From contig JAUTXM010000392.1 in NCBI GenBank assembly GCA_030838025.1, positions 1 to 43,855 on the forward strand: a DNA stretch of 43,855 nucleotides. Reading direction: 5' to 3'. The notes below the pieces were generated by a model. That model did not search any database, was not told the origin of the DNA, and saw nothing but the letters and a program-made list of their open reading frames with translations. Of the stretch, positions 1 through 43,855 are shown piece after piece. Every line of letters begins with the position of its first letter. Within the stretch, counting starts at the first letter, position 1. This stretch comes from Acidimicrobiaceae bacterium (lineage in GTDB: Bacteria; Actinomycetota; Acidimicrobiia; Acidimicrobiales; Palsa-688). Both the position numbers and the translations under genes were made by a program.

Positions 1-1
1 C

Positions 2-442
2 TTTTATGCCGATCGAATCGCGGAACTCCAGAAGGAGTTCGGGCTGGACCGGCTGCGGGTCTGGTTGCTCGACGACCTCCGAGCCGACCCCGAGGCCACG
101 CTGGCCGATGTCCTGTCCTACCTCGGCGTCAACCAGACGTACCAGTTCGACACCGCGTCCGTGCTCAACCGGGGGAGCGCCCCCAAGAGTCAGGTCCTCC
201 AACATGCGTTACCTCGCCACCAGGCGCGACGGGCAATCACCCGAGCCGTCCCCGGGTCGCTGCTGCGCCCCGCGCGATGGCTCTGGGAGCGAACCCAACG
301 GCCGGCCGACCCCTTGCCGACCGCGGTAGCAACCAGGCTGCGCGCCCTCTACGCGGGCGACATCCGACGTCTCGAAGGGCTCATTCAACGCGACCTCTCA
401 CGCTGGATTGAGCCCCAACCACCTCGAATGAGCACCGGGTGA
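2..442 (+). CDS. sulfotransferase family protein, C-terminal part (5' end outside window)
   Basis: The frame is open from base 2 (FYADRIAELQKEFGLDRLRVWLLDDLRADPEATLADVLSYLGV...). Listed ORF 65..442 is only the first in-window Met. The layout resembles the C-terminal third of PAPS-dependent sulfotransferases, and the gene sits beside other sulfotransferase genes. Confidence 0.55.
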   Translation, partial: FYADRIAELQKEFGLDRLRVWLLDDLRADPEATLADVLSYLGVNQTYQFDTASVLNRGSAPKSQVLQHALPRHQARRAITRAVPGSLLRPARWLWERTQRPADPLPTAVATRLRALYAGDIRRLEGLIQRDLSRWIEPQPPRMSTG

Positions 443-479
443 GTCCGCTGATGCAGCCGGCTCAGGCGGTGGCCTCAGG

Positions 480-1169
480 TCACCCCAGGTCGCGGAAGTT
501 GGGCCACCGTTCGATCTCGAGTTCCGGGAAGTCCGTGATCAGCCGCCGGACGTCATCCTGATAGTCCCGGCGGAGTCCGGCCCGCTCCGACGCTGACAAG
601 GTGACGGCCGGGCGTCGGAGCGCGTTGACGGTGCCCGCGATCGGGCGGGAGACGGGTCTGTCGGCTCCCAGCCCGAGAAACGCGAACGTGCGGTCGAGCA
701 TCAGTCGGGGCTGGTCGGTGCAGCGCTCGAACTGGAGCACCAGGACCTGCTCTCTCGGGAAGTACTGAAGCAGCCGCTCCAGCTGGCGGTGATAGAGGCC
801 GCGCCGAAACGCATCCTTCCATGTCTGGTCCCGGCTGTCGCCCCGGCCAATGTCGTGGCTGAGGCCCGACTCGAAGCGCGCCAACGGGTCACGGAGCATG
901 ACCAGAAGCCGGGCCTGGGGTGCCGCCTCGCGGAGCAGCTTCGGCGTCCACTCGTCGTACATGTACCGCGGCGTCCACTCGCCGCACTGCCGGCCCGGCG
1001 GGCGCCGGAAGTGCTGGTGGTAGCGGTCGATGTCGCCCGATCCGAACGGCTCGTGACCGAAGCGGTCGAAGTAGTGCAGTTCCTTCGACGTCCACCCGAG
1101 GGCGTGAACTCCCGGGTGGGCCTCGATCATTGCGTGCCACCAGGAGGTGCCGGCCCGCTGGACTCCCAC
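480..1169 (-). CDS. PAPS-dependent sulfotransferase (Sulfotransfer_1-like); real start probably upstream of 1169
   Basis: A 5'-PSB-like loop GVQRAGTSWW lies at the extreme N-terminus of the listed ORF, and a 3'-PB-like LRDPLARFES follows. The in-frame upstream sequence reads ...PPDWVGVG, which is the expected first beta-strand, but contains no ATG/GTG/TTG. Confidence 0.8.
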   Translation of the reverse strand: MGVQRAGTSWWHAMIEAHPGVHALGWTSKELHYFDRFGHEPFGSGDIDRYHQHFRRPPGRQCGEWTPRYMYDEWTPKLLREAAPQARLLVMLRDPLARFESGLSHDIGRGDSRDQTWKDAFRRGLYHRQLERLLQYFPREQVLVLQFERCTDQPRLMLDRTFAFLGLGADRPVSRPIAGTVNALRRPAVTLSASERAGLRRDYQDDVRRLITDFPELEIERWPNFRDLG

Positions 1170-1291
1170 CCCGACCCAGTCTGGTGGCGCCCCGGGCCAC
1201 CGTCGCGAGACGAGGGGCGGGGCGGACCGCAGGCGAAAAAGGGATCGGGCCGCTCGGCGCCGAAGCCCCTTCGTGGGCGGGGAATCCGGTC

Positions 1292-2119
1292 TCAGTAAGC
1301 GCCTCGCCGGCTGAGCACGGCCGGGATCGTGCGCAAGAGGATGCCGAGGTCTCGCAGCAGGCTCCAGCGCATGACGTAGGTGAAGTCGATCACGGCCCGC
1401 TCGGGGTACCCGACATGGCTGCGACCCCCGACCTGCCAGGCGCCGGTGATCCCGGGTCGTACCGCCAGATACGCGGGGGTGAGGGCCTCGTACCGGAGCA
1501 ACTCGTCGGGAACCACGGGACGCGGTCCGACCATGCTCATGTGGCCCATGAAGACGTTGAACAGCTGAGGGAGCTCGTCCACGCTGGCCCGGCGCAGCAC
1601 TCGACCGAACGGCGTGATCCGTGGGTCCATGGTGGCTGGCAATTTGAAGTGGTTGGCCTCGTACAGAAGAGCCAGATCACGGTCGCGTTCCAACCACCCG
1701 ACGGACCCGACTTGCATGGTCCGGAACTTCAAGACCTCGAAGAACTCGCCGTGTCGCCCGACCCGCGGTTGGCGGAAGAACACTGGCCCGTCCGACGTCA
1801 TTTTGATCGCCAGTGCGACCGCCAGGAGGACAGGAAACATGATGACGATGGCGAGGGCGCTCAGCACGATGTCGATGGCGCGCTTTACCCGGTAGCGAAT
1901 GGCCGGCAGGGTCAGAGCCAGCTCCATGCCAGGCGCCAGGCGAACGACGCCGGGATGGAACGGCACCTCGTCCAACGCATCGAGGGAGGGGACGCTGTCG
2001 GTCGTCGCCGGGCCACCTCGCGGCTGGCTGCGAACCGAACGCGGCGGCACCAAATCGAACACCCTCCCCATCGACCCTGGTAACAAGGCCTCTCCGCCCT
2101 CAGATCCCATCGCACCCAT
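1292..2119 (-). CDS. initiating polyprenyl-phosphate sugar-1-phosphate transferase (bacterial sugar transferase family, small PGT)
   Basis: Contains KRAIDIVLSALAIVIMFPVLLAVALAI, VLKFRTM, DELPQLFNVFMGHMSMVGPRP and RPGITGAWQV motifs. An alternative shorter start is ATG 1927 (MELALTLPAIRY...). Confidence 0.9.
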   Translation of the reverse strand: MGAMGSEGGEALLPGSMGRVFDLVPPRSVRSQPRGGPATTDSVPSLDALDEVPFHPGVVRLAPGMELALTLPAIRYRVKRAIDIVLSALAIVIMFPVLLAVALAIKMTSDGPVFFRQPRVGRHGEFFEVLKFRTMQVGSVGWLERDRDLALLYEANHFKLPATMDPRITPFGRVLRRASVDELPQLFNVFMGHMSMVGPRPVVPDELLRYEALTPAYLAVRPGITGAWQVGGRSHVGYPERAVIDFTYVMRWSLLRDLGILLRTIPAVLSRRGAY

Positions 2120-2237
2120 CAGGACCGCATCTCCATTGGTCGACTGGGCATACCTTCGCTGCCCTAGGTGAGCCCTTGCCGTGCCCTGGTACTCTAGCCA
2201 GCCTGAGGTCGGGTCCGCTCAGATGATATTCATTCGG

Positions 2238-3263
2238 TCATAATTCGACATTCCGCCCCGCCGCCCGGTAGGCCAGCAGCCACTTGACGAACGCCGCCAA
2301 GCCATCCTCGGCCGTCCACTGAGGCCGAAAGTCGATCATCGCGGCGAGATCAGCCACGTCCGCGTGGGTGACGGGGACGTCACCGGGTATCTCGGGACCG
2401 CGTCGGCGCACCGCGGTCTTGCGTAACAACTGCTCGAGCACCTCGATCAGATGATTGACCGTGAGATTCTCCCCATGGCCGATGTTGTACAGGCGCCACG
2501 GAGCCCGACTGGTTGCCGGATCGGGGTCGCTCGGGGACCAGGTCGCGTCGGGCAACGGCGGTATCGCCGCGATCCGGACGATACCTTCGACGATGTCATC
2601 GACATACGTGAGATCCCGTAGCGCCGAGCCGTCGCCGTTCACCGTGATCGGTGTTCCGTCGAGGATGGCTTGGGCGAAGAGAAAGTAGGCCATGTCGGGG
2701 CGGCCCCATGGTCCGTACACCGTGAAGAAGCGCAGCCCGGTGGTGGGGATCCCAAAGAGGTCGCTGTAACTGTGGGCCATCAACTCGTTGGCCCGCTTGG
2801 TCGCGGCGTACAGCGAGACGGGATGGTCGGCCGGATCGTGGACGCTGAAGGGCAACCGGCTAGTCGATCCGTACACGCTGCTCGACGAGGCGTACAGCAG
2901 GTGAGGCAGGTCGATCGCCCGGGCCGACTCCAATACCGACAAGAACCCGACGAGGTTGTCATGCACATAGGGCGCCGGGTGAGCCAGCGCGTGGCGGATG
3001 CCCGGTTGGGCGGCGAGGTGGACAATCACGTCGGGTCGCACGCTCGAGCACAGGTTTACCGTCGCCTCGAGGTCACACAGGTCGAGCTGGTGAAAGCGGA
3101 ACGCCGCGTTGTCGTCGAGGTCGGCCAGCCGGTCTCGTTTGAACGCGGGGGAGTAGTACCCGTTCAGGTTGTCGATGCCCACCGTCTCAATGCCCTGGCG
3201 CACCAATCGGTGCACCAGATGGGAGCCGACGAAGCCAGCTGCTCCTGTCACGACCCACGTCAT
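2238..3263 (-). CDS. NAD-dependent epimerase, UDP-glucuronate 4-epimerase-like (CapI/LspL-type SDR)
   Basis: MTWVVTGAAGFVGSHL Rossmann motif, ASSSSVYG, YAATKRANELMAHSY (YxxxK), and RFFTVYGPWGRPDMA, which is typical of the UDP-GlcA 4-epimerase subgroup. Confidence 0.8.
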   Translation of the reverse strand: MTWVVTGAAGFVGSHLVHRLVRQGIETVGIDNLNGYYSPAFKRDRLADLDDNAAFRFHQLDLCDLEATVNLCSSVRPDVIVHLAAQPGIRHALAHPAPYVHDNLVGFLSVLESARAIDLPHLLYASSSSVYGSTSRLPFSVHDPADHPVSLYAATKRANELMAHSYSDLFGIPTTGLRFFTVYGPWGRPDMAYFLFAQAILDGTPITVNGDGSALRDLTYVDDIVEGIVRIAAIPPLPDATWSPSDPDPATSRAPWRLYNIGHGENLTVNHLIEVLEQLLRKTAVRRRGPEIPGDVPVTHADVADLAAMIDFRPQWTAEDGLAAFVKWLLAYRAAGRNVEL

Positions 3264-3414
3264 TTGCAGTCCTCTCGCGTCAGTCGGGTGCCGTCGCCGG
3301 TTGCGGGCCGTCTCAAACCGTCATCACATGTTGGATTCTGCATGCTGGCCCCATGTCCACGCTGCAGGCCCCGCCGCCCTGGGCGCTGAACGCCACCTCT
3401 GGCGATGGAAACCC

Positions 3415-3612
3415 ATGGTGTACCTTATGATTCTCCTTGTCATCGTTCTCTGGTTCGTAGTCTCGACGGTGACGGCCCTCGTCATCGGCGGGGTCATCCG
3501 CAAGGCGGGCGGCGGAGACATCGTCGCCCATGCCCCGCCGGCCGCCGGCGCGTCCTCCCCAAGAGCGGTCATCATGCGGTCCGTCGATGACCACAAGCTT
3601 GAGACCGGTTGA
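3415..3612 (+). CDS. hypothetical small single-pass membrane protein
   Basis: Internal ATG of listed ORF 3169..3612 gives MVYLMILLVIVLWFVVSTVTALVIGGVIRKAGGG..., one clear TM helix followed by a polar tail. No family recognised. Confidence 0.3.
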   Translation: MVYLMILLVIVLWFVVSTVTALVIGGVIRKAGGGDIVAHAPPAAGASSPRAVIMRSVDDHKLETG

Positions 3613-3637
3613 CCGGTTGACCGGTTGGCCGGTTTGA
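3605..3637. repeat. four tandem copies of an 8-mer CCGGTTGA (CCGGTTGA CCGGTTGA CCGGTTGG CCGGTTTGA)
   Basis: Read directly from the sequence. The array lies about 110 bp upstream of the GTG start of the Wzz/BY-kinase gene. Each unit contains a TTGACC/TTGGCC hexamer. Confidence 0.9.
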
Positions 3638-3747
3638 CCGCCCGTCCAAGCAGGTCCTTGCCGCCTGGACGCAAACGCGGTCGGGGTTATGCTGCTCGGG
3701 CGGCTCCGTGCGTTCGCCCCACCGTCGCAGAAGGAAGGGACTGAGGC

Positions 3748-5604
3748 GTGGACGCGGCAGAAACACAAACGATCGACATCGGACGCTACCTGCGCATCTT
3801 GTGGGCGAACGCGTGGTTGGTGGTGCTGACGATCGCGGTCCTGGCAGGCGCCGTGTATTACTGGTCCAACGGCCAGCCGAAGGTCTACCAAGCGAGTTCG
3901 CTGGTGCGGGTATTCGATCCCTCGGATCCGACCGTGTCGTCGGGCGGCGTTCACGTCGACCCGATTCGCGAAGTCGACATCCAGGTCCTGTACGCGCAGT
4001 CCCCGGAAGTCGTGGCCGAGTTCAAGCATCGGATGGGTAAGGCGGCGGCGCAGATCACCTCGACCGCCGTGTCCGGCGTGACCACCGCCGACGCCGTCAC
4101 CATCTCGGTGTCCAGTGGAAACCCGAAGCTGGCTCAGTCCGGGGCGGGCACCTATGCCCAGGTGTATGTGGACCGGCAGCGGGCGGCGCTCGCGGCCCGC
4201 TTCGGGAGCCAAGCAGCCACCTTCCGGAGTCAGGCCAAGGATCTGCAGACCCAGATCGCGGGACTCGACAAACAGATTTCGGATCTACAGCCGACCGATG
4301 CCAGCCATGTGGTGTTGCAGGGCGGACGACCGATCGTTGTCCCGGAGTCGGACCAGCTTCGCAACCTGAGCAGCCAGCGCGACGCCCTGGCCTCCAAATA
4401 TGCCGACTTGATCAACCAGGCCGCCCAAGCCGATGTCTCCAGTAGCAACCGCCAGGCAGACATCGACATCGTCCAGCCTGCAGCGCTGCCCAAGACACCT
4501 GCCTCGCCCCTCCCGCTGCGAGATGCCGCGATCGCGGCCCTCGCCGGATTGCTGGTCGGACTCGGACTGGTGGTGTTGCGTACCCGACTGCGTGAACGGG
4601 TGACCACGACGGGCGATTTGGGGGCCGCGGCGCCGGAAATGCCCTTCGTTACCGCAGTTCCGCCGAACCACTCCCGGTTCCGGCGCACGCGATCGCCAAG
4701 CCTCGACCTCATATCTTCCGCTGACGGCCGCTTGGCCGAGTCGTACCGGACGATGCGAGCCGCACTCCGCTTCTCGCAGCTGCCTGAAGATGCCATGGTG
4801 CTGCTGATTACCAGCGCTCGTGCGAGTGAGGGCAAGACGACGACTGCCGCGAACCTGGCGGTCAGCCTGGCTCAGGCGGGCGAGAAGGTCGTCGTTGTGG
4901 ATTGCGATCTGCGCCATTCCAACATCCACGAGCTCTTCCAGATCTCCAACGAACGGGGATTCAGCTCGGTCGTGACCAAAACGTGTTCCCTTCGGGAGGC
5001 AGTTCGTACCGTGAATGTTCCCGGTGGCGCGGTGGACGTGCTGCCCGCGGGTCCGCGAACGACCAACCCGGCTGAACTTCTTCTCAAGTCCGGCACGACC
5101 GAAATCCTCTCGGAGCTGAAGTCCCGCTACCGCTTTGTCATCGTCGACGGCCCACCGACGCTTCCAGTCGCCGACGCGCTCACGCTTTCTCGATCGGTCA
5201 GCGGAGTCCTGCTGGTGGTGCGAGCCGGACGAACCCGAACGGCGGCGCTCCGCCAAGCAAATCAACTCCTGCGTCAATTCGACGCTCCGCTTCAGGGGGC
5301 GGTCCTTGTCGGCGCTCACCATGAGAACACCTACGGCGGCTACTACGACTATCCGGCAAACCTCGGCCCGATGAGGAAGCGCAAGCATGTGAAGCGTCCC
5401 ACGTCGAGTCCTCCCTCGAAGCCCGCCCTCAGCCCCAGCCTGGTGACGGCCGATCACCCCTCGGTGAATGAGGAGAAGCAGTCAGGGAGTGAGGAAAAGC
5501 AGTCAGGGAGCGAGGAGACGCAGTCAGGGAGCGAGGAGACGCAGTCAGGGCACACAGACGGGCCGGACAAGCCCGTTGAGCGTCAGGATCAGGTTCGAGG
5601 ATGA
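3748..5604 (+). CDS. polysaccharide co-polymerase / tyrosine autokinase fusion (Wzz domain + BY-kinase, Wzc-like)
   Basis: GTG start preceded by GGAAGGGA. N-terminal Wzz-type TM (LRILWANAWLVVLTIAVLAGAVYYW), a coiled periplasmic-type region and a second TM (AALAGLLVGLGLVVL). Walker A SEGKTTTAANLA, A' VVVVDCDLR, Walker B FVIVDGPP, and Tyr cluster YGGYYDY. Confidence 0.9.
   Translation: MDAAETQTIDIGRYLRILWANAWLVVLTIAVLAGAVYYWSNGQPKVYQASSLVRVFDPSDPTVSSGGVHVDPIREVDIQVLYAQSPEVVAEFKHRMGKAAAQITSTAVSGVTTADAVTISVSSGNPKLAQSGAGTYAQVYVDRQRAALAARFGSQAATFRSQAKDLQTQIAGLDKQISDLQPTDASHVVLQGGRPIVVPESDQLRNLSSQRDALASKYADLINQAAQADVSSSNRQADIDIVQPAALPKTPASPLPLRDAAIAALAGLLVGLGLVVLRTRLRERVTTTGDLGAAAPEMPFVTAVPPNHSRFRRTRSPSLDLISSADGRLAESYRTMRAALRFSQLPEDAMVLLITSARASEGKTTTAANLAVSLAQAGEKVVVVDCDLRHSNIHELFQISNERGFSSVVTKTCSLREAVRTVNVPGGAVDVLPAGPRTTNPAELLLKSGTTEILSELKSRYRFVIVDGPPTLPVADALTLSRSVSGVLLVVRAGRTRTAALRQANQLLRQFDAPLQGAVLVGAHHENTYGGYYDYPANLGPMRKRKHVKRPTSSPPSKPALSPSLVTADHPSVNEEKQSGSEEKQSGSEETQSGSEETQSGHTDGPDKPVERQDQVRG
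5470..5553 (+). repeat. 4 x 21-bp in-frame tandem repeat (EEKQSGS EEKQSGS EETQSGS EETQSGH) in the kinase C-terminal tail
   Basis: gaggagaagcagtcagggagt / gaggaaaagcagtcagggagc / gaggagacgcagtcagggagc / gaggagacgcagtcagggcac, read directly. Confidence 0.95.
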
Positions 5605-6915
5605 CTGAAAAGTTCCCTGGCAGCTGAACGTGCCGGTCGTATAGAGAACCGACCAGGTCGCTTGGCGCGATTTGTCCTTGGCAAACGCCTGTTGGGAAAC
5701 GCCCACCGTCCACAGACCAGGGCCGGCGGGGCTGCTGTTCTGCGCGGCGTTGCCGGCGCGGACCGATACGTTGGCGATGGTTGAGTTGATGAATGCGCCC
5801 GGTGGCAGCTTGTTGGTTCCGTCGATCGACTCCACGACGCCCGCGGCGCAGCTCACCGCCTGCACGTGCGTCACCGCGACGTCATAGTTCATCTGGGCGT
5901 GCGGCGAGAATGAGACGGCTCGGTTGCAGTTCAATCCTGCGATGTCGTCGGCGCTGACACCTCGGATTTCGGACGCGAAGGTCTTGCCCTGGGAGGCATC
6001 GGTTTCGAAGCGCATCGCGGTCCCACCCTGACTGAAGATGTGCTGAAAGTGCACATTGTGGGCGGCGTTCACCTGGTTCGGGCCGTATCCCTTGGGGCCC
6101 CCGATGTTGTACCAGTTGCTCACTGTTCCGTTGTGCGGGTCGTAGAAGGCAGATCCGTTCGCCGGGGTGTCGAATCGTTCCCGGAGGCCCAATGCCGCCC
6201 GTTGGGTTTGCGGCCACCAGCCGTCTTGGGTCGTAGGTAGGCTGGCCGGCTGGGTGGCATTTTGGATCGAGAAGACGTTCTGAATAAGGAAGTCCGTGAC
6301 GTTGAGCGCCTGCACCCCCGCCTCCAGAACGCTGCCCGCGGTGTCCCCTGGATCCAGATTGAACGTGAAGTCCGAGCTCAACGACCAGCCCGGGAACACG
6401 GGGTCCGCCAGGGACTTCAACCCACCGGTTGAACTTCCGACCCCCGTCAAGGTGACGTTGGACAGCGGGGAACCGCCGGGGCCGTCCCAGACGATGAGGG
6501 CCGCCACCATGCTCGAGGTGTCGACATAGCGGCCGCCCGCCTGTTCCAGCACCGCGGCGGCGTCCACCTCGATGCGGAGATTGGAGCGAAAGGTCAGCCG
6601 GATGAGGCGGTAGGTGCCCGGAGGTACGTAGACGACGGCTTGGGGGGCGCCACTTGGACCGGACAGGTACCGCACCGACGAGGCCACGGCCGCGTCTTCG
6701 GCGCGGAGGAAGGCGGCGGTGTCGTCGCCTGTTCCATCACCGAGGGCACCGTAGGATCGTACGTCGACCGCCCCCGGCGTCGCCCCTGCGATGGCCAGCA
6801 CGGAACGCATCTGCGGGGCGGCCCATCCGGGCCGCGCCTCGGTGGTCGACAGTGCGAGGGCGCAGAACGCCACCAATGCGATGAGTTTGGGCAACAAGTG
6901 GCGGATCCTGGGCAT
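5545..6915 (-). CDS. secreted right-handed beta-helix protein (pectate-lyase superfamily / glycoside-hydrolase-like), paralog 1
   Basis: Listed ORF runs to 7041. Internal ATG 6915 gives a signal peptide MPRIRHLLPKLIALVAFCALALSTTEA. DVRSYGALGDGTGDDTAAF matches the Pectate_lyase_3-type N-terminal motif. Long blocks are shared with 11011..12453 and 19318..21303. Confidence 0.8.
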   Translation of the reverse strand: MPRIRHLLPKLIALVAFCALALSTTEARPGWAAPQMRSVLAIAGATPGAVDVRSYGALGDGTGDDTAAFLRAEDAAVASSVRYLSGPSGAPQAVVYVPPGTYRLIRLTFRSNLRIEVDAAAVLEQAGGRYVDTSSMVAALIVWDGPGGSPLSNVTLTGVGSSTGGLKSLADPVFPGWSLSSDFTFNLDPGDTAGSVLEAGVQALNVTDFLIQNVFSIQNATQPASLPTTQDGWWPQTQRAALGLRERFDTPANGSAFYDPHNGTVSNWYNIGGPKGYGPNQVNAAHNVHFQHIFSQGGTAMRFETDASQGKTFASEIRGVSADDIAGLNCNRAVSFSPHAQMNYDVAVTHVQAVSCAAGVVESIDGTNKLPPGAFINSTIANVSVRAGNAAQNSSPAGPGLWTVGVSQQAFAKDKSRQATWSVLYTTGTFSCQGTFQSSSNLILTLNGLVRPVCVP

Positions 6916-7037
6916 CCGGGGCGAAACGTGACATCGCAGGCAGGACAGCCGGCGGGCGAGGGGTCCGAGGTGATTCACGAACTCCGGATCGGCGCCGCAG
7001 GAAATGCTCCTGAGCGGTTTCTGACTTTTCCGGCCCG

Positions 7038-8120
7038 TCAACCGTTCGCAGAAAGGAGATCGAGGTAGCGCTCGGTCACTTCGGCCAAGTCGTACCGAGC
7101 GCAGGCTTCCGAGCGCGGTTGGGCTCGCTCGGTCACGGCGTCGGTCAAGGCGCCGGCGAGCGCAGCGACGTCGCCGACGGGAACGAGCCGACCCCAGCGG
7201 CCGTCCTCGAGGATCTCCCGGGGCCCGGAGTGGCAGTCGGTGGCGACGATCGACAGGTCAAAGGGCAGCGCCTCGATGAGGACCGTCGGCAGGCCCTCCC
7301 AACGAGAAGACAGGGCGAGCGTGTCCGCGGCCCGGAAGTAGGGAAACGGATTGGACACGAAGCCGGGAAGATCCACCCGATCCGCGAGTTTCAGCTCGGT
7401 CACCAGTCGCTCCAGCATGGGGCGACGTTCTCCTTCACCGAGAATGATCAGCCGGCACTCGGGCATCAAGGCGATCGCCCGGATGAGCGTCTCGAAGTCC
7501 TTCTGCTCGACGAGACGCCCGATCGCAAGCACGACGGGCGCTTCCTTCTGAAGCAACCAAGGATGTTCCAGCGTCTCATGACTGGCGGCCAGGAGGTTGT
7601 CGAAGATCACCGGGTTGTACACCACCTCGATTCGGCTCCTCGGATAACCGGTGGTGGATGCCAGATCGTCGGCGACGCCGCGGGACACGGCGACCACCCG
7701 ATCCGCGAGGGGCAAGGCGAAATGGAGTAATACCGGCATGCCCCGGTCGCGCCGGGCCACCTTGTGTCGCGCCGAGGTCGACAGGTGGTTGTGGTGTGTG
7801 ATGACGACAGGCGTCCGGGGCCGAGTCAGTCGTCCGGCGGCGATGCTGACCAGATTGGTGTGGTTGAGACAGGACAGGACGACATCGGGCCGCGCTCGCC
7901 GGAGATAGCGGACGAGCGGAGGGAGCATCAAGGCAACCCGCGAGACGTCGAGCGCGATCAGCCGGGCTCCGTCCGGTACGTCGGAACGCAACGGACCGTC
8001 GCCGTGGGCCGCGACAATGTCCACCGTCACGCCGCGAGACAACAAGCCGCTGGCGACATCGAGGAAGACTCGCTGGGCGCCCCCGCCGGCCAGGCTGGGT
8101 AGAACCATCGCGACTTTCAC
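7038..8120 (-). CDS. glycosyltransferase family 4 (GT-B, Glycos_transf_1)
   Basis: GTG 8120 gives (M)KVAMVLPSLAGGGAQRVFLDVA, a typical GT4 N-terminus. The C-terminal half has LALSSRWEGLPTVLIEAL (the E-x7-E region). The start overlaps the upstream stop as GTGA. The listed 496-aa ORF has an Arg-rich N-terminal extension that overlaps the flippase gene. Confidence 0.85.
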   Translation of the reverse strand: MKVAMVLPSLAGGGAQRVFLDVASGLLSRGVTVDIVAAHGDGPLRSDVPDGARLIALDVSRVALMLPPLVRYLRRARPDVVLSCLNHTNLVSIAAGRLTRPRTPVVITHHNHLSTSARHKVARRDRGMPVLLHFALPLADRVVAVSRGVADDLASTTGYPRSRIEVVYNPVIFDNLLAASHETLEHPWLLQKEAPVVLAIGRLVEQKDFETLIRAIALMPECRLIILGEGERRPMLERLVTELKLADRVDLPGFVSNPFPYFRAADTLALSSRWEGLPTVLIEALPFDLSIVATDCHSGPREILEDGRWGRLVPVGDVAALAGALTDAVTERAQPRSEACARYDLAEVTERYLDLLSANG

Positions 8121-9634
8121 GCCGACGGCCTCGGTGTGTGAAAGACCGATATCCGATACCCGAGGCGTCGCCGCACGATCATCCTGAGCCACACGTTCTT
8201 GATGATCACGCCGACGGAGTTGGCCGCCGCCGCCCCGACCATTCCGAGAGCGGGGATCAGTGTCAGGTAACCGGCCAGGGTGATTCCGGCACACACCGCG
8301 GTGACCACCGTGATCTTTCGATGGTGACCGGTCAGATTCAACAACAACCCGACCGGCCCGGCGCTGACGCTGCCGAGCTGTCCGAGCGAATAGACGACGA
8401 GTGCGCTCCAGCCGGCGATGAACGGGTGACCGAAGAGAGACAGGACGGTACGCCCGAACAGAGCCAGCCCGATCGTGATGGCCAACGAAGGGAAGAAGAT
8501 CCAGCGCACCGCCCGGGCGACGGTCCATTGCAACTCATCGCGGCGATTGCCGTAGTGGAAAGCCGAGATCCGCGGGGCCACCGTGGAGTTCATGGCGAAC
8601 TGCAACGACGACGAGAGCCCCGCGGTGCGAAATGCCACGGCATAGATGCCTGCCGACCGGGCCCCAAGGAAGACGCCGACCATCACCACGTCCAGCCGCT
8701 GGCTCACCAACTGCAAGGTGTTCGTCAACAGCATCGGCAACGAGACCCGAGCCCACTTCCTCGGTGCATAGATCCGGGGATCCCGGGGGATCCGTTTCCG
8801 GGCGATGCGCCAGACGATCCCAGTCTGGATGAGAACCACGACCGCGGTTGCCACGGCCGTGAGCCATGACGCCTGCTCGGCCGTCAGCTGGCCATAGCCG
8901 ACAAAGCCGATGCCGACCGCGGCGGTGACGAGTATTGGTTGGAGCAGCATCGGCGGTCCGAAGGCCCCGACGATGTTGTGAAACCCACGAGTGACGGCGG
9001 TCTGGACGTCGGACAAGATGAGCAACGGAATCGTCGCCATCGCGATCGCCGAGGTTGCGAACGAGACCACGCCGCTCCCGGCCACGGCGATGACGGCGAT
9101 GCTCACTCCGGCCACGACCGTTCCGACGACCAGTGGGACCAGCTGCAGGGACCGCACGACGCCGCGGAGCAGCCCGTAGCGCTCCTCGGTTTCGTACTGA
9201 GGGACGAAGCGCAGCCCGCTCGAGGTACCGCCCAGATCGCAGGGGTTGGCGATGAGCTGCGCCAAGTTGAGCGCATAGGCGTACGCCCCGAAGGCCGTGG
9301 CGCCCATCCACCGGGCTGCCAGCGCCAAGCCGAAGTACCGCGCCCCCACGCCGGCGGTCTGGATCGTGAAGGCCGTTCCCGCCTGGCGCGACAGCGAATG
9401 CCGCCCGACACCGACGAGGTTCGACGGCGCGGGCGCGGGGCCGCTGCCGTTGGACCCGACCGCCGGCCGTTGGGACTCGACAGCCGGTACTTCAGCGGGT
9501 ACGTCAGCGGGGCTGCTGGCGTGGGCGCCGGGTCTCGGCCGGGATGCGTAATGCGCTCCCGCGGGACGACGGATCAACCACCGCTCCGGCCCGCAGCCGC
9601 GACCGTTGCAGTGCGGACGCCGCCCAGGGCACAT
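8117..9634 (-). CDS. Wzx-like polysaccharide flippase (MOP/polysaccharide biosynthesis protein family)
   Basis: Multi-pass membrane protein with about 12 or more hydrophobic segments, in the pattern ...FGAYAYALNLAQL..., ...ARSAGIYAVAFR... The first ~70 listed residues are Pro/Arg-rich, so the true start is probably internal and is unresolved. Confidence 0.75.
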   Translation of the reverse strand: MCPGRRPHCNGRGCGPERWLIRRPAGAHYASRPRPGAHASSPADVPAEVPAVESQRPAVGSNGSGPAPAPSNLVGVGRHSLSRQAGTAFTIQTAGVGARYFGLALAARWMGATAFGAYAYALNLAQLIANPCDLGGTSSGLRFVPQYETEERYGLLRGVVRSLQLVPLVVGTVVAGVSIAVIAVAGSGVVSFATSAIAMATIPLLILSDVQTAVTRGFHNIVGAFGPPMLLQPILVTAAVGIGFVGYGQLTAEQASWLTAVATAVVVLIQTGIVWRIARKRIPRDPRIYAPRKWARVSLPMLLTNTLQLVSQRLDVVMVGVFLGARSAGIYAVAFRTAGLSSSLQFAMNSTVAPRISAFHYGNRRDELQWTVARAVRWIFFPSLAITIGLALFGRTVLSLFGHPFIAGWSALVVYSLGQLGSVSAGPVGLLLNLTGHHRKITVVTAVCAGITLAGYLTLIPALGMVGAAAANSVGVIIKNVWLRMIVRRRLGYRISVFHTPRPSA

Positions 9635-9713
9635 GTCGCCATTGGGCTCACGGTAGTCAACCCGATCTAGCCTGCCAACGACCGCTCAAGGCCCGTCGAC
9701 TAAGATACGCGGG

Positions 9714-10988
9714 ATGACGGAGCCGGTCCCCGACGGTAGCCGTCGGGTCTTTGGGTTGGTGGCGGGCCACCCCGAACCACTCACTGTGCGGCTCTCATTT
9801 TGGGCCTTGGTCATCTTCGCCGCGACGGTGCCCCTCGAGGGAATCCAGCATCTCGGCCCCCTCGGGTCTGCTCCCCGGGCGGCCGGACTTCTGTCTTCCG
9901 CCCTCATCGTTGTCGCCCTGATCGCGGCATTGCCACCCCGGCGCATGGAACGCACCTTTTTCTTCCTCGGTGCCTTCGTGGTCTGGGTCGTGCTCTCCAA
10001 TCTGTGGACGACCGTTCCCTCGAACACGTTGAGCCGGACGTTCACGTATCTCCAACTGCTCGGCATGGCATGGATCATGTGGCAGCAGCTTGGAACGACG
10101 GAGAAGTGCCGGTGGCTCATGCGCGGCTATGTCGCGGGCGCGGGTCTCGGTTGCCTCTATACCGTCATCACCCGAAAGCCGCACACCCACGGGGTCGCCC
10201 GCTTCGCCGTAGGCGATCCCAACAGCTTCGGCGTGTACGTCGTGATCGGCATTGTGATGGCGTACCACCTGTTCCTTGCCGCGAGAGACCGCAGGGCCAG
10301 GTTGATGTACGTCGCATTCATGCTGCTCGGGGTATTGGCGGTGTTTCTGACCGTCTCTCGGACCGCGGTCATCGTGCTCGGCGTGGCCGGCGTGATCACC
10401 ATCATCGATCGCCGTACGCTCACCCCCCTTCGGGTGGCCGGGCTGGTGTCTGTGGTGCTGGTGGCCATCGTGGTGGTCATCAAGACCGTGACCACCCGAC
10501 AGTTGGGTCGCATCGGCACCATCCAGACGGCGGCCCAGACAGGACTCGACCAGCGAACGACGTACTGGCGGCTTGCCTTCAATACCTTCTCCCAACACCC
10601 GTTACTGGGGGTGGGCGCCAACGCCTTCCGGGACCAGGCGGTCCTCATCACCGGGATCTCCCGGGTAGCGCACAACTCCTTTCTCGGAGTGCTGGCCGAC
10701 ATGGGGATCGTCGGGCTGGCGCTGTTCATGTTGGCGCTCGCTTCGGCATGGGTGCAGCTGCCCCAGGTGCTGCCCCGACGCCTGCGCCAGACGTGGTTGG
10801 CGATCGGCGTGGCGTGGCTACTGGGCGCCAACACCTTGACGTGGGAGCACCTCAAGGTCACCTGGTTCCTGGCCTTCCTCCTCGTCGCGGAGGTGGCAGC
10901 GTGTCGCACCAGGAACTCCTCGGACGTCCCGGCGCCGCCCGTGTCCGAGCCGGCCGCGAAGACACCGATCGAGGTTGCCTCAGCGTGA
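9714..10988 (+). CDS. O-antigen ligase / Wzy-like polymerase family membrane protein
   Basis: About 10 or more TM segments. The large loop has the VSRTAVIVLG ... AHNSFLGVLADMGIVGLALFML signature typical of the Wzy_C/O-antigen-ligase family. Confidence 0.8.
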   Translation: MTEPVPDGSRRVFGLVAGHPEPLTVRLSFWALVIFAATVPLEGIQHLGPLGSAPRAAGLLSSALIVVALIAALPPRRMERTFFFLGAFVVWVVLSNLWTTVPSNTLSRTFTYLQLLGMAWIMWQQLGTTEKCRWLMRGYVAGAGLGCLYTVITRKPHTHGVARFAVGDPNSFGVYVVIGIVMAYHLFLAARDRRARLMYVAFMLLGVLAVFLTVSRTAVIVLGVAGVITIIDRRTLTPLRVAGLVSVVLVAIVVVIKTVTTRQLGRIGTIQTAAQTGLDQRTTYWRLAFNTFSQHPLLGVGANAFRDQAVLITGISRVAHNSFLGVLADMGIVGLALFMLALASAWVQLPQVLPRRLRQTWLAIGVAWLLGANTLTWEHLKVTWFLAFLLVAEVAACRTRNSSDVPAPPVSEPAAKTPIEVASA

Positions 10989-11010
10989 CCGAAGCGCCCA
11001 CGTTGGGTGC

Positions 11011-12453
11011 CTACTGGCAGGTCGGAACTTGTCGAGTCGCACCGATCATGATCGGATTGGCCGGCGACGGGAACGGGCCTTGGCAGGACAGATTGCTGAA
11101 GACCACGTCCCACGTCGCCTTGGCGTCCCGAGCGAAACTCTGTACCGACGCCCCGATCTTCCATGCGCCCGCCGATCCTCCGAGCTGTACTGGATCTTGG
11201 GCCTGGAGGCCCCCAACCACGGCAACCGAGTTCATCGTGCTGTCCCAGAACCCGCCCCGCGCGGCCGCCCCCAAGCTCTCGTCGGCCGATTCGATCACCC
11301 CTTGGTGGCAGCTTCGGGCGACCACCTGAGTCACATGGACGTCGTAGTTCTTCTGCCCGTGAGGTGCAAATGACACGGCGCGGTTGCAGTTGACTCCCAT
11401 GATCGTGTCGGCCGTAAGTCCCCGGACCTCGCCGCCAAAGCTCTTCTTCTTGGTGGCGTCGGTCTCGAGCCGCAATGCCGTACCACCGCTGGAGTAAACC
11501 TGGGAGACCCGAATGTTGTGGCCACTCGTGATCTGGTTGGGTCCATAGCCGTACGAACCATTGATGTTGTACTGGTGGAGGATGCTGCCATTGTGGGGGT
11601 CGGCAAAAGGTCCGTTCGGAGGCGAGTCGTTGCGCGGTCGAAGAAGAATGGCCGCCTTGTCGGTTGTCGGCCAAGGGTAGGATCCCCCACTGGCCTTGAC
11701 CGCGGCCGGATCGGGCAAGGTCGCGTTCTGGATCGAAAAGACATTCTGAATGAGGAAGCCGTCGACATAGAGGAGCTGAATCGCCCCGATCTTTTGGTTG
11801 GCGTTCGTGGTCTTCGGATCGAGGTTCAGGGTGAAGGAATTGTCGATGTTCCATCCGGGCTCGACGGGGCTGGCCAGGTCCTTGACCCCGCCAGTGTGCG
11901 TGCCCACCCCCACGACGGACACGTTTCGCAACGGCGCCGTGGCGCTCGTTCCATCCCAGATGATCAAGAAGGGCGCGTCCGACTTGTTGCGGGCCGCCTC
12001 AATGCCGCCCGCTTGTTCGAGCACTGCGCCCGCGTCGACCTCGAGGCGGACGTCGCTCTTGAAGGTCAGACGGTAAAGCCGGTAGGTGCCCGGCGGAACA
12101 TACACGACCGCCTGCGGTTGCCCCGAGGGACCGGCCGCGAAGCGGTGCGAGCCGGCCAGCGCCGAGTCCATGGCGGCCGCGAATGCCGCCGTGTCATCGC
12201 CCGTGCCGTCGCCGACGGCACCCGTCGACCGCACGCTGGTCGCCACCGCGTCCGGCGTGATCGTTGTGCCCATGGCGTCCAGCTTCGCCGGAGCGGGTTG
12301 AGGTCGGATCGATCCGCCTGGAGGCGGGGTGGTGGTGGCCGGTGGGGCGCTCTGATGCCGTCCTCCGCCGCCTCTCGTCGCGACCAGGGCGATCACAATG
12401 ACGGCCGTGATTGCTGCGATAGCCGCGAGGGTCCAGCGGGGAACTCTGCCCAT
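11011..12453 (-). CDS. membrane-anchored/secreted beta-helix protein (pectate-lyase superfamily), paralog 2
   Basis: Internal ATG 12453 gives MGRVPRWTLAAIAAITAVIVIALVAT (anchor/signal) followed by a Pro-rich linker. SVRSTGAVGDGTGDDTAAF motif. Colinear with paralogs 1 and 3. The listed start 12702 would overlap the divergent gene. Confidence 0.8.
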   Translation of the reverse strand: MGRVPRWTLAAIAAITAVIVIALVATRGGGGRHQSAPPATTTPPPGGSIRPQPAPAKLDAMGTTITPDAVATSVRSTGAVGDGTGDDTAAFAAAMDSALAGSHRFAAGPSGQPQAVVYVPPGTYRLYRLTFKSDVRLEVDAGAVLEQAGGIEAARNKSDAPFLIIWDGTSATAPLRNVSVVGVGTHTGGVKDLASPVEPGWNIDNSFTLNLDPKTTNANQKIGAIQLLYVDGFLIQNVFSIQNATLPDPAAVKASGGSYPWPTTDKAAILLRPRNDSPPNGPFADPHNGSILHQYNINGSYGYGPNQITSGHNIRVSQVYSSGGTALRLETDATKKKSFGGEVRGLTADTIMGVNCNRAVSFAPHGQKNYDVHVTQVVARSCHQGVIESADESLGAAARGGFWDSTMNSVAVVGGLQAQDPVQLGGSAGAWKIGASVQSFARDAKATWDVVFSNLSCQGPFPSPANPIMIGATRQVPTCQ

Positions 12454-12558
12454 GGAGCAATGTTTACTTGCGATTGTGATCGTTCTGTTATCGCCTAACG
12501 CCTGGCCTCCGACGGCCTGACCTCCAGTCTGACCCAGCGGCTGGCCTACGCTCGGAGG

Positions 12559-13548
12559 ATGCCACGCCCCGCGGTCGTATACATCGGGGGCAACGGCCGC
12601 AGCGGAAGTACCATCCTGGCCCAGCTGGTGGGTCGGCATGCGGGATTCGCGGCGGTGGGCGAACTGCGCTACGCCCTTGAACGCGGTGTGCTCGCGAATC
12701 ACCTCTGCGGGTGTGGAACGCCGTTCCGGGAGTGCGCGTTCTGGACCGAAGTTTTCACCCGATTGCTCGGAGGATTCGACACGGCCCAGTGCGAAGAACT
12801 CTTGGCGGGAAGCCGCCGGCTCGACCGCATCCGTTATGCCGCCCTACTGGTGGCGCCACCTGGAGCTCGGCCCCCCGGTTTCCGAAAGCGTCTGGATCAG
12901 CATGCCGAGTTCTTGCTTCGGCTGTACACAACCATCGCCGAGGTAACGGGTGCCGAAGCCGTAGTCGACTCTTCGAAGGATCCTTCCTACGCGTTTCTCC
13001 TACGAAGTGTGGCCGGCCTGGACGTATCCGTCGTGCATTTGGTGCGAGACAGTCGGGCGGTCGCCTATTCATGGACTCGAGCCAAGGTCCGGCCAGAGAT
13101 CCACTGGCAGGTCGAATATATGAGACGGAGGAGTCCGCTTCGCTCAGCCCTTGTCTGGACTGGGTGCAACCTTCTCTTCGAGGCGATAAGACACCAGCAT
13201 GACCCATACTTGCGGGTCAAATACGAGGATTTTACGTCCGAGCCGGCCCGACATGTTGCCGAGATCGTCGAGTGGGCCGGTGGATCTTCCAGCCCCGGTA
13301 TGGCGGATAGCGAGACCCCCTTTCGGCATGATATCTCCGGAAATCCAATCCGGTTTGCGACCGAGATCCCAGTTGTGAAGTTGGACGAGGAATGGAAGAA
13401 GCGGATGCCCAATGGTCAGCGCCGGCTGGTGACGCTTGTCACCGCCCCCCTCCTCGTTAGGTACCGCTACTCGCTCAACACCCGCGTCGGCGCTCGGCGA
13501 GGCGGCAAGTCGCGGATCCGAGGTATTTATCGGTTCCTTTTCAAATAA
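12559..13548 (+). CDS. sulfotransferase family protein (Sulfotransfer_3-like) with Cys motif
   Basis: N-terminal loop YIGGNGRSGSTIL (5'-PSB-like), VRDSRAVAYS (3'-PB-like), and CGCGTPFRECAFW. Confidence 0.8.
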   Translation: MPRPAVVYIGGNGRSGSTILAQLVGRHAGFAAVGELRYALERGVLANHLCGCGTPFRECAFWTEVFTRLLGGFDTAQCEELLAGSRRLDRIRYAALLVAPPGARPPGFRKRLDQHAEFLLRLYTTIAEVTGAEAVVDSSKDPSYAFLLRSVAGLDVSVVHLVRDSRAVAYSWTRAKVRPEIHWQVEYMRRRSPLRSALVWTGCNLLFEAIRHQHDPYLRVKYEDFTSEPARHVAEIVEWAGGSSSPGMADSETPFRHDISGNPIRFATEIPVVKLDEEWKKRMPNGQRRLVTLVTAPLLVRYRYSLNTRVGARRGGKSRIRGIYRFLFK

Positions 13549-14411
13549 CCATGACGTACCAGCCACGGCGCAGTCAGGGTGCCGATCAGTCCTCGCTCGA
13601 ACCGGCTGAGCTCATTTTTCCAGCTCATGTCCTCGATCAGCATCGTCGTGAGCGCAGGATTCGGTCCGCGCGGCGTGTGGACGGCCGGAAGCTGGAACGG
13701 GCCTGAGGCCAACTCCACCTGCGGTAGGCCCAGCAGGCGACAGACCCCAGCCATGGTGGCACTCGGGTCTGCGACGAAGTCCTCATAACGCACACGCAGC
13801 AGGTGCTCGGGATCGAACTGCTCGGATCGGGTGTGCCGCATGACCCAACTGGCCGCCAGCATGGTGGCGTCGAGGCTCCTCCTCGCGGGTGACGACGGCG
13901 ACCGTCGCCGCAGTTGGGATGCCACAACGCCTCGAGCGTCTCGCACGACGTGCACGTACGATGCCTCGACGCCCGTTACGTGGGCCAAGAAGGCGCCGTC
14001 TGCGGGAAGCTTCGAGTTGTCGATGACCACGTCGACCCCATATGCCTCGGCCAGACCGTGGTAGGTCGCAGCCATAGCTCCGGCGTACCCGGTGAACGAG
14101 AGGTGCCCATCGTGCGGTCTTCGCATCGCCCGACTGGTACGCCACGAGCCCTCGACTGGGACGACTTCTTCCTGCCACGCCGAGACGGATGCCGGGTCGA
14201 TTCCCGCGGCCCGGACGCGACGTAGGACAACCGACCAGACGGGGCAGTCGACGAGAAGTTCACCGCAGCCGCACGTCCGGTCGGGGCCGACGCCGAATTC
14301 CCAGAGGCGGCGTACCTCCCCGGCGTACACCGCCCCTGGGACGAGGCCCAAGACGCGGCCGACGATGGTCGTCCCGCCCCGTTGGGTTCCCAGGATATAC
14401 AGCACCTTCAC
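13527..14411 (-). CDS. sulfotransferase family protein (Sulfotransfer_3-like) with Cys motif, paralog of 12559..13548
   Basis: YILGTQRGGTTIV, VRDARGVVAS and CGCGELLVDCPVW. Its 3' end overlaps the convergent paralog by 22 bp. Confidence 0.8.
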   Translation of the reverse strand: MKVLYILGTQRGGTTIVGRVLGLVPGAVYAGEVRRLWEFGVGPDRTCGCGELLVDCPVWSVVLRRVRAAGIDPASVSAWQEEVVPVEGSWRTSRAMRRPHDGHLSFTGYAGAMAATYHGLAEAYGVDVVIDNSKLPADGAFLAHVTGVEASYVHVVRDARGVVASQLRRRSPSSPARRSLDATMLAASWVMRHTRSEQFDPEHLLRVRYEDFVADPSATMAGVCRLLGLPQVELASGPFQLPAVHTPRGPNPALTTMLIEDMSWKNELSRFERGLIGTLTAPWLVRHGYLKRNR

Positions 14412-14451
14412 GCGGGCTCACCGGCCCCATTGGGCCACCCGACGGGCGGGC

Positions 14452-15384
14452 TCAACGTGCTCGTTCGGCTCGTACCCACTCGGCGGTTGCCCGGAGGCCC
14501 TGTTCGAGCGGTGTGTCGAACCGGACGCCCAGCGACTCGGCCGCGGTTGCGTCTCCATGCCAATGAAGGGGATCACCGGGCCGGGCGGGACCGGGGAACA
14601 CGATTGGAATGTCGGTGCCCAAGGCGTCGACCACGGCCGACGCCAGTTCGGCGACTCCGACCGGACGTCCGGCCGCAAGATTGTAGACCTCACCTTCGGC
14701 CGGGGCGTACTGGGCCAGGTGGACGAACCCGCGCGCCGCATCAGCCACGTACACGAAGTCCCGGGTTGCCTCAGGGGAGCCGAGAACGGTCAACGGGTTT
14801 TCTCCGGACAGCGCCTTGGAGATGAGGTCGTACACGACCTGTTTGCGCTGACCGGGGCCATAGAGCGAGAACATGCGAATGGCAATCGCGCGCACCGAAT
14901 GGACACGGGAATAAAACGCGAGATAATGCTCGGCAGCCAGCTTGGAGACACCATACGGCGAAATGGGATTTAAGGGATGGTCCTCGTTCATTGGAAGGAG
15001 GACCGCCTCGCCGTATACCGCGGCTGATGACGCCAACACAACCAGCGGTGGGGGGGAACAGCGACGCGCCGCCTCGAACACCGAAATCGTAGTCGCCACG
15101 TTTTTCTGGAGGTCGGTGACAGGATCCTCCACCGACGGTGGGACGTAGGCCGCGGTGGCGAGGTGGAATACCACATCAATACTACGGGAGGACATCAACG
15201 AAGCAAGGTCCAATGTGCGGACGTCGGCGACGATCAGGTCAGCCGAGTCTTGGGGCGACGGGTGTCCACCTGACAGATCATCGACGACCGTTGTCGTGAG
15301 TCCCGCCTCATGGAGTTCCGCGACGAGCCAGGTTCCCAAGAACCCCGCTCCGCCGAGCACCAAGGCATGCTGAAGGTGGCGCAT
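14452..15384 (-). CDS. NAD-dependent epimerase/dehydratase (SDR)
   Basis: Internal ATG 15384 gives MRHLQHALVLGGAGFLGTWLV (GxxGxxG). ASSAAVYG and YGVSKLAAEHY (YxxxK) are present. The start shares one base with the upstream stop (TGATG). Confidence 0.85.
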   Translation of the reverse strand: MRHLQHALVLGGAGFLGTWLVAELHEAGLTTTVVDDLSGGHPSPQDSADLIVADVRTLDLASLMSSRSIDVVFHLATAAYVPPSVEDPVTDLQKNVATTISVFEAARRCSPPPLVVLASSAAVYGEAVLLPMNEDHPLNPISPYGVSKLAAEHYLAFYSRVHSVRAIAIRMFSLYGPGQRKQVVYDLISKALSGENPLTVLGSPEATRDFVYVADAARGFVHLAQYAPAEGEVYNLAAGRPVGVAELASAVVDALGTDIPIVFPGPARPGDPLHWHGDATAAESLGVRFDTPLEQGLRATAEWVRAERAR

Positions 15385-16493
15385 CAGGTGGTCCAGCCGT
15401 TTTCCACGAGTATTTTCCCGAAGGCGACGACAATGTGGTCCCAGTCGAGCTCTGGTGCCGCGGCCAGAGCATTGGCGGAGTAGTGGGACCACGAGCCCAG
15501 AACCTCGTCGACGGCAGTCGCCAGCGCCTCCACGGTCGGATCGGCAACGACGCCGATCCCGAATTGCTCAACAACGTTGCGCGTGCCATTGCCAGGATCG
15601 GAGGTCGTAACCACTGGCAATCCGGAGGCCATGGCCTCGGCGACGGCTAGAGGGAACCCCTCCCGTTGGCTGGGCAAGACGAGGACCGCGGCGTGGCCCA
15701 GCAGGGAGATCTTGGCCCGATCATCAATGTGACCGGTGATGTCCACGGCGGCGCCGTCCGTCGGAGGCAATTGCGAGCGAGCGGCATCGATCTCCGTTCG
15801 CGCCGGACCGTCGCCGGCGATCGTGAGCCGGCCCCGATACCCGCGGGCGCGGAGCACCCCAAAGGCGGCGACGAGGAGTGGTACCCGCTTGTGGGGAAAC
15901 AGGCGCCCCACATACAGGATCCCCTGCCTCTCACGCTCGGGCGCACTCAAGTAGTTGGAGATAGTGACACCACTCGAAAGGGAGAACACCGGGCGTCCCG
16001 ACGCCGACTCGATCTGCTCGGCCACGGCCGTACTGACTCCCATGTTCAACGCCGTCAGCCGGGGAAACCAACGCTCGAAGCGACCGTAGACCGGCCCGCC
16101 TCTGACCTCACACCAGTCGATCAGGCCTCGACGACGTGCTCGCCGAGGAGCGAAGAGCACATGGCTGAACGGCCATTGACCGAAGATGTGGAGGTCGAAC
16201 TCCCGGTGGCGCAGCGCCTGGCGGACGTCCCATCCGTAGCGCAAGATGGCGGCCACGTTTCGGGGCATGCCGGGTACGATCGATCGCCGGTAGTCAACGA
16301 TGATCGGCTGCCGGTGGACCCCGATGCCTCCTTCCAGCGCATAGGAGACCATGGCCCGCTGATGGCCGATGCAGTAGACGTCGACCTCGTGGCCCGCCTT
16401 CACGAGCGCCGCCGCCAGCTCGGCGAAGCGGGCTTCGACGCCACCCACGCTCGGCGGGTATAACTCGGTGAACATTCCAATTCGCATTGGCAC
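15384..16493 (-). CDS. glycosyltransferase family 4
   Basis: MRIGMFTELYPPSVGGVEARFAELA N-terminus and PSQREGFPLAVAEAMASGLPVV C-terminal GT4 motif. Confidence 0.85.
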   Translation of the reverse strand: MPMRIGMFTELYPPSVGGVEARFAELAAALVKAGHEVDVYCIGHQRAMVSYALEGGIGVHRQPIIVDYRRSIVPGMPRNVAAILRYGWDVRQALRHREFDLHIFGQWPFSHVLFAPRRARRRGLIDWCEVRGGPVYGRFERWFPRLTALNMGVSTAVAEQIESASGRPVFSLSSGVTISNYLSAPERERQGILYVGRLFPHKRVPLLVAAFGVLRARGYRGRLTIAGDGPARTEIDAARSQLPPTDGAAVDITGHIDDRAKISLLGHAAVLVLPSQREGFPLAVAEAMASGLPVVTTSDPGNGTRNVVEQFGIGVVADPTVEALATAVDEVLGSWSHYSANALAAAPELDWDHIVVAFGKILVENGWTT

Positions 16494-17408
16494 TCAGGCG
16501 TCCGCCAGCCAGGTGGGTAACCGGTCATACCCGTTGATCGTCAACTCATCCCGTAGCTGCTTGTTTGCGTCGCGATACAGGTCGTCGAGCTGAAGACGGA
16601 TTTCAGTATCGAGCAGCTCACTGCGGGCGCCGGCTGAGTTAATGCGGTAGTAGATATCCGAGACGAGTTCCTTGCTCCTCGGGTACCGCTTTAAGCGCTC
16701 TCTGGCGCGGTTGCCATATGAGTTCGCGATCTGCTGCAGCTTTGCCGACCGGTGGTTGATCGTGGGGTTGCGCTCGGAGAAATCGAACCCCCCGGCGGGT
16801 TCGGCGTCCAAGTCGAGCCAGGAAAGGAGCTCGCTGACAACCGCGGCAGGGTCGGTCGTCAGATGCTCGAAGAACACAATTTTCGATCGGGATCCGACCG
16901 CCGAGATCCATTCGGGAAGGTAGTCGATATAGAACCCGGTGGAGAGAGTCCTGAACCGGCGGCCCTCTTCTTTAAGGTCTCCACCCGTCTTTCGAAGTTC
17001 GAGGCACCGGTCCAGGAATGTCTGCGCCGACATGTCTTTGTCCAGGAGAAGCTTGCTCTTCATGTACGTGAAGTCGGACCAGAACCGGTCAACAGGATTG
17101 CGGAGGCTGACGACGTAGCGCGGCCGGCCGAGCAACGCTTCGGTGGCCTCGAACAACCGCGGGCCGCCGTACCAGTAGTTCGGGCTCGCTTCGAGCACAT
17201 ACCGTTCGTCGCGGCAGTGGCGGAAGTACCGTTCGTAGGTCGAGATCGGCTCCAGGTGGGCGTCGGGGTAGACGAGGCGCGAGAAGTACTCGGTCTCCTT
17301 CAGCGTGGATCCGCAGATCTGCGGATGCTGCGTCAAGTAGGAGAAGAGCGAGGTTGTTCCGGCCTTGGTCACTCCAATGATCAACAAATTCGGGAGTCGG
17401 ATGCTCAT
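16494..17408 (-). CDS. PAPS-dependent sulfotransferase (Sulfotransfer_1 type)
   Basis: PNLLIIGVTKAGTTSL (5'-PSB) and LRNPVDRFWSDF (3'-PB). The gene abuts the downstream GT4 start with no gap. Confidence 0.9.
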   Translation of the reverse strand: MSIRLPNLLIIGVTKAGTTSLFSYLTQHPQICGSTLKETEYFSRLVYPDAHLEPISTYERYFRHCRDERYVLEASPNYWYGGPRLFEATEALLGRPRYVVSLRNPVDRFWSDFTYMKSKLLLDKDMSAQTFLDRCLELRKTGGDLKEEGRRFRTLSTGFYIDYLPEWISAVGSRSKIVFFEHLTTDPAAVVSELLSWLDLDAEPAGGFDFSERNPTINHRSAKLQQIANSYGNRARERLKRYPRSKELVSDIYYRINSAGARSELLDTEIRLQLDDLYRDANKQLRDELTINGYDRLPTWLADA

Positions 17409-17420
17409 CTGATGAGGGCG

Positions 17421-18734
17421 TTAACTCCCAGGTTCCCAGGGCCCGTCGAACTCGGATGCGGCCGTTTCCCCCCTAACAGCATCGGGCAATCGTAATCTAC
17501 CCGGCACGGGTGCATTGTCCCCCGGGGCGGCCGTCGGGCCCATGGGTGTTCTCGCCCGAGCCTGAGCGGGCTCGTCGATCGTGCCCGCTAGGCGGTCCAA
17601 CAGCGCCAGCCACGCCGCGGCCACGGTGTCGAAGGTGTGGCGCTGGGCGACGAACGCCCGCCCGCGTTCGCCGTACGCCGTCCGTTCTTCCGGAGGGAGC
17701 GACGCCAGCCGTACCATTCCGCTCGCCAGCGCGATCGGATCCTGTGGTTGGACGAGCAGGCCGGTTTGTCCGTCGTCGACCAGTTCGGCGGTACCGCCGA
17801 CTCGGGTGGCGACAACCGGCCGCCCGGCCGCCATGGCCTCCATCACGACGTTGGGCAAACCCTCCCACGCCGATGACTGCACCAAGGCGTCACAAGCGGC
17901 CAGCAGCTCGGGGACATCGTTTCTGATGCCAAGGAATCGAACCGCGGCACCCAACCCCAGGTCCGAAGCTTGGGCGTCAAGTTCCGCGAGCAGTCGCCCG
18001 CCACCTGCGATCCACAGGACCGCGTCTGGCCGGCCTCGCCGCTCTTGCCGGTAGCGGGAGAACGCCTTGAGCAACGTCGGGAGGTCCTTCTGTGGTTCCA
18101 ACCGGGCAACGGTGAGCCACACGAATGTCGACGGTCCGACGTCGAGGTCGGCGCGGACACGGTGGCGCTCGGTCGCGGCGCGGCGAAAGATGCTGGGGTC
18201 CAACCCGTTGGGAACGACCTGCAGGCGGCCACGGGGGACGATTCTGCGGTGGATCAGGCTCTCGGCGACGATGGCTGAGTTGGTCGTGGTGAGGGTGGCC
18301 AGCCGGTCGGTCGCCCGCAGGACCAGTTCGCGATGGCGACCACCGAGGCGTTCACTGCGAACGGAGGAAACCACCACGGGCACTCGCGCCAGGCGCCCCC
18401 CTACCCGGGACACCACGTTGGCCTGGTACAGGAAGCTGAGCACGATATCGGGCTGCCATTGCCGGAGGACCCGGTTGGCGAACGCGATGTAGCTCAGCGC
18501 CCGGAGTCGGGAACGATTCGGCGCATGGGCGACTGGGATGCCGAGGGCCGCGACCTCGTCGGCGTAGGCCCACGTGGGTAGGAGCGAGAGGATACCGACC
18601 TCGTCACCTCGGGCCACCAGCCGAGTTGCGAGCCGCACCAGCTGGGCTTCCGCGCCACCGACCATGAGGTGATTGGTGGCCAGCACGATACGGCGGGGCC
18701 GCCGCGGCTCGGGTGGGCCGTCTGCCGTCACCAT
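17421..18734 (-). CDS. glycosyltransferase family 4
   Basis: RIVLATNHLMVGGAEAQLVRLA and SSAWEGLPNVVMEAMAAGRPVVATRVGG. An Ala/Pro-rich C-terminal extension of about 60 aa follows. Confidence 0.85.
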   Translation of the reverse strand: MVTADGPPEPRRPRRIVLATNHLMVGGAEAQLVRLATRLVARGDEVGILSLLPTWAYADEVAALGIPVAHAPNRSRLRALSYIAFANRVLRQWQPDIVLSFLYQANVVSRVGGRLARVPVVVSSVRSERLGGRHRELVLRATDRLATLTTTNSAIVAESLIHRRIVPRGRLQVVPNGLDPSIFRRAATERHRVRADLDVGPSTFVWLTVARLEPQKDLPTLLKAFSRYRQERRGRPDAVLWIAGGGRLLAELDAQASDLGLGAAVRFLGIRNDVPELLAACDALVQSSAWEGLPNVVMEAMAAGRPVVATRVGGTAELVDDGQTGLLVQPQDPIALASGMVRLASLPPEERTAYGERGRAFVAQRHTFDTVAAAWLALLDRLAGTIDEPAQARARTPMGPTAAPGDNAPVPGRLRLPDAVRGETAASEFDGPWEPGS

Positions 18735-18812
18735 GGACGATAGAATACGAGACGGTCACTCCGAGCCGGCGAAGGCCGAAGGTGCTGTCGTCAGCGATCT
18801 CCCGCTACGAGG

Positions 18813-19196
18813 TCAGGAGGGTTCGGGAACGTTGTACGATGACGTGTTGCCCTTGCAGTCGAGGATCTGCACACGGGTCGGGTCGCTATTGCTGGGGTAG
18901 CTGAAACCCACCCTGTCAGTCGTCGGAGCGGTGCAGCTGAAGTGGAGCACCTTCACGACCGCTCCGGTCTGCTTGTCGGTCACACGGATCCGGGCGATCC
19001 CGCCGTTGTCGGTGGCGGTGCAGTGGACCTGTCCTGTGCTCACCGATGAGTTGCAGTTGAGTGACTGATTCGGGTTCGGAACCAACGCCCCGGCCGGTAC
19101 CGCCGACGCGAACGCAACGGTCATAATGCTCACAGCGAAGAAAACAGCCAATCTTCTAACCACGATCCCCCTCGTTTCATTCATTGAGTGTGACAC
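18813..19196 (-). CDS. hypothetical small secreted protein (4 Cys)
   Basis: Signal-like N-terminus RRLAVFFAVSIMTVAFASAVPAGA. The mature part is about 90 aa with 4 Cys. The flanks are locally AT-richer. No family recognised. Confidence 0.45.
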   Translation of the reverse strand: MSHSMNETRGIVVRRLAVFFAVSIMTVAFASAVPAGALVPNPNQSLNCNSSVSTGQVHCTATDNGGIARIRVTDKQTGAVVKVLHFSCTAPTTDRVGFSYPSNSDPTRVQILDCKGNTSSYNVPEPS

Positions 19197-19317
19197 TATT
19201 TACAAGTGCGAGTCGAAGTATAGGCCCTGAAATCGCCCTGAGACAGGTCCATTTGGATAAAGCTGCCATTTACCCCTCGGAGTCTAATGACGGTGGCGCA
19301 CGTCACGACTCGGTGGG

Positions 19318-21303
19318 CTATCGGGCTGTCGTCACCGGCGCCGGGCCACACGCGGGCGAGTTCCCGGTCGCCGACGAAGCTTGGACGAGGTAGTAGTAGG
19401 TGGTATTCGGTGTCAGGCCACTGTCGGCGAATCGCGGTTTCGCGGGACTACCAACGAGATAAAATGGCCCGCTGGCAGCGTTGGCCCGCAAGACGAGGTA
19501 GCCCGTGGCTCGGGCGGCCTTGTTCCAGTTGAGCTGAACCCGCGTGCTCGAGACGACAGTGACGACCAAACCGGTCGGAGCATCTGGCGGCGGTATGCCG
19601 GTTGCGATCACGGCGTTCGAGGGCGACGATTCGGCGCCACTTCCGACCGCGTTGGTCGCGTGCACGGTGAACACGTACGTGGTCCCGGCCTGCAGATGAG
19701 GGACGACGAGCGGGCTTGTGGTCCCTGTCACCGCAATCCTTCCGGGGCTCGATGTGACGGTATAGCCGGTGACGGGACTCCCCCCGTCATCGAGTGCCGG
19801 AGAGAAGGACACGGTCGCTTGGGCTAAGCGAACCGTGGCGATGCCCATCGGAGGAGCGCTGGGCACCTTGGGGTTCGCGATCGCCACGGCACAGGCCGGC
19901 TGTACCACTCCGACTGTCGTCTTCAGGGCATCGGAGGGCCATAGGAACATGCCGTTGCAGCTCACGGTGCTGGCCGAGTACGTCACGGCCCAGCTGTCCT
20001 GGCTCTCCCGGCCGAAGGCCTGGAACGAAGCTCCAGAGCTCCAAAGACCCTTCTGGTCGAGATTCGGGTCCTGGGCATGGGTGCCGCCAAGAACGGTCAC
20101 GTTGGAGATCGTGCTGTTGATGAAGCTCCCGCGTCTGTCGGCGGGAATTCCCTCGTCGATGGCCTCCACGACTCCCTGGTAACAGGATGAAGCCTGCACG
20201 TGGGAGACGTGCACGTCGATGTTGGTTTGAAAATGGGGGGCAAACGCGACGGCACGGTTGCAGTTCACCGCGGCCACATCGTCAGCGAGGACGGAACGGA
20301 CCTCGGAGCCGAACTTCACCTGGTTGGAGTTGTCGGTCTCGATCCGCAGCGCACTGCCGCCTTGCGTGAAGATATGGCTCAGAGAAATGTTATGGGCCGA
20401 GTTGACCTGATTGGGCCCATACCCCCTCGGGCTGTGCACGTTGTACCAGTTGGCAATTGTGCCGTTGTGGGGGTCATAGAACTGGGACTTGTCCACCGGG
20501 GAGTCGCTACGTGCTCGTAGTTCGAGTGCGGCCTTGCGGGAGCTCGGCCACCAGCCGGCGTTAGTCGTGGGGCTTACGGTCGGTTGGAAATCGTTCTGTA
20601 TCGAGAACACATTCGTAATCAGAAAACCGTCGACGTTCATGGCCATGACGCCGGCGACCAGGTTGTTGGCATTGGTGGCCTGTGGGTCGAGGTTGAAAGT
20701 GAAGCTGTTGGCGATCGACCATCCTGGAGTCACTGGGTCGGCCACGGACTTCGCACCGCCTGTCGCACTGCCGACACCTGTGAGGGAGACATTCCTGAGC
20801 GGTGCACCGGGCAGGCCGTCCCACAGGATGAGGCTCGGGCCAGGCGAGGAATACCCCGGCGGAGACGTAGCGCCCCTGCCACCAGCCTGTTCCAACAACG
20901 CCGCGGCGTCGACCTCCATCCGCATGTTGTTCGGGAAGGTCAGATTGAGTAGGCGATATGTGCCCGCGGGAACGTAGACGACACCCTGTGCCGCCCCACT
21001 CGGCCCATTGGCATACCGCACGCGTCCTGCTTGGTTGGCCGCGGCCATGGCGGCCGCGAACGCCGCGGTGTCGTCTCCCGTACCGGTGCCGAGTGCTCCG
21101 AAGTCACGGACGTTGGCGGCGCCGGTCGTCGGCGCGGTCGCCGGCACCGCCGACGAAACCGACGAAACCGACGGGAGTGATGGTGCTGCGACAGCGGCGG
21201 AGAGAGACGAAGCCGCGAGCGTGCCCGTCGTGACGGCGCACAACACCGCGAACACGACGGCGCGACACTGGACGCGCCAATGGCTCACACTCAGGCGGCG
21301 CAT
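19318..21303 (-). CDS. secreted beta-helix protein (pectate-lyase superfamily), paralog 3, with two C-terminal fibronectin type III domains
   Basis: Signal-like N-terminus and NVRDFGALGDGTGDDTAAF. The core is colinear with paralogs 1 and 2. The C-terminus has two FN3-like modules (...GGSPVTGYTVTS...TTYVFTVHATNAVG... and ...LNWNKAARATGYLVLR...NTTYYYLVQA...). Confidence 0.85.
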   Translation of the reverse strand: MRRLSVSHWRVQCRAVVFAVLCAVTTGTLAASSLSAAVAAPSLPSVSSVSSAVPATAPTTGAANVRDFGALGTGTGDDTAAFAAAMAAANQAGRVRYANGPSGAAQGVVYVPAGTYRLLNLTFPNNMRMEVDAAALLEQAGGRGATSPPGYSSPGPSLILWDGLPGAPLRNVSLTGVGSATGGAKSVADPVTPGWSIANSFTFNLDPQATNANNLVAGVMAMNVDGFLITNVFSIQNDFQPTVSPTTNAGWWPSSRKAALELRARSDSPVDKSQFYDPHNGTIANWYNVHSPRGYGPNQVNSAHNISLSHIFTQGGSALRIETDNSNQVKFGSEVRSVLADDVAAVNCNRAVAFAPHFQTNIDVHVSHVQASSCYQGVVEAIDEGIPADRRGSFINSTISNVTVLGGTHAQDPNLDQKGLWSSGASFQAFGRESQDSWAVTYSASTVSCNGMFLWPSDALKTTVGVVQPACAVAIANPKVPSAPPMGIATVRLAQATVSFSPALDDGGSPVTGYTVTSSPGRIAVTGTTSPLVVPHLQAGTTYVFTVHATNAVGSGAESSPSNAVIATGIPPPDAPTGLVVTVVSSTRVQLNWNKAARATGYLVLRANAASGPFYLVGSPAKPRFADSGLTPNTTYYYLVQASSATGNSPACGPAPVTTAR

Positions 21304-21387
21304 TGGTCGAGCCCCTCCTTCGGCGTCAACCGGTTGATGTTTGGAATAAGGCCCCCCCGGCCTCGTTTGGTAGGGTGCTCGCGCTTC

Positions 21388-21458
21388 GCGAGCGTAGTTC
21401 AGCGGCAGAACATCAGCTTCCCAAGCTGAGAACGCGGGTTCGATTCCCGTCGCTCGCT
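21388..21458 (+). tRNA. tRNA-Gly (anticodon CCC)
   Basis: Folded by hand. Acceptor GCGAGCG/CGCTCGC, D stem GTTC/GAAC, anticodon stem TCAGC/GCTGA with loop TTCCCAA, T arm GCGGG-TTCGATT-CCCGT, discriminator T. CCA is not encoded. Confidence 0.9.
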
Positions 21459-21489
21459 CGCTCTGCTCTCCCCCTGGTATTCAACAAAT

Positions 21490-22491
21490 TCAGCGGGTCG
21501 CGTCGACGATGTAATACGCAGCCAGGTTGTGGCGCTCGCTCCGGCGAACCCACTCTTCGTACAGCAGATAGGCCGCCCGGAGGCGACGGGAGAAGCCCAA
21601 GTAGGTAGCGCCCCGGTGCAGAGGCGTCACCGTAAGCTCCGTCCAGCCGCTGAGATCGGTCACGACTGCGTCGTACCAGCAGCGGTCGTAGTAGGTCGGG
21701 AAGATCTGATCCGGCCGTTTCCGAAGTGTGACACGAAGAACTGCTTTGGCCGCGGAGTGCGGGATGAACCGGTTGGCCAGCCCGAACAGGGTACGACGAC
21801 CCGAGAACTGGGCGATTAGGCGCCCACCGGGCCGCAGAAACTCGTGGACGTTGTCGAAGGAGCGCTGCAGTGAACTCACATGTTCGAATACCTGAAAGCT
21901 GATCGCCAAGTCAACCCGCCCTAGAAGCGAGTCCGCGGGTGACGTGACATCGGCCACGACCACCTCGTCGTAGGATCCCGGCGGCGCCAGCTCGAGCTCG
22001 CGAGCCGACACGTCGAGCCCGATGTAATAGCTGTCGGCTGGGCGTTCTGCGGGGGGAATCGATGGATGGCGACCCGAACCGATGTCGAGGACAGTCATAC
22101 CCGGGCGGAGGGCGTCTCGGATCATCGACTGGAAGGTGTGATTGAGTTTTGTCCGATATGGCCCCGGCATTTCGCCACGTAACGACCGCTTTGCCACGTC
22201 CCAGGAGGAAGGGGAATCAGAGACACGCTTATTGGCGGGGGAGACGGGCGTCAACGGTGACCCCGGCATCGCGCAGATCGCTTCGATCGCATAGGCCTCA
22301 TCCAGCTTAGACTCGGGTACCGCCGATACCTCGAGTCGGAGGTTGTGACCGCGGCCCGGCTCCGCCATTTCAGCGACAATCGCGGGCGCCACCTTGACCC
22401 TGCAGATCTCGGCCGCGCCAGGGCTCAAAGGAGTTCCGTCGCCGCCGGGCCCCCCTGCCCAGCTCCCGCGGACCCGGGGATCGAACCTCAC
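21490..22491 (-). CDS. class I SAM-dependent methyltransferase
   Basis: VLDIGSGRHP (motif I), YIGLDVS, and FQVFEHVSSL...FLRPGGRLIAQF. The first ~40-100 listed residues are low-complexity, so the start is uncertain (for example ATG 22368, MAEPGRG...). Confidence 0.7.
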   Translation of the reverse strand: MRFDPRVRGSWAGGPGGDGTPLSPGAAEICRVKVAPAIVAEMAEPGRGHNLRLEVSAVPESKLDEAYAIEAICAMPGSPLTPVSPANKRVSDSPSSWDVAKRSLRGEMPGPYRTKLNHTFQSMIRDALRPGMTVLDIGSGRHPSIPPAERPADSYYIGLDVSARELELAPPGSYDEVVVADVTSPADSLLGRVDLAISFQVFEHVSSLQRSFDNVHEFLRPGGRLIAQFSGRRTLFGLANRFIPHSAAKAVLRVTLRKRPDQIFPTYYDRCWYDAVVTDLSGWTELTVTPLHRGATYLGFSRRLRAAYLLYEEWVRRSERHNLAAYYIVDATR

Positions 22492-22495
22492 CGAT

Positions 22496-23074
22496 CTAAT
22501 ACTTGTAGGCGGTCGTCGTCGATGCGCCCGTGGTGGTCGACGAGCCGGTGGCCGTCGGCTCGACCGGCGTGCCTGCCGGGGTCAGGGTCTTCCAGGTTCC
22601 GCCGAAGCTGACGATGCCCTCGCCGTGCGCCTGGCCGGATGCGCTGTCGTGGGAAAAGGTGTACAGCGGCCAGCCGGCATACGTGACGTAGAGGCTGCCC
22701 GATGCGCCCTTGACGGTACCCAGCTTCGAGCTGTCGACCCCGCTTCCGGCGGTCGCCGAGGTGACGCCGGCGGGCAACTCGGTATCGGGCCAAACCTTGG
22801 TGCACCCATTGTCATCGGTACAGGTCAATTTTCCCCCCGCCTCGGAGCTCAGGAGGTACAGAGTCATCCCGTCGCCATTGACCAGCACGGTCCCCACCCC
22901 AGGAACGTCGGTCGCCGCGATCGTGATGCCTTTGGGGGCCGCTCCCGTCGTCGACGTCGCCGAGGACGCCTTGGTGGAGGATGAACTTCCGCAGGCGGCC
23001 AGGACCAGCGTTGTGACACCGGCCAGGCCGCCGATCGCCAACCGGGTGCGGCGGTGACGGGGGGATAGGCGCAT
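22496..23074 (-). CDS. lipoprotein with two 'secreted repeat of unknown function' modules (COG4315/PF03640-like)
   Basis: Lipobox LVLAAC after a basic N-terminus. Two repeats of the G..LY.....D / GWPLYTFS.D type are present. Confidence 0.75.
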   Translation of the reverse strand: MRLSPRHRRTRLAIGGLAGVTTLVLAACGSSSSTKASSATSTTGAAPKGITIAATDVPGVGTVLVNGDGMTLYLLSSEAGGKLTCTDDNGCTKVWPDTELPAGVTSATAGSGVDSSKLGTVKGASGSLYVTYAGWPLYTFSHDSASGQAHGEGIVSFGGTWKTLTPAGTPVEPTATGSSTTTGASTTTAYKY

Positions 23075-23186
23075 CGATCGACTCCCTCTCTCGTTGACCT
23101 TCGATGTTTCTTACGTGCGAGGTGGTCGCCGGGATTGCATTTGCGCTGATATGCCCCGATGGCCGTGAGCGAGGCAAGCTGGCGGG

Positions 23187-24053
23187 ATGGACTTCCGGGA
23201 TCTGAGCCGGTGGGTCCGGGGCAGCGGCCTGCAGATAGTCATGATCGCCATTGGAGCCGCCCTCGTCGGTCGGTTCATCCACTGGGTCGGGGCCCGGTAT
23301 CGCAAGCACATCGACGACGAGGTCCGGGACCAGATCGAAAAGGGCGGAGTCGTCTCCGAGCACGCCAAGCGATCCCGCACCGTCGCCCAGGTGGTGGAGT
23401 GGGCCAGCGAAGTGGTGCTGTACTTCCTGGCCGGGCTGCTCGTCCTCAACCGGGCCGGGATCCCGTTCTCGGGCTTGGTCGCCCCGGCGACGGTGGCGGG
23501 CGCGGCGATCGGCTTCGGGGCCCAGCAGATCGTGCAGGACCTGCTGTCGGGCTTCTTCTTGTTCGCCGAGCGGCAGTTCAGCGTCGGCGACCTGGTCCGC
23601 CTGGCCCAGCCCGGCCAGGCGGGCGGCATCTCGGGCACGGTCGAGGAGCTCACCCTGCGGGTGACCCGGTTGCGCACCGTGCAGGGGGAGTTGGTGTTCA
23701 TTCCCAACGGGGCGCTGCGCCAGGTGACCAATCTCTCGAAGGAGTGGTCGAGGGTGGTCGTCGACATCCCCGTTCCCGCCGACCAGGACATCGAGACGGC
23801 CGTCAGTGTGCTCCGAGAAGTGGCGGCGACGATGGGCCAGGACCCTGAGTGGAAGGGACTCCTGATGGGCGCACCGGTGCTGGCCGGCGTAGAGAACTTC
23901 GAGGTTGGCTACCTGCAACTCCGCCTGATCGCCCGGACCCTGCCGGGCAAGCAGTTCGAGGTGGGTCGGGAACTGCGACTGCGGGCCGCCCTCGCCCTCC
24001 AAGATGCGGGCGTCCGGCCGCCGGCGATCAACGTTCGCCGGGCGGACAGCTGA
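23187..24053 (+). CDS. small-conductance mechanosensitive channel (MscS family)
   Basis: Pore-lining helix GAAIGFGAQQIVQDLLSGFFLFAERQFSVGDLV, followed by a beta domain G.VEELTLRVTRLRT..GELVFIPNG. Confidence 0.9.
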   Translation: MDFRDLSRWVRGSGLQIVMIAIGAALVGRFIHWVGARYRKHIDDEVRDQIEKGGVVSEHAKRSRTVAQVVEWASEVVLYFLAGLLVLNRAGIPFSGLVAPATVAGAAIGFGAQQIVQDLLSGFFLFAERQFSVGDLVRLAQPGQAGGISGTVEELTLRVTRLRTVQGELVFIPNGALRQVTNLSKEWSRVVVDIPVPADQDIETAVSVLREVAATMGQDPEWKGLLMGAPVLAGVENFEVGYLQLRLIARTLPGKQFEVGRELRLRAALALQDAGVRPPAINVRRADS

Positions 24054-24054
24054 C

Positions 24055-24438
24055 ATGCCCCGCGTGCCGCGCTACATCAAGCTCCCGTTCAAGGTCCGGG
24101 TGCGGCGGTCGACGCTCGTGCTGATTGCGGCGTTCATTGCCGTCTGGATCCTCTACGAAGGGGTGCGTCCGGCGCCGACCAAGCAGACGCTGGTGCCTTA
24201 CGGGCCGGCGCCGGTGGTGACCGTTCCGCCGACGATCCCGGCGCCCCGGACGACGGTTACGCCGCCCAAGGCGACGACAACGACAGTCCCGAGTGGCCTC
24301 TCGACGACGGTCCCGCCCAACGGCACGACCACCAGCTCCCTCCTCCCGGGGGTCTCCACGACGACGTTGGTGCCACCGCCGGGATCGACCACGGCGGTGC
24401 CACCGAGCACACCGAGCACGCCGACGTCGGGGCCTTGA
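24055..24438 (+). CDS. hypothetical membrane-anchored Pro/Thr-rich protein
   Basis: ATG lies 1 nt after the MscS stop. MPRVPRYIKLPFKVRVRRSTLVLIAAFIAVWILY forms a TM segment, then a PT-rich tail. The high-GC low-complexity sequence lowers confidence. Confidence 0.4.
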   Translation: MPRVPRYIKLPFKVRVRRSTLVLIAAFIAVWILYEGVRPAPTKQTLVPYGPAPVVTVPPTIPAPRTTVTPPKATTTTVPSGLSTTVPPNGTTTSSLLPGVSTTTLVPPPGSTTAVPPSTPSTPTSGP

Positions 24439-24453
24439 GCGGCCGTCCAGTCA

Positions 24454-24547
24454 GCGGTTGGGTCGAGCCGGCGGTTGGTCGAGCCGGCGTGGTGGAGCCG
24501 GCGTGCCTGTCAGCCGGCGTGCCTGTCAGTCGTCGTGGTCGAGCCGT
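24454..24547. repeat. degenerate ~15-17 bp tandem repeat (GCGGTTGGTCGAGCCG / GCGTGCCTGTCAGCCG variants, about 6 copies)
   Basis: Read directly from the convergent junction between 24055..24438 (+) and 24526..25350 (-). Confidence 0.6.
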
Positions 24548-25350
24548 CCAGGCTGTCGGTCGTCGGCGCACAGGCAGTCGAGGACCGCATCGTGGATTCG
24601 CCCGTTGGTCGCCACACCACTGCCACCTGTGCTCGTCGGTCGGCCGGAGAGGTCGGTAAACCTCCCTCCCGCCTCGGCCAGGATCACCGTCATGGGGGCG
24701 AGGTCGTAGCGCTCGGCCGCCGGGTCCACCATGGCGTCCACCCGGCCGGAGGCCACCAGCAAGAACCCGTACCCGTCGCCCCAGGTCCGCAGCACCATTC
24801 CAGCCCGCTTGACCGCCAGCAGCGACGCTTCGTTCCAGGACTCATAGCCGGAACTGCTGCAATAGGCCCCGTCGAGGGTGTCACGGTCGCTGACGCGGGC
24901 CGGGACCCCGTTCAGGAAGCAGCCCCGGCCCCGACCGGCCCACAGCAGCTGCCCAAGGGCAGGAATGTTGACCACTCCCACCGCGCTCCCGTACTCGTCC
25001 TCGATGGCCAGCAGGTTGGCGTAGAGAGGAACGCCGCGGGTGAACGCCTTGGTGCCGTCGATCGGATCGAGAATCCAGGTCCGCCCGCTGGACGACGCCT
25101 GGGACTCTTCCTCCTCGCCGACAATCCCGTCGTCGGGGTGGGCGCGACCGATCTCCACTCGGAGGAAGCGCTCGACCGCCCGGTCGGCCTCGGTCACCGG
25201 TGTGCCGTCACCTTTCTGTTCCACCCGAAGGTCGGTGCGGAACCAACTGAGGCTGAGCTCTCCCGCTCGGCGGACCAACTCGACCGCCTCGCGCAGCACG
25301 TCCGCGTCGACCGGACAGTCGACGAGCGGATCGCCGGGCGCGTCGCTCAC
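24526..25350 (-). CDS. inositol monophosphatase family protein (histidinol-phosphatase HisN-like)
   Basis: DGTPVTEADRAVE, WILDPIDGTKAF (the DPIDGT metal site) and WGDGYGF motifs. Confidence 0.8.
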   Translation of the reverse strand: MSDAPGDPLVDCPVDADVLREAVELVRRAGELSLSWFRTDLRVEQKGDGTPVTEADRAVERFLRVEIGRAHPDDGIVGEEEESQASSSGRTWILDPIDGTKAFTRGVPLYANLLAIEDEYGSAVGVVNIPALGQLLWAGRGRGCFLNGVPARVSDRDTLDGAYCSSSGYESWNEASLLAVKRAGMVLRTWGDGYGFLLVASGRVDAMVDPAAERYDLAPMTVILAEAGGRFTDLSGRPTSTGGSGVATNGRIHDAVLDCLCADDRQPGRLDHDD

Positions 25351-25363
25351 TGCCCGCTGGCTG

Positions 25364-27685
25364 CTACTCGGCCGCGGCCGCGGGCTCGGGCGCAGGGTTT
25401 GCCTGCGTCGTCTCGGTCGCCCGCCGACCCCGGCCTTCGAGGGCGTCGAGCAGATGGAGGGAGATGTCCTGGACGAGCACGTCGTCTCGGCCGGTCTCCT
25501 TGGTGCCGTCGTCGATCATGATGTAGCAGAACGGGCAGGCGGTGGCGATGCGACCGGCACCGGTCGCGAGAAGTTCGCGAGACCGTTCGGTGTTGACCTT
25601 GGTGCCCGTCGACTCCTCCATCCACATGCGGGCGCCACCGGCACCGCAGCACATCCCCTTGGTCCCGTTGCGGGGTGCCTCGACGATCTCGATCCCCGCC
25701 AACTGGCCGAGGACCCGCCGGGGGGCGCCGTAGATGTCGTTGTGCCGTCCCAGGTAGCAGCTGTCGTGGTACACCACCCGGTCCTCGAGGACGGCTTCGG
25801 AGACGTCCAGCCGCTTGGTCTCGATGAGGCGTTCGAGCAGCTGGCTGTGGTGGATCACGTCGTAGTTGCCGCCGAGCTGGGGGTATTCGTTTTTCAGTGT
25901 GTTGAAGCAGTGAGGGCACTGGGTGATCACCTTCTTCACCCCGAGCTGCTCCAAATTGGCGACGTTTTCCCTGGCCAGCACTTGGAAGAGGTACTCGTTT
26001 CCTGACCGCCGGGCCGGGTCGCCGGTGCACTTCTCCATCGGCCCGAGGACCGCGAAGTCGACCCCGGCTTTCTGGAGGAGCTTCACGGTGGCGATGGTTA
26101 CCTTCTTATTCTTGTCGTCGAAGCTGCCGGCGCAGCCGACCCAGTACAGGTACTCGTGGGTGAAGGGCCCGCTCGGATCGACAAGCGCCACGTCGTCGGG
26201 AAGGCCCTTGGCCCACGCGGCCCGTTCCCTGGGGGGAAGACCCCACGGGTTCTGCTGGTTCTCCATGGCCCGGTAGGCCGTACCGAGCTCGCTCGGGAAG
26301 TTGGACTCCATCAGCGACAAGTAGCGGCGCATGTCGAGGATCTTGTCGAGGATCTCGATGTTGACCGGGCAGATCTCGTCGCACGCCTTGCAGGTGGTGC
26401 AGGCCCAAATCTCATCGGGGGTGATGCGTTCGAAGACCGAGTCGGCGGTCACCGTGAGCTCCGCCTCCCGCCCCACGACCGGTGAGACCGGGCCCCCTGG
26501 GTGGGTGGCGGCCATAACGTCGCCGATCTTGAGCACGATCTCTCTCGGATCGAGCGGCTTGCCAGTGGCGTGGGCCGGGCAGACCGAGGTGCAGCGCCCG
26601 CACACGGTGCAGGCGTCGATGTCAAGGAGCTGCTTCCAGGTGAAGTCCTCGACGGCGTTGGCTCCGAAGCTCTCGAGCGACGTCTCGGTCAGATCGGGCA
26701 GGGGCCTCATGGCCCCCTTGGGCCGCTCGCGGTCACGTAGGTACATGTTGAGCGGGGAGGTGAACATGTGGCGGAGCTTGGTCGTGGGAACGAGCAGCAC
26801 CAGGGTGAAGAACGCCAGCACGTGGATCCCCCATGACCACTGGTGGGCCGCTACCAGCTGCTGGTGGCTGAGGCCGTCGAAGAGCGACGCCAGCGGGTAG
26901 CCCAGGACGCGCCACTTCTCGAACGCCGGCCGACCCTGGAGCTCGATCCGAAGGGCGCTCGTCGTGAAGCCGGTGACGCCGATCACTAGGAAGGTTCCGA
27001 GGATCAGCCCGTCCTCGGGCCTGGTCTTGATGCGGATCCGGTAGGGCCGGATGACGTAGCGGCGGACGATCGCCCAGACGATGCCGACGAGGAACAGAAT
27101 GCCGGCGATGTTGGCGACCAGGGCGTACGCCTGGTACGTGGTGCCGTGCAGGAACTTGGCACTCCCCGGCATCACGTGGTTGATCTCGTCGACCGTCGTC
27201 ACGGCGAACAGGATCAGGAAGGGGAAGTAGATCAGCGAGTGCATGACGCCGGCGGCGGGATCGCGCAGCAGCGTCTGCATATAGAGGCCTGCCCGGAGGT
27301 CGCGCAGCCGGCGCTTGATCGTGCGCGAGGTGGTCGCTCGTCGGTCCGGCTGGCCCCGTTCCCAGTTCTGAATCCGCTGGTAGAAGAACCAGCCCGCCAC
27401 GATGAACAACAGCGGCAGCACTGCGTAGAACAGCGCCTGGAGGGCAGTGGGGATGTTGTAGAACACGACCCGCTGGACGCGAGAGTGATCCTCCCAACTC
27501 GTGACCGATGCGCCGATGGCGAGCGCCACGGTGACGGCGGCTAGCCCTACGGCGATCATCAGGCCGAACGTGGAGGGCTTGATTCGTGATCGGCGAGGTG
27601 GGTCGGGGCGGCGACGACCGTCGCCACTCGAAGCCGTCGTGGTCGGAGGCGACTCGGTCAGGCCAGTCACCTGTTGGGTTGCCAT
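25364..27685 (-). CDS. membrane-bound iron-sulfur reductase (NarI/DsrM-like membrane domain fused to 2x[4Fe-4S] and two CCG domains; HdrD/GlpC-like, Rv0338c-type)
   Basis: About 6 TM helices in the N-terminal half. CTVCGRCTSVCP and CTTCKACDEICP ferredoxin motifs. CCG-type motifs VGCAGSFD...CPHCFNTL and DSCYLGRHN...MCCGAGG. Confidence 0.85.
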   Translation of the reverse strand: MATQQVTGLTESPPTTTASSGDGRRRPDPPRRSRIKPSTFGLMIAVGLAAVTVALAIGASVTSWEDHSRVQRVVFYNIPTALQALFYAVLPLLFIVAGWFFYQRIQNWERGQPDRRATTSRTIKRRLRDLRAGLYMQTLLRDPAAGVMHSLIYFPFLILFAVTTVDEINHVMPGSAKFLHGTTYQAYALVANIAGILFLVGIVWAIVRRYVIRPYRIRIKTRPEDGLILGTFLVIGVTGFTTSALRIELQGRPAFEKWRVLGYPLASLFDGLSHQQLVAAHQWSWGIHVLAFFTLVLLVPTTKLRHMFTSPLNMYLRDRERPKGAMRPLPDLTETSLESFGANAVEDFTWKQLLDIDACTVCGRCTSVCPAHATGKPLDPREIVLKIGDVMAATHPGGPVSPVVGREAELTVTADSVFERITPDEIWACTTCKACDEICPVNIEILDKILDMRRYLSLMESNFPSELGTAYRAMENQQNPWGLPPRERAAWAKGLPDDVALVDPSGPFTHEYLYWVGCAGSFDDKNKKVTIATVKLLQKAGVDFAVLGPMEKCTGDPARRSGNEYLFQVLARENVANLEQLGVKKVITQCPHCFNTLKNEYPQLGGNYDVIHHSQLLERLIETKRLDVSEAVLEDRVVYHDSCYLGRHNDIYGAPRRVLGQLAGIEIVEAPRNGTKGMCCGAGGARMWMEESTGTKVNTERSRELLATGAGRIATACPFCYIMIDDGTKETGRDDVLVQDISLHLLDALEGRGRRATETTQANPAPEPAAAAE

Positions 27686-27800
27686 GAGGCCGAAACTAGT
27701 TGTTTGGTGTGACGGAAACCACGAGGTTGGACGGGAAGGACACCGGAACCTTCACCCACCCGAAACATTCGCGCAACGTTGCCCTCGTAGCGTCCGAGCC

Positions 27801-28319
27801 GTGGATGTCGTCCTGGTTCGATGGCCTGCGGAGGCGGTGCGCAGGGCGCAGCTCGCTCTCCGCCAAATGCCCCGCCTCCTGTTGCTCGAGGACAATGCCG
27901 TCCCACCCCAGGCGGGGGACTGCCTCGAGGATTGGATACGCGTTCCCGCCACCGAGATCGACGTGCGGTCACGATGCTCGGCGTTGGCTGCCCGGGCCGA
28001 GCAGCACGTCTCTGCCTCGCCGACGCTCGATGACGACGGTGTGCTGCGCTTTGGCGGGATCTGGGTGCCACTGCCCCCAGTCGAAGCCCGTCTCACCGAC
28101 GCCCTGCTTCAGCGCTTCGGTGCCGTCGTCAGTCGTGAGGGCCTGGCCCGCGCCGGATGGCCTGACGGCGCGCCCGGGCGTAACGCGCTCGACGTCCACG
28201 TGCTGCGCCTGCGACGGCGCATCAACCCGCTCGGCCTGGCGATTCGTACCGTCCGGTCTCGCGGCTACCTCCTCGAGGGTCTTCCCAGCGCCATGGTCCG
28301 GTCGGTCGCCGAAGCCTGA
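27801..28319 (+). CDS. winged-helix (OmpR/PhoB-type Trans_reg_C) DNA-binding protein with degenerate N-terminal domain
   Basis: The C-terminus LRFGGIWVPLPPVEARLTDALLQRFGAVVSREGL...LDVHVLRLRRRI...IRTVRSRGYLLE is a typical wHTH. Listed ORF starts at 27501, inside the divergent Fe-S gene. GTG 27801 is my best guess, and the start is uncertain. Confidence 0.55.
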   Translation: MDVVLVRWPAEAVRRAQLALRQMPRLLLLEDNAVPPQAGDCLEDWIRVPATEIDVRSRCSALAARAEQHVSASPTLDDDGVLRFGGIWVPLPPVEARLTDALLQRFGAVVSREGLARAGWPDGAPGRNALDVHVLRLRRRINPLGLAIRTVRSRGYLLEGLPSAMVRSVAEA

Positions 28320-28582
28320 ACTCAGCAGGGCTCGGCTGGGCTCGGCTCAGAGCTGGCAGGTGCTTGGTAGATCCACGCGCCACCGCGTCCTCCCACGCGT
28401 GTAACGGACTGTTCACAGAACAGCCACAAGTGTGAAATCTCCGGTCCCTACGGTCTTCTCGACGCCCGCAGGGTGCCGCTGGTACAACCGAAAAGGGCGC
28501 CGGTACCACGGGCCGTGGTCCCAACTACGGGTGCTCAGGAACCTCGCAGTTCACCGCCCAACAGAACAGGGGAGGCATCCGG

Positions 28583-30157
28583 GTGTCAGACGTTCCCTCT
28601 GGTGAGATGAGGCGCAGCCTCACGCTGACCGGAATCACTGTCAACGCCATGGCGCTCATCGCGCCGGGCGCATTTCTGTGGACCACCTTCCAGATACAGG
28701 CGTCGCAGAAGGGGGGTACCACCGCCACCGATATGTGGACCGGGCTTCTCTTTGCACTCGTCCTCGCACTCCTGACGGCATACAGCTACAGCGAGCTGGC
28801 CCGCATTTATCCCGACGCCGGAGCGGGATCGAGCTATTACTTTGCCGAGGCGGCTCTGCTTGATCGGGAAGGGCCGAAGATGCGGGCATTTGCCCGGACC
28901 GCCAAGCTCACCGTGGGGTGGATCAGCCATCTTTATTACTGGTTGTACCCCTCCATCATGGTCGGCTTCATGGGGATCCTTTTCGGATACCTCTATTCGG
29001 CAATATTCCATCACACGCTGACCTATATACCGCAGGCGATCGGTTGCGTCTCGCTGGCCTTGGTCTGCGGTTACATCGCCTTCCGGGGCATCAGTGGCTC
29101 GACGATGACGGCCATCATTATCAACGTCGTCCAGATCACATGCCTGGTCGCCGTGAGCTTCCTGTTCATCGCCTACCGGCTGGGCCACGGCCACGAGATC
29201 TATGCCTTCGCCAACGCCGGCAAGGTGGTGATCCCCCACAGCTTCATACACATCATTTACCAGTCCACGATCGCGATCCTTTTGCTGGTGGGGTTCGAGT
29301 CCGTCACGGCCCTTGGCTCAGAGGCGCTTCGGCCAGAGAAGGACATCAAGAAGGGCGTGCTGCTTTCGCTCATTATCCAAGGCGGGATTTGCTACCTCTT
29401 CGAGTATTTCGCGGCCAATTTTGTGACGAGTACGACCACCACCGCCAACGCTGCGATCACGCTCCCACCGGGCACGAATCCCTTGGGTGGCTTCTCCAGT
29501 GCCGCGCTCGATCCGGCGCCCATCGGCACCGTGGTGAAGAACGTCGCCGCCACGACGCTCCACGCGGGGACGGCGGTTTCGCTCATTGTTGCCGCAACGG
29601 TATTGATCGCGTTGCTGGGAACGACGCTCGCTTGCCTGAACACCGGCGTCCGCGTCACCTATGCGATGGCGAAGGACAAGGAGATGCCAGGGTTACTGTC
29701 GCTACTCCATGGCCGCTTCGCGACGCCCCATGGGGGGATCCTCGTCCTTACGCTGATATCGGCCGCGATCGGTGTGTACTGCGCCACGCCCTACAACGTC
29801 GACAACATCACCCAGATCACGCTCGCCTCGAACACCGGTACATTCCTGGTTTACGGGATGACTTGTATCGTCGCCGTGGTCGCGTTCGCGGAACGTCACG
29901 ACAAGCATCTGCTCAAGCACATGGTGATTCCGGGGCTGGGGGCGCTCATGAACCTGGCTGAGTTGTGCGGGGTCGTGTATCTGGCGATCACGGCGGGAGG
30001 CGCCACCTCGAAAGACACCTACAAGGCCCTCGGGCTCGTGGCGTTGTGGATCGTTCTCGGTGTTGTCTGGGTGGCGGTGAACCCGAACAAGCATGACGCC
30101 AGGAAGGTTCACGAAGACCGAACCGTGCGAGCACCAAAGGCGCCGACCCCGGTGTAA
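28583..30157 (+). CDS. APC-superfamily amino acid/polyamine permease
   Basis: GTG start 7 nt after AGGGGAGG. About 12 TM segments, with N-terminal LTLTGITVNAMALIAPGAFLW and AYSYSELARIYPDAGAGSSYYF typical of APC transporters. Confidence 0.8.
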   Translation: MSDVPSGEMRRSLTLTGITVNAMALIAPGAFLWTTFQIQASQKGGTTATDMWTGLLFALVLALLTAYSYSELARIYPDAGAGSSYYFAEAALLDREGPKMRAFARTAKLTVGWISHLYYWLYPSIMVGFMGILFGYLYSAIFHHTLTYIPQAIGCVSLALVCGYIAFRGISGSTMTAIIINVVQITCLVAVSFLFIAYRLGHGHEIYAFANAGKVVIPHSFIHIIYQSTIAILLLVGFESVTALGSEALRPEKDIKKGVLLSLIIQGGICYLFEYFAANFVTSTTTTANAAITLPPGTNPLGGFSSAALDPAPIGTVVKNVAATTLHAGTAVSLIVAATVLIALLGTTLACLNTGVRVTYAMAKDKEMPGLLSLLHGRFATPHGGILVLTLISAAIGVYCATPYNVDNITQITLASNTGTFLVYGMTCIVAVVAFAERHDKHLLKHMVIPGLGALMNLAELCGVVYLAITAGGATSKDTYKALGLVALWIVLGVVWVAVNPNKHDARKVHEDRTVRAPKAPTPV

Positions 30158-30252
30158 CGCCGTCGATACGCACCGTCTGAACAACCGCTGCGACTCCCGC
30201 CGCTCAGGGGTCGTGAGGCGGTCGCTCATTGGGCGAGCGGTCGGGCAGGGCC

Positions 30253-30290
30253 GGAGTACAAACCGTCGTGTGGACGACGGTTTGTACTCC
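30253..30290. terminator. perfect 17-bp stem / 4-nt loop hairpin between convergent genes (candidate bidirectional terminator)
   Basis: GGAGTACAAACCGTCGT-gtgg-ACGACGGTTTGTACTCC, with complementarity verified base by base. There is no U-tract on either side. Confidence 0.5.
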
Positions 30291-30367
30291 CGATCCCTGG
30301 TCAATGCGGCTGCGGGCGTGGACGCGCAACAACGAGGCCGGGCGGAGTGGCCCCGGCCCCGGCGCGT

Positions 30368-30709
30368 TTACTTCGAGCTTCGCCGCTCCCGACGCAGCAC
30401 TGTGGAAACGGCGCCTCGCAGGAACAGCAGCCCGATGCCGAAGGCCACGATCGCGGGGATCAGCCGCCAGCCCGTTGCCAGCGACAGGAACAAGATGACG
30501 CCGACCGCCAGCCACATGACCGCGACCAAGACCAGAAATCCCGGGCTCGAGGGCCGGCGCCCGATCGTGACCGGAGTCTCCGGTTCGGGCGGACGCACCC
30601 TGCCTGGCCCTCTTGTGTTCGTCGCCCTATTGGTGGTCACCTTTGCTGGACCACCACCCTTCGGTGTGATCCGGCCGCTCGAGCCCCCCTTGTGCTGGCG
30701 AGTAGCCAT
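30368..30709 (-). CDS. small two-TM membrane protein, CrgA-like
   Basis: ATG 30709 gives MATRQHKGGSSGRITPKGGGPAKV..., a basic N-terminal tail followed by two TM helices (FLVLVAVMWLAVGVILFL and LIPAIVAFGIGLLFL). It sits next to a PP2C/STPK cluster, as crgA does in many actinobacteria. The call rests on architecture and context only. Confidence 0.4.
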   Translation of the reverse strand: MATRQHKGGSSGRITPKGGGPAKVTTNRATNTRGPGRVRPPEPETPVTIGRRPSSPGFLVLVAVMWLAVGVILFLSLATGWRLIPAIVAFGIGLLFLRGAVSTVLRRERRSSK

Positions 30710-30748
30710 GGACACTAACGTTAGCGGCCGCCGACTTCGGAGGCGCCG

Positions 30749-31909
30749 GTGAACACGGGACACCCCGGTGACTCAGGCGACCCTGACCCGGTTATCGCAG
30801 CTGGGGGAGACCTCGCCGAGGCGTCCCGGACCGCTGATCGGGCCGGTCCCCAACCGGACTCCGAGGCCGGTCCCGACGCACCTGTCGAGCCGGCTGCGCC
30901 CGTCGCACCTGTCGAGCCGCCTGTCGAGCCGGCTGCGCCCGCGGCGCCCGAGCCGGACGCACCCGCGATCCCGGCGGAGCCCGCGACACCCATCGCCCCC
31001 CCGGCCGCGGCGGACCGGGCGGCTCCGTCGCCTCCCACTCCTGCGGACCCGGGAAACGGGAAGCTCTCCGGCCACGCAATCCTGGCCAAGCTGGCGTGGG
31101 CCATGCGCTCCGAACCAGGCGACGTGCGCCCCCACAACGAGGACTTCGCGGGCGTGTTCGCCCCCACCATCCCCGACGACGCCTGGGACCGGGGCCCGTT
31201 CTTCATCGTCGCCGACGGCCTCGGGGGCCACGCCGCGGGCGAGGTGGCCAGCCGCACCGCAGTCGAAACGGCGCTCGCCCACTGGACGGCCGGTACCCCC
31301 GCCGCCCCCCACCAGGCCGTGCGCGCCGCCATCCGCGCCGCCAACGTGGCCGTCTACGATGCCGCCCTGAGCAACCGCCACCACGGCATGGCGACCACGT
31401 TCACCGCCCTCACCCTGGCCGGCAACGAAGCGATCATCGGCCACGTCGGCGACAGCCGTTGCTACCTCGTCCGAGGCCCGACCACGACACAACTCACCAA
31501 CGACCATTCCCGCGTGGGTGAGATGCTGCGCGCCGGTCTCATCACCCCCGACCAGGCCGCCAATCACCCGGCCCGTTCCATGATCTCGCGCTCGGTCGGC
31601 AGTGAACCGGGGGTGTCGGTCGACATCATCCGCCAGCCCACCCAAGCGGGCGACACGTTCCTGCTCTGCAGCGACGGGCTCTGGGACGTGGTCGGCCGCC
31701 GGGACATCACCGACGTGGTCGAGGCCATTGGCACCCCGGCTGTTCCCACCGTCATCGCGGCGGCCGACACCCTGATCGAGCAGGCCTTGGCGCGAAACAC
31801 CCCTGATAACGTCACCCTCCTCGTGGTGCGGATAACCACCGACCGGCCGGTGCCCGCCGCCACGACCCGGCGTTCATTCCTCCGGCGGGGTAGGGGGATA
31901 GTCAGATGA
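30749..31909 (+). CDS. PP2C-family Ser/Thr protein phosphatase with ~110-aa Pro/Ala/Glu-rich N-terminal extension
   Basis: RSEPGDVRPHNEDF, FFIVADGLGGHAAGEVAS, GHVGDSRCYL and LLCSDGLWDVV motifs. There is no alternative ATG/GTG/TTG between 30749 and the catalytic core. Confidence 0.85.
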   Translation: MNTGHPGDSGDPDPVIAAGGDLAEASRTADRAGPQPDSEAGPDAPVEPAAPVAPVEPPVEPAAPAAPEPDAPAIPAEPATPIAPPAAADRAAPSPPTPADPGNGKLSGHAILAKLAWAMRSEPGDVRPHNEDFAGVFAPTIPDDAWDRGPFFIVADGLGGHAAGEVASRTAVETALAHWTAGTPAAPHQAVRAAIRAANVAVYDAALSNRHHGMATTFTALTLAGNEAIIGHVGDSRCYLVRGPTTTQLTNDHSRVGEMLRAGLITPDQAANHPARSMISRSVGSEPGVSVDIIRQPTQAGDTFLLCSDGLWDVVGRRDITDVVEAIGTPAVPTVIAAADTLIEQALARNTPDNVTLLVVRITTDRPVPAATTRRSFLRRGRGIVR

Positions 31910-32847
31910 GCCGCTTCTCGCCCGGCGAACGGCTGGACACCTACGAGATCACCGAACTGCTCGGGGCGGGCGCCTACAACGAGTCCTACCGCGCCACCGA
32001 CCTCCGCAACGGTCGCACGGTCGTCCTGAAGATCCCCGACCCCAACCTGTTCGCCGACCCGGCCACTTACAACCGCTACAAGCGCGAAGCCGAGGTGGCG
32101 AAGCGCCTCGACCATCCCGCCGTGCAGAGCGCGATCGATGATGGCGAGGCGCGAGCCGAGCCCTACCTCGTGCTCACCTTCGTGGACGGCGATTCCCTCA
32201 GCCACCGCCTGCATGAGCAGCGGGGGGCATTTTCCATCCCTATCGTCGTCGACTGGGGCCGGCAACTGGCCGACGGGCTGGCCTACCTCCACGGCCAAGG
32301 CGTCGTGCACCGGGACCTGAAACCGGGCAACGTCCTCATCGGCCCCGGCGACCGCCTGGTCATCGCCGACTTCGGCACCGCCCAGCTGGCCGGGGCGCGG
32401 CGGCTCACGTTCAAGCACCTCACGGGCCTGCTGGGTACCCCGGAGTACATGAGTCCCGAGCAGGTGCAGGGCGGGCGGGGCGACGCTCGCAGCGACATCT
32501 ACGCGCTAGGCGTGATGATGTACGAAATGTTGACAGGCCGGACCCCCTTCGCAGGCAACGACTGGATGGCGGTCATGGCCGGCCATCTGCAGGGCGACCC
32601 GAAGCCGATCCGCAAGGTGCGCCCCGAAACACCCGCCGCCCTCGAGGCCGTCGTCCTCCATGCCATGCGCCGTTACCCCGACAGCCGCTACCAATCGGCC
32701 GACGACATGCGCCGCGACCTCGACCGGCTCGACAGCCTGGACCCGGCCGCCTTCGACCTTTCCCCGGAGAAGCCCATGGGCGGCGCGCCGGGCGGCGGCG
32801 GCAAGGGGCTGTTCTCGAGGATGTTCAAGACGCGAGGCGGCGGGTGA
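31906..32847 (+). CDS. Hanks-type Ser/Thr protein kinase (kinase domain only, no TM)
   Basis: VVLKIPD (catalytic Lys), HRDLKPGNVLI, ADFGTA and GTPEYMSPEQ motifs. The start overlaps the PP2C stop (ATGA). Confidence 0.9.
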   Translation: MSRFSPGERLDTYEITELLGAGAYNESYRATDLRNGRTVVLKIPDPNLFADPATYNRYKREAEVAKRLDHPAVQSAIDDGEARAEPYLVLTFVDGDSLSHRLHEQRGAFSIPIVVDWGRQLADGLAYLHGQGVVHRDLKPGNVLIGPGDRLVIADFGTAQLAGARRLTFKHLTGLLGTPEYMSPEQVQGGRGDARSDIYALGVMMYEMLTGRTPFAGNDWMAVMAGHLQGDPKPIRKVRPETPAALEAVVLHAMRRYPDSRYQSADDMRRDLDRLDSLDPAAFDLSPEKPMGGAPGGGGKGLFSRMFKTRGGG

Positions 32848-33833
32848 GCCGCTACACCCCCGGCGACGTCCTCGACCACTACAAGATCGAGGAGCTTCTC
32901 GGTTCGGGGGCCTATGCCGAGTCGTACAAGGCCACCGACACCCGCGATGGCGGCACGGTCGTGCTCAAGGTTCCCGACCCCAACCTGTTCGCCGATCCGT
33001 CCGCCTTCAGCCGCTACCGCCGGGAAGCCGAGGTGGCCCGCCGGCTCGACCACCCGAGCGTGCAAGGGGCCATCGATCCGGGCGAGTCCCGCAGCGCCCA
33101 CTATCTCGTTCTCGACTACATCGACGGCGTGTCGCTGCGCAAGCGGATGCGGTCCTTCGGCGGCCTGGTGCCCATCGACAAGGTCGTCGATTGGGGACGC
33201 CAGCTGGCCCACGGCCTGGCCTACCTCCACAGCAAAGGGGTCGTGCACCGCGACCTCAAGCCGGAGAACATCCTGGTCACGCCGGACGATCGCCTCGTCA
33301 TCGGCGACTTCGGCACGGCGCAACTCACCGGCGCCCGCCGCCTCACCTGGAAACATCTCTCCGAAAGCCTCGGCACGCCCGACTACATGAGCCCCGAGCA
33401 GGTGCAAGGGGAGCGGGGCGACGCCCGCAGCGACCTCTACTCGCTCGGCGTGATGTTGTACGAGCTGCTCGCGGGGCGGGTTCCCTTCGAGGGCGACAAC
33501 TGGATGGCGGTCATGGCCGGCCACCTCCAGGGCGACCCGAAGCCCATCCACAAGCTGCGCCCCGAGGTTCCGCCCGCGCTCGAGGCGGTGGTGATGCACG
33601 CCATGCGCCGCCACCCCGAGAACCGCTACCAGTCGGCCGACGCCCTGCTGGCCGACCTCGAGCATCTCGACCAGGTCGACCCGGCGGCGTACGACCAGAC
33701 CCCCGAGAAGCCCATGGGCGGCATGGCTGCGGGCCAGTCGTCTCGCCGCCTGTGGGCCATCGCCGCCATGATCTCCGCCGCCTTCCTCGCCTTGGCGGCC
33801 GTGATCATCACGCTGTCCATCCTCCTCCGATAG
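32844..33833 (+). CDS. Hanks-type Ser/Thr protein kinase, tail-anchored paralog
   Basis: VVLKVPD, HRDLKPENILV, GDFGTA and GTPDYMSPEQ motifs. The C-terminal TM LWAIAAMISAAFLALAAVIITLSILL is followed by only one residue. GTGA overlap with the upstream kinase. Confidence 0.9.
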   Translation: MSRYTPGDVLDHYKIEELLGSGAYAESYKATDTRDGGTVVLKVPDPNLFADPSAFSRYRREAEVARRLDHPSVQGAIDPGESRSAHYLVLDYIDGVSLRKRMRSFGGLVPIDKVVDWGRQLAHGLAYLHSKGVVHRDLKPENILVTPDDRLVIGDFGTAQLTGARRLTWKHLSESLGTPDYMSPEQVQGERGDARSDLYSLGVMLYELLAGRVPFEGDNWMAVMAGHLQGDPKPIHKLRPEVPPALEAVVMHAMRRHPENRYQSADALLADLEHLDQVDPAAYDQTPEKPMGGMAAGQSSRRLWAIAAMISAAFLALAAVIITLSILLR

Positions 33834-33846
33834 TCAGGAACCGCCA

Positions 33847-35097
33847 GTGACCGAAATCGAGGGCTTGCGCTGGATCCGGCTCGTGTTCGTCGACGTGTTC
33901 GGCGCGGCTCACGCGGTCGTGTTGCCTGCCGTCCACTTCACCGATGCCTTGGAAAAAGGCGCCCCCTTCGACGGGTCGGCCCTTGCGGGGCGGGCCCGCC
34001 ATTTCGAGGAGGACATGGTTCTTCAGCCGGACCCGGCAACCCTGGTCGACCTGGGTGAGGGCCAGGGTCGTGTGGCGTGCACGGTGATCGGGCCTGACGG
34101 CCTTCCGTGGCTGGGCGACCCCCGAACGGCGCTGGTGACGAAGCTCACCGAGCTCGGTGACGTGGCCTCTACTTATAGGGCTGCTGCCGAAGTCGAGTTC
34201 TATATCTTGCGCGACGACGGGCAGCCGGTCGACCGAGGCGGCTATTTCGGCGAGCTGGAGGGTGCCGGATCGTTGGTCACCCGGGCGGCGGCGTCGCGTC
34301 TGGCTGAGTACGGCGTGGAGGTGATCAGCACCCATCTCGAGTCGGGGCCGGGGCAGTACGAGTTGGACCTGGCGTCGCTGTCGCCGCTCGCGCTGGCCGA
34401 TGGGTTGGTGCTGACCAAGCAGGTCCTGCGCGAGGAGGCGACGCGTGCCGGGCTACGGGTGACGTTCATGGCCCGGCCGTTCGCGAACGAACCCGGTTCG
34501 GGCCTGCACCTGCACCAGCACCGGGAGGGCAACGACGTGCTGTTCGATTCGCGGGGGATGTTGACATCGGTCGGTCGAGCGTTCCTGGGCGGGCAGTTGG
34601 CCCATGCCGCCGGGCTGAGCGCCCTGGCCGCCCCCAACATCAACTCCTACAAGCGGCTGCACAGCGGGCCCGAAGCACCCAGCGACATCATCTGGGGTCA
34701 CCTCAACCGTTCGGCGGTTATCCGGGTGGGCAGTTCCGGCGAACAACGACCGGCGATCGAGTTCCGCCTGGCCGACCCGGCGGCCAACCCGTACCTGCTG
34801 GTATCGGGCCTACTGGCGGCGGCGGCCCACGGCGTCGCCGCCGACGTCGACCCCGGTGGGCCCTTCGAGGAGGACATCGGTGGTTTCGACCCCGCCACGG
34901 CCAGCGCCATGCAGGTGCGGCGCCTGCCCCGCGACCTCGATGGCGCCTTGGACGCCCTCGTGGCCGACGACGTGCTGGTCGACGCCTTCGACAGCCGCCT
35001 GCTGTCGCGCCTGGTCGACGGTCGCCGGGTCGAGGCCGACGACTTCCGGGCTCAGGTCACACCCTGGGAGGTCGAGCACTACCTGGACGAGGCCTAG
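33847..35097 (+). CDS. glutamine synthetase family protein (GlnA-like gamma-glutamyl ligase)
   Basis: AAEVEFYIL, GPGQYELDL, MARPF...GSGLHLHQ, NSYKRL, NRSAVIRV and EFRLADPAANPYLL motifs of the type I GS catalytic domain. The gene is short (416 aa). It starts 13 nt after the kinase stop. Confidence 0.85.
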   Translation: MTEIEGLRWIRLVFVDVFGAAHAVVLPAVHFTDALEKGAPFDGSALAGRARHFEEDMVLQPDPATLVDLGEGQGRVACTVIGPDGLPWLGDPRTALVTKLTELGDVASTYRAAAEVEFYILRDDGQPVDRGGYFGELEGAGSLVTRAAASRLAEYGVEVISTHLESGPGQYELDLASLSPLALADGLVLTKQVLREEATRAGLRVTFMARPFANEPGSGLHLHQHREGNDVLFDSRGMLTSVGRAFLGGQLAHAAGLSALAAPNINSYKRLHSGPEAPSDIIWGHLNRSAVIRVGSSGEQRPAIEFRLADPAANPYLLVSGLLAAAAHGVAADVDPGGPFEEDIGGFDPATASAMQVRRLPRDLDGALDALVADDVLVDAFDSRLLSRLVDGRRVEADDFRAQVTPWEVEHYLDEA

Positions 35098-35218
35098 ACC
35101 CGGTCTAAGCCCGCGGTCTGGTAGGGATCTGGGTCTCTGGTACGGGTTTGACCCCGCCAGGGGGTACCAGATCCCAACCAGAGACTTGGACCCTTACCAG
35201 AAGCGGGGCTCGGGGGGC

Positions 35219-37399
35219 CTACTGGTCGGGCGCGGCGTCGGGGCTGTCGAAACCGTGGGCGTCGGTGGGAGGCGTGGGCTCAGAAGGGGCGTTCGGGGTC
35301 GTCGGCCGGTCGAACCAATCAAATCCGGCCAGGCGTGCCGGCGCCTCCGAGTCGTCGGGGGCAACGGGGCCGGCCCCGCTATCGACGCCAGTTGGGGGTT
35401 CGAGATCGGCGGGGGCGTCCGCCCCGCCATCGAATGCTTCCGGAACTGCGGGGCTTACCGGCTCCTCGGCGTTGGCGGGGGCGGCAGGTACGACCCAAGC
35501 GCCGCTGCCGGCCGGGAGTTCGGGCCCGGCAGGAGTAGCCAAGCCGTCGACCGCATCGGGGGGTTCGGGCGCCCCCGGGGCCTCGGGGGCGGCGGGGTCG
35601 GCCCAGGTGTCGGCGGAGGCCGGGGGTTCGGGGCTGGCGGCGGCGGAGTCGGGGGCGGGGGCGGCCCAGGTGTCGGCGGTGCCCGGGCGTTGGGGGCTGG
35701 CGGGGGCGGGGGAGTCAGCCCGGGTGTCGGCGGTGGCCGGGGGTTGGGGGCGGGGGGTGTCGTTCTCGGTCCGGTCGTCGGTGGCTGTCGGCTCCGCGGG
35801 ACTGGTCCGGGCGGTCGGGATGGTCGGACTCGTCGCTCCTGGCAGGCGTGCCGCCTCCGAGGAGCGCGTGGCACCCGACGAGCGGCGCACGTTGAGTGTC
35901 TGGGGCAGCGGCAGGGCGTCCCACGCCCGTCGACGCTCGGCCGCCGGGTCCAACTCGAGGGCCGGGCGGGACTGTATTGACATGATCGCTCGTCGCCCCG
36001 GCTGATAGGCGGGCCACGCGGGAAGCGCAGCCGTACCGGGGTCACCGACTCTCGCGAAGTTCAAGATCACGTCCTGGAGTAACTCCGCGACGGTGCGATC
36101 GGCGTTGGTCGAAAGCCCGGGAAACGCCCCCTCGGTCGGTCCGGTGAAGTCCAACCAGGTAAACGGCAGGTCGGCGCCATGGCAGGGTCCGAGCTGATCG
36201 AAGGGCACCTGTCCGGGCGTGTGGTCGAAGCGCATGATCCAGCTCCGGCCCCCACCGCGGTTGTGGGCCTCGGCAGTGCGGACGGCGGGAATGCCGAACA
36301 GCAGATCGGTCAGCAGGTCGGCTCGTCCTCGGTCCTGGGGAAAACCCTTCTGATAGGTCCGGATCAGTCGTTCCCAGGCCACGTCGCCGAACCACGCCCG
36401 AGCCCGCAATTCCTTGGCCTTTATATAGCCCTCAGGTGAGATGGCGAGGTACAGGTTGGCCTCTTGCTGGCACGTGCTGATGAGCAGCGGTATCTGAGAC
36501 GAAGCCCCCGAGACCAGCCCGGCCATGGGATGGCCGGGCAGCACCGTGCCGTCGACCACCGGCAGGAAGGGTTCGCCTTCGAGCTCGGCGTCGTCGGAGT
36601 CGCGCATCAACGAGCCGGCTGCCTCCCGTATCGCGTCCACGGACAGCTCCCGGAGTTCGGACACCTCTCGGTAGTCGACGCCGAGCGAGTTGAGCATGCG
36701 CACGACCACAGCCCGGGAGCGCCAACGGCTCTGGACCCGGTCGGCGGCTCCGCTTTGCATGACGGCCCGGTGGAACAGTCCGGCCGCGGCGGGCATCGCC
36801 AGCAGCGCACCCACGCAGGTCGCACCCGAGGCCTGTCCGATGACGGTCACGCGGTTGGGGTCGCCGCCGAACGCCTCGATGTTGTCGCTTACCCATTGCA
36901 GCGCCGCGACTTGGTCGAGCATGCCGACATTGACCGAGCCCTCGAGCCCCGCCCCGCCCGTCGCCGCCAGGTCCAAGAAACCCCAAGGGCCGAGGCGGTA
37001 GTTGATCGTCACAATCACGGCGTCACCGCGGTTGGCCAGCCACGCCCCGTCGAAGTTGCTCCCGCTGCCGAAGACGAATGCCCCCCCGTGCAGCCAGACC
37101 AGGACCGGGCGGGCTTTTCCCCTGGTCCGTGGTGACCAGACGTTGAGGTAGAGGCAGTCCTCGCTCTCGGGAACGACTCCCGAACCTGATGGCAGCACCA
37201 GGCCCGGGACGTCGGTCGAGATGCTCGACGGGCCGAAGTCGGTGGCGTTGCGGGGGCCGTCCCACGGTGGCGAGGGCTGGGGCGGTTGGAAGCGGCGCGG
37301 GCCCTCGGGCGCGCTGGCATAGGGCACCCCGCGCCAGACGGTGACTTTCCCCTGGCGGGACCCCTTGACCCCGAATTTGGACTGCCGTCCCGAACCCAC
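35219..37399 (-). CDS. type-B carboxylesterase fold protein (PnbA-like) with non-canonical nucleophile elbow and ~245-aa Pro/Ala/Asp-rich C-terminal tail
   Basis: WRGVPYASAP, EDCLYLNVWSP, VLVWLHGGAF, FHRAVMQSGA and GPCHGADLPF motifs. GTG 37399 is preceded by AAGAGG with a 5-nt spacer; the listed ORF start is 37477. The elbow reads GQASG instead of GESAG. Confidence 0.8.
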   Translation of the reverse strand: MGSGRQSKFGVKGSRQGKVTVWRGVPYASAPEGPRRFQPPQPSPPWDGPRNATDFGPSSISTDVPGLVLPSGSGVVPESEDCLYLNVWSPRTRGKARPVLVWLHGGAFVFGSGSNFDGAWLANRGDAVIVTINYRLGPWGFLDLAATGGAGLEGSVNVGMLDQVAALQWVSDNIEAFGGDPNRVTVIGQASGATCVGALLAMPAAAGLFHRAVMQSGAADRVQSRWRSRAVVVRMLNSLGVDYREVSELRELSVDAIREAAGSLMRDSDDAELEGEPFLPVVDGTVLPGHPMAGLVSGASSQIPLLISTCQQEANLYLAISPEGYIKAKELRARAWFGDVAWERLIRTYQKGFPQDRGRADLLTDLLFGIPAVRTAEAHNRGGGRSWIMRFDHTPGQVPFDQLGPCHGADLPFTWLDFTGPTEGAFPGLSTNADRTVAELLQDVILNFARVGDPGTAALPAWPAYQPGRRAIMSIQSRPALELDPAAERRRAWDALPLPQTLNVRRSSGATRSSEAARLPGATSPTIPTARTSPAEPTATDDRTENDTPRPQPPATADTRADSPAPASPQRPGTADTWAAPAPDSAAASPEPPASADTWADPAAPEAPGAPEPPDAVDGLATPAGPELPAGSGAWVVPAAPANAEEPVSPAVPEAFDGGADAPADLEPPTGVDSGAGPVAPDDSEAPARLAGFDWFDRPTTPNAPSEPTPPTDAHGFDSPDAAPDQ

Positions 37400-37567
37400 C
37401 GATACCTCTTGTTCCGTCACTGGTGTTGCCGCGAAACGACCGCCAGAGCAACCTACCAGGGGAGTGCCCCTCCGCATCCCCGTACCAGGTCAGCCGCCGT
37501 TTATACGTTTGGTTCTTCTCTTTGGGGATGGTTGCGCAAGGGTTGTCCGTCAAGTACCGTCCCGCCC

Positions 37568-40500
37568 ATGTCAGGACTGCTCGGAGTTCTCGCGCTCGCG
37601 GCCACCCTTAGTCGGGACCCCGGCGTTACCACAGCTTCTACTGCTGCACCGGCGGCTGCCGGCCCAAGCGGAGGTACCGGACAGGCCACGGGTACCGGCG
37701 CGTCCACCACCGGTGGCACAGGCGCGGGCGGAGCGTCGGGACCATCCGGCAACAACTCGACCACGAGCGGGTCCGCCCACAGCGGGAGCGCGGCCGCGAC
37801 CTCGACCGCGACGGGGGGCTCGACCGGAGCAACCGGGGCTGCCACCGTGAGCCCGTCTGTCACCGCCGGTAGCGGCGGGGGCGGAGCAGGCACGGCCACG
37901 CCGGTCAGCGGTACCACGGGGACCGCATCCTCCGGAACCGTCTTCTCGGGCGGCGTCGGCGGTGGCCCAGGCGGCGGTACGGGCGCTGTGGCCGTGGTCG
38001 TCAGCAGCGGGAACTCCGGCGCTGCGGTCGCCAACGCGACCGGCGGCTCGTCGGGGCCGGCCTCGGCCGCATCCGTCGGCAATGCCACCAGCGGCGCCTC
38101 CGGCGCGTCGGTCACAACCTCCTCCGCGACCGGGGGGACGTCGGGCAGCGCCGTTTCCAGCCCCGTCTCGAGCAACACCGCCACCACCGGCGACGGCGGC
38201 CACTCCGGCCCCACCGGCAGTGCGGCCCAGACATCACTCGCAGCGACGGGCAGCACCGGTACCTCAGGGAGCGCGCCCAGCGGTGGATCCGGTCAGGCGA
38301 CCGCCGCCGGTTCGGCGGGTTCGGGCTCCTCGGGCGCGGGCGGCGACTCGGGTGCGGCCACCAACGTTTCGGAGACGACCGGCACCGCCACCTCGGGCGA
38401 AGCCGACGCCACCTCTGAGGCGACCGGCGGCAACACCGGCAGTTCGGGTGCCGCGACCAACGCCCCCGCCAACACCGCCACCAGCGGTGCGGGGGGCGAC
38501 GCAGTCGCCACGCCGACCAGCGGGAACACCGGTGACGCCACCTCAGGCACCGTGTTCTCAGGCGCCGCCACCCATGGCGGAGGCAGTGGCGCGGTCATGG
38601 TCACCGTCATCTCCGGTAACTCCGGCGCCGCCACGGGGACCGCCAACGGTGGATCTTCCGGACCGGCATCGGCCACCTCGACCGGCAATGCCACCTCCGG
38701 CGCCACCGGATCCACCACGACGACGTCGTCGGCGACCGGCGGCACCTCGGGCAGCGCGGTTGCGAGCCCCGTTTCGACCAATACTGCGGGGACCGGCGAC
38801 GGCGGCGCCTCGGGCGCCACGGGCACGGCGTCGCAGACGTCGATCGCCTCGTCGGGCGATACCGGCGGCACCGGCTCAGGTCCGACCGGCGGTTCCGGCA
38901 AGGCGCGCGGCACCGGCACGGCAACCTCGGGCGACTCAGGTGCGGGCGGATTCTCCGGCGATGCCAGCAACGGCTCGACGACCACCGGCACCGCCACGAC
39001 AGGCGACGCCACCGGCTCGTCCACTGCCAGCGGCGGCGACTCGGGCAACTCGGGTGACGCCACCAACAGGCCGGTCAACACTGCCACGTCCGGCCCCGGC
39101 GGAATCGCCACGGTCATCTCGACCAGCGGCAACACCGGCGACGCCACGTCAGGAACGGTCTTCTCAGGCGCCGTCACCGGCGGAGGCGGTAGCGGGGCGG
39201 TGTTGGTCACCGTCGTTTCGGGCGACTCGGGCGCCGCCACCGGCACCGCGACCGGCGGTACCTCCGGCGCGGCCACCGCCACGTCGACCGGCGACGCGGT
39301 CTCCGGTGCCACGGGGGATTCGACGACCACCTCGTCGGCGACCGGCGGGACGTCGGGCGGGGCAGTTGCCAGCCCTGTTTCCACCAACGCCGCGGGCACC
39401 GGCAACGGCGGCGCCTCGGGCGCCACTGGCGCGGCCTCGCAGACCTCGAACGCCACGTCTGGTTCGACCGGCGGGGCTGGTCCCTCGGGCGGCTCCGGCA
39501 AGGCCACCGCACGGGGGACCTCCATCTCCGGTGACTCTGGCACCGGTGGCGACTCAGGCGCGGCCAGCAACGGCTCGACGACGACCGGAACCGCCGTGAG
39601 CGGCGACGCCAGTGGCGCTTCGACCGCGAGCGGGGGCGATACCGGTTCCTCGGGTGCCGCGACCAACGCACCGGGCAACACCGCGACCAGCGGCACCGGT
39701 GGCGACGCCACCGTCGTCACGGTCTCCGGTAACACCGGGGACGCCACCTCGGGGGCGGCCTTCTCGGGTGCGGTCACCGGCGGCGGCGGCAGTGGCGCGG
39801 TTGCGGTCAATGTGACCTCGGGCAACTCGGGTGACGCCACCGGCACCGCCAACGGCGGTTCCACCGGCGCGGCCACCGCTTCGTCGACCGGCAACGCCAT
39901 TTCGGGCGCCACCGGCAGCTCGATCACGCATTCGTCCGCAACCGGCGGAACGTCGGGCAGTGCCACGGCCAGCCCGACCTCGTCCAATACCGCGGGCACG
40001 GGCAACGGGGGCGCCTCAGGCACGACCGGCAGCGCCTCCCAGACCTCCACGGCCACGTCGGGCAACACTGATCCTCCGGTCGGCCCGACGGGCGGCTCGG
40101 GTGGCGCCCGGGCCGATGGCACGGCACTTTCGGGCTTCTCGGGTGACGGCGGCTTCTCGGGCGCGGCGACGAATGACTCGACGACGACCGGAACCGCCAC
40201 CACGGGCGAGGCCGAAGGCACCGCCGGCGCCACTGGCGGCACCACCGGTAACTCCGGCGATGCCACCAACATCCCGATCAACTCCGCCTTCTCCGGCGAC
40301 GGCGGCACCGCCTTGGTGCTCGCCACCAGTGGAGCGACCGGGGACGCCACTTCCGGCGCCGCCTTCTCGGGTGACGTCCACGGCGGCGGCGGCAGCGGTG
40401 CCGTTGCGGTCACCGTAACCTCGGGCAACTCGGGTGCTGCGACGGGCAACGCGACCGGCGGCACTTCCGGCGCCGCCACTGCCTCGTCGACCGGTGATGC

Positions 40501-43500
40501 CATCTCGGGGGCGACCGGCGACTCGGTCACCACCGCATCGGCGACCGGCGGCACCTCGGGCAACGCGGTTGCCAGTCCTTCTTCCAGCAACACCGCCGCC
40601 ACCGGCGACGGCGGGGCGTCGGGCAACACCGGGACCGCCTCCCAGACCTCCGGTGCCACCTCGGGCGACACGGGCAGCCCCACCTCGGGCGGCCCGACGG
40701 GCGGGTCCGGCGCGGCGCGGTCCAGTGGCACCGCGATCTCCGGTGACTCAGGCATCGGCGGTGACTCAGGCTCAGCCCTCAACACATCCAGCACCACCGG
40801 CACCGCGACCAGCGGTGACGCGGAGGCAACCGCCCTTTCTTCGGGCGGCACCACCGGCAACTCGGGTGCCGCCACCAACGTTCCGATCAACACTGCCGTC
40901 AGCGGCATCGGAGGCGACGCCACCGTCGTACCGACCAGCGGCGACACCGGTGCGGCCGCCTCGGGGGCCGCCTTCTCGGGCAGCGTCACCGGGAGCGGCG
41001 GCAGCGGCGCGGTTGCGGTCACCGTCACCTCAGGCGACTCGGGTGCGGCCACCGGGACGGCGAACGGCGGTTCCAGCGGAGCGGCGACCGCCAGCTCCTC
41101 GGGCGACGCCATCTCGGGTGCGACCGGCTCCGTAACCACCACCTCCTCGGCAACCGGCGGGACTTCGGGCAGCGCCACCGCCAGTCCCATTTCGGCCAAC
41201 ACCGCCAGCACGGGTGCCGGCGGGGCGTCGGGCACCACCGGCTCGGCGTCGCAGACGTCCACGGCCACCTCGGGCAACACCGATCCCCCCATCGGCCCGA
41301 CGGGCGCATCGGGTGTTGCTCGTTCGTCGGGTTTCGCGGGTTCCGGCTTCTCGGGCGACGGCGGCTTCTCAGGTGACGCCGTCAACGTCTCGACCACCCT
41401 TGGGATCGCTCATTCCGGCGCCGCCAGCGCCGGTTCCGTCTCCACCGGAGGCACCAGCGGCAACTCGGGTGACGCCCTCAACAATCCGTCCAACACCGCG
41501 GTCTCCGGCGACGGTGGCGCCGCCACCTCGCTCGCGACGAGCGGGAGTACGGGCGACGCCACCTCAGGGGCGGCGTTCTCCGGTGATGTCTCCGGTGGCG
41601 GCGGCAGCGGCGCGGTCGACGTGACCGTGACCTCAGGCACGACGGGTGACGCCACGGGCGAAGCCACCGGTGGGACCTCCGGTGCCGCCAGCGCCAGCTC
41701 GGTCGGCGACGCCATCTCCGGCGCCACCGGAGCCGTTCTCACCACTTCGTCAGCCACCGGCGGGACGTCAGGCGACGCCGTTGCCAACCCGGCTTCGACC
41801 AACGCCGCCACGACCGGTGACGGTGGTGCATCGGGCGCAACCGGAAGTGCCTCGCAGACCTCCGACGCAACCTCGGGCGACACTGGCGACCCGGCCGGTG
41901 CCGGTGCCACGGGTGGTTCGGGCCGGGCCCGGGCCGCAGGTACCTCGATCTCGGGTGATTCCGGATTCGGCGGCGACTCCGGCTCCGCCACCAATGCCTC
42001 GGACACCACGGGCCGCGCCAGCACAGGCAACGCCGGCGCCTTGGCAGTATCTCTCGGCGGCGATTCCGGCTCGTCCGGTTCGGCCACCGACGTCCCGGTC
42101 AACTCCGCCACCAGCGGCGCCGGGGGGGCTGCGGACTCTGAGTCGGCAACGGGCGACAGCGGCGATGCCACTTCGGGCGCCGCCTTCTCGGGTGCGGTCA
42201 GCGGCAGCGGTGGCAGCGGCGCCGTCAACGTCAGCGTCAACAGCGGCGGCGGCACCGCCACTTCGGGCGCCGCCTTCTCGGGTGCGGTCAGCGGCGGCGG
42301 CGGCAGTGGCGCCGTCAATGTCGGGGTCAACAGCGGCTCCGGCCCGGCCGCCTCGGGGACGGCCTTCTCGGGTGCGGTTACCGGCGGCGGCGGCAGTGGC
42401 GCGGTTGATGTCACCGTGACCGGCGGTCCGGCCACGTCCGGTACCGCCTTCTCCGGTGCGGTCAGCGGCGGCGGCGGCAGCGGAGCGGTCGATGTCACGG
42501 TCGCCAACGGCAGCGGTGGCGGCTCAGGCTCGGCCTCCGATACCGCGAACGGCGGCTCCTCCGGGGCGGCGACCGCGTCCTCGGTCGGCGATGCCATCTC
42601 GGGTACCACCGGCGATGTCACCACGACCAGTTCGGCCACCGGCGGCACCTCAGGTGACGCCACGTCCGATCCCACCTCGTCCAACGACGCCAGCTCAGGC
42701 AATGGCGGCGACTCCGGCTCGACCGGCACTGCCTCTCAGACTTCGACCGCTACCAGTGGCACCACTGACCCGCCGGGCGGTACCACCGGCGGTTCGGGCG
42801 CCGCCTCGGCGGACGGCTTCGCCGGGTCTGGCTTCTCGGGTGACGGCGGTTTCTCCGGCGACGCCACCAACGTCTCCCGCACCCGCGGTCGGGCAAAGAC
42901 CGGCGATGCCTTCGGCGTGGCCGTCTCCACCGGCGGCGTCAGCGGTGACTCTGGACCGGCCACCAACGTCCCGATCAACATCGCTGCCAGCGGCGCCGGC
43001 GGCGCCGGCGTGAGCGGCACCGGCGGCTCGTCGGGCGCAGCCACGGCGTCCTCCATCGGCGACGCCATCAGCGGTGCCACTGGATCGTCGATGACCACCG
43101 CTTCGGCAACCGGCGGGACTTCGGGTAACGCAACCTCCAGCCCGACCTCCTCCAACGCCGCGTCCACGGGCGCCGGCGGGGACTCGGGCAACACCGGGAC
43201 CGCATCCCAGACGTCCGACGCCGCCTCTGGTGATACCGGTGGCCCGACCACGACGGGTGCTACCGGCGGGTCAGGTACCGCACGGGCCACCGGTACGGCC
43301 ATCTCGGGCGACTCAGGCATCGGGGGCGATTCCGGCGACGCCAGCAACACCTCCCTCACTCGTGGCCGGGCGGTCAGCGGCGACGCGGGCGCAGCTGCGC
43401 TGGCCTTCGGTGGCGACACCGGCGCGTCGGGTGCCGCCAGTGACACTCCGATCAACATCGCGACCAGCGGCGATGGCGGTGCGGGCGGCGGCGGCAACGG

Positions 43501-43855
43501 CGGCTCGACGGGCGCTGCCGTTGCGAGCTCGGTGGGCGACGCCATCTCGGGCGCCACCGGCGACTCGGTCACGCACGCTTCTGCGACCGGCGGGACCAGC
43601 GGCTGGACCCTCGCCAGCCCGACCTCGTCCAACATCGCCTCGACCGGCGATGGCGGCGCCTCCGGAACCACCGGAAGTGCCGCTCAGACATCGCTGGCCT
43701 CGTCGGGTTCCACGGCCGCGGCCGGCCCCGGTGTGACCGGAGGCTCGGGCAGGGCCAGGGCACGCGGGTTTGCGGGATCGGGCTTCTCGGGAGACGGCGG
43801 CTTCTCGGGCGACGCCACCAACACCTCCCTCACTCGTGGCCGGGCGGTCAGCGGC
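37568..43855 (+). CDS. giant Gly/Ser/Thr/Ala-rich tandem-repeat protein, 3'-partial (>2,096 aa), absent from the supplied ORF track
   Basis: My own translation of the + frame with codon starts equal to 2 mod 3. ATG 37568 (alternative TTG 37532, 3 nt after GGGGA) gives MSGLLGVLALAATLSRDPGVTTASTAAPAAAGPSGG.... The frame stays open for all 2,096 codons to base 43855. The minus-strand ORFs listed here are a single frame broken by TGA at 38293, 41410 and 42736. Each of these stops is created by a T-ending codon in the + frame (ggT Cag, gcT Cat, tcT Cag). Confidence 0.72.
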   Translation, partial: MSGLLGVLALAATLSRDPGVTTASTAAPAAAGPSGGTGQATGTGASTTGGTGAGGASGPSGNNSTTSGSAHSGSAAATSTATGGSTGATGAATVSPSVTAGSGGGGAGTATPVSGTTGTASSGTVFSGGVGGGPGGGTGAVAVVVSSGNSGAAVANATGGSSGPASAASVGNATSGASGASVTTSSATGGTSGSAVSSPVSSNTATTGDGGHSGPTGSAAQTSLAATGSTGTSGSAPSGGSGQATAAGSAGSGSSGAGGDSGAATNVSETTGTATSGEADATSEATGGNTGSSGAATNAPANTATSGAGGDAVATPTSGNTGDATSGTVFSGAATHGGGSGAVMVTVISGNSGAATGTANGGSSGPASATSTGNATSGATGSTTTTSSATGGTSGSAVASPVSTNTAGTGDGGASGATGTASQTSIASSGDTGGTGSGPTGGSGKARGTGTATSGDSGAGGFSGDASNGSTTTGTATTGDATGSSTASGGDSGNSGDATNRPVNTATSGPGGIATVISTSGNTGDATSGTVFSGAVTGGGGSGAVLVTVVSGDSGAATGTATGGTSGAATATSTGDAVSGATGDSTTTSSATGGTSGGAVASPVSTNAAGTGNGGASGATGAASQTSNATSGSTGGAGPSGGSGKATARGTSISGDSGTGGDSGAASNGSTTTGTAVSGDASGASTASGGDTGSSGAATNAPGNTATSGTGGDATVVTVSGNTGDATSGAAFSGAVTGGGGSGAVAVNVTSGNSGDATGTANGGSTGAATASSTGNAISGATGSSITHSSATGGTSGSATASPTSSNTAGTGNGGASGTTGSASQTSTATSGNTDPPVGPTGGSGGARADGTALSGFSGDGGFSGAATNDSTTTGTATTGEAEGTAGATGGTTGNSGDATNIPINSAFSGDGGTALVLATSGATGDATSGAAFSGDVHGGGGSGAVAVTVTSGNSGAATGNATGGTSGAATASSTGDAISGATGDSVTTASATGGTSGNAVASPSSSNTAATGDGGASGNTGTASQTSGATSGDTGSPTSGGPTGGSGAARSSGTAISGDSGIGGDSGSALNTSSTTGTATSGDAEATALSSGGTTGNSGAATNVPINTAVSGIGGDATVVPTSGDTGAAASGAAFSGSVTGSGGSGAVAVTVTSGDSGAATGTANGGSSGAATASSSGDAISGATGSVTTTSSATGGTSGSATASPISANTASTGAGGASGTTGSASQTSTATSGNTDPPIGPTGASGVARSSGFAGSGFSGDGGFSGDAVNVSTTLGIAHSGAASAGSVSTGGTSGNSGDALNNPSNTAVSGDGGAATSLATSGSTGDATSGAAFSGDVSGGGGSGAVDVTVTSGTTGDATGEATGGTSGAASASSVGDAISGATGAVLTTSSATGGTSGDAVANPASTNAATTGDGGASGATGSASQTSDATSGDTGDPAGAGATGGSGRARAAGTSISGDSGFGGDSGSATNASDTTGRASTGNAGALAVSLGGDSGSSGSATDVPVNSATSGAGGAADSESATGDSGDATSGAAFSGAVSGSGGSGAVNVSVNSGGGTATSGAAFSGAVSGGGGSGAVNVGVNSGSGPAASGTAFSGAVTGGGGSGAVDVTVTGGPATSGTAFSGAVSGGGGSGAVDVTVANGSGGGSGSASDTANGGSSGAATASSVGDAISGTTGDVTTTSSATGGTSGDATSDPTSSNDASSGNGGDSGSTGTASQTSTATSGTTDPPGGTTGGSGAASADGFAGSGFSGDGGFSGDATNVSRTRGRAKTGDAFGVAVSTGGVSGDSGPATNVPINIAASGAGGAGVSGTGGSSGAATASSIGDAISGATGSSMTTASATGGTSGNATSSPTSSNAASTGAGGDSGNTGTASQTSDAASGDTGGPTTTGATGGSGTARATGTAISGDSGIGGDSGDASNTSLTRGRAVSGDAGAAALAFGGDTGASGAASDTPINIATSGDGGAGGGGNGGSTGAAVASSVGDAISGATGDSVTHASATGGTSGWTLASPTSSNIASTGDGGASGTTGSAAQTSLASSGSTAAAGPGVTGGSGRARARGFAGSGFSGDGGFSGDATNTSLTRGRAVSG
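37919..43855 (+). repeat. coding tandem repeat: 8 units of 600-612 bp, then shorter ~474-480 bp units, running off the window
   Basis: The anchor motif G-x-A-x-SG-x-x-FSG begins at 37919, 38531, 39137, 39737, 40340, 40949, 41552 and 42161. An exact 36-nt repeat aacacctccctcactcgtggccgggcggtcagcggc occurs at 43346..43381 and 43820..43855. Confidence 0.9.

Follow-up and report, generated by a model that had tools for sequence, protein, structure and literature searches.

Assembly and precursor genes

The window, that is, the whole stretch of 43,855 nucleotides analysed here, belongs to an organism known solely from metagenomes. Its nearest named relatives are metagenome-assembled genomes (MAGs) of Acidimicrobiales/Actinomycetota, in agreement with the actinobacterial origin assumed in a preliminary description of the sequence. 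That description had listed a Wzx/Wzy-type polysaccharide toolkit interleaved with five sulfotransferase genes. In Pfam and NCBIfam profile searches, every listed reading frame was found in its place and matched the expected family, and the toolkit proved complete, with a phosphoglycosyltransferase (PGT), three GT4 glycosyltransferases, a flippase, a polymerase and a BY-kinase co-polymerase.

The priming polyprenyl-phosphate hexose-1-phosphate transferase (1292..2119, minus strand) is of the small Bac_transf type with one hydrophobic segment (Pfam Bac_transf, 1e-58) and matches the NCBIfam EPS_sugtrans/WbaP C-terminal domain. GT4a (7038..8108), GT4b (15384..16493) and GT4c (17421..18734; Glycos_transf_1 at 1e-36), all on the minus strand, carry Pfam Glycos_transf_1 and Glyco_transf_4. 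The first of these had been drawn too long, as its reading frame of 7038-8528 overlaps wzx; the true start lies near 8108, and the orthologue is called at 356 aa in the related loci L002 and L006. The Wzx-type flippase (8117..9634, minus strand) has at least seven hydrophobic segments and matches Pfam Polysacc_synt, MurJ, Polysacc_synt_3 and MatE; its exact start is uncertain, with orthologues called at 396-482 aa. The Wzy-type polymerase (9714..10988, plus strand; eight hydrophobic segments) belongs to the Wzy_C / O-antigen-ligase superfamily (Pfam Wzy_C, 8e-22). On the same strand, the co-polymerase/BY-kinase fusion (3748..5604) joins Wzz and GNVR regions to a P-loop kinase (Pfam Wzz, GNVR and AAA_31; TIGR01007 at 147 bits, cut-off 108). 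It has two TM segments, Walker A at 357, A' at 381, B at 463, the tyrosine cluster YGGYYDY at 529 and an EEKQSGS repeat tail, and a 21-nt tandem repeat lies at 5470-5550. Upstream of the fusion gene, a 61-aa single-pass membrane reading frame (3427..3612, plus strand; hydrophobic residues 1-25) has a called counterpart of 61 aa at the corresponding place in the related locus L010 (7344-7529).

A UDP-GlcA-4-epimerase-like SDR had been noted and is indeed present, but two SDRs exist rather than one. SDR1 (2238..3263, minus strand) is a nucleotide-sugar 4-epimerase of the UDP-glucuronate/UDP-GlcNAcA type, closest to the uronate-type enzymes (PDB 5u4q, 7e-105; 6zl6/6zla, 3e-47), and NCBIfam TviC is matched over its full length. 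SDR2 (14452..15384, minus strand) is a GalE/PelX-like UDP-hexose or UDP-HexNAc 4-epimerase (PDB 6wjb/6wj9, PelX, 3e-40), whose best NCBIfam family is GalE with a score below the GalE cut-off. PelX itself is a UDP-GlcNAc C4-epimerase (bioRxiv 10.1101/2020.05.26.111013). A 127-aa secreted protein with a hydrophobic N-terminus (18813..19196, minus strand) has no Pfam or NCBIfam match and no assigned function; it travels with the locus, and its orthologues adjoin locus genes in L006 (84%), L007 (41%) and L013 (54%).

Five divergent sulfotransferases

The four complete sulfotransferases are real: each scores above the Pfam gathering threshold for Sulfotransfer_1 and/or Sulfotransfer_3 (E from 1e-9 to 1e-15), and each contains both types of PAPS motif, an N-terminal G-x-x-K/R-x-G-[ST]-[ST] loop and R-[DN]-[PSA]-x-x-x-x-x-S. 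ST-B (480..1232, minus strand; Sulfotransfer_1/3 above cut-off) is heparan-sulfate 3-O-sulfotransferase-like and matches 3-OST-5/3A1 in the PDB at 2e-9, where KELHYFD lines up with the catalytic-Glu motif EIHFFD. Its first canonical start is GTG at 1169 (reading frame 480-1169); a conserved N-terminal extension, seen when the frame was compared with homologue N-termini, suggests CTG at 1232 instead. This conserved N-terminus without a canonical start codon counts against the interpretation favoured below. ST-E (16494..17408, minus strand; Sulfotransfer_1, 2e-10) resembles heparan-sulfate N-/3-O-sulfotransferases and matches the NDST1 sulfotransferase domain in the PDB at 2e-13, with KAGTTSL, KETEYF and LRNPVDRFWS aligned to NDST1 motifs. 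ST-C (12559..13548, plus strand; Sulfotransfer_3 1.8e-9 and Sulfotransfer_1 2e-5, both above cut-off) and ST-D (13527..14411, minus strand; Sulfotransfer_3 1.9e-15) are convergent genes with a 22 bp overlap, 30% identical, with dN/dS values of 0.20 and 0.16, respectively. Their similarity to any solved sulfotransferase is weak, which also counts against the favoured interpretation; ST-D weakly matches the sulfotransferase domain of 4gox, a polyketide synthase structure.

The fifth gene, ST-A (2..442, plus strand), is represented by its 3' end of 146 codons, the 5' half being outside the window. This fragment has no Pfam match of its own, and its earlier assignment is upheld through a 286-aa protein of the nearest relative, L010:10535-11395(-), with which it shares 81% identity in the C-terminal half (residues 146-284). 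This protein contains both PAPS motifs (GVPKAGTTSL and LLRDPSDRAYS), exceeds the Pfam cut-offs for both Sulfotransfer_1 and Sulfotransfer_3, and along its entire length matches a bacterial sulfotransferase structure, PDB 3rnl (E=1e-31). With ST-A counted by way of this protein, PAPS-binding motifs are found in all five proteins. ST-A, ST-B and ST-E align to carbohydrate sulfotransferases (NDST1, 3-OSTs and 3rnl), catalytic-Glu motif included, and the five mutually divergent enzymes would divide into three of heparan-sulfate-sulfotransferase-like and two of Sulfotransfer_3 type. None of them has a hydrophobic segment; such segments are present in the GH82-like proteins described below, in Wzx, in Wzy and in the co-polymerase.

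As the preliminary description had it, profile searches find no cysDNC, UDP-glucose dehydrogenase or BY-kinase phosphatase genes in the window. PAPS-synthesis genes (APS kinase / ATP sulfurylase) and a clear PAP phosphatase are likewise absent from the 373 kb of related loci as well as from the window. This absence counts against the interpretation favoured below. Many actinobacteria assimilate sulfate through APS and do not make PAPS.

Secreted proteins resembling iota-carrageenase

The preliminary description had passed over three beta-helix genes, together with a methyltransferase gene and a border near 22.4 kb, to which we return below. GH82L1 (5545..6915, minus strand) is a GH82 (iota-carrageenase)-like beta-helix hydrolase with an N-terminal hydrophobic signal, predicted to be secreted (PDB 1h80/3lmw, 3e-15). 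GH82L2 (11011..12273, minus strand) is 49-57% identical to GH82L1 and GH82L3, with a hydrophobic N-terminus and all catalytic-region residues invariant; a 420-aa orthologue is called in L002 and L006. GH82L3 (19318..21303, minus strand; PDB 1h80, 3.5e-14) has a signal-like N-terminus and, at the other end, two fibronectin type III domains (Pfam fn3 x2).

Iota-carrageenan is a sulfated seaweed gel, and iota-carrageenase is the marine enzyme that cleaves it. By profile and model comparison, this enzyme is the only close solved relative of the three paralogs: the family profile matches it in the PDB at 4e-25, with the next match at 1e-6, and a Foldseek search with the AF2 model of GH82L1 (pLDDT 89.9) retrieves 1h80/1ktw/3lmw at E ~1e-17 and TM 0.63-0.68, followed by a match at 4e-8 and TM 0.31. 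Compared with the iota-carrageenase CgiA, the proteins are approximately 19% identical overall and appear to be without its lid domain. The residues aligned to CgiA Q222/E245/D247/H281 are conserved, and all 38 family members (38/38) share the catalytic E-x-D, Q and H. In CgiA, Glu245 donates the proton and Asp247 acts as the base (PMC13514251). GH82L1 keeps G-Y-G-x-x-Q, R-x-E-x-D and P-H. Sulfates of the substrate are contacted by two residues, the GH82-invariant Tyr of G-Y-G and the Arg of R-x-E-x-D (PMC3669377); both occur in all three paralogs, the Arg is invariant in 38/38 members, and Phe replaces the Tyr in half of the family. The low overall identity, the apparent loss of the lid and this Phe count against the interpretation favoured below.

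Recurrence and extent of the locus

The gene set as a whole is found again in at least seven other loci of Acidimicrobiales. The MAG MFD01213.bin.1.189 shows full synteny at 80-93% amino acid identity, GCA_035546775.1 holds orthologues of all five sulfotransferase types, the PGT, three GT4s and one GH82-like gene, and L013, L014, L015, L017, L023 and L025 combine two to four sulfotransferases with GH82-like, Wzx/Wzy and PGT genes. One to three GH82-like copies lie between biosynthetic genes in at least nine loci; members with no sulfotransferase within 10 kb occur in L012, L016, L019-L022 and L027. In a comparison with the orthologous locus in a related MAG, all 14 locus genes tested had dN/dS values of 0.09-0.20, indicating purifying selection.

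Nucleotide identity to the relative rises from 82% to 93% between 22338 and 22535. The SAM-dependent methyltransferase gene (21490..22491, minus strand; Pfam Methyltransf_23/11) is the last one inside the diverged block and therefore probably belongs to the locus. At the other end, the locus had been suspected to continue upstream of base 1. To judge from the relative, this holds for the missing half of ST-A but for nothing more, as a two-component system comes next.

Proposed pathway and alternative explanations

Positions 2-22491 probably hold the genes with which an uncultured Acidimicrobiales bacterium makes, by a Wzx/Wzy-dependent route, an extracellular or capsular heteropolysaccharide with multiple sulfate groups. 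The analysis shows directly what the genes are and which motifs they carry, as well as the fold, the synteny and the purifying selection. Multiple sulfation, already put forward in the preliminary description, is supported in silico, and the three secreted GH82-like hydrolases inside the locus add an independent line of evidence.

From these data we infer the substrates, the sugar identities and the order of steps, along with the sulfation stoichiometry and what the hydrolases do, as follows. The two 4-epimerases would provide galacto-configured precursors, probably UDP-GalA, made from UDP-GlcA, together with either UDP-Gal or UDP-GalNAc. The small phosphoglycosyltransferase would then prime undecaprenyl phosphate, and the three GT4s would build a repeat of about four sugars, a size that is the count of these genes. 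Such a repeat may be of the tetrasaccharide type and rich in galacto-sugars and uronate; its acidic, uronic part is suggested by a single epimerase-like SDR and is unproven because no UDP-glucose dehydrogenase is present. On the cytoplasmic face, up to five cytoplasmic PAPS-type sulfotransferases would sulfate the lipid-linked repeat, which the methyltransferase probably also decorates. Wzx would flip the repeat and Wzy would polymerise it under control of the fused co-polymerase/BY-kinase. Outside the membrane, the three GH82-like endo-hydrolases would cut or trim the sulfated chain, for chain-length control, release or matrix remodelling.

The glycan could be made and sulfated as proposed and yet not be a free polymer, if the single Wzy_C protein were a ligase or O-oligosaccharyltransferase that transferred short sulfated glycans onto surface proteins or the cell wall. 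The Wzy_C superfamily does take in O-antigen ligases and PglL/TfpO-type O-oligosaccharyltransferases, Wzx weakly matches an NCBIfam 'O-glycosylation flippase' model, and neither an LCP-type attachment enzyme nor a second Wzy_C protein is present at the locus. Among the NCBIfam models, 9714-10988 comes nearest to 'putative O-glycosylation ligase' (72 bits) and TfpM (36 bits), but both scores are far below cut-off. Moreover, the co-polymerase/BY-kinase is conserved with intact Walker motifs and tyrosine cluster, proteins of this kind work with polymerases, and three endo-hydrolase-like enzymes fit a polymer better, so that we regard a glycoconjugate as rather unlikely. It is more doubtful still that the polymer is an ordinary acidic EPS and that the sulfotransferases either use a lipid, small metabolite or protein as acceptor or, lacking PAPS, are inactive. 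In mycobacteria and rhizobia, sulfotransferases that act on lipids or lipo-oligosaccharides are known (cited in PMC8205485), PAPS-synthesis genes are not linked to the locus, and ST-C and ST-D are nearer to the 4gox domain than to carbohydrate enzymes. However, the closest relatives of ST-A, ST-B and ST-E are glycan sulfotransferases, no lipid or polyketide genes are found at the locus, and the five divergent genes are interleaved and translationally abutting with GT4, SDR and Wzx/Wzy genes, an association that persists in genomes whose orthologues are 40-56% identical. Purifying selection acts on all of them, and the co-located GH82-like hydrolases keep their sulfate-binding residues.

These beta-helix proteins might be unrelated to the product and lie in the locus by chance, be it as enzymes that forage on exogenous sulfated galactans, as adhesins without catalytic activity or as surface-layer proteins. 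The members standing apart from sulfotransferase genes agree with this, as do the fn3 domains of GH82L3, which resemble those of many surface proteins, and the second-best Foldseek match, the beta-helix adhesin PfbA. The invariant catalytic residues and the repeated position between biosynthetic genes speak against it, and Pfam and NCBIfam searches find no sulfatase, transporter or sugar-catabolic gene beside the GH82-like genes. It is also common for EPS loci to include a glycanase for their own polymer, as in the Psl, Pel, cellulose, alginate and VPS systems, and we assign an unrelated role a similarly low probability to that of sulfotransferases acting on other acceptors.

Comparison with known systems

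Candidates for making densely sulfated, heparin- or carrageenan-like polymers are rare outside the cyanobacteria, and the present locus of a soil-type actinobacterium is one of them. Clusters for sulfated EPS have been described before, and both the synechan cluster (PMC8205485) and wps-1 of Actinoplanes (PMC13390465) are precedents for the present locus. What would be new here is the combination of five sulfotransferases for four sugars with GH82-like enzymes.

Wzx/Wzy genes of the locus

To describe the locus, real genes were picked by third-position GC content, translated and scanned with Pfam and NCBIfam profiles. Every gene listed in the preliminary description of this DNA was recovered in these scans. 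The locus encodes a phosphoglycosyltransferase (PGT) of the small Bac_transf type (1292-2119; Pfam Bac_transf, 1e-58), three glycosyltransferases of family GT4 (7038-8108, 15384-16493 and 17421-18734), a flippase of the Polysacc_synt/MurJ type (8117-9634), a Wzy_C protein (9714-10988; Pfam, 8e-22) and a fused Wzz-GNVR-BY-kinase (3748-5604; 147 bits with TIGR01007, cut-off 108). The PGT, flippase, polymerase and co-polymerase of a Wzx/Wzy-dependent pathway are therefore all encoded together. To the genes already named we add three genes for GH82-like proteins, a second short-chain dehydrogenase/reductase (SDR), a methyltransferase and two small ORFs.

The BY-kinase carries SEGKTT (Walker A, position 357), VVVVDCDLR (A', 381), FVIVDGPP (B, 463) and the tyrosine cluster YGGYYDY (529). 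Downstream of this cluster, a 21-nt tandem repeat of 3.9 copies (5470-5550) encodes EEKQSGS/EETQSGS in the C-terminal tail and overlaps the 3' end of the convergent first GH82-like gene by 60 bp. A cognate phosphatase had been reported missing, and the scanned window ORFs include neither an LMW-PTP nor a PHP type; a PP2C (30749-31909) and an IMPase-family protein are the only phosphatases in the set. Behind the PP2C gene come two Ser/Thr protein kinase genes and one for glutamine synthetase; the group (30749-33833, plus strand) lies 8 kb from the locus, and no evidence linked these kinase and phosphatase genes to the BY-kinase system.

The first SDR (SDR1, 2238-3263) appears closest to uronate-type 4-epimerases. 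Its PDB matches were 5u4q (7e-105), named 'dTDP-glucose 4,6-dehydratase' by the depositor, and 6zl6/6zla (3e-47), which we take to be the B. cereus UDP-GlcA 4-epimerase, and it matched the NCBIfam model TviC over its full length with a score below the cut-off. The second SDR (SDR2, 14452-15384) is closest to PelX-type UDP-GlcNAc/Glc 4-epimerases. A SAM-dependent methyltransferase (21490-22491; Pfam) lies inside the same diverged block as the locus.

Two small ORFs without a family accompany the locus in relatives. One encodes a 61-aa single-pass membrane protein (3427-3612, plus strand), and the nearest relative (L010) has a called 61-aa ORF in the corresponding place; the other encodes a 127-aa secreted protein (18813-19196, minus strand), which adjoins GH82-like or glycosyltransferase genes in the distant loci L007 (41%) and L013 (54%). 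At the stop codon of the 61-aa ORF begins an 8-nt unit, GACCGGTT, which contains the palindrome ACCGGT and is repeated 4.6 times (3603-3640) in the divergent region ahead of the BY-kinase gene. The repeat was considered as a conserved operator and rejected, as it is absent from all 23 related loci searched. A consensus scan for promoters and terminators gave fewer matches than shuffled sequence and was uninformative.

Five distinct sulfotransferases

Interleaved with this toolkit are genes for five sulfotransferases, named ST-A (2-442, plus strand, partial), ST-B (480-1169 or 1232, minus), ST-C (12559-13548, plus), ST-D (13527-14411, minus) and ST-E (16494-17408, minus). In the profile scan of window ORFs, ST-B to ST-E scored at or above the Pfam gathering score for Sulfotransfer_1 and/or Sulfotransfer_3. 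The ST-A fragment gave no profile match by itself; a 286-aa protein of the nearest relative shares 81% identity with it over the C-terminal half, and this full-length orthologue matches both Pfam families and aligns end to end with the bacterial sulfotransferase structure 3rnl (1e-31). Since the complete orthologue is a sulfotransferase, the proposed number of five genes holds, four by Pfam in the window and the fifth by orthology.

The N-terminal 5'-phosphosulfate-binding loop G-x-x-K/R-x-G-[ST]-[ST] reads GVPKAGTTSL in the ST-A orthologue, GVQRAGTSWW in ST-B, GNGRSGSTIL in ST-C, GTQRGGTTIV in ST-D and GVTKAGTTSL in ST-E, with Arg instead of the usual Lys in ST-B, ST-C and ST-D. The 3'-phosphate-binding motif R-[DN]-[PSA]-x-x-x-x-x-S follows as LLRDPSDRAYS, MLRDPLARFES, LVRDSRAVAYS, VVRDARGVVAS and LRNPVDRFWS in the same order. 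Both motifs are thus found in each of the four complete proteins, as had been described. ST-A, ST-B and ST-E are mutually 22-26% identical and ST-C and ST-D share 30%, while the two groups are hardly alignable with each other; judged by these sequences, the five are no recent duplicates.

The best solved relatives of ST-A, ST-B and ST-E are animal heparan-sulfate sulfotransferases (NDST1, 2e-13; 3-OST-5/3A1, 2e-9). KELHYFD of ST-B lies opposite the catalytic-Glu motif EIHFFD of 3-OST-5, and KETEYF of ST-E and DEINFL of ST-A lie opposite the corresponding NDST1/3rnl segment. ST-C and ST-D weakly resemble the sulfotransferase domain of a polyketide synthase (4gox), an alignment from which the catalytic base is not readable. 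Since none of the five has a hydrophobic segment, they should act in the cytoplasm, where the sulfate donor PAPS is made.

The first canonical start of ST-B is GTG at 1169, but upstream of it the frame continues without a stop for over 140 codons, with no ATG, GTG or TTG in this stretch (1169-1600, minus strand). A conserved N-terminal extension (RSAPPLVSRRWPGAPPDWVGVGVQ...) matches homologues that start exactly at the window CTG (1232-1230), so that either this CTG start is used or the protein is made without its first beta-strand. ST-C was overlooked in the public gene calls on identical JGI contigs, where a 140-aa antisense ORF was called (L001, 13843-14265; L002, 6293-6715). Its third-position GC content (0.69) is below that of its neighbours; the gene is intact, with 81% conservation in the relative and a dN/dS of 0.20.

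Secreted GH82-like proteins

Three genes between the biosynthetic genes (5545-6915, 11011-12273 and 19318-21303) encode secreted beta-helix paralogs which are mutually 49-57% identical. Pfam gave them only a generic N-terminal Pect-lyase_RHGA_epim match. The sole strong solved relative is the GH82 iota-carrageenase CgiA (1h80/3lmw), found with a single sequence at 3e-15 and with a profile of 38 family members at 4e-25, where the next match among solved structures was 1e-6. An AlphaFold2 model (pLDDT 89.9, pTM 0.88) retrieved 1h80/1ktw/3lmw in Foldseek with E of about 1e-17 and TM of 0.63-0.68, followed by the next fold at 4e-8 and 0.31. The modelled fold is a parallel, right-handed beta-helix closest to CgiA. 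The Pfam name would suggest a C5-epimerase or a pectate lyase; AlgE4/AlgE6, polygalacturonases and RbmB all matched at least 10 orders of magnitude worse than GH82, and this assignment was rejected.

The aligned block keeps the CgiA motifs G-Y-G-x-x-Q, R-x-E-x-D and P-H. Gln222, Glu245, Asp247 and His281 of CgiA, numbered with an inferred chain-to-precursor offset of 27, correspond to Q281, E304, D306 and H339 of the 456-aa protein encoded at 5545-6915. In CgiA, Glu245 donates the proton and Asp247 acts as general base (PMC13514251), and across GH82 the Tyr of G-Y-G and the Arg before the catalytic Glu are strictly conserved and contact substrate sulfates at subsites -1 and +1 (PMC3669377). 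All of these catalytic and sulfate-contact residues are present in the three window paralogs (GYGPNQ, R-x-E-x-D). All 38 family members have the Gly, Gln, Arg, Glu, Asp and His, and 18 have the Tyr of G-Y-G, with Phe in the remainder. About 57 CgiA residues (chain 277-343) are skipped in the profile alignment, with only about 10 family residues opposite; the missing stretch is probably the lid, as 'domain A', the C-terminal accessory domain of CgiA associated with processivity, presumably falls within it. Overall, the window proteins are about 19% identical to CgiA and align in sequence only at the catalytic turns, which marks a distant relation. The family is small: among 1.84 billion representatives searched, 780 clusters reach E<=1e-3 and 82 clusters E<=1e-30, and its named close members all come from Acidimicrobiales or Actinomycetota MAGs.

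Borders, selection and recurrence

Proteins identical to those of the window were found on metagenome contigs only, none of which extends past the left end of the window; the region beyond base 1 was therefore read from the 346-kb contig CAVTDW010000008.1 of the nearest genome, MAG MFD01213.bin.1.189. Here, the locus is fully syntenic, with 80-93% amino acid identity for every gene. On the side beyond base 1 this MAG has the complete ST-A, then an OmpR-type response regulator and a histidine kinase, then yidD-yidC-jag. The suggestion that the locus continues upstream thus applies to the rest of ST-A, with which it ends in this relative. At the other side, nucleotide identity to the MAG rises from 82-85% (2-22338) to 92-96% (22535-31534), and this jump between 22338 and 22535 places the right border after the methyltransferase. 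The window is high in GC throughout, with 62-68% in its left 22 kb; the locus itself (62-67%) has a lower GC content than the right part of the window (69-74%). Far to the right, three consecutive ORFs of 1034, 439 and 311 aa (38293-41397, 41410-42729 and 42736-43671, all minus strand; 73-74% GC) had no Pfam matches.

For all 14 locus genes tested, dN/dS was 0.09-0.20 and dS 0.42-0.75, compared with a dS of 0.13 for the flanking mscS. The locus is therefore functional and, in common with many loci for surface polysaccharides, evolves or exchanges faster than the backbone; by these sequence comparisons it has the look of a surface-polysaccharide island that is exchanged or evolves fast.

A GH82-like profile scan of species-representative genomes and JGI metagenomes yielded 34 loci. 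Nine loci of close relatives (L006/L010, L007, L013, L014, L015, L017, L023, L024 and L025) join between one and three GH82-like genes to between one and six genes for sulfotransferases, and eight of these nine loci also have linked Wzx/Wzy/PGT/GT4 genes. On the 3.4-kb contig of L024, only ST-A lies between two GH82-like genes. The Acidimicrobiales MAG GCA_035546775.1 (L007) has, in one rearranged cluster, orthologues of all five sulfotransferase types (40-56% identical) and further sulfotransferases, together with a PGT, three GT4s, Wzy, an SDR, the small secreted protein and a GH82-like gene. Seven GH82-like copies stand alone (L012, L016, L019-L022 and L027), with no sulfotransferase in the available flanks; these are mostly of the fn3-bearing type encoded at 19318-21303 or on short contigs. 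Both situations occur on a 3.1-Mb contig of MAG MFD04212.bin.2.9, which holds a linked GH82-like pair (L017) and a solitary copy (L016).

Proposed pathway and significance

Starting from the observed gene identities, motifs, topology, fold, synteny and selection, we infer a pathway in which the two epimerases would supply galacto-configured nucleotide sugars, namely UDP-GalA and either UDP-Gal or UDP-GalNAc. On undecaprenyl phosphate, the PGT and the three GT4s would assemble a repeat of some four sugars, which the five sulfotransferases and the methyltransferase would decorate in the cytoplasm. Wzx would flip the repeat, Wzy would polymerise it under the control of the BY-kinase co-polymerase, and the secreted GH82-like enzymes would cleave the sulfated chain outside the cell.

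Among the major window ORFs, all of which were scanned, none was assigned to PAPS supply or recycling. A motif scan of the window and 23 loci (373 kb) for APS kinase, CysD and CysQ signatures matched nothing besides one IMPase-family gene (24526-25350, minus strand), about 2 kb from the locus. This gene was considered as a PAP phosphatase of the CysQ type, which would recycle the by-product of the sulfotransferases, and was rejected, since its best score was for HisN (229 bits, cut-off 275), with just 92 bits for CysQ. The ORF and motif scans thus agree with the preliminary description that cysDNC is missing from the window, as is UDP-glucose dehydrogenase, and no cys genes stand beside the locus of the nearest relative on its ST-A side.

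A predicted multiply sulfated Wzx/Wzy polysaccharide with cognate GH82-like hydrolases is our main explanation, and we regard it as probable. A more specific reading would have the Acidimicrobiales make a galactan- or galacturonan-type exopolymer with about one or more sulfates per sugar, as five sulfotransferases for a four-sugar repeat would allow, and the GH82 fold would be a built-in processing glycanase of biosynthesis. With such dense sulfation the polymer would rival carrageenans and heparin; we know of no bacterial polysaccharide sulfated to this density, and to our knowledge the GH82 fold has hitherto been met only as a marine carrageenan-degrading enzyme; we hold this reading to be rather unlikely. 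If true, 'carrageenases' would have relatives, or even their origin, in bacterial sulfated-EPS metabolism on land.

The multiply sulfated polysaccharide with cognate hydrolases would already be of practical interest. Sulfated polysaccharides of value, among them heparin, chondroitin sulfate and carrageenan, are to this day obtained from animals and seaweeds, with few bacterial routes to them. The locus and its relatives form a conserved, compact module in a widespread, uncultured actinobacterial order, comprising one primer, three GT4s, five distinct sulfotransferases, two epimerases and putative cognate hydrolases. If active, it would offer five new carbohydrate sulfotransferase specificities and endo-hydrolases presumably specific for the sulfated product, usable for analysis and tailoring. 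Sulfated EPS in soils and sludges has been chemically detected and seldom assigned to organisms; a GH82-like gene beside multiple sulfotransferase genes would be a marker for sulfated-matrix producers in these habitats.

Comparison with known systems

Since synechan, the Vibrio and Cobetia capsules, wps-1 and Pontiella, another case of a sulfotransferase-bearing polysaccharide cluster, are already known, the locus is not a new kind of system. New here is an unusually sulfotransferase-rich module, kept across an uncultured actinobacterial order and coupled to GH82-like hydrolases. In a literature search, no relevant paper was found that ties GH82 to a biosynthetic locus or Acidimicrobiia to sulfotransferases, and sulfated bacterial polysaccharides are mostly described as essentially cyanobacterial (PMC13390465, PMC8205485).

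The synechan cluster xss of Synechocystis sp. PCC 6803 is likewise a Wzx/Wzy/PCP cluster with interleaved sulfotransferase and glycosyltransferase genes, and in its accepted model the lipid-linked repeat is sulfated before flipping (PMC8205485). Neither locus includes PAPS-synthesis genes, in the case of xss going by the listed cluster (PMC8205485). While xss has two sulfotransferases for eight glycosyltransferases (two sulfates per eight sugars, PMC8205485), the present locus has five for four transferases and, beyond xss, three GH82-like hydrolases, two epimerases and a methyltransferase. The stretch of the window from 1 to 22.5 kb is free of STAND and two-component genes, and the XssQ/R/S regulators are thus absent; next to ST-A, the nearest relative has the response regulator and histidine kinase, and an XssQ-like gene was not seen. 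An OPX protein is not expected in a Gram-positive-type actinobacterium, unlike in the host of synechan. Synechan is chemically validated, whereas the product here is predicted from genes.

The actinobacterial cluster wps-1 of Actinoplanes missouriensis (PMC13390465, 2026) likewise combines Wzx/Wzy/Wzz genes with those for sulfotransferases, a methyltransferase and a glycoside hydrolase. Its sulfotransferases come from two different families, and its sulfated product is predicted, not proven (PMC13390465). It has two sulfotransferases, a GH26 hydrolase and a protein-kinase-like protein compared with the five sulfotransferases and three GH82-like enzymes here, and knocking it out gives phenotypes (sporangium formation) in a cultured strain of Micromonosporales, whereas our locus belongs to uncultured Acidimicrobiales. 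The capsule loci of the marine Gammaproteobacteria Vibrio sp. KMM 8419 (PMC11641403) and Cobetia marina KMM 1449 (PMC11766843) pair sulfotransferase with glycosyltransferase genes as well, and sulfation of both capsules is chemically proven (PMC11641403, PMC11766843). The Vibrio locus relies on an ABC transporter, contains cysNDC and has one sulfotransferase per polymer (PMC11641403), in contrast to the Wzx/Wzy dependence, missing cys genes and five sulfotransferases here.

The GH82 iota-carrageenases (CgiA of Alteromonas fortis, 1h80/1ktw/3lmw; CgiA_Ce) share the beta-helix and the catalytic and sulfate-contact motifs with the window proteins, but they belong to catabolic loci of marine bacteria, whereas here the genes are part of a biosynthetic locus in Actinomycetota of terrestrial type; iota-carrageenan itself is an unlikely substrate. 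With the NDST1 domain and 3-OST-1/3/5, ST-A, ST-B and ST-E have the motifs that define the fold in common, namely the 5'-phosphosulfate-binding loop, E-x-[HE]-[FY]-F with the presumed catalytic Glu, and the 3'-phosphate-binding motif R-[DN]-P-x-x-R-x-x-S, at 22-30% identity. The animal heparan sulfate enzymes are Golgi-lumenal and act on the polymer, whereas their predicted counterparts here are soluble and cytoplasmic, and their acceptor would presumably be a lipid-linked oligosaccharide.

Follow-up and report, generated by a model that had tools for sequence, protein, structure and literature searches.

A probable giant surface-protein gene built from a new ~200-residue Gly/Ser/Thr/Ala-rich repeat in an uncultured soil Actinomycetota bacterium

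The window, a stretch of 43,855 nucleotides from an uncultured soil Actinomycetota bacterium, ends in a plus-strand frame that runs from an ATG at 37568 to the final base, 43855, with 0 stops in 2,096 codons, where about 14 would be expected from position-specific base composition. The preliminary description had reported this frame as running off the end of the window, and it did so on re-analysis; its absence from the ORF track is explained, as had been supposed, by the fact that ORFs running off the source go unlisted. We consider it very probable that the frame is a real gene, of which the window holds the 5' 54% (out of ~11.6 kb), and that the product is a surface-displayed protein of ~3,860-3,870 aa. 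The region is organised as follows:

37493..37567, + strand: conserved leader or promoter segment, non-coding, immediately 5' of the start codon
37568..43855, + strand: partial CDS of a probable giant repeat surface protein, 2,096 codons, stop-free, 3' end beyond the window
37568..37615, + strand: hydrophobic N-terminal leader MSGLLGVLALAATLSR, putative export signal, conserved in relatives
37616..37924, + strand: G/S/T/A-rich N-terminal region, aa 17-119, from the translation
37925..41551, + strand: repeat units 1-6, 200-203 aa each, from anchor motif spacing and unit alignment
37925-38530, + strand: unit 1
38531-39136, + strand: unit 2
39137-39736, + strand: unit 3
39737-40339, + strand: unit 4
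40340-40948, + strand: unit 5
40949-41551, + strand: unit 6
41552..42433, + strand: unit 7, 294 aa, by alignment one complete unit with three additional 'TSGxAFSGAVSGGGGSGAVxVxV' modules of 28-30 aa
42434..43855, + strand: units 8-10, short type, 157-159 aa, ending ~45 residues short of the long unit
42434-42904, + strand: unit 8
42905-43381, + strand: unit 9
43382-43855, + strand: unit 10
38293-41397, 41410-42729 and 42736-43671, - strand: shadow ORFs, one P/A/V/E-rich antisense frame, not a gene by its stops, codon usage and dN/dS

Four residues dominate the product of the plus frame (G 25.2%, S 18.4%, A 17.6% and T 16.6%, 78% together), with Ser and Thr at 35% and V/I/L/F at only ~9%. Cys and Tyr are absent, there is a single Trp, Lys and Arg number 3 and 21, and 21 of its 27 Phe lie within FSG, in agreement with the unusual composition described earlier (no Cys or Tyr, one Trp, Phe mostly in FSG, few K/R). 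Values of this order for V/I/L/F and Ser/Thr would also suit a flexible, glycosylated region.

The window and the related loci L001 and L002 have exactly the same leader, MSGLLGVLALAATLSR, and L004 has a similar one (MSGLLGAFALVVSLNK); the leaders of small LPXTG paralogs in L001 and L002 (MSALVASLALATALSR) also resemble it. We take it as a putative signal peptide, one that does not have the positively charged n-region of a typical Sec signal. The N-terminal 119 aa gave no Pfam or NCBIfam match and include no recognisable globular or adhesive domain. Directly upstream of the ATG, positions 37493..37567 are more conserved than the coding sequence itself (window, L002, L001 and L004). A single nucleotide is inserted or deleted 8 nt ahead of the ATG in L001 and L004, and L002 has an in-frame stop 7 codons upstream of it, so this segment is not translated in this frame, which supports the ATG as the start. 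No match to the sigma-70 consensus was found in it, and a potential 8-bp stem (GGGATGGT / ACCGTCCC) is not backed by covariation.

Beyond this N-terminal region, the window contains 10 of ~18 tandem units, seven long (~201 aa) and three short (~158 aa), with the ASQTS motif recurring at a spacing of 200-203 aa. Tandem Repeats Finder detected a 90-nt period with 3.8 copies at 42167-42497. Both the expansion of unit 7 and the run of short units are found at the corresponding places in L001, where the short spacings are 157, 159, 158 and 159 aa. Copies in the window are 55-78% identical, with 64 invariant columns in their alignment, and over 30 units from five loci at least 90% conservation is reached by 91 of 201 columns, among them single positions of F, Q, N and P. 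Every unit has its nearest match in the unit at the same place in L001, which indicates that the copies have not been homogenised; together with their divergence, this speaks for an old and stable array that is not length-variable. Along the unit, column conservation alternates as beta strands would lead one to expect: its autocorrelation is -0.26 at lag 1 and +0.22 at lag 2, against a standard deviation of 0.07 in shuffles. Fourier analysis of Gly and of GG gave its highest peak at 25.2 residues, an eighth of the unit length, and each unit comprises eight 'GG-x-SG-x-A' sub-repeats of ~25 residues.

The preliminary description could place the protein in no known family, and the searches led to the same result for the repeat: no Pfam-A or NCBIfam family at E <= 1 with the 2,096-aa product, nothing meaningful in a PDB profile search, and only five weak matches to the unit among 1.84 billion representative proteins. 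The ~200-residue Gly/Ser/Thr/Ala-rich repeat is thus undescribed and new.

Opposite this gene, the long ORFs of the track are pieces of one minus frame that shares its wobble positions with the plus frame, as had been pointed out. It is broken by four TGA codons (at 38293, 41410, 42736 and 43684) and not by the three first counted, and each of them does arise from a T-ending plus codon, here followed by CAG or CAT. One could propose that the minus-strand P/A/V/E-rich ORFs are the real genes and the plus frame their open shadow. GC by codon position in the minus frame is 0.82/0.55/0.85, the typical GC1 > GC2 < GC3 profile of a high-GC gene, whereas the plus frame has an unusual profile (0.58/0.81/0.83), so that its shadow looks more gene-like on a frame plot. 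The minus frame is also nearly open, with 4 stops in 2,096 codons and open stretches of 2,736 codons in L001 and 1,286 in L003. Given the minus-frame protein, an open plus frame would be expected by chance, with only 0.05 stops; openness alone therefore cannot separate the two frames.

Other measures do distinguish them. The minus frame is interrupted both in the window and in L001, with only one stop position in common. Its synonymous codon-usage score per codon is 0.192, under every one of the 15 genes of the window used as reference (0.215-0.47), while the plus frame scores 0.306, inside that range. Values of dN/dS are 0.23 against L001 and 0.16 against L002 in the plus frame, and higher, 0.30 and 0.23, in the minus frame. 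In the plus frame, 21 conserved Ser positions swap between TCN and AGY codons, and these same switches, read in the minus frame, would be Asp/Glu-to-Leu changes. Because the frames share wobble positions, codon usage, dN/dS and the Ser switches favour the plus frame only modestly; likewise, a synonymous/non-synonymous test between repeat copies has little power, as third positions are common to both frames. The minus frame has no Pfam match and no database relative. As far as sequence can tell, the decisive evidence for the plus frame is the termini of the orthologs, where a conserved start, leader, Pfam domain and LPXTG signal belong to the plus frame alone, and the notion of the minus ORFs as real genes is close to refuted.

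A related proposal would have both strands translated, with a long antisense overlapping gene inside the giant gene. A report on Pseudomonas (PMC8850804) describes long antisense overlapping genes, and the antisense frame here has an unusual length and stays open in several orthologs. Such openness is, however, fully explained by a plus-frame protein with no Tyr and few His or Gln: given the plus sequence, antisense stops are no rarer than chance predicts (4 observed against 1.9 expected in the window, 3 against 2.7 in L001). As no measure independently favours the minus frame, we regard translation of both strands as scarcely credible.

The orthologs, 75-90% identical to the window at the DNA level, bear out the earlier claim that the plus frame is the selected one. 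L001, a syntenic complete ortholog from an Actinomycetota MAG, reads from the same Met through 3,858 codons to a stop (3,943 codons between stops) and encodes a 3,858-aa protein with 18 units. The window is collinear with it, with indels only of 3, 9 and 12 nt, all in frame. The plus frame is likewise open over 1,286 codons in L003, 1,197 in L004, 882 in L005 and 919 in L006, in each case intact to the contig end. In the closest relative, L002, the first 6.3 kb contain 9 indels of 1-2 nt that break the frame, and the frame shifts repeatedly after that; the esterase gene beside it matches the window at 96.4% identity without gaps. In that lineage the gene may be decaying, or its repeats may be badly assembled. 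Extended to the whole locus, as a decaying pseudogene or a repeat-assembly artefact, this explanation appears very unlikely to us: the frame is intact over 6.3 kb in the window, over 11.6 kb in L001 and to the contig ends in L003-L006, dN/dS is well under 1, and the units are positional orthologs between genomes, which argues that the array was neither collapsed nor shuffled by assembly.

The window ends inside the repeat array, and the C-terminus is known from orthologs only. In L001, it consists of a Cys-bounded (four-Cys) Pentapeptide_2 (NxGxGNSG) domain, a Pro/Gly/Thr linker, LPLTG, a hydrophobic stretch and an RRREE tail (RRREEADSQ), and L002 and L003 end in the same way, LPLTG signal included. 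Scores in L001 were 45.6 bits for Pentapeptide_2 (PF01469, cut-off 26.4), 21.3 bits for Gram_pos_anchor (PF00746, cut-off 20) and 19.7 bits for TIGR01167 (cut-off 15.9). With the ortholog sorting signal above both curated anchor cut-offs, PF00746 and TIGR01167, the suggestion of a secreted or surface-anchored fibrous protein gains support, and, judging from its relatives, the protein would be fixed to the cell wall by sortase. No TLxTC-type sortase motif was found in the ORFs of the window or of L001-L006.

A leader, tandem repeats and an LPXTG signal make up the classic plan of Gram-positive surface proteins. The kind of protein, a sortase-anchored giant repeat protein, is therefore familiar, and the novelty is the repeat. 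With LPXTG sortase-dependent proteins (PF00746 / TIGR01167) it shares a hydrophobic N-terminal leader, the long tandem repeats and, in the orthologs, a Pro-rich wall-spanning linker, LPLTG, the hydrophobic stretch and a basic tail; it differs in a repeat that belongs to no described stalk-domain family, in a leader without a basic n-region and in an anchor that lies outside the window. Long tandem stalk repeats (10 in the window, 18 in L001) and an anchor, the latter in orthologs, also recall fibrillar adhesins, which together with 'periscope' proteins (PMC9210967) form a second point of comparison. The distinct, usually N-terminal adhesive domain of a fibrillar adhesin is, however, absent here by Pfam and NCBIfam, and whereas periscope proteins have near-identical repeats in strain-variable copy number, the divergent copies here are collinear with L001.

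Two AlphaFold models of the repeat are all-beta, with 12 strands per unit, at low confidence (pLDDT 46 and 41); the Foldseek matches are not significant, the top ones being mostly beta-helices. The conserved columns, the period-2 alternation and the 25-residue Gly-Gly spacing fit a folded, beta-rich stalk, probably a solenoid. Alternatively, the gene and its anchoring would hold while the repeat forms a flexible, heavily O-glycosylated, mucin-like brush, with a role like that of the serine-rich repeat regions of Gram-positive glycoprotein adhesins. The high Ser+Thr and G/S/T/A content, the few hydrophobic residues and the low confidence of both models are compatible with a brush, and the window also holds a large polysaccharide/glycosyltransferase/sulfotransferase cluster. 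Yet both the length and the sequence of disordered, glycosylated linkers usually drift, whereas long units here keep a length of 200-203 aa, with the conserved columns and alternation given above and an ortholog dN/dS of 0.16-0.23. Moreover, the glycan cluster lies ~16 kb away, behind unrelated genes, and the gene has neither accessory Sec nor glycosyltransferase genes beside it in the window, L001 or L002. We consider a brush unlikely, though a less distant prospect than the other alternatives.

Serine-rich repeat glycoproteins (SRRPs) resemble the present protein in being Ser/Thr-rich and LPXTG-anchored (here in the orthologs), and O-glycosylation is possible in it. In SRRPs, short degenerate Ser-rich repeats flank the binding region, in contrast to the conserved 200-aa domain that forms the unit here. 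Mycobacterial PPE-MPTR and PE_PGRS proteins are, like it, actinobacterial, Gly-rich and surface-associated, and the C-terminal domain of the orthologs gives a true match to Pentapeptide_2 (NxGxGNxG), a repeat that Pfam describes from PPE-MPTR. PE/PPE proteins use type VII secretion and not sortase anchoring. Neither a PE nor a PPE N-terminal domain was found in the 2,096-aa product (Pfam, E <= 1), to which the L001 N-terminus is homologous; NxGxGNxG repeats are absent from the part in the window, and the 200-aa unit is neither a PGRS nor an MPTR repeat. As for SRRPs, PMC6973325 describes O-glycosylation of Ser or Thr and export by the accessory Sec system, whereas in the window, L001 and L002 neither SecA2/SecY2 nor glycosyltransferase genes stand next to the repeat gene.

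The G/S/T/A/N-rich composition, the ~25-residue sub-repeat and the alternating conservation recall beta-solenoid fibres with a small or polar core (curli CsgA, ice-nucleation proteins, chlamydial Pmp). Such fibres resemble the repeat protein in a possible way of working; they differ in that their Pfam models gave no match at E <= 1, in that the fold here is only modelled, and in their anchoring mechanism. Neither ice-nucleation nor chlamydial Pmp nor other described Gly-rich repeats matched the repeat in Pfam-A or NCBIfam (E <= 1), and the PDB profile search gave nothing meaningful.

The orthologs suggest that ~8 more units, the Pentapeptide_2 domain, the linker and the LPLTG signal would follow beyond the window end. 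The protein would be exported through Sec, and sortase would cut between the T and the G of LPLTG and join the C-terminus to peptidoglycan. The Pentapeptide_2 domain would then sit next to the wall, with the repeat array pointing outward and the N-terminus at the tip. Each unit would form a rod rich in beta structure, most probably a beta-solenoid whose core consists of small residues (Ala/Ser/Thr/Gly/Val), and 18 units would give a fibre of ~70 nm. As no binding domain can be recognised at the tip, the most plausible function would be that of a long surface fibre or coat, providing spacing, adhesion or protection through the surface of the repeat, and not that of a stalk with a separate adhesin head.

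As for the neighbourhood, the genes upstream in the window encode a carboxylesterase, a glutamine synthetase-like protein, two Ser/Thr kinases and a PP2C phosphatase. Immediately downstream in L001 and L002 lies the small LPXTG paralog, with the same leader, a Pentapeptide_2 domain and an LPLTG signal but without the repeats. Further genes downstream in the orthologs are a SEC-C-motif protein, checked with Pfam, and, by eye from translations, a phosphoglycerate mutase-like ORF and a putative dnaK-grpE-dnaJ-hspR group.

The plus-strand frame opening at ATG 37568 translates through 2,096 codons with 0 stops to the last base of the window, where about 14 stops would be expected from the position-specific base composition, and it went unlisted in the ORF track because ORFs running off the source were left out. 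Its product consists of 25% Gly, 18% Ser, 18% Ala and 17% Thr, with 0 Cys, 0 Tyr, 1 Trp, 3 Lys, 21 Arg and 19 His or Gln; 21 of the 27 Phe residues stand in an FSG context. Opposite this giant gene, three shadow ORFs lie in a single minus-strand frame that has its wobble positions in common with the plus frame:

38293-41397, minus strand, shadow ORF
41410-42729, minus strand, shadow ORF
42736-43671, minus strand, shadow ORF

The preliminary description had recorded the open frame, the composition and the shadow ORFs accurately, and had counted three TGA codons in the minus frame where we find four (38293, 41410, 42736 and 43684), each arising from a T-ending plus-frame codon followed by CAG or CAT.

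Synonymous-codon shuffles given the plus protein predict 1.9 stops in the minus frame against 4 observed; given the minus-frame protein, 0.05 stops are expected in the plus frame. Openness by itself cannot decide between the two. GC content by codon position is 0.58/0.81/0.83 in the plus frame and 0.82/0.55/0.85 in the shadow, an odd profile for the former, so that the shadow displays the textbook profile of a high-GC gene. The locus is thereby an annotation trap: GC2 exceeds GC1 in the real frame, it is the shadow that resembles a typical gene more closely, and neither frame has more than a few stops. The synonymous codon-usage score per codon is 0.306 for the plus and 0.192 for the minus frame (0.215-0.47 in 15 window genes). 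The G+C content of the giant gene (73-75% over window 38001-43000, against ~62-69% in genes of the first 30 kb and 68-75% in the adjacent 30-37 kb genes) is a consequence of the residues it encodes, since its GGN, GCN, ACN and TCN codons produce a GC2 of 0.81.

Scanning the repeat alignment against reference genomes identified two loci in Actinomycetota MAGs, L001 and L002. Between the window and L001, dN/dS is 0.23 in the plus and 0.30 in the minus frame, and all indels are in-frame; against L002, the values are 0.16 and 0.23. Switches between TCN and AGY codons occur at 21 conserved Ser positions among the orthologs. These quantitative measures favour the plus frame only modestly, because the wobble positions are shared. 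The between-copy codon test proposed in the preliminary description has little power for a related reason, as most differences between the repeat copies fall at wobble positions common to both frames, with only 5 Ser codon-family switches in the window, and the ortholog comparisons were used in its place. Judged from these sequences, it is only the gene termini together with the orthologs that settle the frame. The comparison demonstrates a conserved gene, subject to purifying selection, whose orthologs carry a sortase sorting signal.

At the 5' end, the start codon is, on comparative evidence, ATG 37568, and the product begins MSGLLGVLALAATLSRDPG..., a hydrophobic leader. An upstream TTG start (MRKGCPSS...) was ruled out by an in-frame stop 7 codons upstream in L002 and by a 1-nt frame-breaking indel 8 nt upstream in L001 and in the metagenome contig L004, whose N-terminus is of the same type. 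In these four genomes, the ~75 nt before the ATG are conserved above the coding sequence:

window 37493-37567, region before the ATG
L001 7150-7225, same region
L002 1225-1299, same region
L004 2255-2330, same region

The region has no Shine-Dalgarno sequence next to the ATG and contains a possible 8-bp stem (GGGATGGT / ACCGTCCC), with no covariation available; it may be a regulatory leader.

The 3' end is provided by the orthologs. L001 is syntenic with the window (75% identity at the DNA level) and L002 is 90% identical over window 36269-43855. In L001 the plus frame is complete, with 3,858 codons and the same start, MSGLLGVLALAATLSR, as in the window, and its C-terminus comprises a four-Cys NxGxGNSG domain, a PGTPG linker and the final '...SLPLTGSNTAMPLAVALGLLLSGGAAVGLTGRRREEADSQ*'. 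Three models score above their curated cut-offs there:

Pentapeptide_2 (PF01469), L001 C-terminus, 45.6 bits against a cut-off of 26.4
Gram_pos_anchor (PF00746), L001 C-terminus, 21.3 bits against a cut-off of 20
TIGR01167, L001 C-terminus, 19.7 bits against a cut-off of 15.9

The same type of ending is found in L002 and in the metagenome contig L003. Immediately 3' of the giant gene lies a small paralog (L001 18955-19602, L002 13020-13742), presumably present just past the window end as well, with a leader, MSALVASLALATALSR, like that of the giant, a four-Cys Pentapeptide_2 domain, a Pro/Thr linker and LPLTG, and no repeats. In layout, the giant protein thus resembles the small paralog, with a huge array inserted behind the leader. 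No sortase was recognised among the ORFs of the window and L001-L006, a record look-up for contigs encoding two neighbouring genes found none that would extend the contig, and the plasmid collection returned a single 37-nt kinase match. The L002 copy, the closest ortholog, shows many frame changes over 1300-12905, including 9 frame-breaking indels (1-2 nt each) within the first 6.3 kb, and is either decaying or misassembled. Between L002 and the window, the esterase gene beside the giant gene is 96.4% identical and gapless, and identity drops to 89% in the giant gene itself; by this measure, the giant surface gene is evidently evolving faster than its neighbour.

Following an N-terminal G/S/T/A-rich region of 119 aa, the window holds 10 tandem units:

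units 1-6, 200-203 aa each
unit 7, three additional 28-30-aa FSG...GGSGAV modules, which Tandem Repeats Finder reports as a 90-nt repeat at 42167-42497
units 8-10, short type, 157-159 aa

L001 has 18 units with the types in the same order, and by collinearity the window would cover ~54% of the giant gene. Each window unit shares 74-84% identity with its positional counterpart in L001, against mostly 55-73% with other units, which argues for an old array that has not been homogenised.

In an alignment of 30 full units drawn from five loci, 91 of the 201 columns reach at least 90% conservation, and the degree of conservation follows a period-2 alternation along the unit (autocorrelation of -0.26 at lag 1 and of +0.22 at lag 2, with a shuffle sd of 0.07). 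Gly and Gly-Gly recur most strongly every 25.2 residues, which divides each unit into eight 'GG-x-SG-x-A' sub-repeats. Together, these patterns indicate a folded, beta-rich domain as opposed to a drifting low-complexity linker. AlphaFold models of a single unit (10 rows, pLDDT 46) and of two units (6 rows, pLDDT 41) both contain 12 strands per unit. Foldseek against the PDB returned no match below E = 0.9, and its top, non-significant matches were mostly beta-helices (SufB/SufD, the TPS domains of FHA and HpmA, LpxD, GlmU). An hhalign self-comparison for internal duplication picked up only a faint signal at half a unit (E = 0.0016, probability 16%). We infer that the unit could be a solenoid. 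A fuller proposal, which we hold only tentatively and consider rather doubtful, is that the ~200-aa unit is an undescribed folded beta-solenoid-like rod segment made almost only of Gly, Ser, Thr and Ala, with eight ~25-residue sub-repeats around a small-residue core, 18 copies of which would form a ~70-nm fibre presenting a regular hydroxyl lattice, in a family nearly invisible in databases. If so, the lattice surface could directly bind ordered water or ice, minerals or polysaccharide, and a solenoid with a small-residue core would make a useful structural case beside curli and ice-binding proteins.

Searches for relatives point to a sparsely represented family. The unit matched no Pfam or NCBIfam family at E <= 1, and a PDB profile search gave one chance match and no relative of solved structure. 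Word-indexed protein searches with the plus product, the window minus ORF and the L003 minus frame found nothing beyond one spurious match. Among 1.84 billion representative proteins, the unit profile found five matches (best 1e-7). Scaled to that database size, the E-values obtained with this profile are 0 to 1e-166 for the orthologs and 4e-38 for the divergent contig L006, so the near-absence does not come from the HMMER composition filter; it would reflect either true rarity or the lack of these genomes in the collection. A possible contributor to the near-invisibility of the family in protein databases is the more gene-like appearance of the antisense frame on GC-frame plots. A metagenome scan added L003, L004, L005 and L006, with the plus frame open in all, which brings the known occurrence so far to the window and six loci (two Actinomycetota MAGs and four metagenome contigs). 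The relative in L006 (3-2759) has a unit of ~180 aa (TLTLTSGNSG...SRSGDSGDAxSxP), and the five weak protein matches (P0001-P0005) include secreted proteins, some Cys-rich, with SGDTGDA, GGDGGDSGDA or SGDSGDAxxNP motifs and no Pfam family. Taken together, these sequences may belong to a broader superfamily of small-residue repeats that has yet to be described.

Mechanistically, the giant protein would be exported by Sec through its hydrophobic leader, cleaved at LPLT|G and covalently linked to peptidoglycan, with the Pentapeptide_2 domain proximal to the wall, the repeat rod pointing outward and the N-terminus at the tip. On the assumed fold, 4.8 Å per coil and eight coils per unit would give ~70 nm for 18 units. 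The tip carries no recognisable binding domain, which makes the fibre surface itself the likeliest functional element, acting as a coat, spacer or adhesive surface. The main rival to this mechanism, in which the protein would instead be a flexible O-glycosylated brush, strikes us as unlikely. Identity as an SRRP was ruled out, as no accessory Sec genes flank the gene in the window, L001 or L002 and its repeat is a conserved domain of 200 aa; PE or PPE identity was likewise rejected, although the C-terminal domain of the orthologs truly matches Pentapeptide_2.

The plan of the giant protein is common to LPXTG surface proteins and fibrillar adhesins (PMC9210967). Unlike the latter, it has no head domain, and unlike periscope proteins, it lacks near-identical repeats. 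The repeat family is thus undescribed within a familiar architecture, that of a sortase-anchored repeat protein; this design is well known, so no new kind of biology is opened. What it adds is a new building block for bacterial surface fibres, a highly conserved repeat of 78% Gly/Ser/Thr/Ala with no family assignment.

The remainder of the window contains several other features:

480-21303, large glycan or exopolysaccharide biosynthesis cluster
480-1169, 13527-14411 and 16494-17408, three sulfotransferases of this cluster
21388-21458, plus strand, single tRNA gene between the polysaccharide cluster and a methyltransferase gene
30749-35097, plus strand, co-directional overlapping genes upstream of the giant gene
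35219-37477, minus strand, 752-aa carboxylesterase, divergent neighbour of the giant gene

The glycan cluster also encodes a Bac_transf sugar transferase, an epimerase, a Wzx-like flippase, a Wzy_C polymerase, two GT4 glycosyltransferases, three pectate-lyase-like proteins (one with fn3 domains) and a P-loop (AAA_31/ParA-type) ATPase-domain protein with a possible role in regulating chain length. Among Actinomycetota, a surface polysaccharide bearing sulfate would be unusual. A tie between the giant gene and this cluster was set aside, the two being ~16 kb apart with unrelated genes between them. The Pfam domain of the carboxylesterase spans residues 40-514 only, the remaining C-terminal extension of ~240 aa having no assigned domain. 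The overlapping genes at 30749-35097 encode a PP2C phosphatase, two Ser/Thr protein kinases without extra domains and a glutamine synthetase-like protein, and their order is syntenic in L001.

What the first reader, a model, noticed from the sequence alone, without database searches (positions are those of the whole stretch)
37919..43855. Higher-order repeat architecture: ~200-aa units with alternating A/B subtypes, then a shortened unit type
SEEN: eight units with 600-612 bp spacing share a fixed order of modules. The order is (T/A)SG..FSG.V.GGGGSGAV.V.V.SG.SG, then ..GG.SGAA.A.S.G.AISGATG....T.SATGGTSG, then .A.P.S.N.A.TG.GGASG.TG.ASQTS, then a basic patch GGSG.AR, then SGDSG.GGDSG...N.S.TTG, then GG..G.SG.ATN.P.NTA.SG.GG. 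From about 40.0 kb the central module alternates between two variants. One is 'NTDPP.GP...G(F/L).GSGFSGDGGFSG' and the other is 'GT.ISGDSG(I/F)GGDSG', which implies a ~1.2-kb super-repeat. After 42.5 kb the FSG/GGGGSGAV module is missing and the period drops to about 474-480 bp. An exact 36-nt match 474 bp apart at the window end indicates recent homogenisation or expansion. INFERENCE: the roughly 11-residue rhythm of small residues would suit a beta-solenoid or fibre.
Basis: partly seen in the sequence, partly recalled or inferred. Interest (0 to 1): 0.7.

Follow-up and report, generated by a model that had tools for sequence, protein, structure and literature searches.

The report
Giant orphan Gly/Ser/Thr/Ala repeat protein
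The region is the first 6.3 kb of one very long gene from an uncultured actinobacterium. It encodes an acidic protein built from at least ten old, individually conserved 200-residue repeats, has no recognisable relatives in the protein databases, and is most likely an exported fibre or coat protein.

Summary
The repeat architecture is real. One + strand ORF starts at ATG 37568 and has no stop before the window end (2,096 codons). It holds a partial unit plus ten units.

- **Spacing:** 200-203 aa six times, then 294 aa (the FSG..GGGGSGAV module is present four times in tandem), then 157 and 159 aa (module missing).
- **A/B alternation:** strict from unit 3 to unit 10. The strongest DNA autocorrelation lag is 1212 nt (z=17).
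- **Age:** units are only 62-75% identical in DNA. Differences fall mainly on codon position 3, and dN/dS is about 0.33.
- **Ortholog:** an 882-aa fragment from another metagenome aligns with no internal gap (70% identity, dN/dS 0.32).

So the array is ancient, selected and not an assembly artefact.

There is no 11-residue rhythm; the real sub-structure is eight GG-terminated segments per unit (21/29/19/29/22/29/23/30 aa). "Recent homogenisation" applies only to short local tracts. AlphaFold2 gave no confident fold (pLDDT 30-34).

Pfam, NCBIfam and PDB gave nothing. A profile search of 1.84 billion proteins gave six weak hits, one of them with an LPXTG signal.

My best reading, at moderate confidence, is an exported, regularly structured surface or matrix fibre. 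The family is new; the kind of protein is familiar.

The parts
37490..37567 (+). Conserved non-coding upstream region. It is probably the promoter of a leaderless or near-leaderless mRNA: TTGCGC, 17 nt, TACCGT, 7 nt, ATG.
   Evidence: This stretch is more conserved between the window and L001 than the coding sequence is. A 1-nt indel between TTG 37532 and ATG 37568 rules out the TTG as a shared start. The promoter reading is inference; the consensus scan found nothing.
37568..43855 (+). Coding sequence of the giant repeat protein. The 5' end is complete and the 3' end is cut by the window end. It has 2,096 codons (178 kDa so far) and pI 4.05. Composition is G 25%, S 18%, A 18%, T 17%, with no Cys or Tyr.
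   Evidence: No stop in 2,222 codons. Differences between units are 49% at codon position 3 against 23-25% at positions 1 and 2. dN/dS is 0.32 against the ortholog L081.
37568..37618 (+). N-terminal hydrophobic, signal-peptide-like segment MSGLLGVLALAATLSRD.
   Evidence: It is conserved in L001 as MSGLLVSLALAAALSRD. Signal function was not tested, and there is no basic n-region.
37676..38122 (+). Partial unit 0 (aa 37-185). It has the second part of a unit, including the first FSG..GGG module.
   Evidence: GG-segment series 29, 22..., 23, 30. First copy of repeat family D6 at 37872.
38123..38728 (+). Unit 1 (202 aa).
   Evidence: Its best match among the L081 units is the positional ortholog M1 (72%).
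38729..39334 (+). Unit 2 (202 aa).
   Evidence: Its best match among the L081 units is M2 (73%).
39335..39934 (+). Unit 3 (200 aa), B type (ISGDSG at 39524-39541).
39935..40537 (+). Unit 4 (201 aa), A type (TDPP at 40067; SGFSGDGGFSG at 40130-40162).
   Evidence: The TDP marker is shared with L081 unit M4.
40538..41146 (+). Unit 5 (203 aa), B type (ISGDSG at 40736-40753).
41147..41749 (+). Unit 6 (201 aa), A type (TDPP at 41279; SGFSGDGGFSG at 41342-41374).
41750..42631 (+). Unit 7 (294 aa), B type (ISGDSG at 41948-41965). It is enlarged by four tandem copies of the 30-aa FSG..GGGGSGAV module.
42167..42497 (+). Tandem array of the 90-nt (30-aa) module ATSGAAFSGAVSGGGGSGAVxVxVxSG: 3.8 copies, 82% matches, with a 39-nt exact match between the first two copies.
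   Evidence: (family D6).
42632..43102 (+). Unit 8 (157 aa), A type (TDPP at 42764; SGFSGDGGFSG at 42827-42859). The FSG..GGGGSGAV module is deleted.
43103..43579 (+). Unit 9 (159 aa), B type (ISGDSG at 43301-43318). The module is deleted, with different deletion boundaries from unit 8.
43580..43855 (+). Unit 10, A type (SGFSGDGGFSG at 43778-43810), cut by the window end after 92 aa.
43819..43855 (+). 37-nt exact copy of 43345-43381 (474 nt upstream). It runs to the last base of the window.

Best explanation
The finding is the 5' 6.3 kb of a single very long protein-coding gene of an uncultured Actinomycetota bacterium.

**What the protein looks like.**
- It begins with a short hydrophobic, signal-like N-terminus and an Ala/Pro/Thr linker.
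- The rest is a tandem array of ~202-residue units made almost entirely of Gly, Ser, Ala and Thr. It is acidic (pI about 4) and has no Cys or Tyr.
- Each unit is a fixed series of eight segments that end in GG and mostly begin xSG (21/29/19/29/22/29/23/30 aa).
- One segment pair carries the only clearly beta-like hydrophobic stretch (FSGAV..GGGGSGAVxVTVxSG).

**Proposed function.** I propose that the protein is exported and that the units stack into a long, regular, small-residue rod or fibre. The Ser/Thr residues are probably decorated. The fibre would serve as a structural spacer, coat or adhesive element on the cell surface or in the extracellular matrix.

**History of the array.** It grew long ago by duplication of two-unit (A+B) blocks. 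More recently one 30-aa module was amplified fourfold in unit 7 and deleted in units 8 and 9.

**Shown:** the coding frame, the start codon, the hierarchy of repeats, purifying selection on each unit, the conservation of unit lengths in an ortholog, and the absence of the family from databases.

**Inferred:** export, folded rod-like structure, glycosylation, and the surface or matrix role.
For: **Coding and selection.**
- The frame is open for 2,222 codons.
- Unit-to-unit differences are 49% at codon position 3 against 23-25% at positions 1 and 2.
- Paralog median dN/dS is 0.33 with dS 0.92.
- Ortholog L081: 882 aa, 70% identity, no internal gap, dN/dS 0.32.

**Fixed geometry, which argues for a defined structure rather than mere composition.**
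- The GG-segment series 21/29/19/29/22/29/23/30 repeats in every regular unit.
- Quarter lengths of 48, 51 and 53 aa are invariant in the seven units that could be split into quarters: five window units (W2-W6) and two of L081.
- 46 invariant and 32 nearly invariant positions per unit are nearly all G/S/A/T/N/P/Q.
- Hydrophobic residues are enriched at lags 2 and 4 and at lags 13-17.

**Export.**
- The hydrophobic N-terminus is conserved in L001, and the ATG is fixed by a frame-breaking indel upstream.
- The composition is strongly acidic and hydrophilic with no Cys.
- Among the only six distant hits in 1.84 billion proteins, P0004 carries the SGNSG..P..SG.GG modules and ends in LPFTG plus a hydrophobic and basic tail.
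- P0001 shares an 83-aa stretch at 65% identity and has a transmembrane helix.

**Not an artefact.**
- The gene start occurs in a second assembly (L001), and four further units occur in a third (L081), with the same unit lengths.
- The longest exact internal repeats are only 37-39 nt.

**General knowledge.** Giant bacterial repeat proteins are mostly extracellular (PMC12863079 abstract).
Against: - The C-terminus is outside the window, so no anchor, secretion signal or effector domain can be seen.
- The N-terminus lacks the usual basic n-region, and no signal-peptide predictor was available.
- AlphaFold2 gave no confident fold. pLDDT was 29.6 for one unit and 34.3 for three units, with only weak strands in the FSG..SATGG part. 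The alignments held only 10 and 5 intragenic rows.
- Only 9% of residues are hydrophobic, which is low for a classical beta-solenoid core.
- The links to P0004 and P0001 are short and compositionally biased (profile E-values 8e-7 and 3e-9).
- The neighbouring genes are not cell-envelope genes: carboxylesterase, a glutamine-synthetase-like protein, two Ser/Thr kinases and PP2C.
- The polysaccharide cluster lies more than 16 kb away.
Confidence: 0.45

Rival explanations
1. The protein has the same location but a different physical state. It is an intrinsically disordered, heavily O-glycosylated, mucin- or sericin-like polymer that forms a hydrated brush or gel around the cell. It is not a folded rod.
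For: 77% of residues are Gly/Ser/Ala/Thr and 9% are hydrophobic. AlphaFold2 pLDDT is about 30 throughout. There is no match to any structured family. Ala/Pro/Thr linkers like the one after the N-terminus are typical O-mannosylation sites in Actinobacteria (my own knowledge, not tested).
Against: Disordered regions normally accept indels and drift in sequence. Here 882 aa align to the ortholog with no internal gap. Segment and quarter lengths are fixed to the residue. The choice among Gly, Ser, Thr and Ala is conserved position by position, with dN/dS about 0.3 at dS about 0.9.
Confidence: 0.25
2. The repeat array is only the stalk of a delivery protein, such as a polymorphic toxin or a large adhesin with a functional head. 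The active domain lies at the missing C-terminus.
For: The gene is cut by the window end. Long repetitive N-terminal filaments followed by variable C-terminal toxin domains are described for polymorphic toxin systems, including in Actinobacteria (PMC3482391, listed; I read the abstract only).
Against: No known trafficking or pre-toxin domain is present in the 2,096 aa available. There is no immunity-like or secretion-system gene upstream.
Confidence: 0.1
3. The protein is an ice-binding, ice-nucleating or mineral-binding array. A flat, regularly spaced Thr/Ser/Asp surface would organise water or cations.
For: The repeats are hierarchical and rich in Ser/Thr/Gly/Ala. T-x-T-like strings are present (VTVTS, TGTAT), as is an invariant SQTS motif. 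The protein is acidic, with 105 Asp+Glu against 24 Lys+Arg. The resemblance to ice-nucleation protein repeats rests on my memory only.
Against: There is no Pfam hit to the ice-nucleation repeat or to any antifreeze family, even at E<=10. There is no 8/16/48-residue period and no Tyr. The sampled environments are unknown to me.
Confidence: 0.05
4. It is not a real gene of this form. Either the array is an assembly artefact or non-coding repeat, or the true gene is the antisense Pro/Glu/Val/Ala-rich ORF (38293-41409 and its continuations).
For: The antisense frame is open for 1,039 + 442 + 316 codons. It has a more 'gene-like' GC1/GC2/GC3 pattern (0.82/0.56/0.84) than the sense frame (0.59/0.80/0.82). 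The window ends inside an exact repeat. Related contigs break inside the array.
Against: The antisense frame has stops, while the sense frame has none in 2,222 codons. Substitutions between units and between orthologs pile up on sense position 3. The open antisense frame is a by-product of a protein with no Tyr and few His or Gln. Two other independent assemblies carry the same gene start or the same unit lengths. Units are 25-38% diverged, so collapse by an assembler is unlikely.
Confidence: 0.03
5. It is a cytoplasmic Ser/Thr-rich scaffold that is phosphorylated by the two kinases and dephosphorylated by the PP2C phosphatase encoded 4-7 kb upstream.
For: PP2C, two Ser/Thr kinases and the repeat gene are syntenic in the window and in L001. 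35% of residues are Ser or Thr.
Against: The kinase operon is separated from the repeat gene by a glutamine-synthetase-like gene and a convergent or divergent esterase gene. The repeat gene has its own conserved upstream region. The hydrophobic N-terminus and the LPXTG-bearing distant relative point outward.
Confidence: 0.03

Closest known systems
Giant tandem-repeat extracellular proteins of bacteria (for example the Giant1-5 proteins of Apilactobacillus kunkeei, PMC12863079; RTX-type and Bap-type adhesins)
   Same: Very long gene. Signal-like N-terminus followed by many tandem units of 100-200 aa. Acidic. Hard to assemble. Presumed role as a surface spacer or adhesin.
   Different: Those units are recognisable folded domains (Ig-like, cadherin-like and so on) with Pfam models. 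Here no model matches, even at E<=10, and the units are 77% Gly/Ser/Ala/Thr.
PE_PGRS proteins of mycobacteria
   Same: Actinobacterial. GC-rich. Long Gly-rich low-complexity arrays. Surface-associated. Notoriously difficult for assemblers and annotators.
   Different: There is no PE domain at the N-terminus. PGRS is made of GGA/GGN short repeats with about 40-50% Gly and few Ser/Thr (my knowledge). Here Gly is 25%, Ser+Thr is 35%, and the unit is a precisely conserved 202 aa.
Serine-rich repeat glycoproteins of Gram-positive cocci (Fap1, GspB, SraP)
   Same: Ser-rich, probably glycosylated, fibril-forming surface proteins with very long repeat regions.
   Different: SRRPs have di- to octapeptide Ser-X repeats, a long specialised signal peptide, an accessory Sec locus and LPXTG. 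Here the signal-like segment is short, there is no aSec gene in 37 kb upstream, the units are 202 aa, and the C-terminus is unknown.
Ice-nucleation proteins (InaZ family)
   Same: Hierarchical repeats (8/16/48 aa there; about 25/50/100/202/404 aa here). Ser/Thr/Gly/Ala-rich. A conserved S-Q/T-T-S-like motif. A beta-solenoid is proposed for both.
   Different: No sequence match to the Pfam ice-nucleation repeat. No Tyr ladder. Different periods. Gram-positive lineage.
RTX / GGxGxD beta-roll repeats
   Same: Gly-Gly turn motif followed by a small residue and Gly (GGxSG here). Asp-rich and acidic. Regular spacing.
   Different: The period is about 25 aa, alternating 19-23 and 29-30, not 9 aa. There is no HemolysinCabind match.
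Metagenomic hypothetical proteins P0001 and P0004 (the only real sequence relatives found)
   Same: P0001 shares 83 aa at 65% identity, covering three consecutive GG segments including FSGAVTGGGGSGAVAVTVTSG. P0004 shares the SGNSG.A..P....SG.GG pattern.
   Different: They are short proteins (568 and 349 aa) with 2-3 modules embedded in other sequence. P0001 also has a transmembrane helix, and P0004 has Cys-containing hydrophobic inserts and LPFTG. Neither has a 202-aa unit or an array. Both are singletons named 'hypothetical protein'.

Membership tests
PE_PGRS (mycobacterial PE family) | N-terminal PE domain (about 110 aa, PF00934) followed by GGA/GGN repeats. | tested here: not met
   No Pfam family was reported at E<=10 for the N-terminal 185 aa or at E<=0.01 for the whole protein. 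The N-terminus is a 17-aa hydrophobic segment followed directly by repeats.
RTX beta-roll proteins | Tandem nonapeptides GGxGxDxUx (PF00353). | tested here: not met
   No Pfam hit. There is no excess sequence self-identity at lag 9 (z=-2.8). GG recurs every 19-30 aa.
Ice-nucleation proteins | 16-residue repeats AGYGSTxTAxxxSxLx with 48-residue super-repeats (PF00818). | tested here: not met
   No Pfam hit at E<=10. No Tyr in 2,096 aa. No signal at lags 8, 16 or 48 above neighbouring lags.
Serine-rich repeat glycoproteins (SRRP) | Long KxYKxGKxW-type signal peptide; short Ser-X repeats; accessory SecA2/SecY2 and glycosyltransferase locus; LPXTG. | tested here: not met
   The N-terminus is MSGLLGVLALAATLSRD. 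The units are 202 aa. There are no SecA2/SecY2 genes in the 37 kb upstream. The C-terminus is not available.
LPXTG-anchored Gram-positive surface proteins | C-terminal LPXTG, hydrophobic stretch and basic tail; N-terminal Sec signal. | not testable with these tools
Only a weak distant relative (P0004) shows LPFTG. The N-terminal signal could not be scored because no predictor was available.
Collagen-like / polyglycine-II (Gly-X-Y) proteins | Gly at every third residue over long runs. | tested here: not met
   Gly-Gly co-occurrence at lag 3 is enriched only 1.6-fold, and only locally (SGxSGx). There is no sustained period-3 peak; the top Fourier periods are 25.25, 10.1 and 15.5 aa. No Collagen Pfam hit.
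Trimeric autotransporter head / Hep_Hag-type left-handed beta-roll | 14-residue repeats with a conserved SxAxG pattern (PF05658); Gram-negative anchor. | tested here: not met
   No Pfam hit. Lags 14 and 28 are only weakly raised (z about 3.4). The lineage is Actinomycetota.
Beta-solenoid proteins in general (structural class, not a homologous family) | Coils of constant length with inward-facing residues at fixed positions; a confident stacked-coil model. | tested here: inconclusive
   Segment lengths are constant, and quarter lengths are fixed. However, segments alternate 19-23 and 29-30 aa, hydrophobic residues are 9%, and AlphaFold2 pLDDT is 30-34.

The most novel reading that the evidence does not exclude
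This would be the first described representative of an unrecognised class of bacterial fibre protein. It would be a hierarchically built small-residue repeat (about 25, 50, 100, 202 and 404 aa) with a new regular fold.

The class would be systematically invisible in protein databases for two reasons. Short-read assemblies break inside the array. GC-frame-based gene callers are also likely to prefer the open antisense frame.

In line with this, the family is absent from a library of 1.84 billion proteins, and the 882-aa true-frame product of contig L081 is not in the underlying 15-billion-protein collection. Yet a near-identical organism occurs in at least three other public assemblies or metagenomes.
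Probability: 0.2. Interest if true: 0.65.

Novelty: new variant of a known kind. Interest (0 to 1): 0.45.

Why it matters
If the reading is right, an uncultured soil-type actinobacterium spends more than 6 kb of coding sequence on a protein type that no database model, solved structure or structure predictor recognises. Selection nevertheless keeps it fixed residue by residue. Three consequences follow.

1. It is a clean test case for folds made almost only of Gly, Ser, Thr and Ala. Such proteins are of interest as materials (silk-, sericin- or antifreeze-like).
2. It is a worked example of how hierarchical repeats grow. Block duplication of two units came first, followed by module-level amplification and loss. 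Orthologous units can still be told apart, so the array has not undergone concerted evolution.
3. It is a warning about annotation. The sense frame has an atypical GC2-rich signature and the antisense frame stays open, so such genes are easily missed or called on the wrong strand.

It does not bear on a long-standing open question, and the function remains inferred.

Tried and rejected
- **Word-indexed homology search, whole 2,096-aa fragment:** 8,000 candidates, none at E<=1e-3.
- **Same search with the antisense ORF:** one spurious low-complexity hit to a dehydrogenase E1 component.
- **Pfam** at E<=0.01 and at E<=10, **NCBIfam** at E<=1, and a **PDB sequence profile** at E<=10: nothing.
- **Pfam and NCBIfam on the six distant hits:** only a sub-threshold LPXTG match and an unrelated Wzz domain.
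- **Viral contigs and plasmids:** nothing.
- **Structure prediction:** both runs had low confidence. I did not run a fold search, because matches to such models are meaningless.
- **Ancient internal duplication inside the unit:** hhalign of half against half gave probability 15%, and quarter against quarter gave 6-62%. This is suggestive but inconclusive.
- **Extending the gene beyond the window through exact-protein look-ups of neighbours:**
  - Six of the eight neighbour look-ups found nothing (plus start variants).
  - Two found near-identical strains: 99.6-99.9% DNA identity in JGI samples 3300066540 and 3300044722, and an identical STPK2 protein in NCBI GCA_030839165.1. None of these contigs reaches the repeat gene.
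- **TTG 37532 as the start codon:** rejected, because a 1-nt indel in L001 breaks that frame.
- **The 11-residue rhythm:** rejected.
- **Literature searches** for giant genes, polyglycine II and the MAG accession: no description of this family.

Full report
**1. What is at the coordinates**

- The + strand frame that contains 37919-43855 is open from 37190 to the last base of the window: 2,222 codons with no stop. Every other frame has stops.
- The window has about 65% G+C. The region itself has about 74%, which follows from a protein made of Gly, Ala, Ser and Thr codons.
- The gene lies divergently, 90 nt from a carboxylesterase gene (35219-37477, - strand).
- The start is ATG 37568. In the one close relative found in genome collections (L001, a MAG labelled Actinomycetota bacterium), the ATG and about 70 nt upstream are conserved. 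A 1-nt indel there breaks the frame of the alternative TTG at 37532.
- I read the conserved upstream stretch as a promoter of a leaderless or short-leader mRNA (TTGCGC, 17 nt, TACCGT, 7 nt, ATG). This is inference; the consensus scan found nothing.

**2. Is the + frame the coding frame?**

This needed checking. The antisense frame is open for 1,039, 442 and 316 codons in a row, and its GC1/GC2/GC3 pattern (0.82/0.56/0.84) looks more like a normal high-GC gene than the sense frame does (0.59/0.80/0.82).

- Differences between repeat units fall on sense codon position 3 at 49% of sites. Positions 1 and 2 differ at 25% and 23%.
- The same holds between orthologs: 47% against 22% and 22%.
- dN/dS is about 0.33 among units and 0.32 between orthologs.

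The sense frame is therefore translated and under purifying selection. The open antisense frame is a by-product of a protein with no Tyr and few His or Gln.

**3. The repeat architecture**

- The anchor SATGGTSG occurs ten times, at aa 186, 388, 590, 790, 991, 1194, 1395, 1689, 1846 and 2005 (nt 38123 to 43580). Spacings are 202, 202, 200, 201, 203, 201, 294, 157 and 159 aa.
- The repeat finder reports the same series in DNA: 606, 606, 600, 603, 609, 603, 882, 471 and 477.
- A partial unit 0 (aa 37-185) precedes unit 1, so the array starts almost directly after the N-terminal segment.
- Against codon-shuffled controls, DNA self-identity is z=17.4 at lag 1212 and z=9.1 at lag 603.
- The central module alternates strictly from unit 3 to unit 10:
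  - ISGDSG (B) at 39524, 40736, 41948 and 43301.
  - SGFSGDGGFSG (A) at 40130, 41342, 42827 and 43778.
  - TDPP occurs in three of the four A units.
- Twelve alignment columns separate A from B completely, most of them in the central module.
- Same-type units average about 71% protein identity and different-type units about 67% (matrix). The 1.2-kb super-repeat is real, and the array grew, at least in part, two units at a time.
- Unit 7 is 294 aa because the 30-aa module ATSGAAFSGAVxGGGGSGAVxVxVxSG stands four times in tandem (42167-42497, period 90).
- Units 8 and 9 lack that module, with different deletion boundaries.
- The exact match near the window end is 37 nt (43345 and 43819) and runs to the last base, so its real length is unknown.

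**4.

- Cutting the protein after every GG run gives the same series in every regular unit: 21, 29, 19, 29, 22, 29, 23 and 30 aa. Almost every segment begins xSG.
- This explains the strongest Gly periodicity, 25.25 aa, which is 202/8.
- Grouped in pairs, the quarters are 48-51, 48, 51 and 53 aa long. The last three are invariant in the seven units that could be split: five window units and two units of the ortholog.
- Whether halves or quarters are themselves old duplicates is undecided. hhalign probabilities were 6-62%.
Lag 11 has z=-1.1.

**5. Age of the array and the artefact question**

- Units are 62-75% identical in DNA, with dS about 0.9. The longest exact internal repeats are 39 and 37 nt. 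Such divergent copies are not the kind that assemblers collapse.
- A JGI metagenome contig, L081 (2,648 nt, open end to end in one frame), encodes 882 aa that align to aa 86-967 of the window protein with no internal gap. Identity is 70%.
- Its unit lengths (202, 202, 200) equal those of window units 1-3.
- Unit-specific strings are shared position for position: HGGGSGAVMVTVISGNSGAATGTANGGSSG in unit 1, AVLVTV in unit 2, and TDP in unit 4.
- L081 units 1 and 2 are most similar to window units 1 and 2.
- So the first four units already existed in the common ancestor and have evolved independently since. There is no sign of concerted evolution there.
- "Recent" events are confined to the fourfold module in unit 7 and the short identical tract at the window end.
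- Contig L001 ends inside the array after only the first 151 codons, and L081 lies entirely inside it. The window also ends inside an exact repeat. Assemblies evidently tend to break here, and the copy number downstream of 43.9 kb is unknown.

**6. Relatives**

- Pfam (also at E<=10), NCBIfam and a profile search of PDB sequences gave nothing.
- A profile of the ten units was run with HMMER against 1.84 billion representative proteins. It returned six proteins at E<=1e-3, the best at 2.9e-9.
- As a control, the same profile with the same database size scores the L081 product at 8e-250. Even the 151-aa N-terminal fragment of L001 scores 1.7e-19. The search would have found any protein holding part of a unit, so the family really is missing from that library.
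- The true-frame product of L081 is not in the underlying collection either. Whether that is due to wrong-frame gene calls or to sampling, I could not tell.
- All six hits are singletons without useful names:
  - P0001 shares 83 aa at 65% identity, covering three consecutive segments including FSGAVTGGGGSGAVAVTVTSG. It also has a transmembrane helix.
  - P0004 has the SGNSG.A..P....SG.GG pattern twice and ends in LPFTG, a hydrophobic stretch and a basic tail. That is a sortase signal, scored below the Pfam threshold.
  - P0002, P0003 and P0005 share only SGD(S/T)GDA-type motifs.
  - P0006 is probably a compositional match.
- Viral contigs and plasmids hold nothing similar.

**7. Organism and context**

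- The esterase, the glutamine-synthetase-like protein, both Ser/Thr kinases and PP2C are 77-87% identical and syntenic in L001. The repeat protein's N-terminus is 69% identical. It therefore evolves faster than its neighbours but is still constrained.
- Near-identical DNA (99.6-99.9%) occurs in two JGI metagenomes. An identical STPK2 protein occurs in the NCBI assembly GCA_030839165.1. None of these contigs reaches the repeat gene.
- The left half of the window is a Wzx/Wzy-type polysaccharide cluster with three sulfotransferases. It is too far away to link to the repeat gene.

**8. Structure**

- AlphaFold2 was run with the only alignments I was allowed to use, which were intragenic units.
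- One unit gave mean pLDDT 29.6. Three units gave 34.3. In the three-unit model, the best blocks reached about 40-46, with short strands in the FSG..GGGGSGAV to SATGG part of each unit.
- That is no evidence for a fold. Given alignments of 10 and 5 rows, it is not strong evidence against one either.
- The argument for a defined structure is evolutionary. There are no indels over 882 aa at 70% identity. Segment lengths are fixed. The choice among Gly, Ser, Thr, Ala, Asn and Pro is conserved position by position.

**9. Most likely function**

- I commit to an exported, long, regular rod or fibre at the cell surface or in the matrix, probably modified on Ser/Thr, with confidence about 0.45.
- This rests on:
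  - the conserved hydrophobic N-terminus;
  - the acidic, hydrophilic, Cys-free composition (pI 4.05, 105 acidic against 24 basic residues);
  - the LPXTG-bearing and membrane-bound distant relatives;
  - the general rule that giant bacterial repeat proteins are extracellular (PMC12863079).
- Export, fold, glycosylation and role are all inferred.
- The main rival is a disordered mucin-like coat (0.25). It is favoured by the composition and the AlphaFold result, and disfavoured by the indel-free conservation.
- Minor rivals:
  - a stalk for a missing C-terminal effector (0.10);
  - an ice- or mineral-binding array (0.05);
  - an artefact or the antisense gene (0.03);
  - a cytoplasmic phospho-scaffold for the neighbouring kinases (0.03).

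**10. Comparison and novelty**

- In what it probably does, the protein resembles giant repeat adhesins, PE_PGRS proteins and serine-rich repeat glycoproteins. It fails the defining features of each (see the membership table) and of RTX, ice-nucleation, collagen-like and Hep_Hag repeats.
- It is a new sequence family of a familiar general kind.
The architecture is fully confirmed and the orphan status is striking, but the function is inferred, the gene is incomplete and no open question is settled by it.

Noticed in passing
window 1-21303: A Wzx/Wzy-type exopolysaccharide gene cluster. It contains a priming sugar transferase (1292-2119 -), two epimerases/dehydratases, a Wzz plus P-loop tyrosine-kinase-like protein (3748-5604 +), three GT4 glycosyltransferases, a flippase (8117-9634 -) and a Wzy_C polymerase/ligase (9714-10988 +). 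It also has three pectate-lyase-like beta-helix proteins, one of them with fn3 domains (19318-21303 -). Three sulfotransferases are present (12559-13548 +, 13527-14411 -, 16494-17408 -), which suggests a sulfated polysaccharide.
   Followed up: partly
window 38293-43683, - strand: The antisense frame of the repeat gene is open for 1,039, 442 and 316 codons, with only two stops in 5.4 kb. It translates to a Pro/Glu/Val/Ala-rich sequence and has a more typical high-GC codon-position pattern than the true frame. This is a likely trap for gene callers. The same holds for L081.
   Followed up: partly
window 37490-37567 and L001 455-530 (- strand): About 70 nt upstream of the start codon are more conserved between the two organisms than the coding sequence. 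No Shine-Dalgarno-like sequence is present. There is a possible -35 (TTGCGC) and -10 (TACCGT) at a spacing that would give a leaderless mRNA. No Rfam family matches there.
   Followed up: partly
window 35219-35900, - strand (C-terminal about 230 aa of the carboxylesterase): The carboxylesterase (COesterase domain, aa 40-514) carries a long Pro/Ala/Asp/Glu-rich C-terminal tail. Part of it is encoded by 54-63-nt tandem repeats at 35559-35751. The L001 match to the window esterase ends at query residue 537, so no match to the C-terminal tail was found there.
   Followed up: no
window 30749-33833: A PP2C phosphatase is followed by two paralogous Ser/Thr kinases with overlapping stop and start codons. 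The second kinase ends in a C-terminal hydrophobic tail anchor (RRLWAIAAMISAAFLALAAVIITLSILLR). A glutamine-synthetase-like gene follows (33847-35097). The block is syntenic in L001.
   Followed up: partly
window 21388-21459, + strand: tRNA-Gly (anticodon CCC), found by both ARAGORN and Rfam. It is the only RNA gene in the window.
   Followed up: no
window 25364-27685, - strand: A fused membrane redox protein with a NarI-like (nitrate reductase gamma) membrane domain, a 4Fe-4S dicluster and two CCG cysteine-rich domains (HdrD/DsrK-like). From memory, this architecture is common in Actinobacteria.
   Followed up: no
L082 436-2142 (protein P0001): A 568-aa metagenomic hypothetical protein carries two to three copies of the FSG..GGGGSGAVxVTVTSG module. 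They sit between an unknown N-terminal domain and Pro-rich linkers, a transmembrane helix and an unknown C-terminal domain. This shows that the 30-aa module can occur outside the 202-aa unit.
   Followed up: partly
L084, L085, L086: A near-identical organism is present in other public data sets. Window DNA is 99.6-99.9% identical to contigs from JGI samples 3300066540 and 3300044722. A contig of NCBI assembly GCA_030839165.1 encodes an identical STPK2 protein. All of these contigs stop short of the repeat gene.
   Followed up: partly
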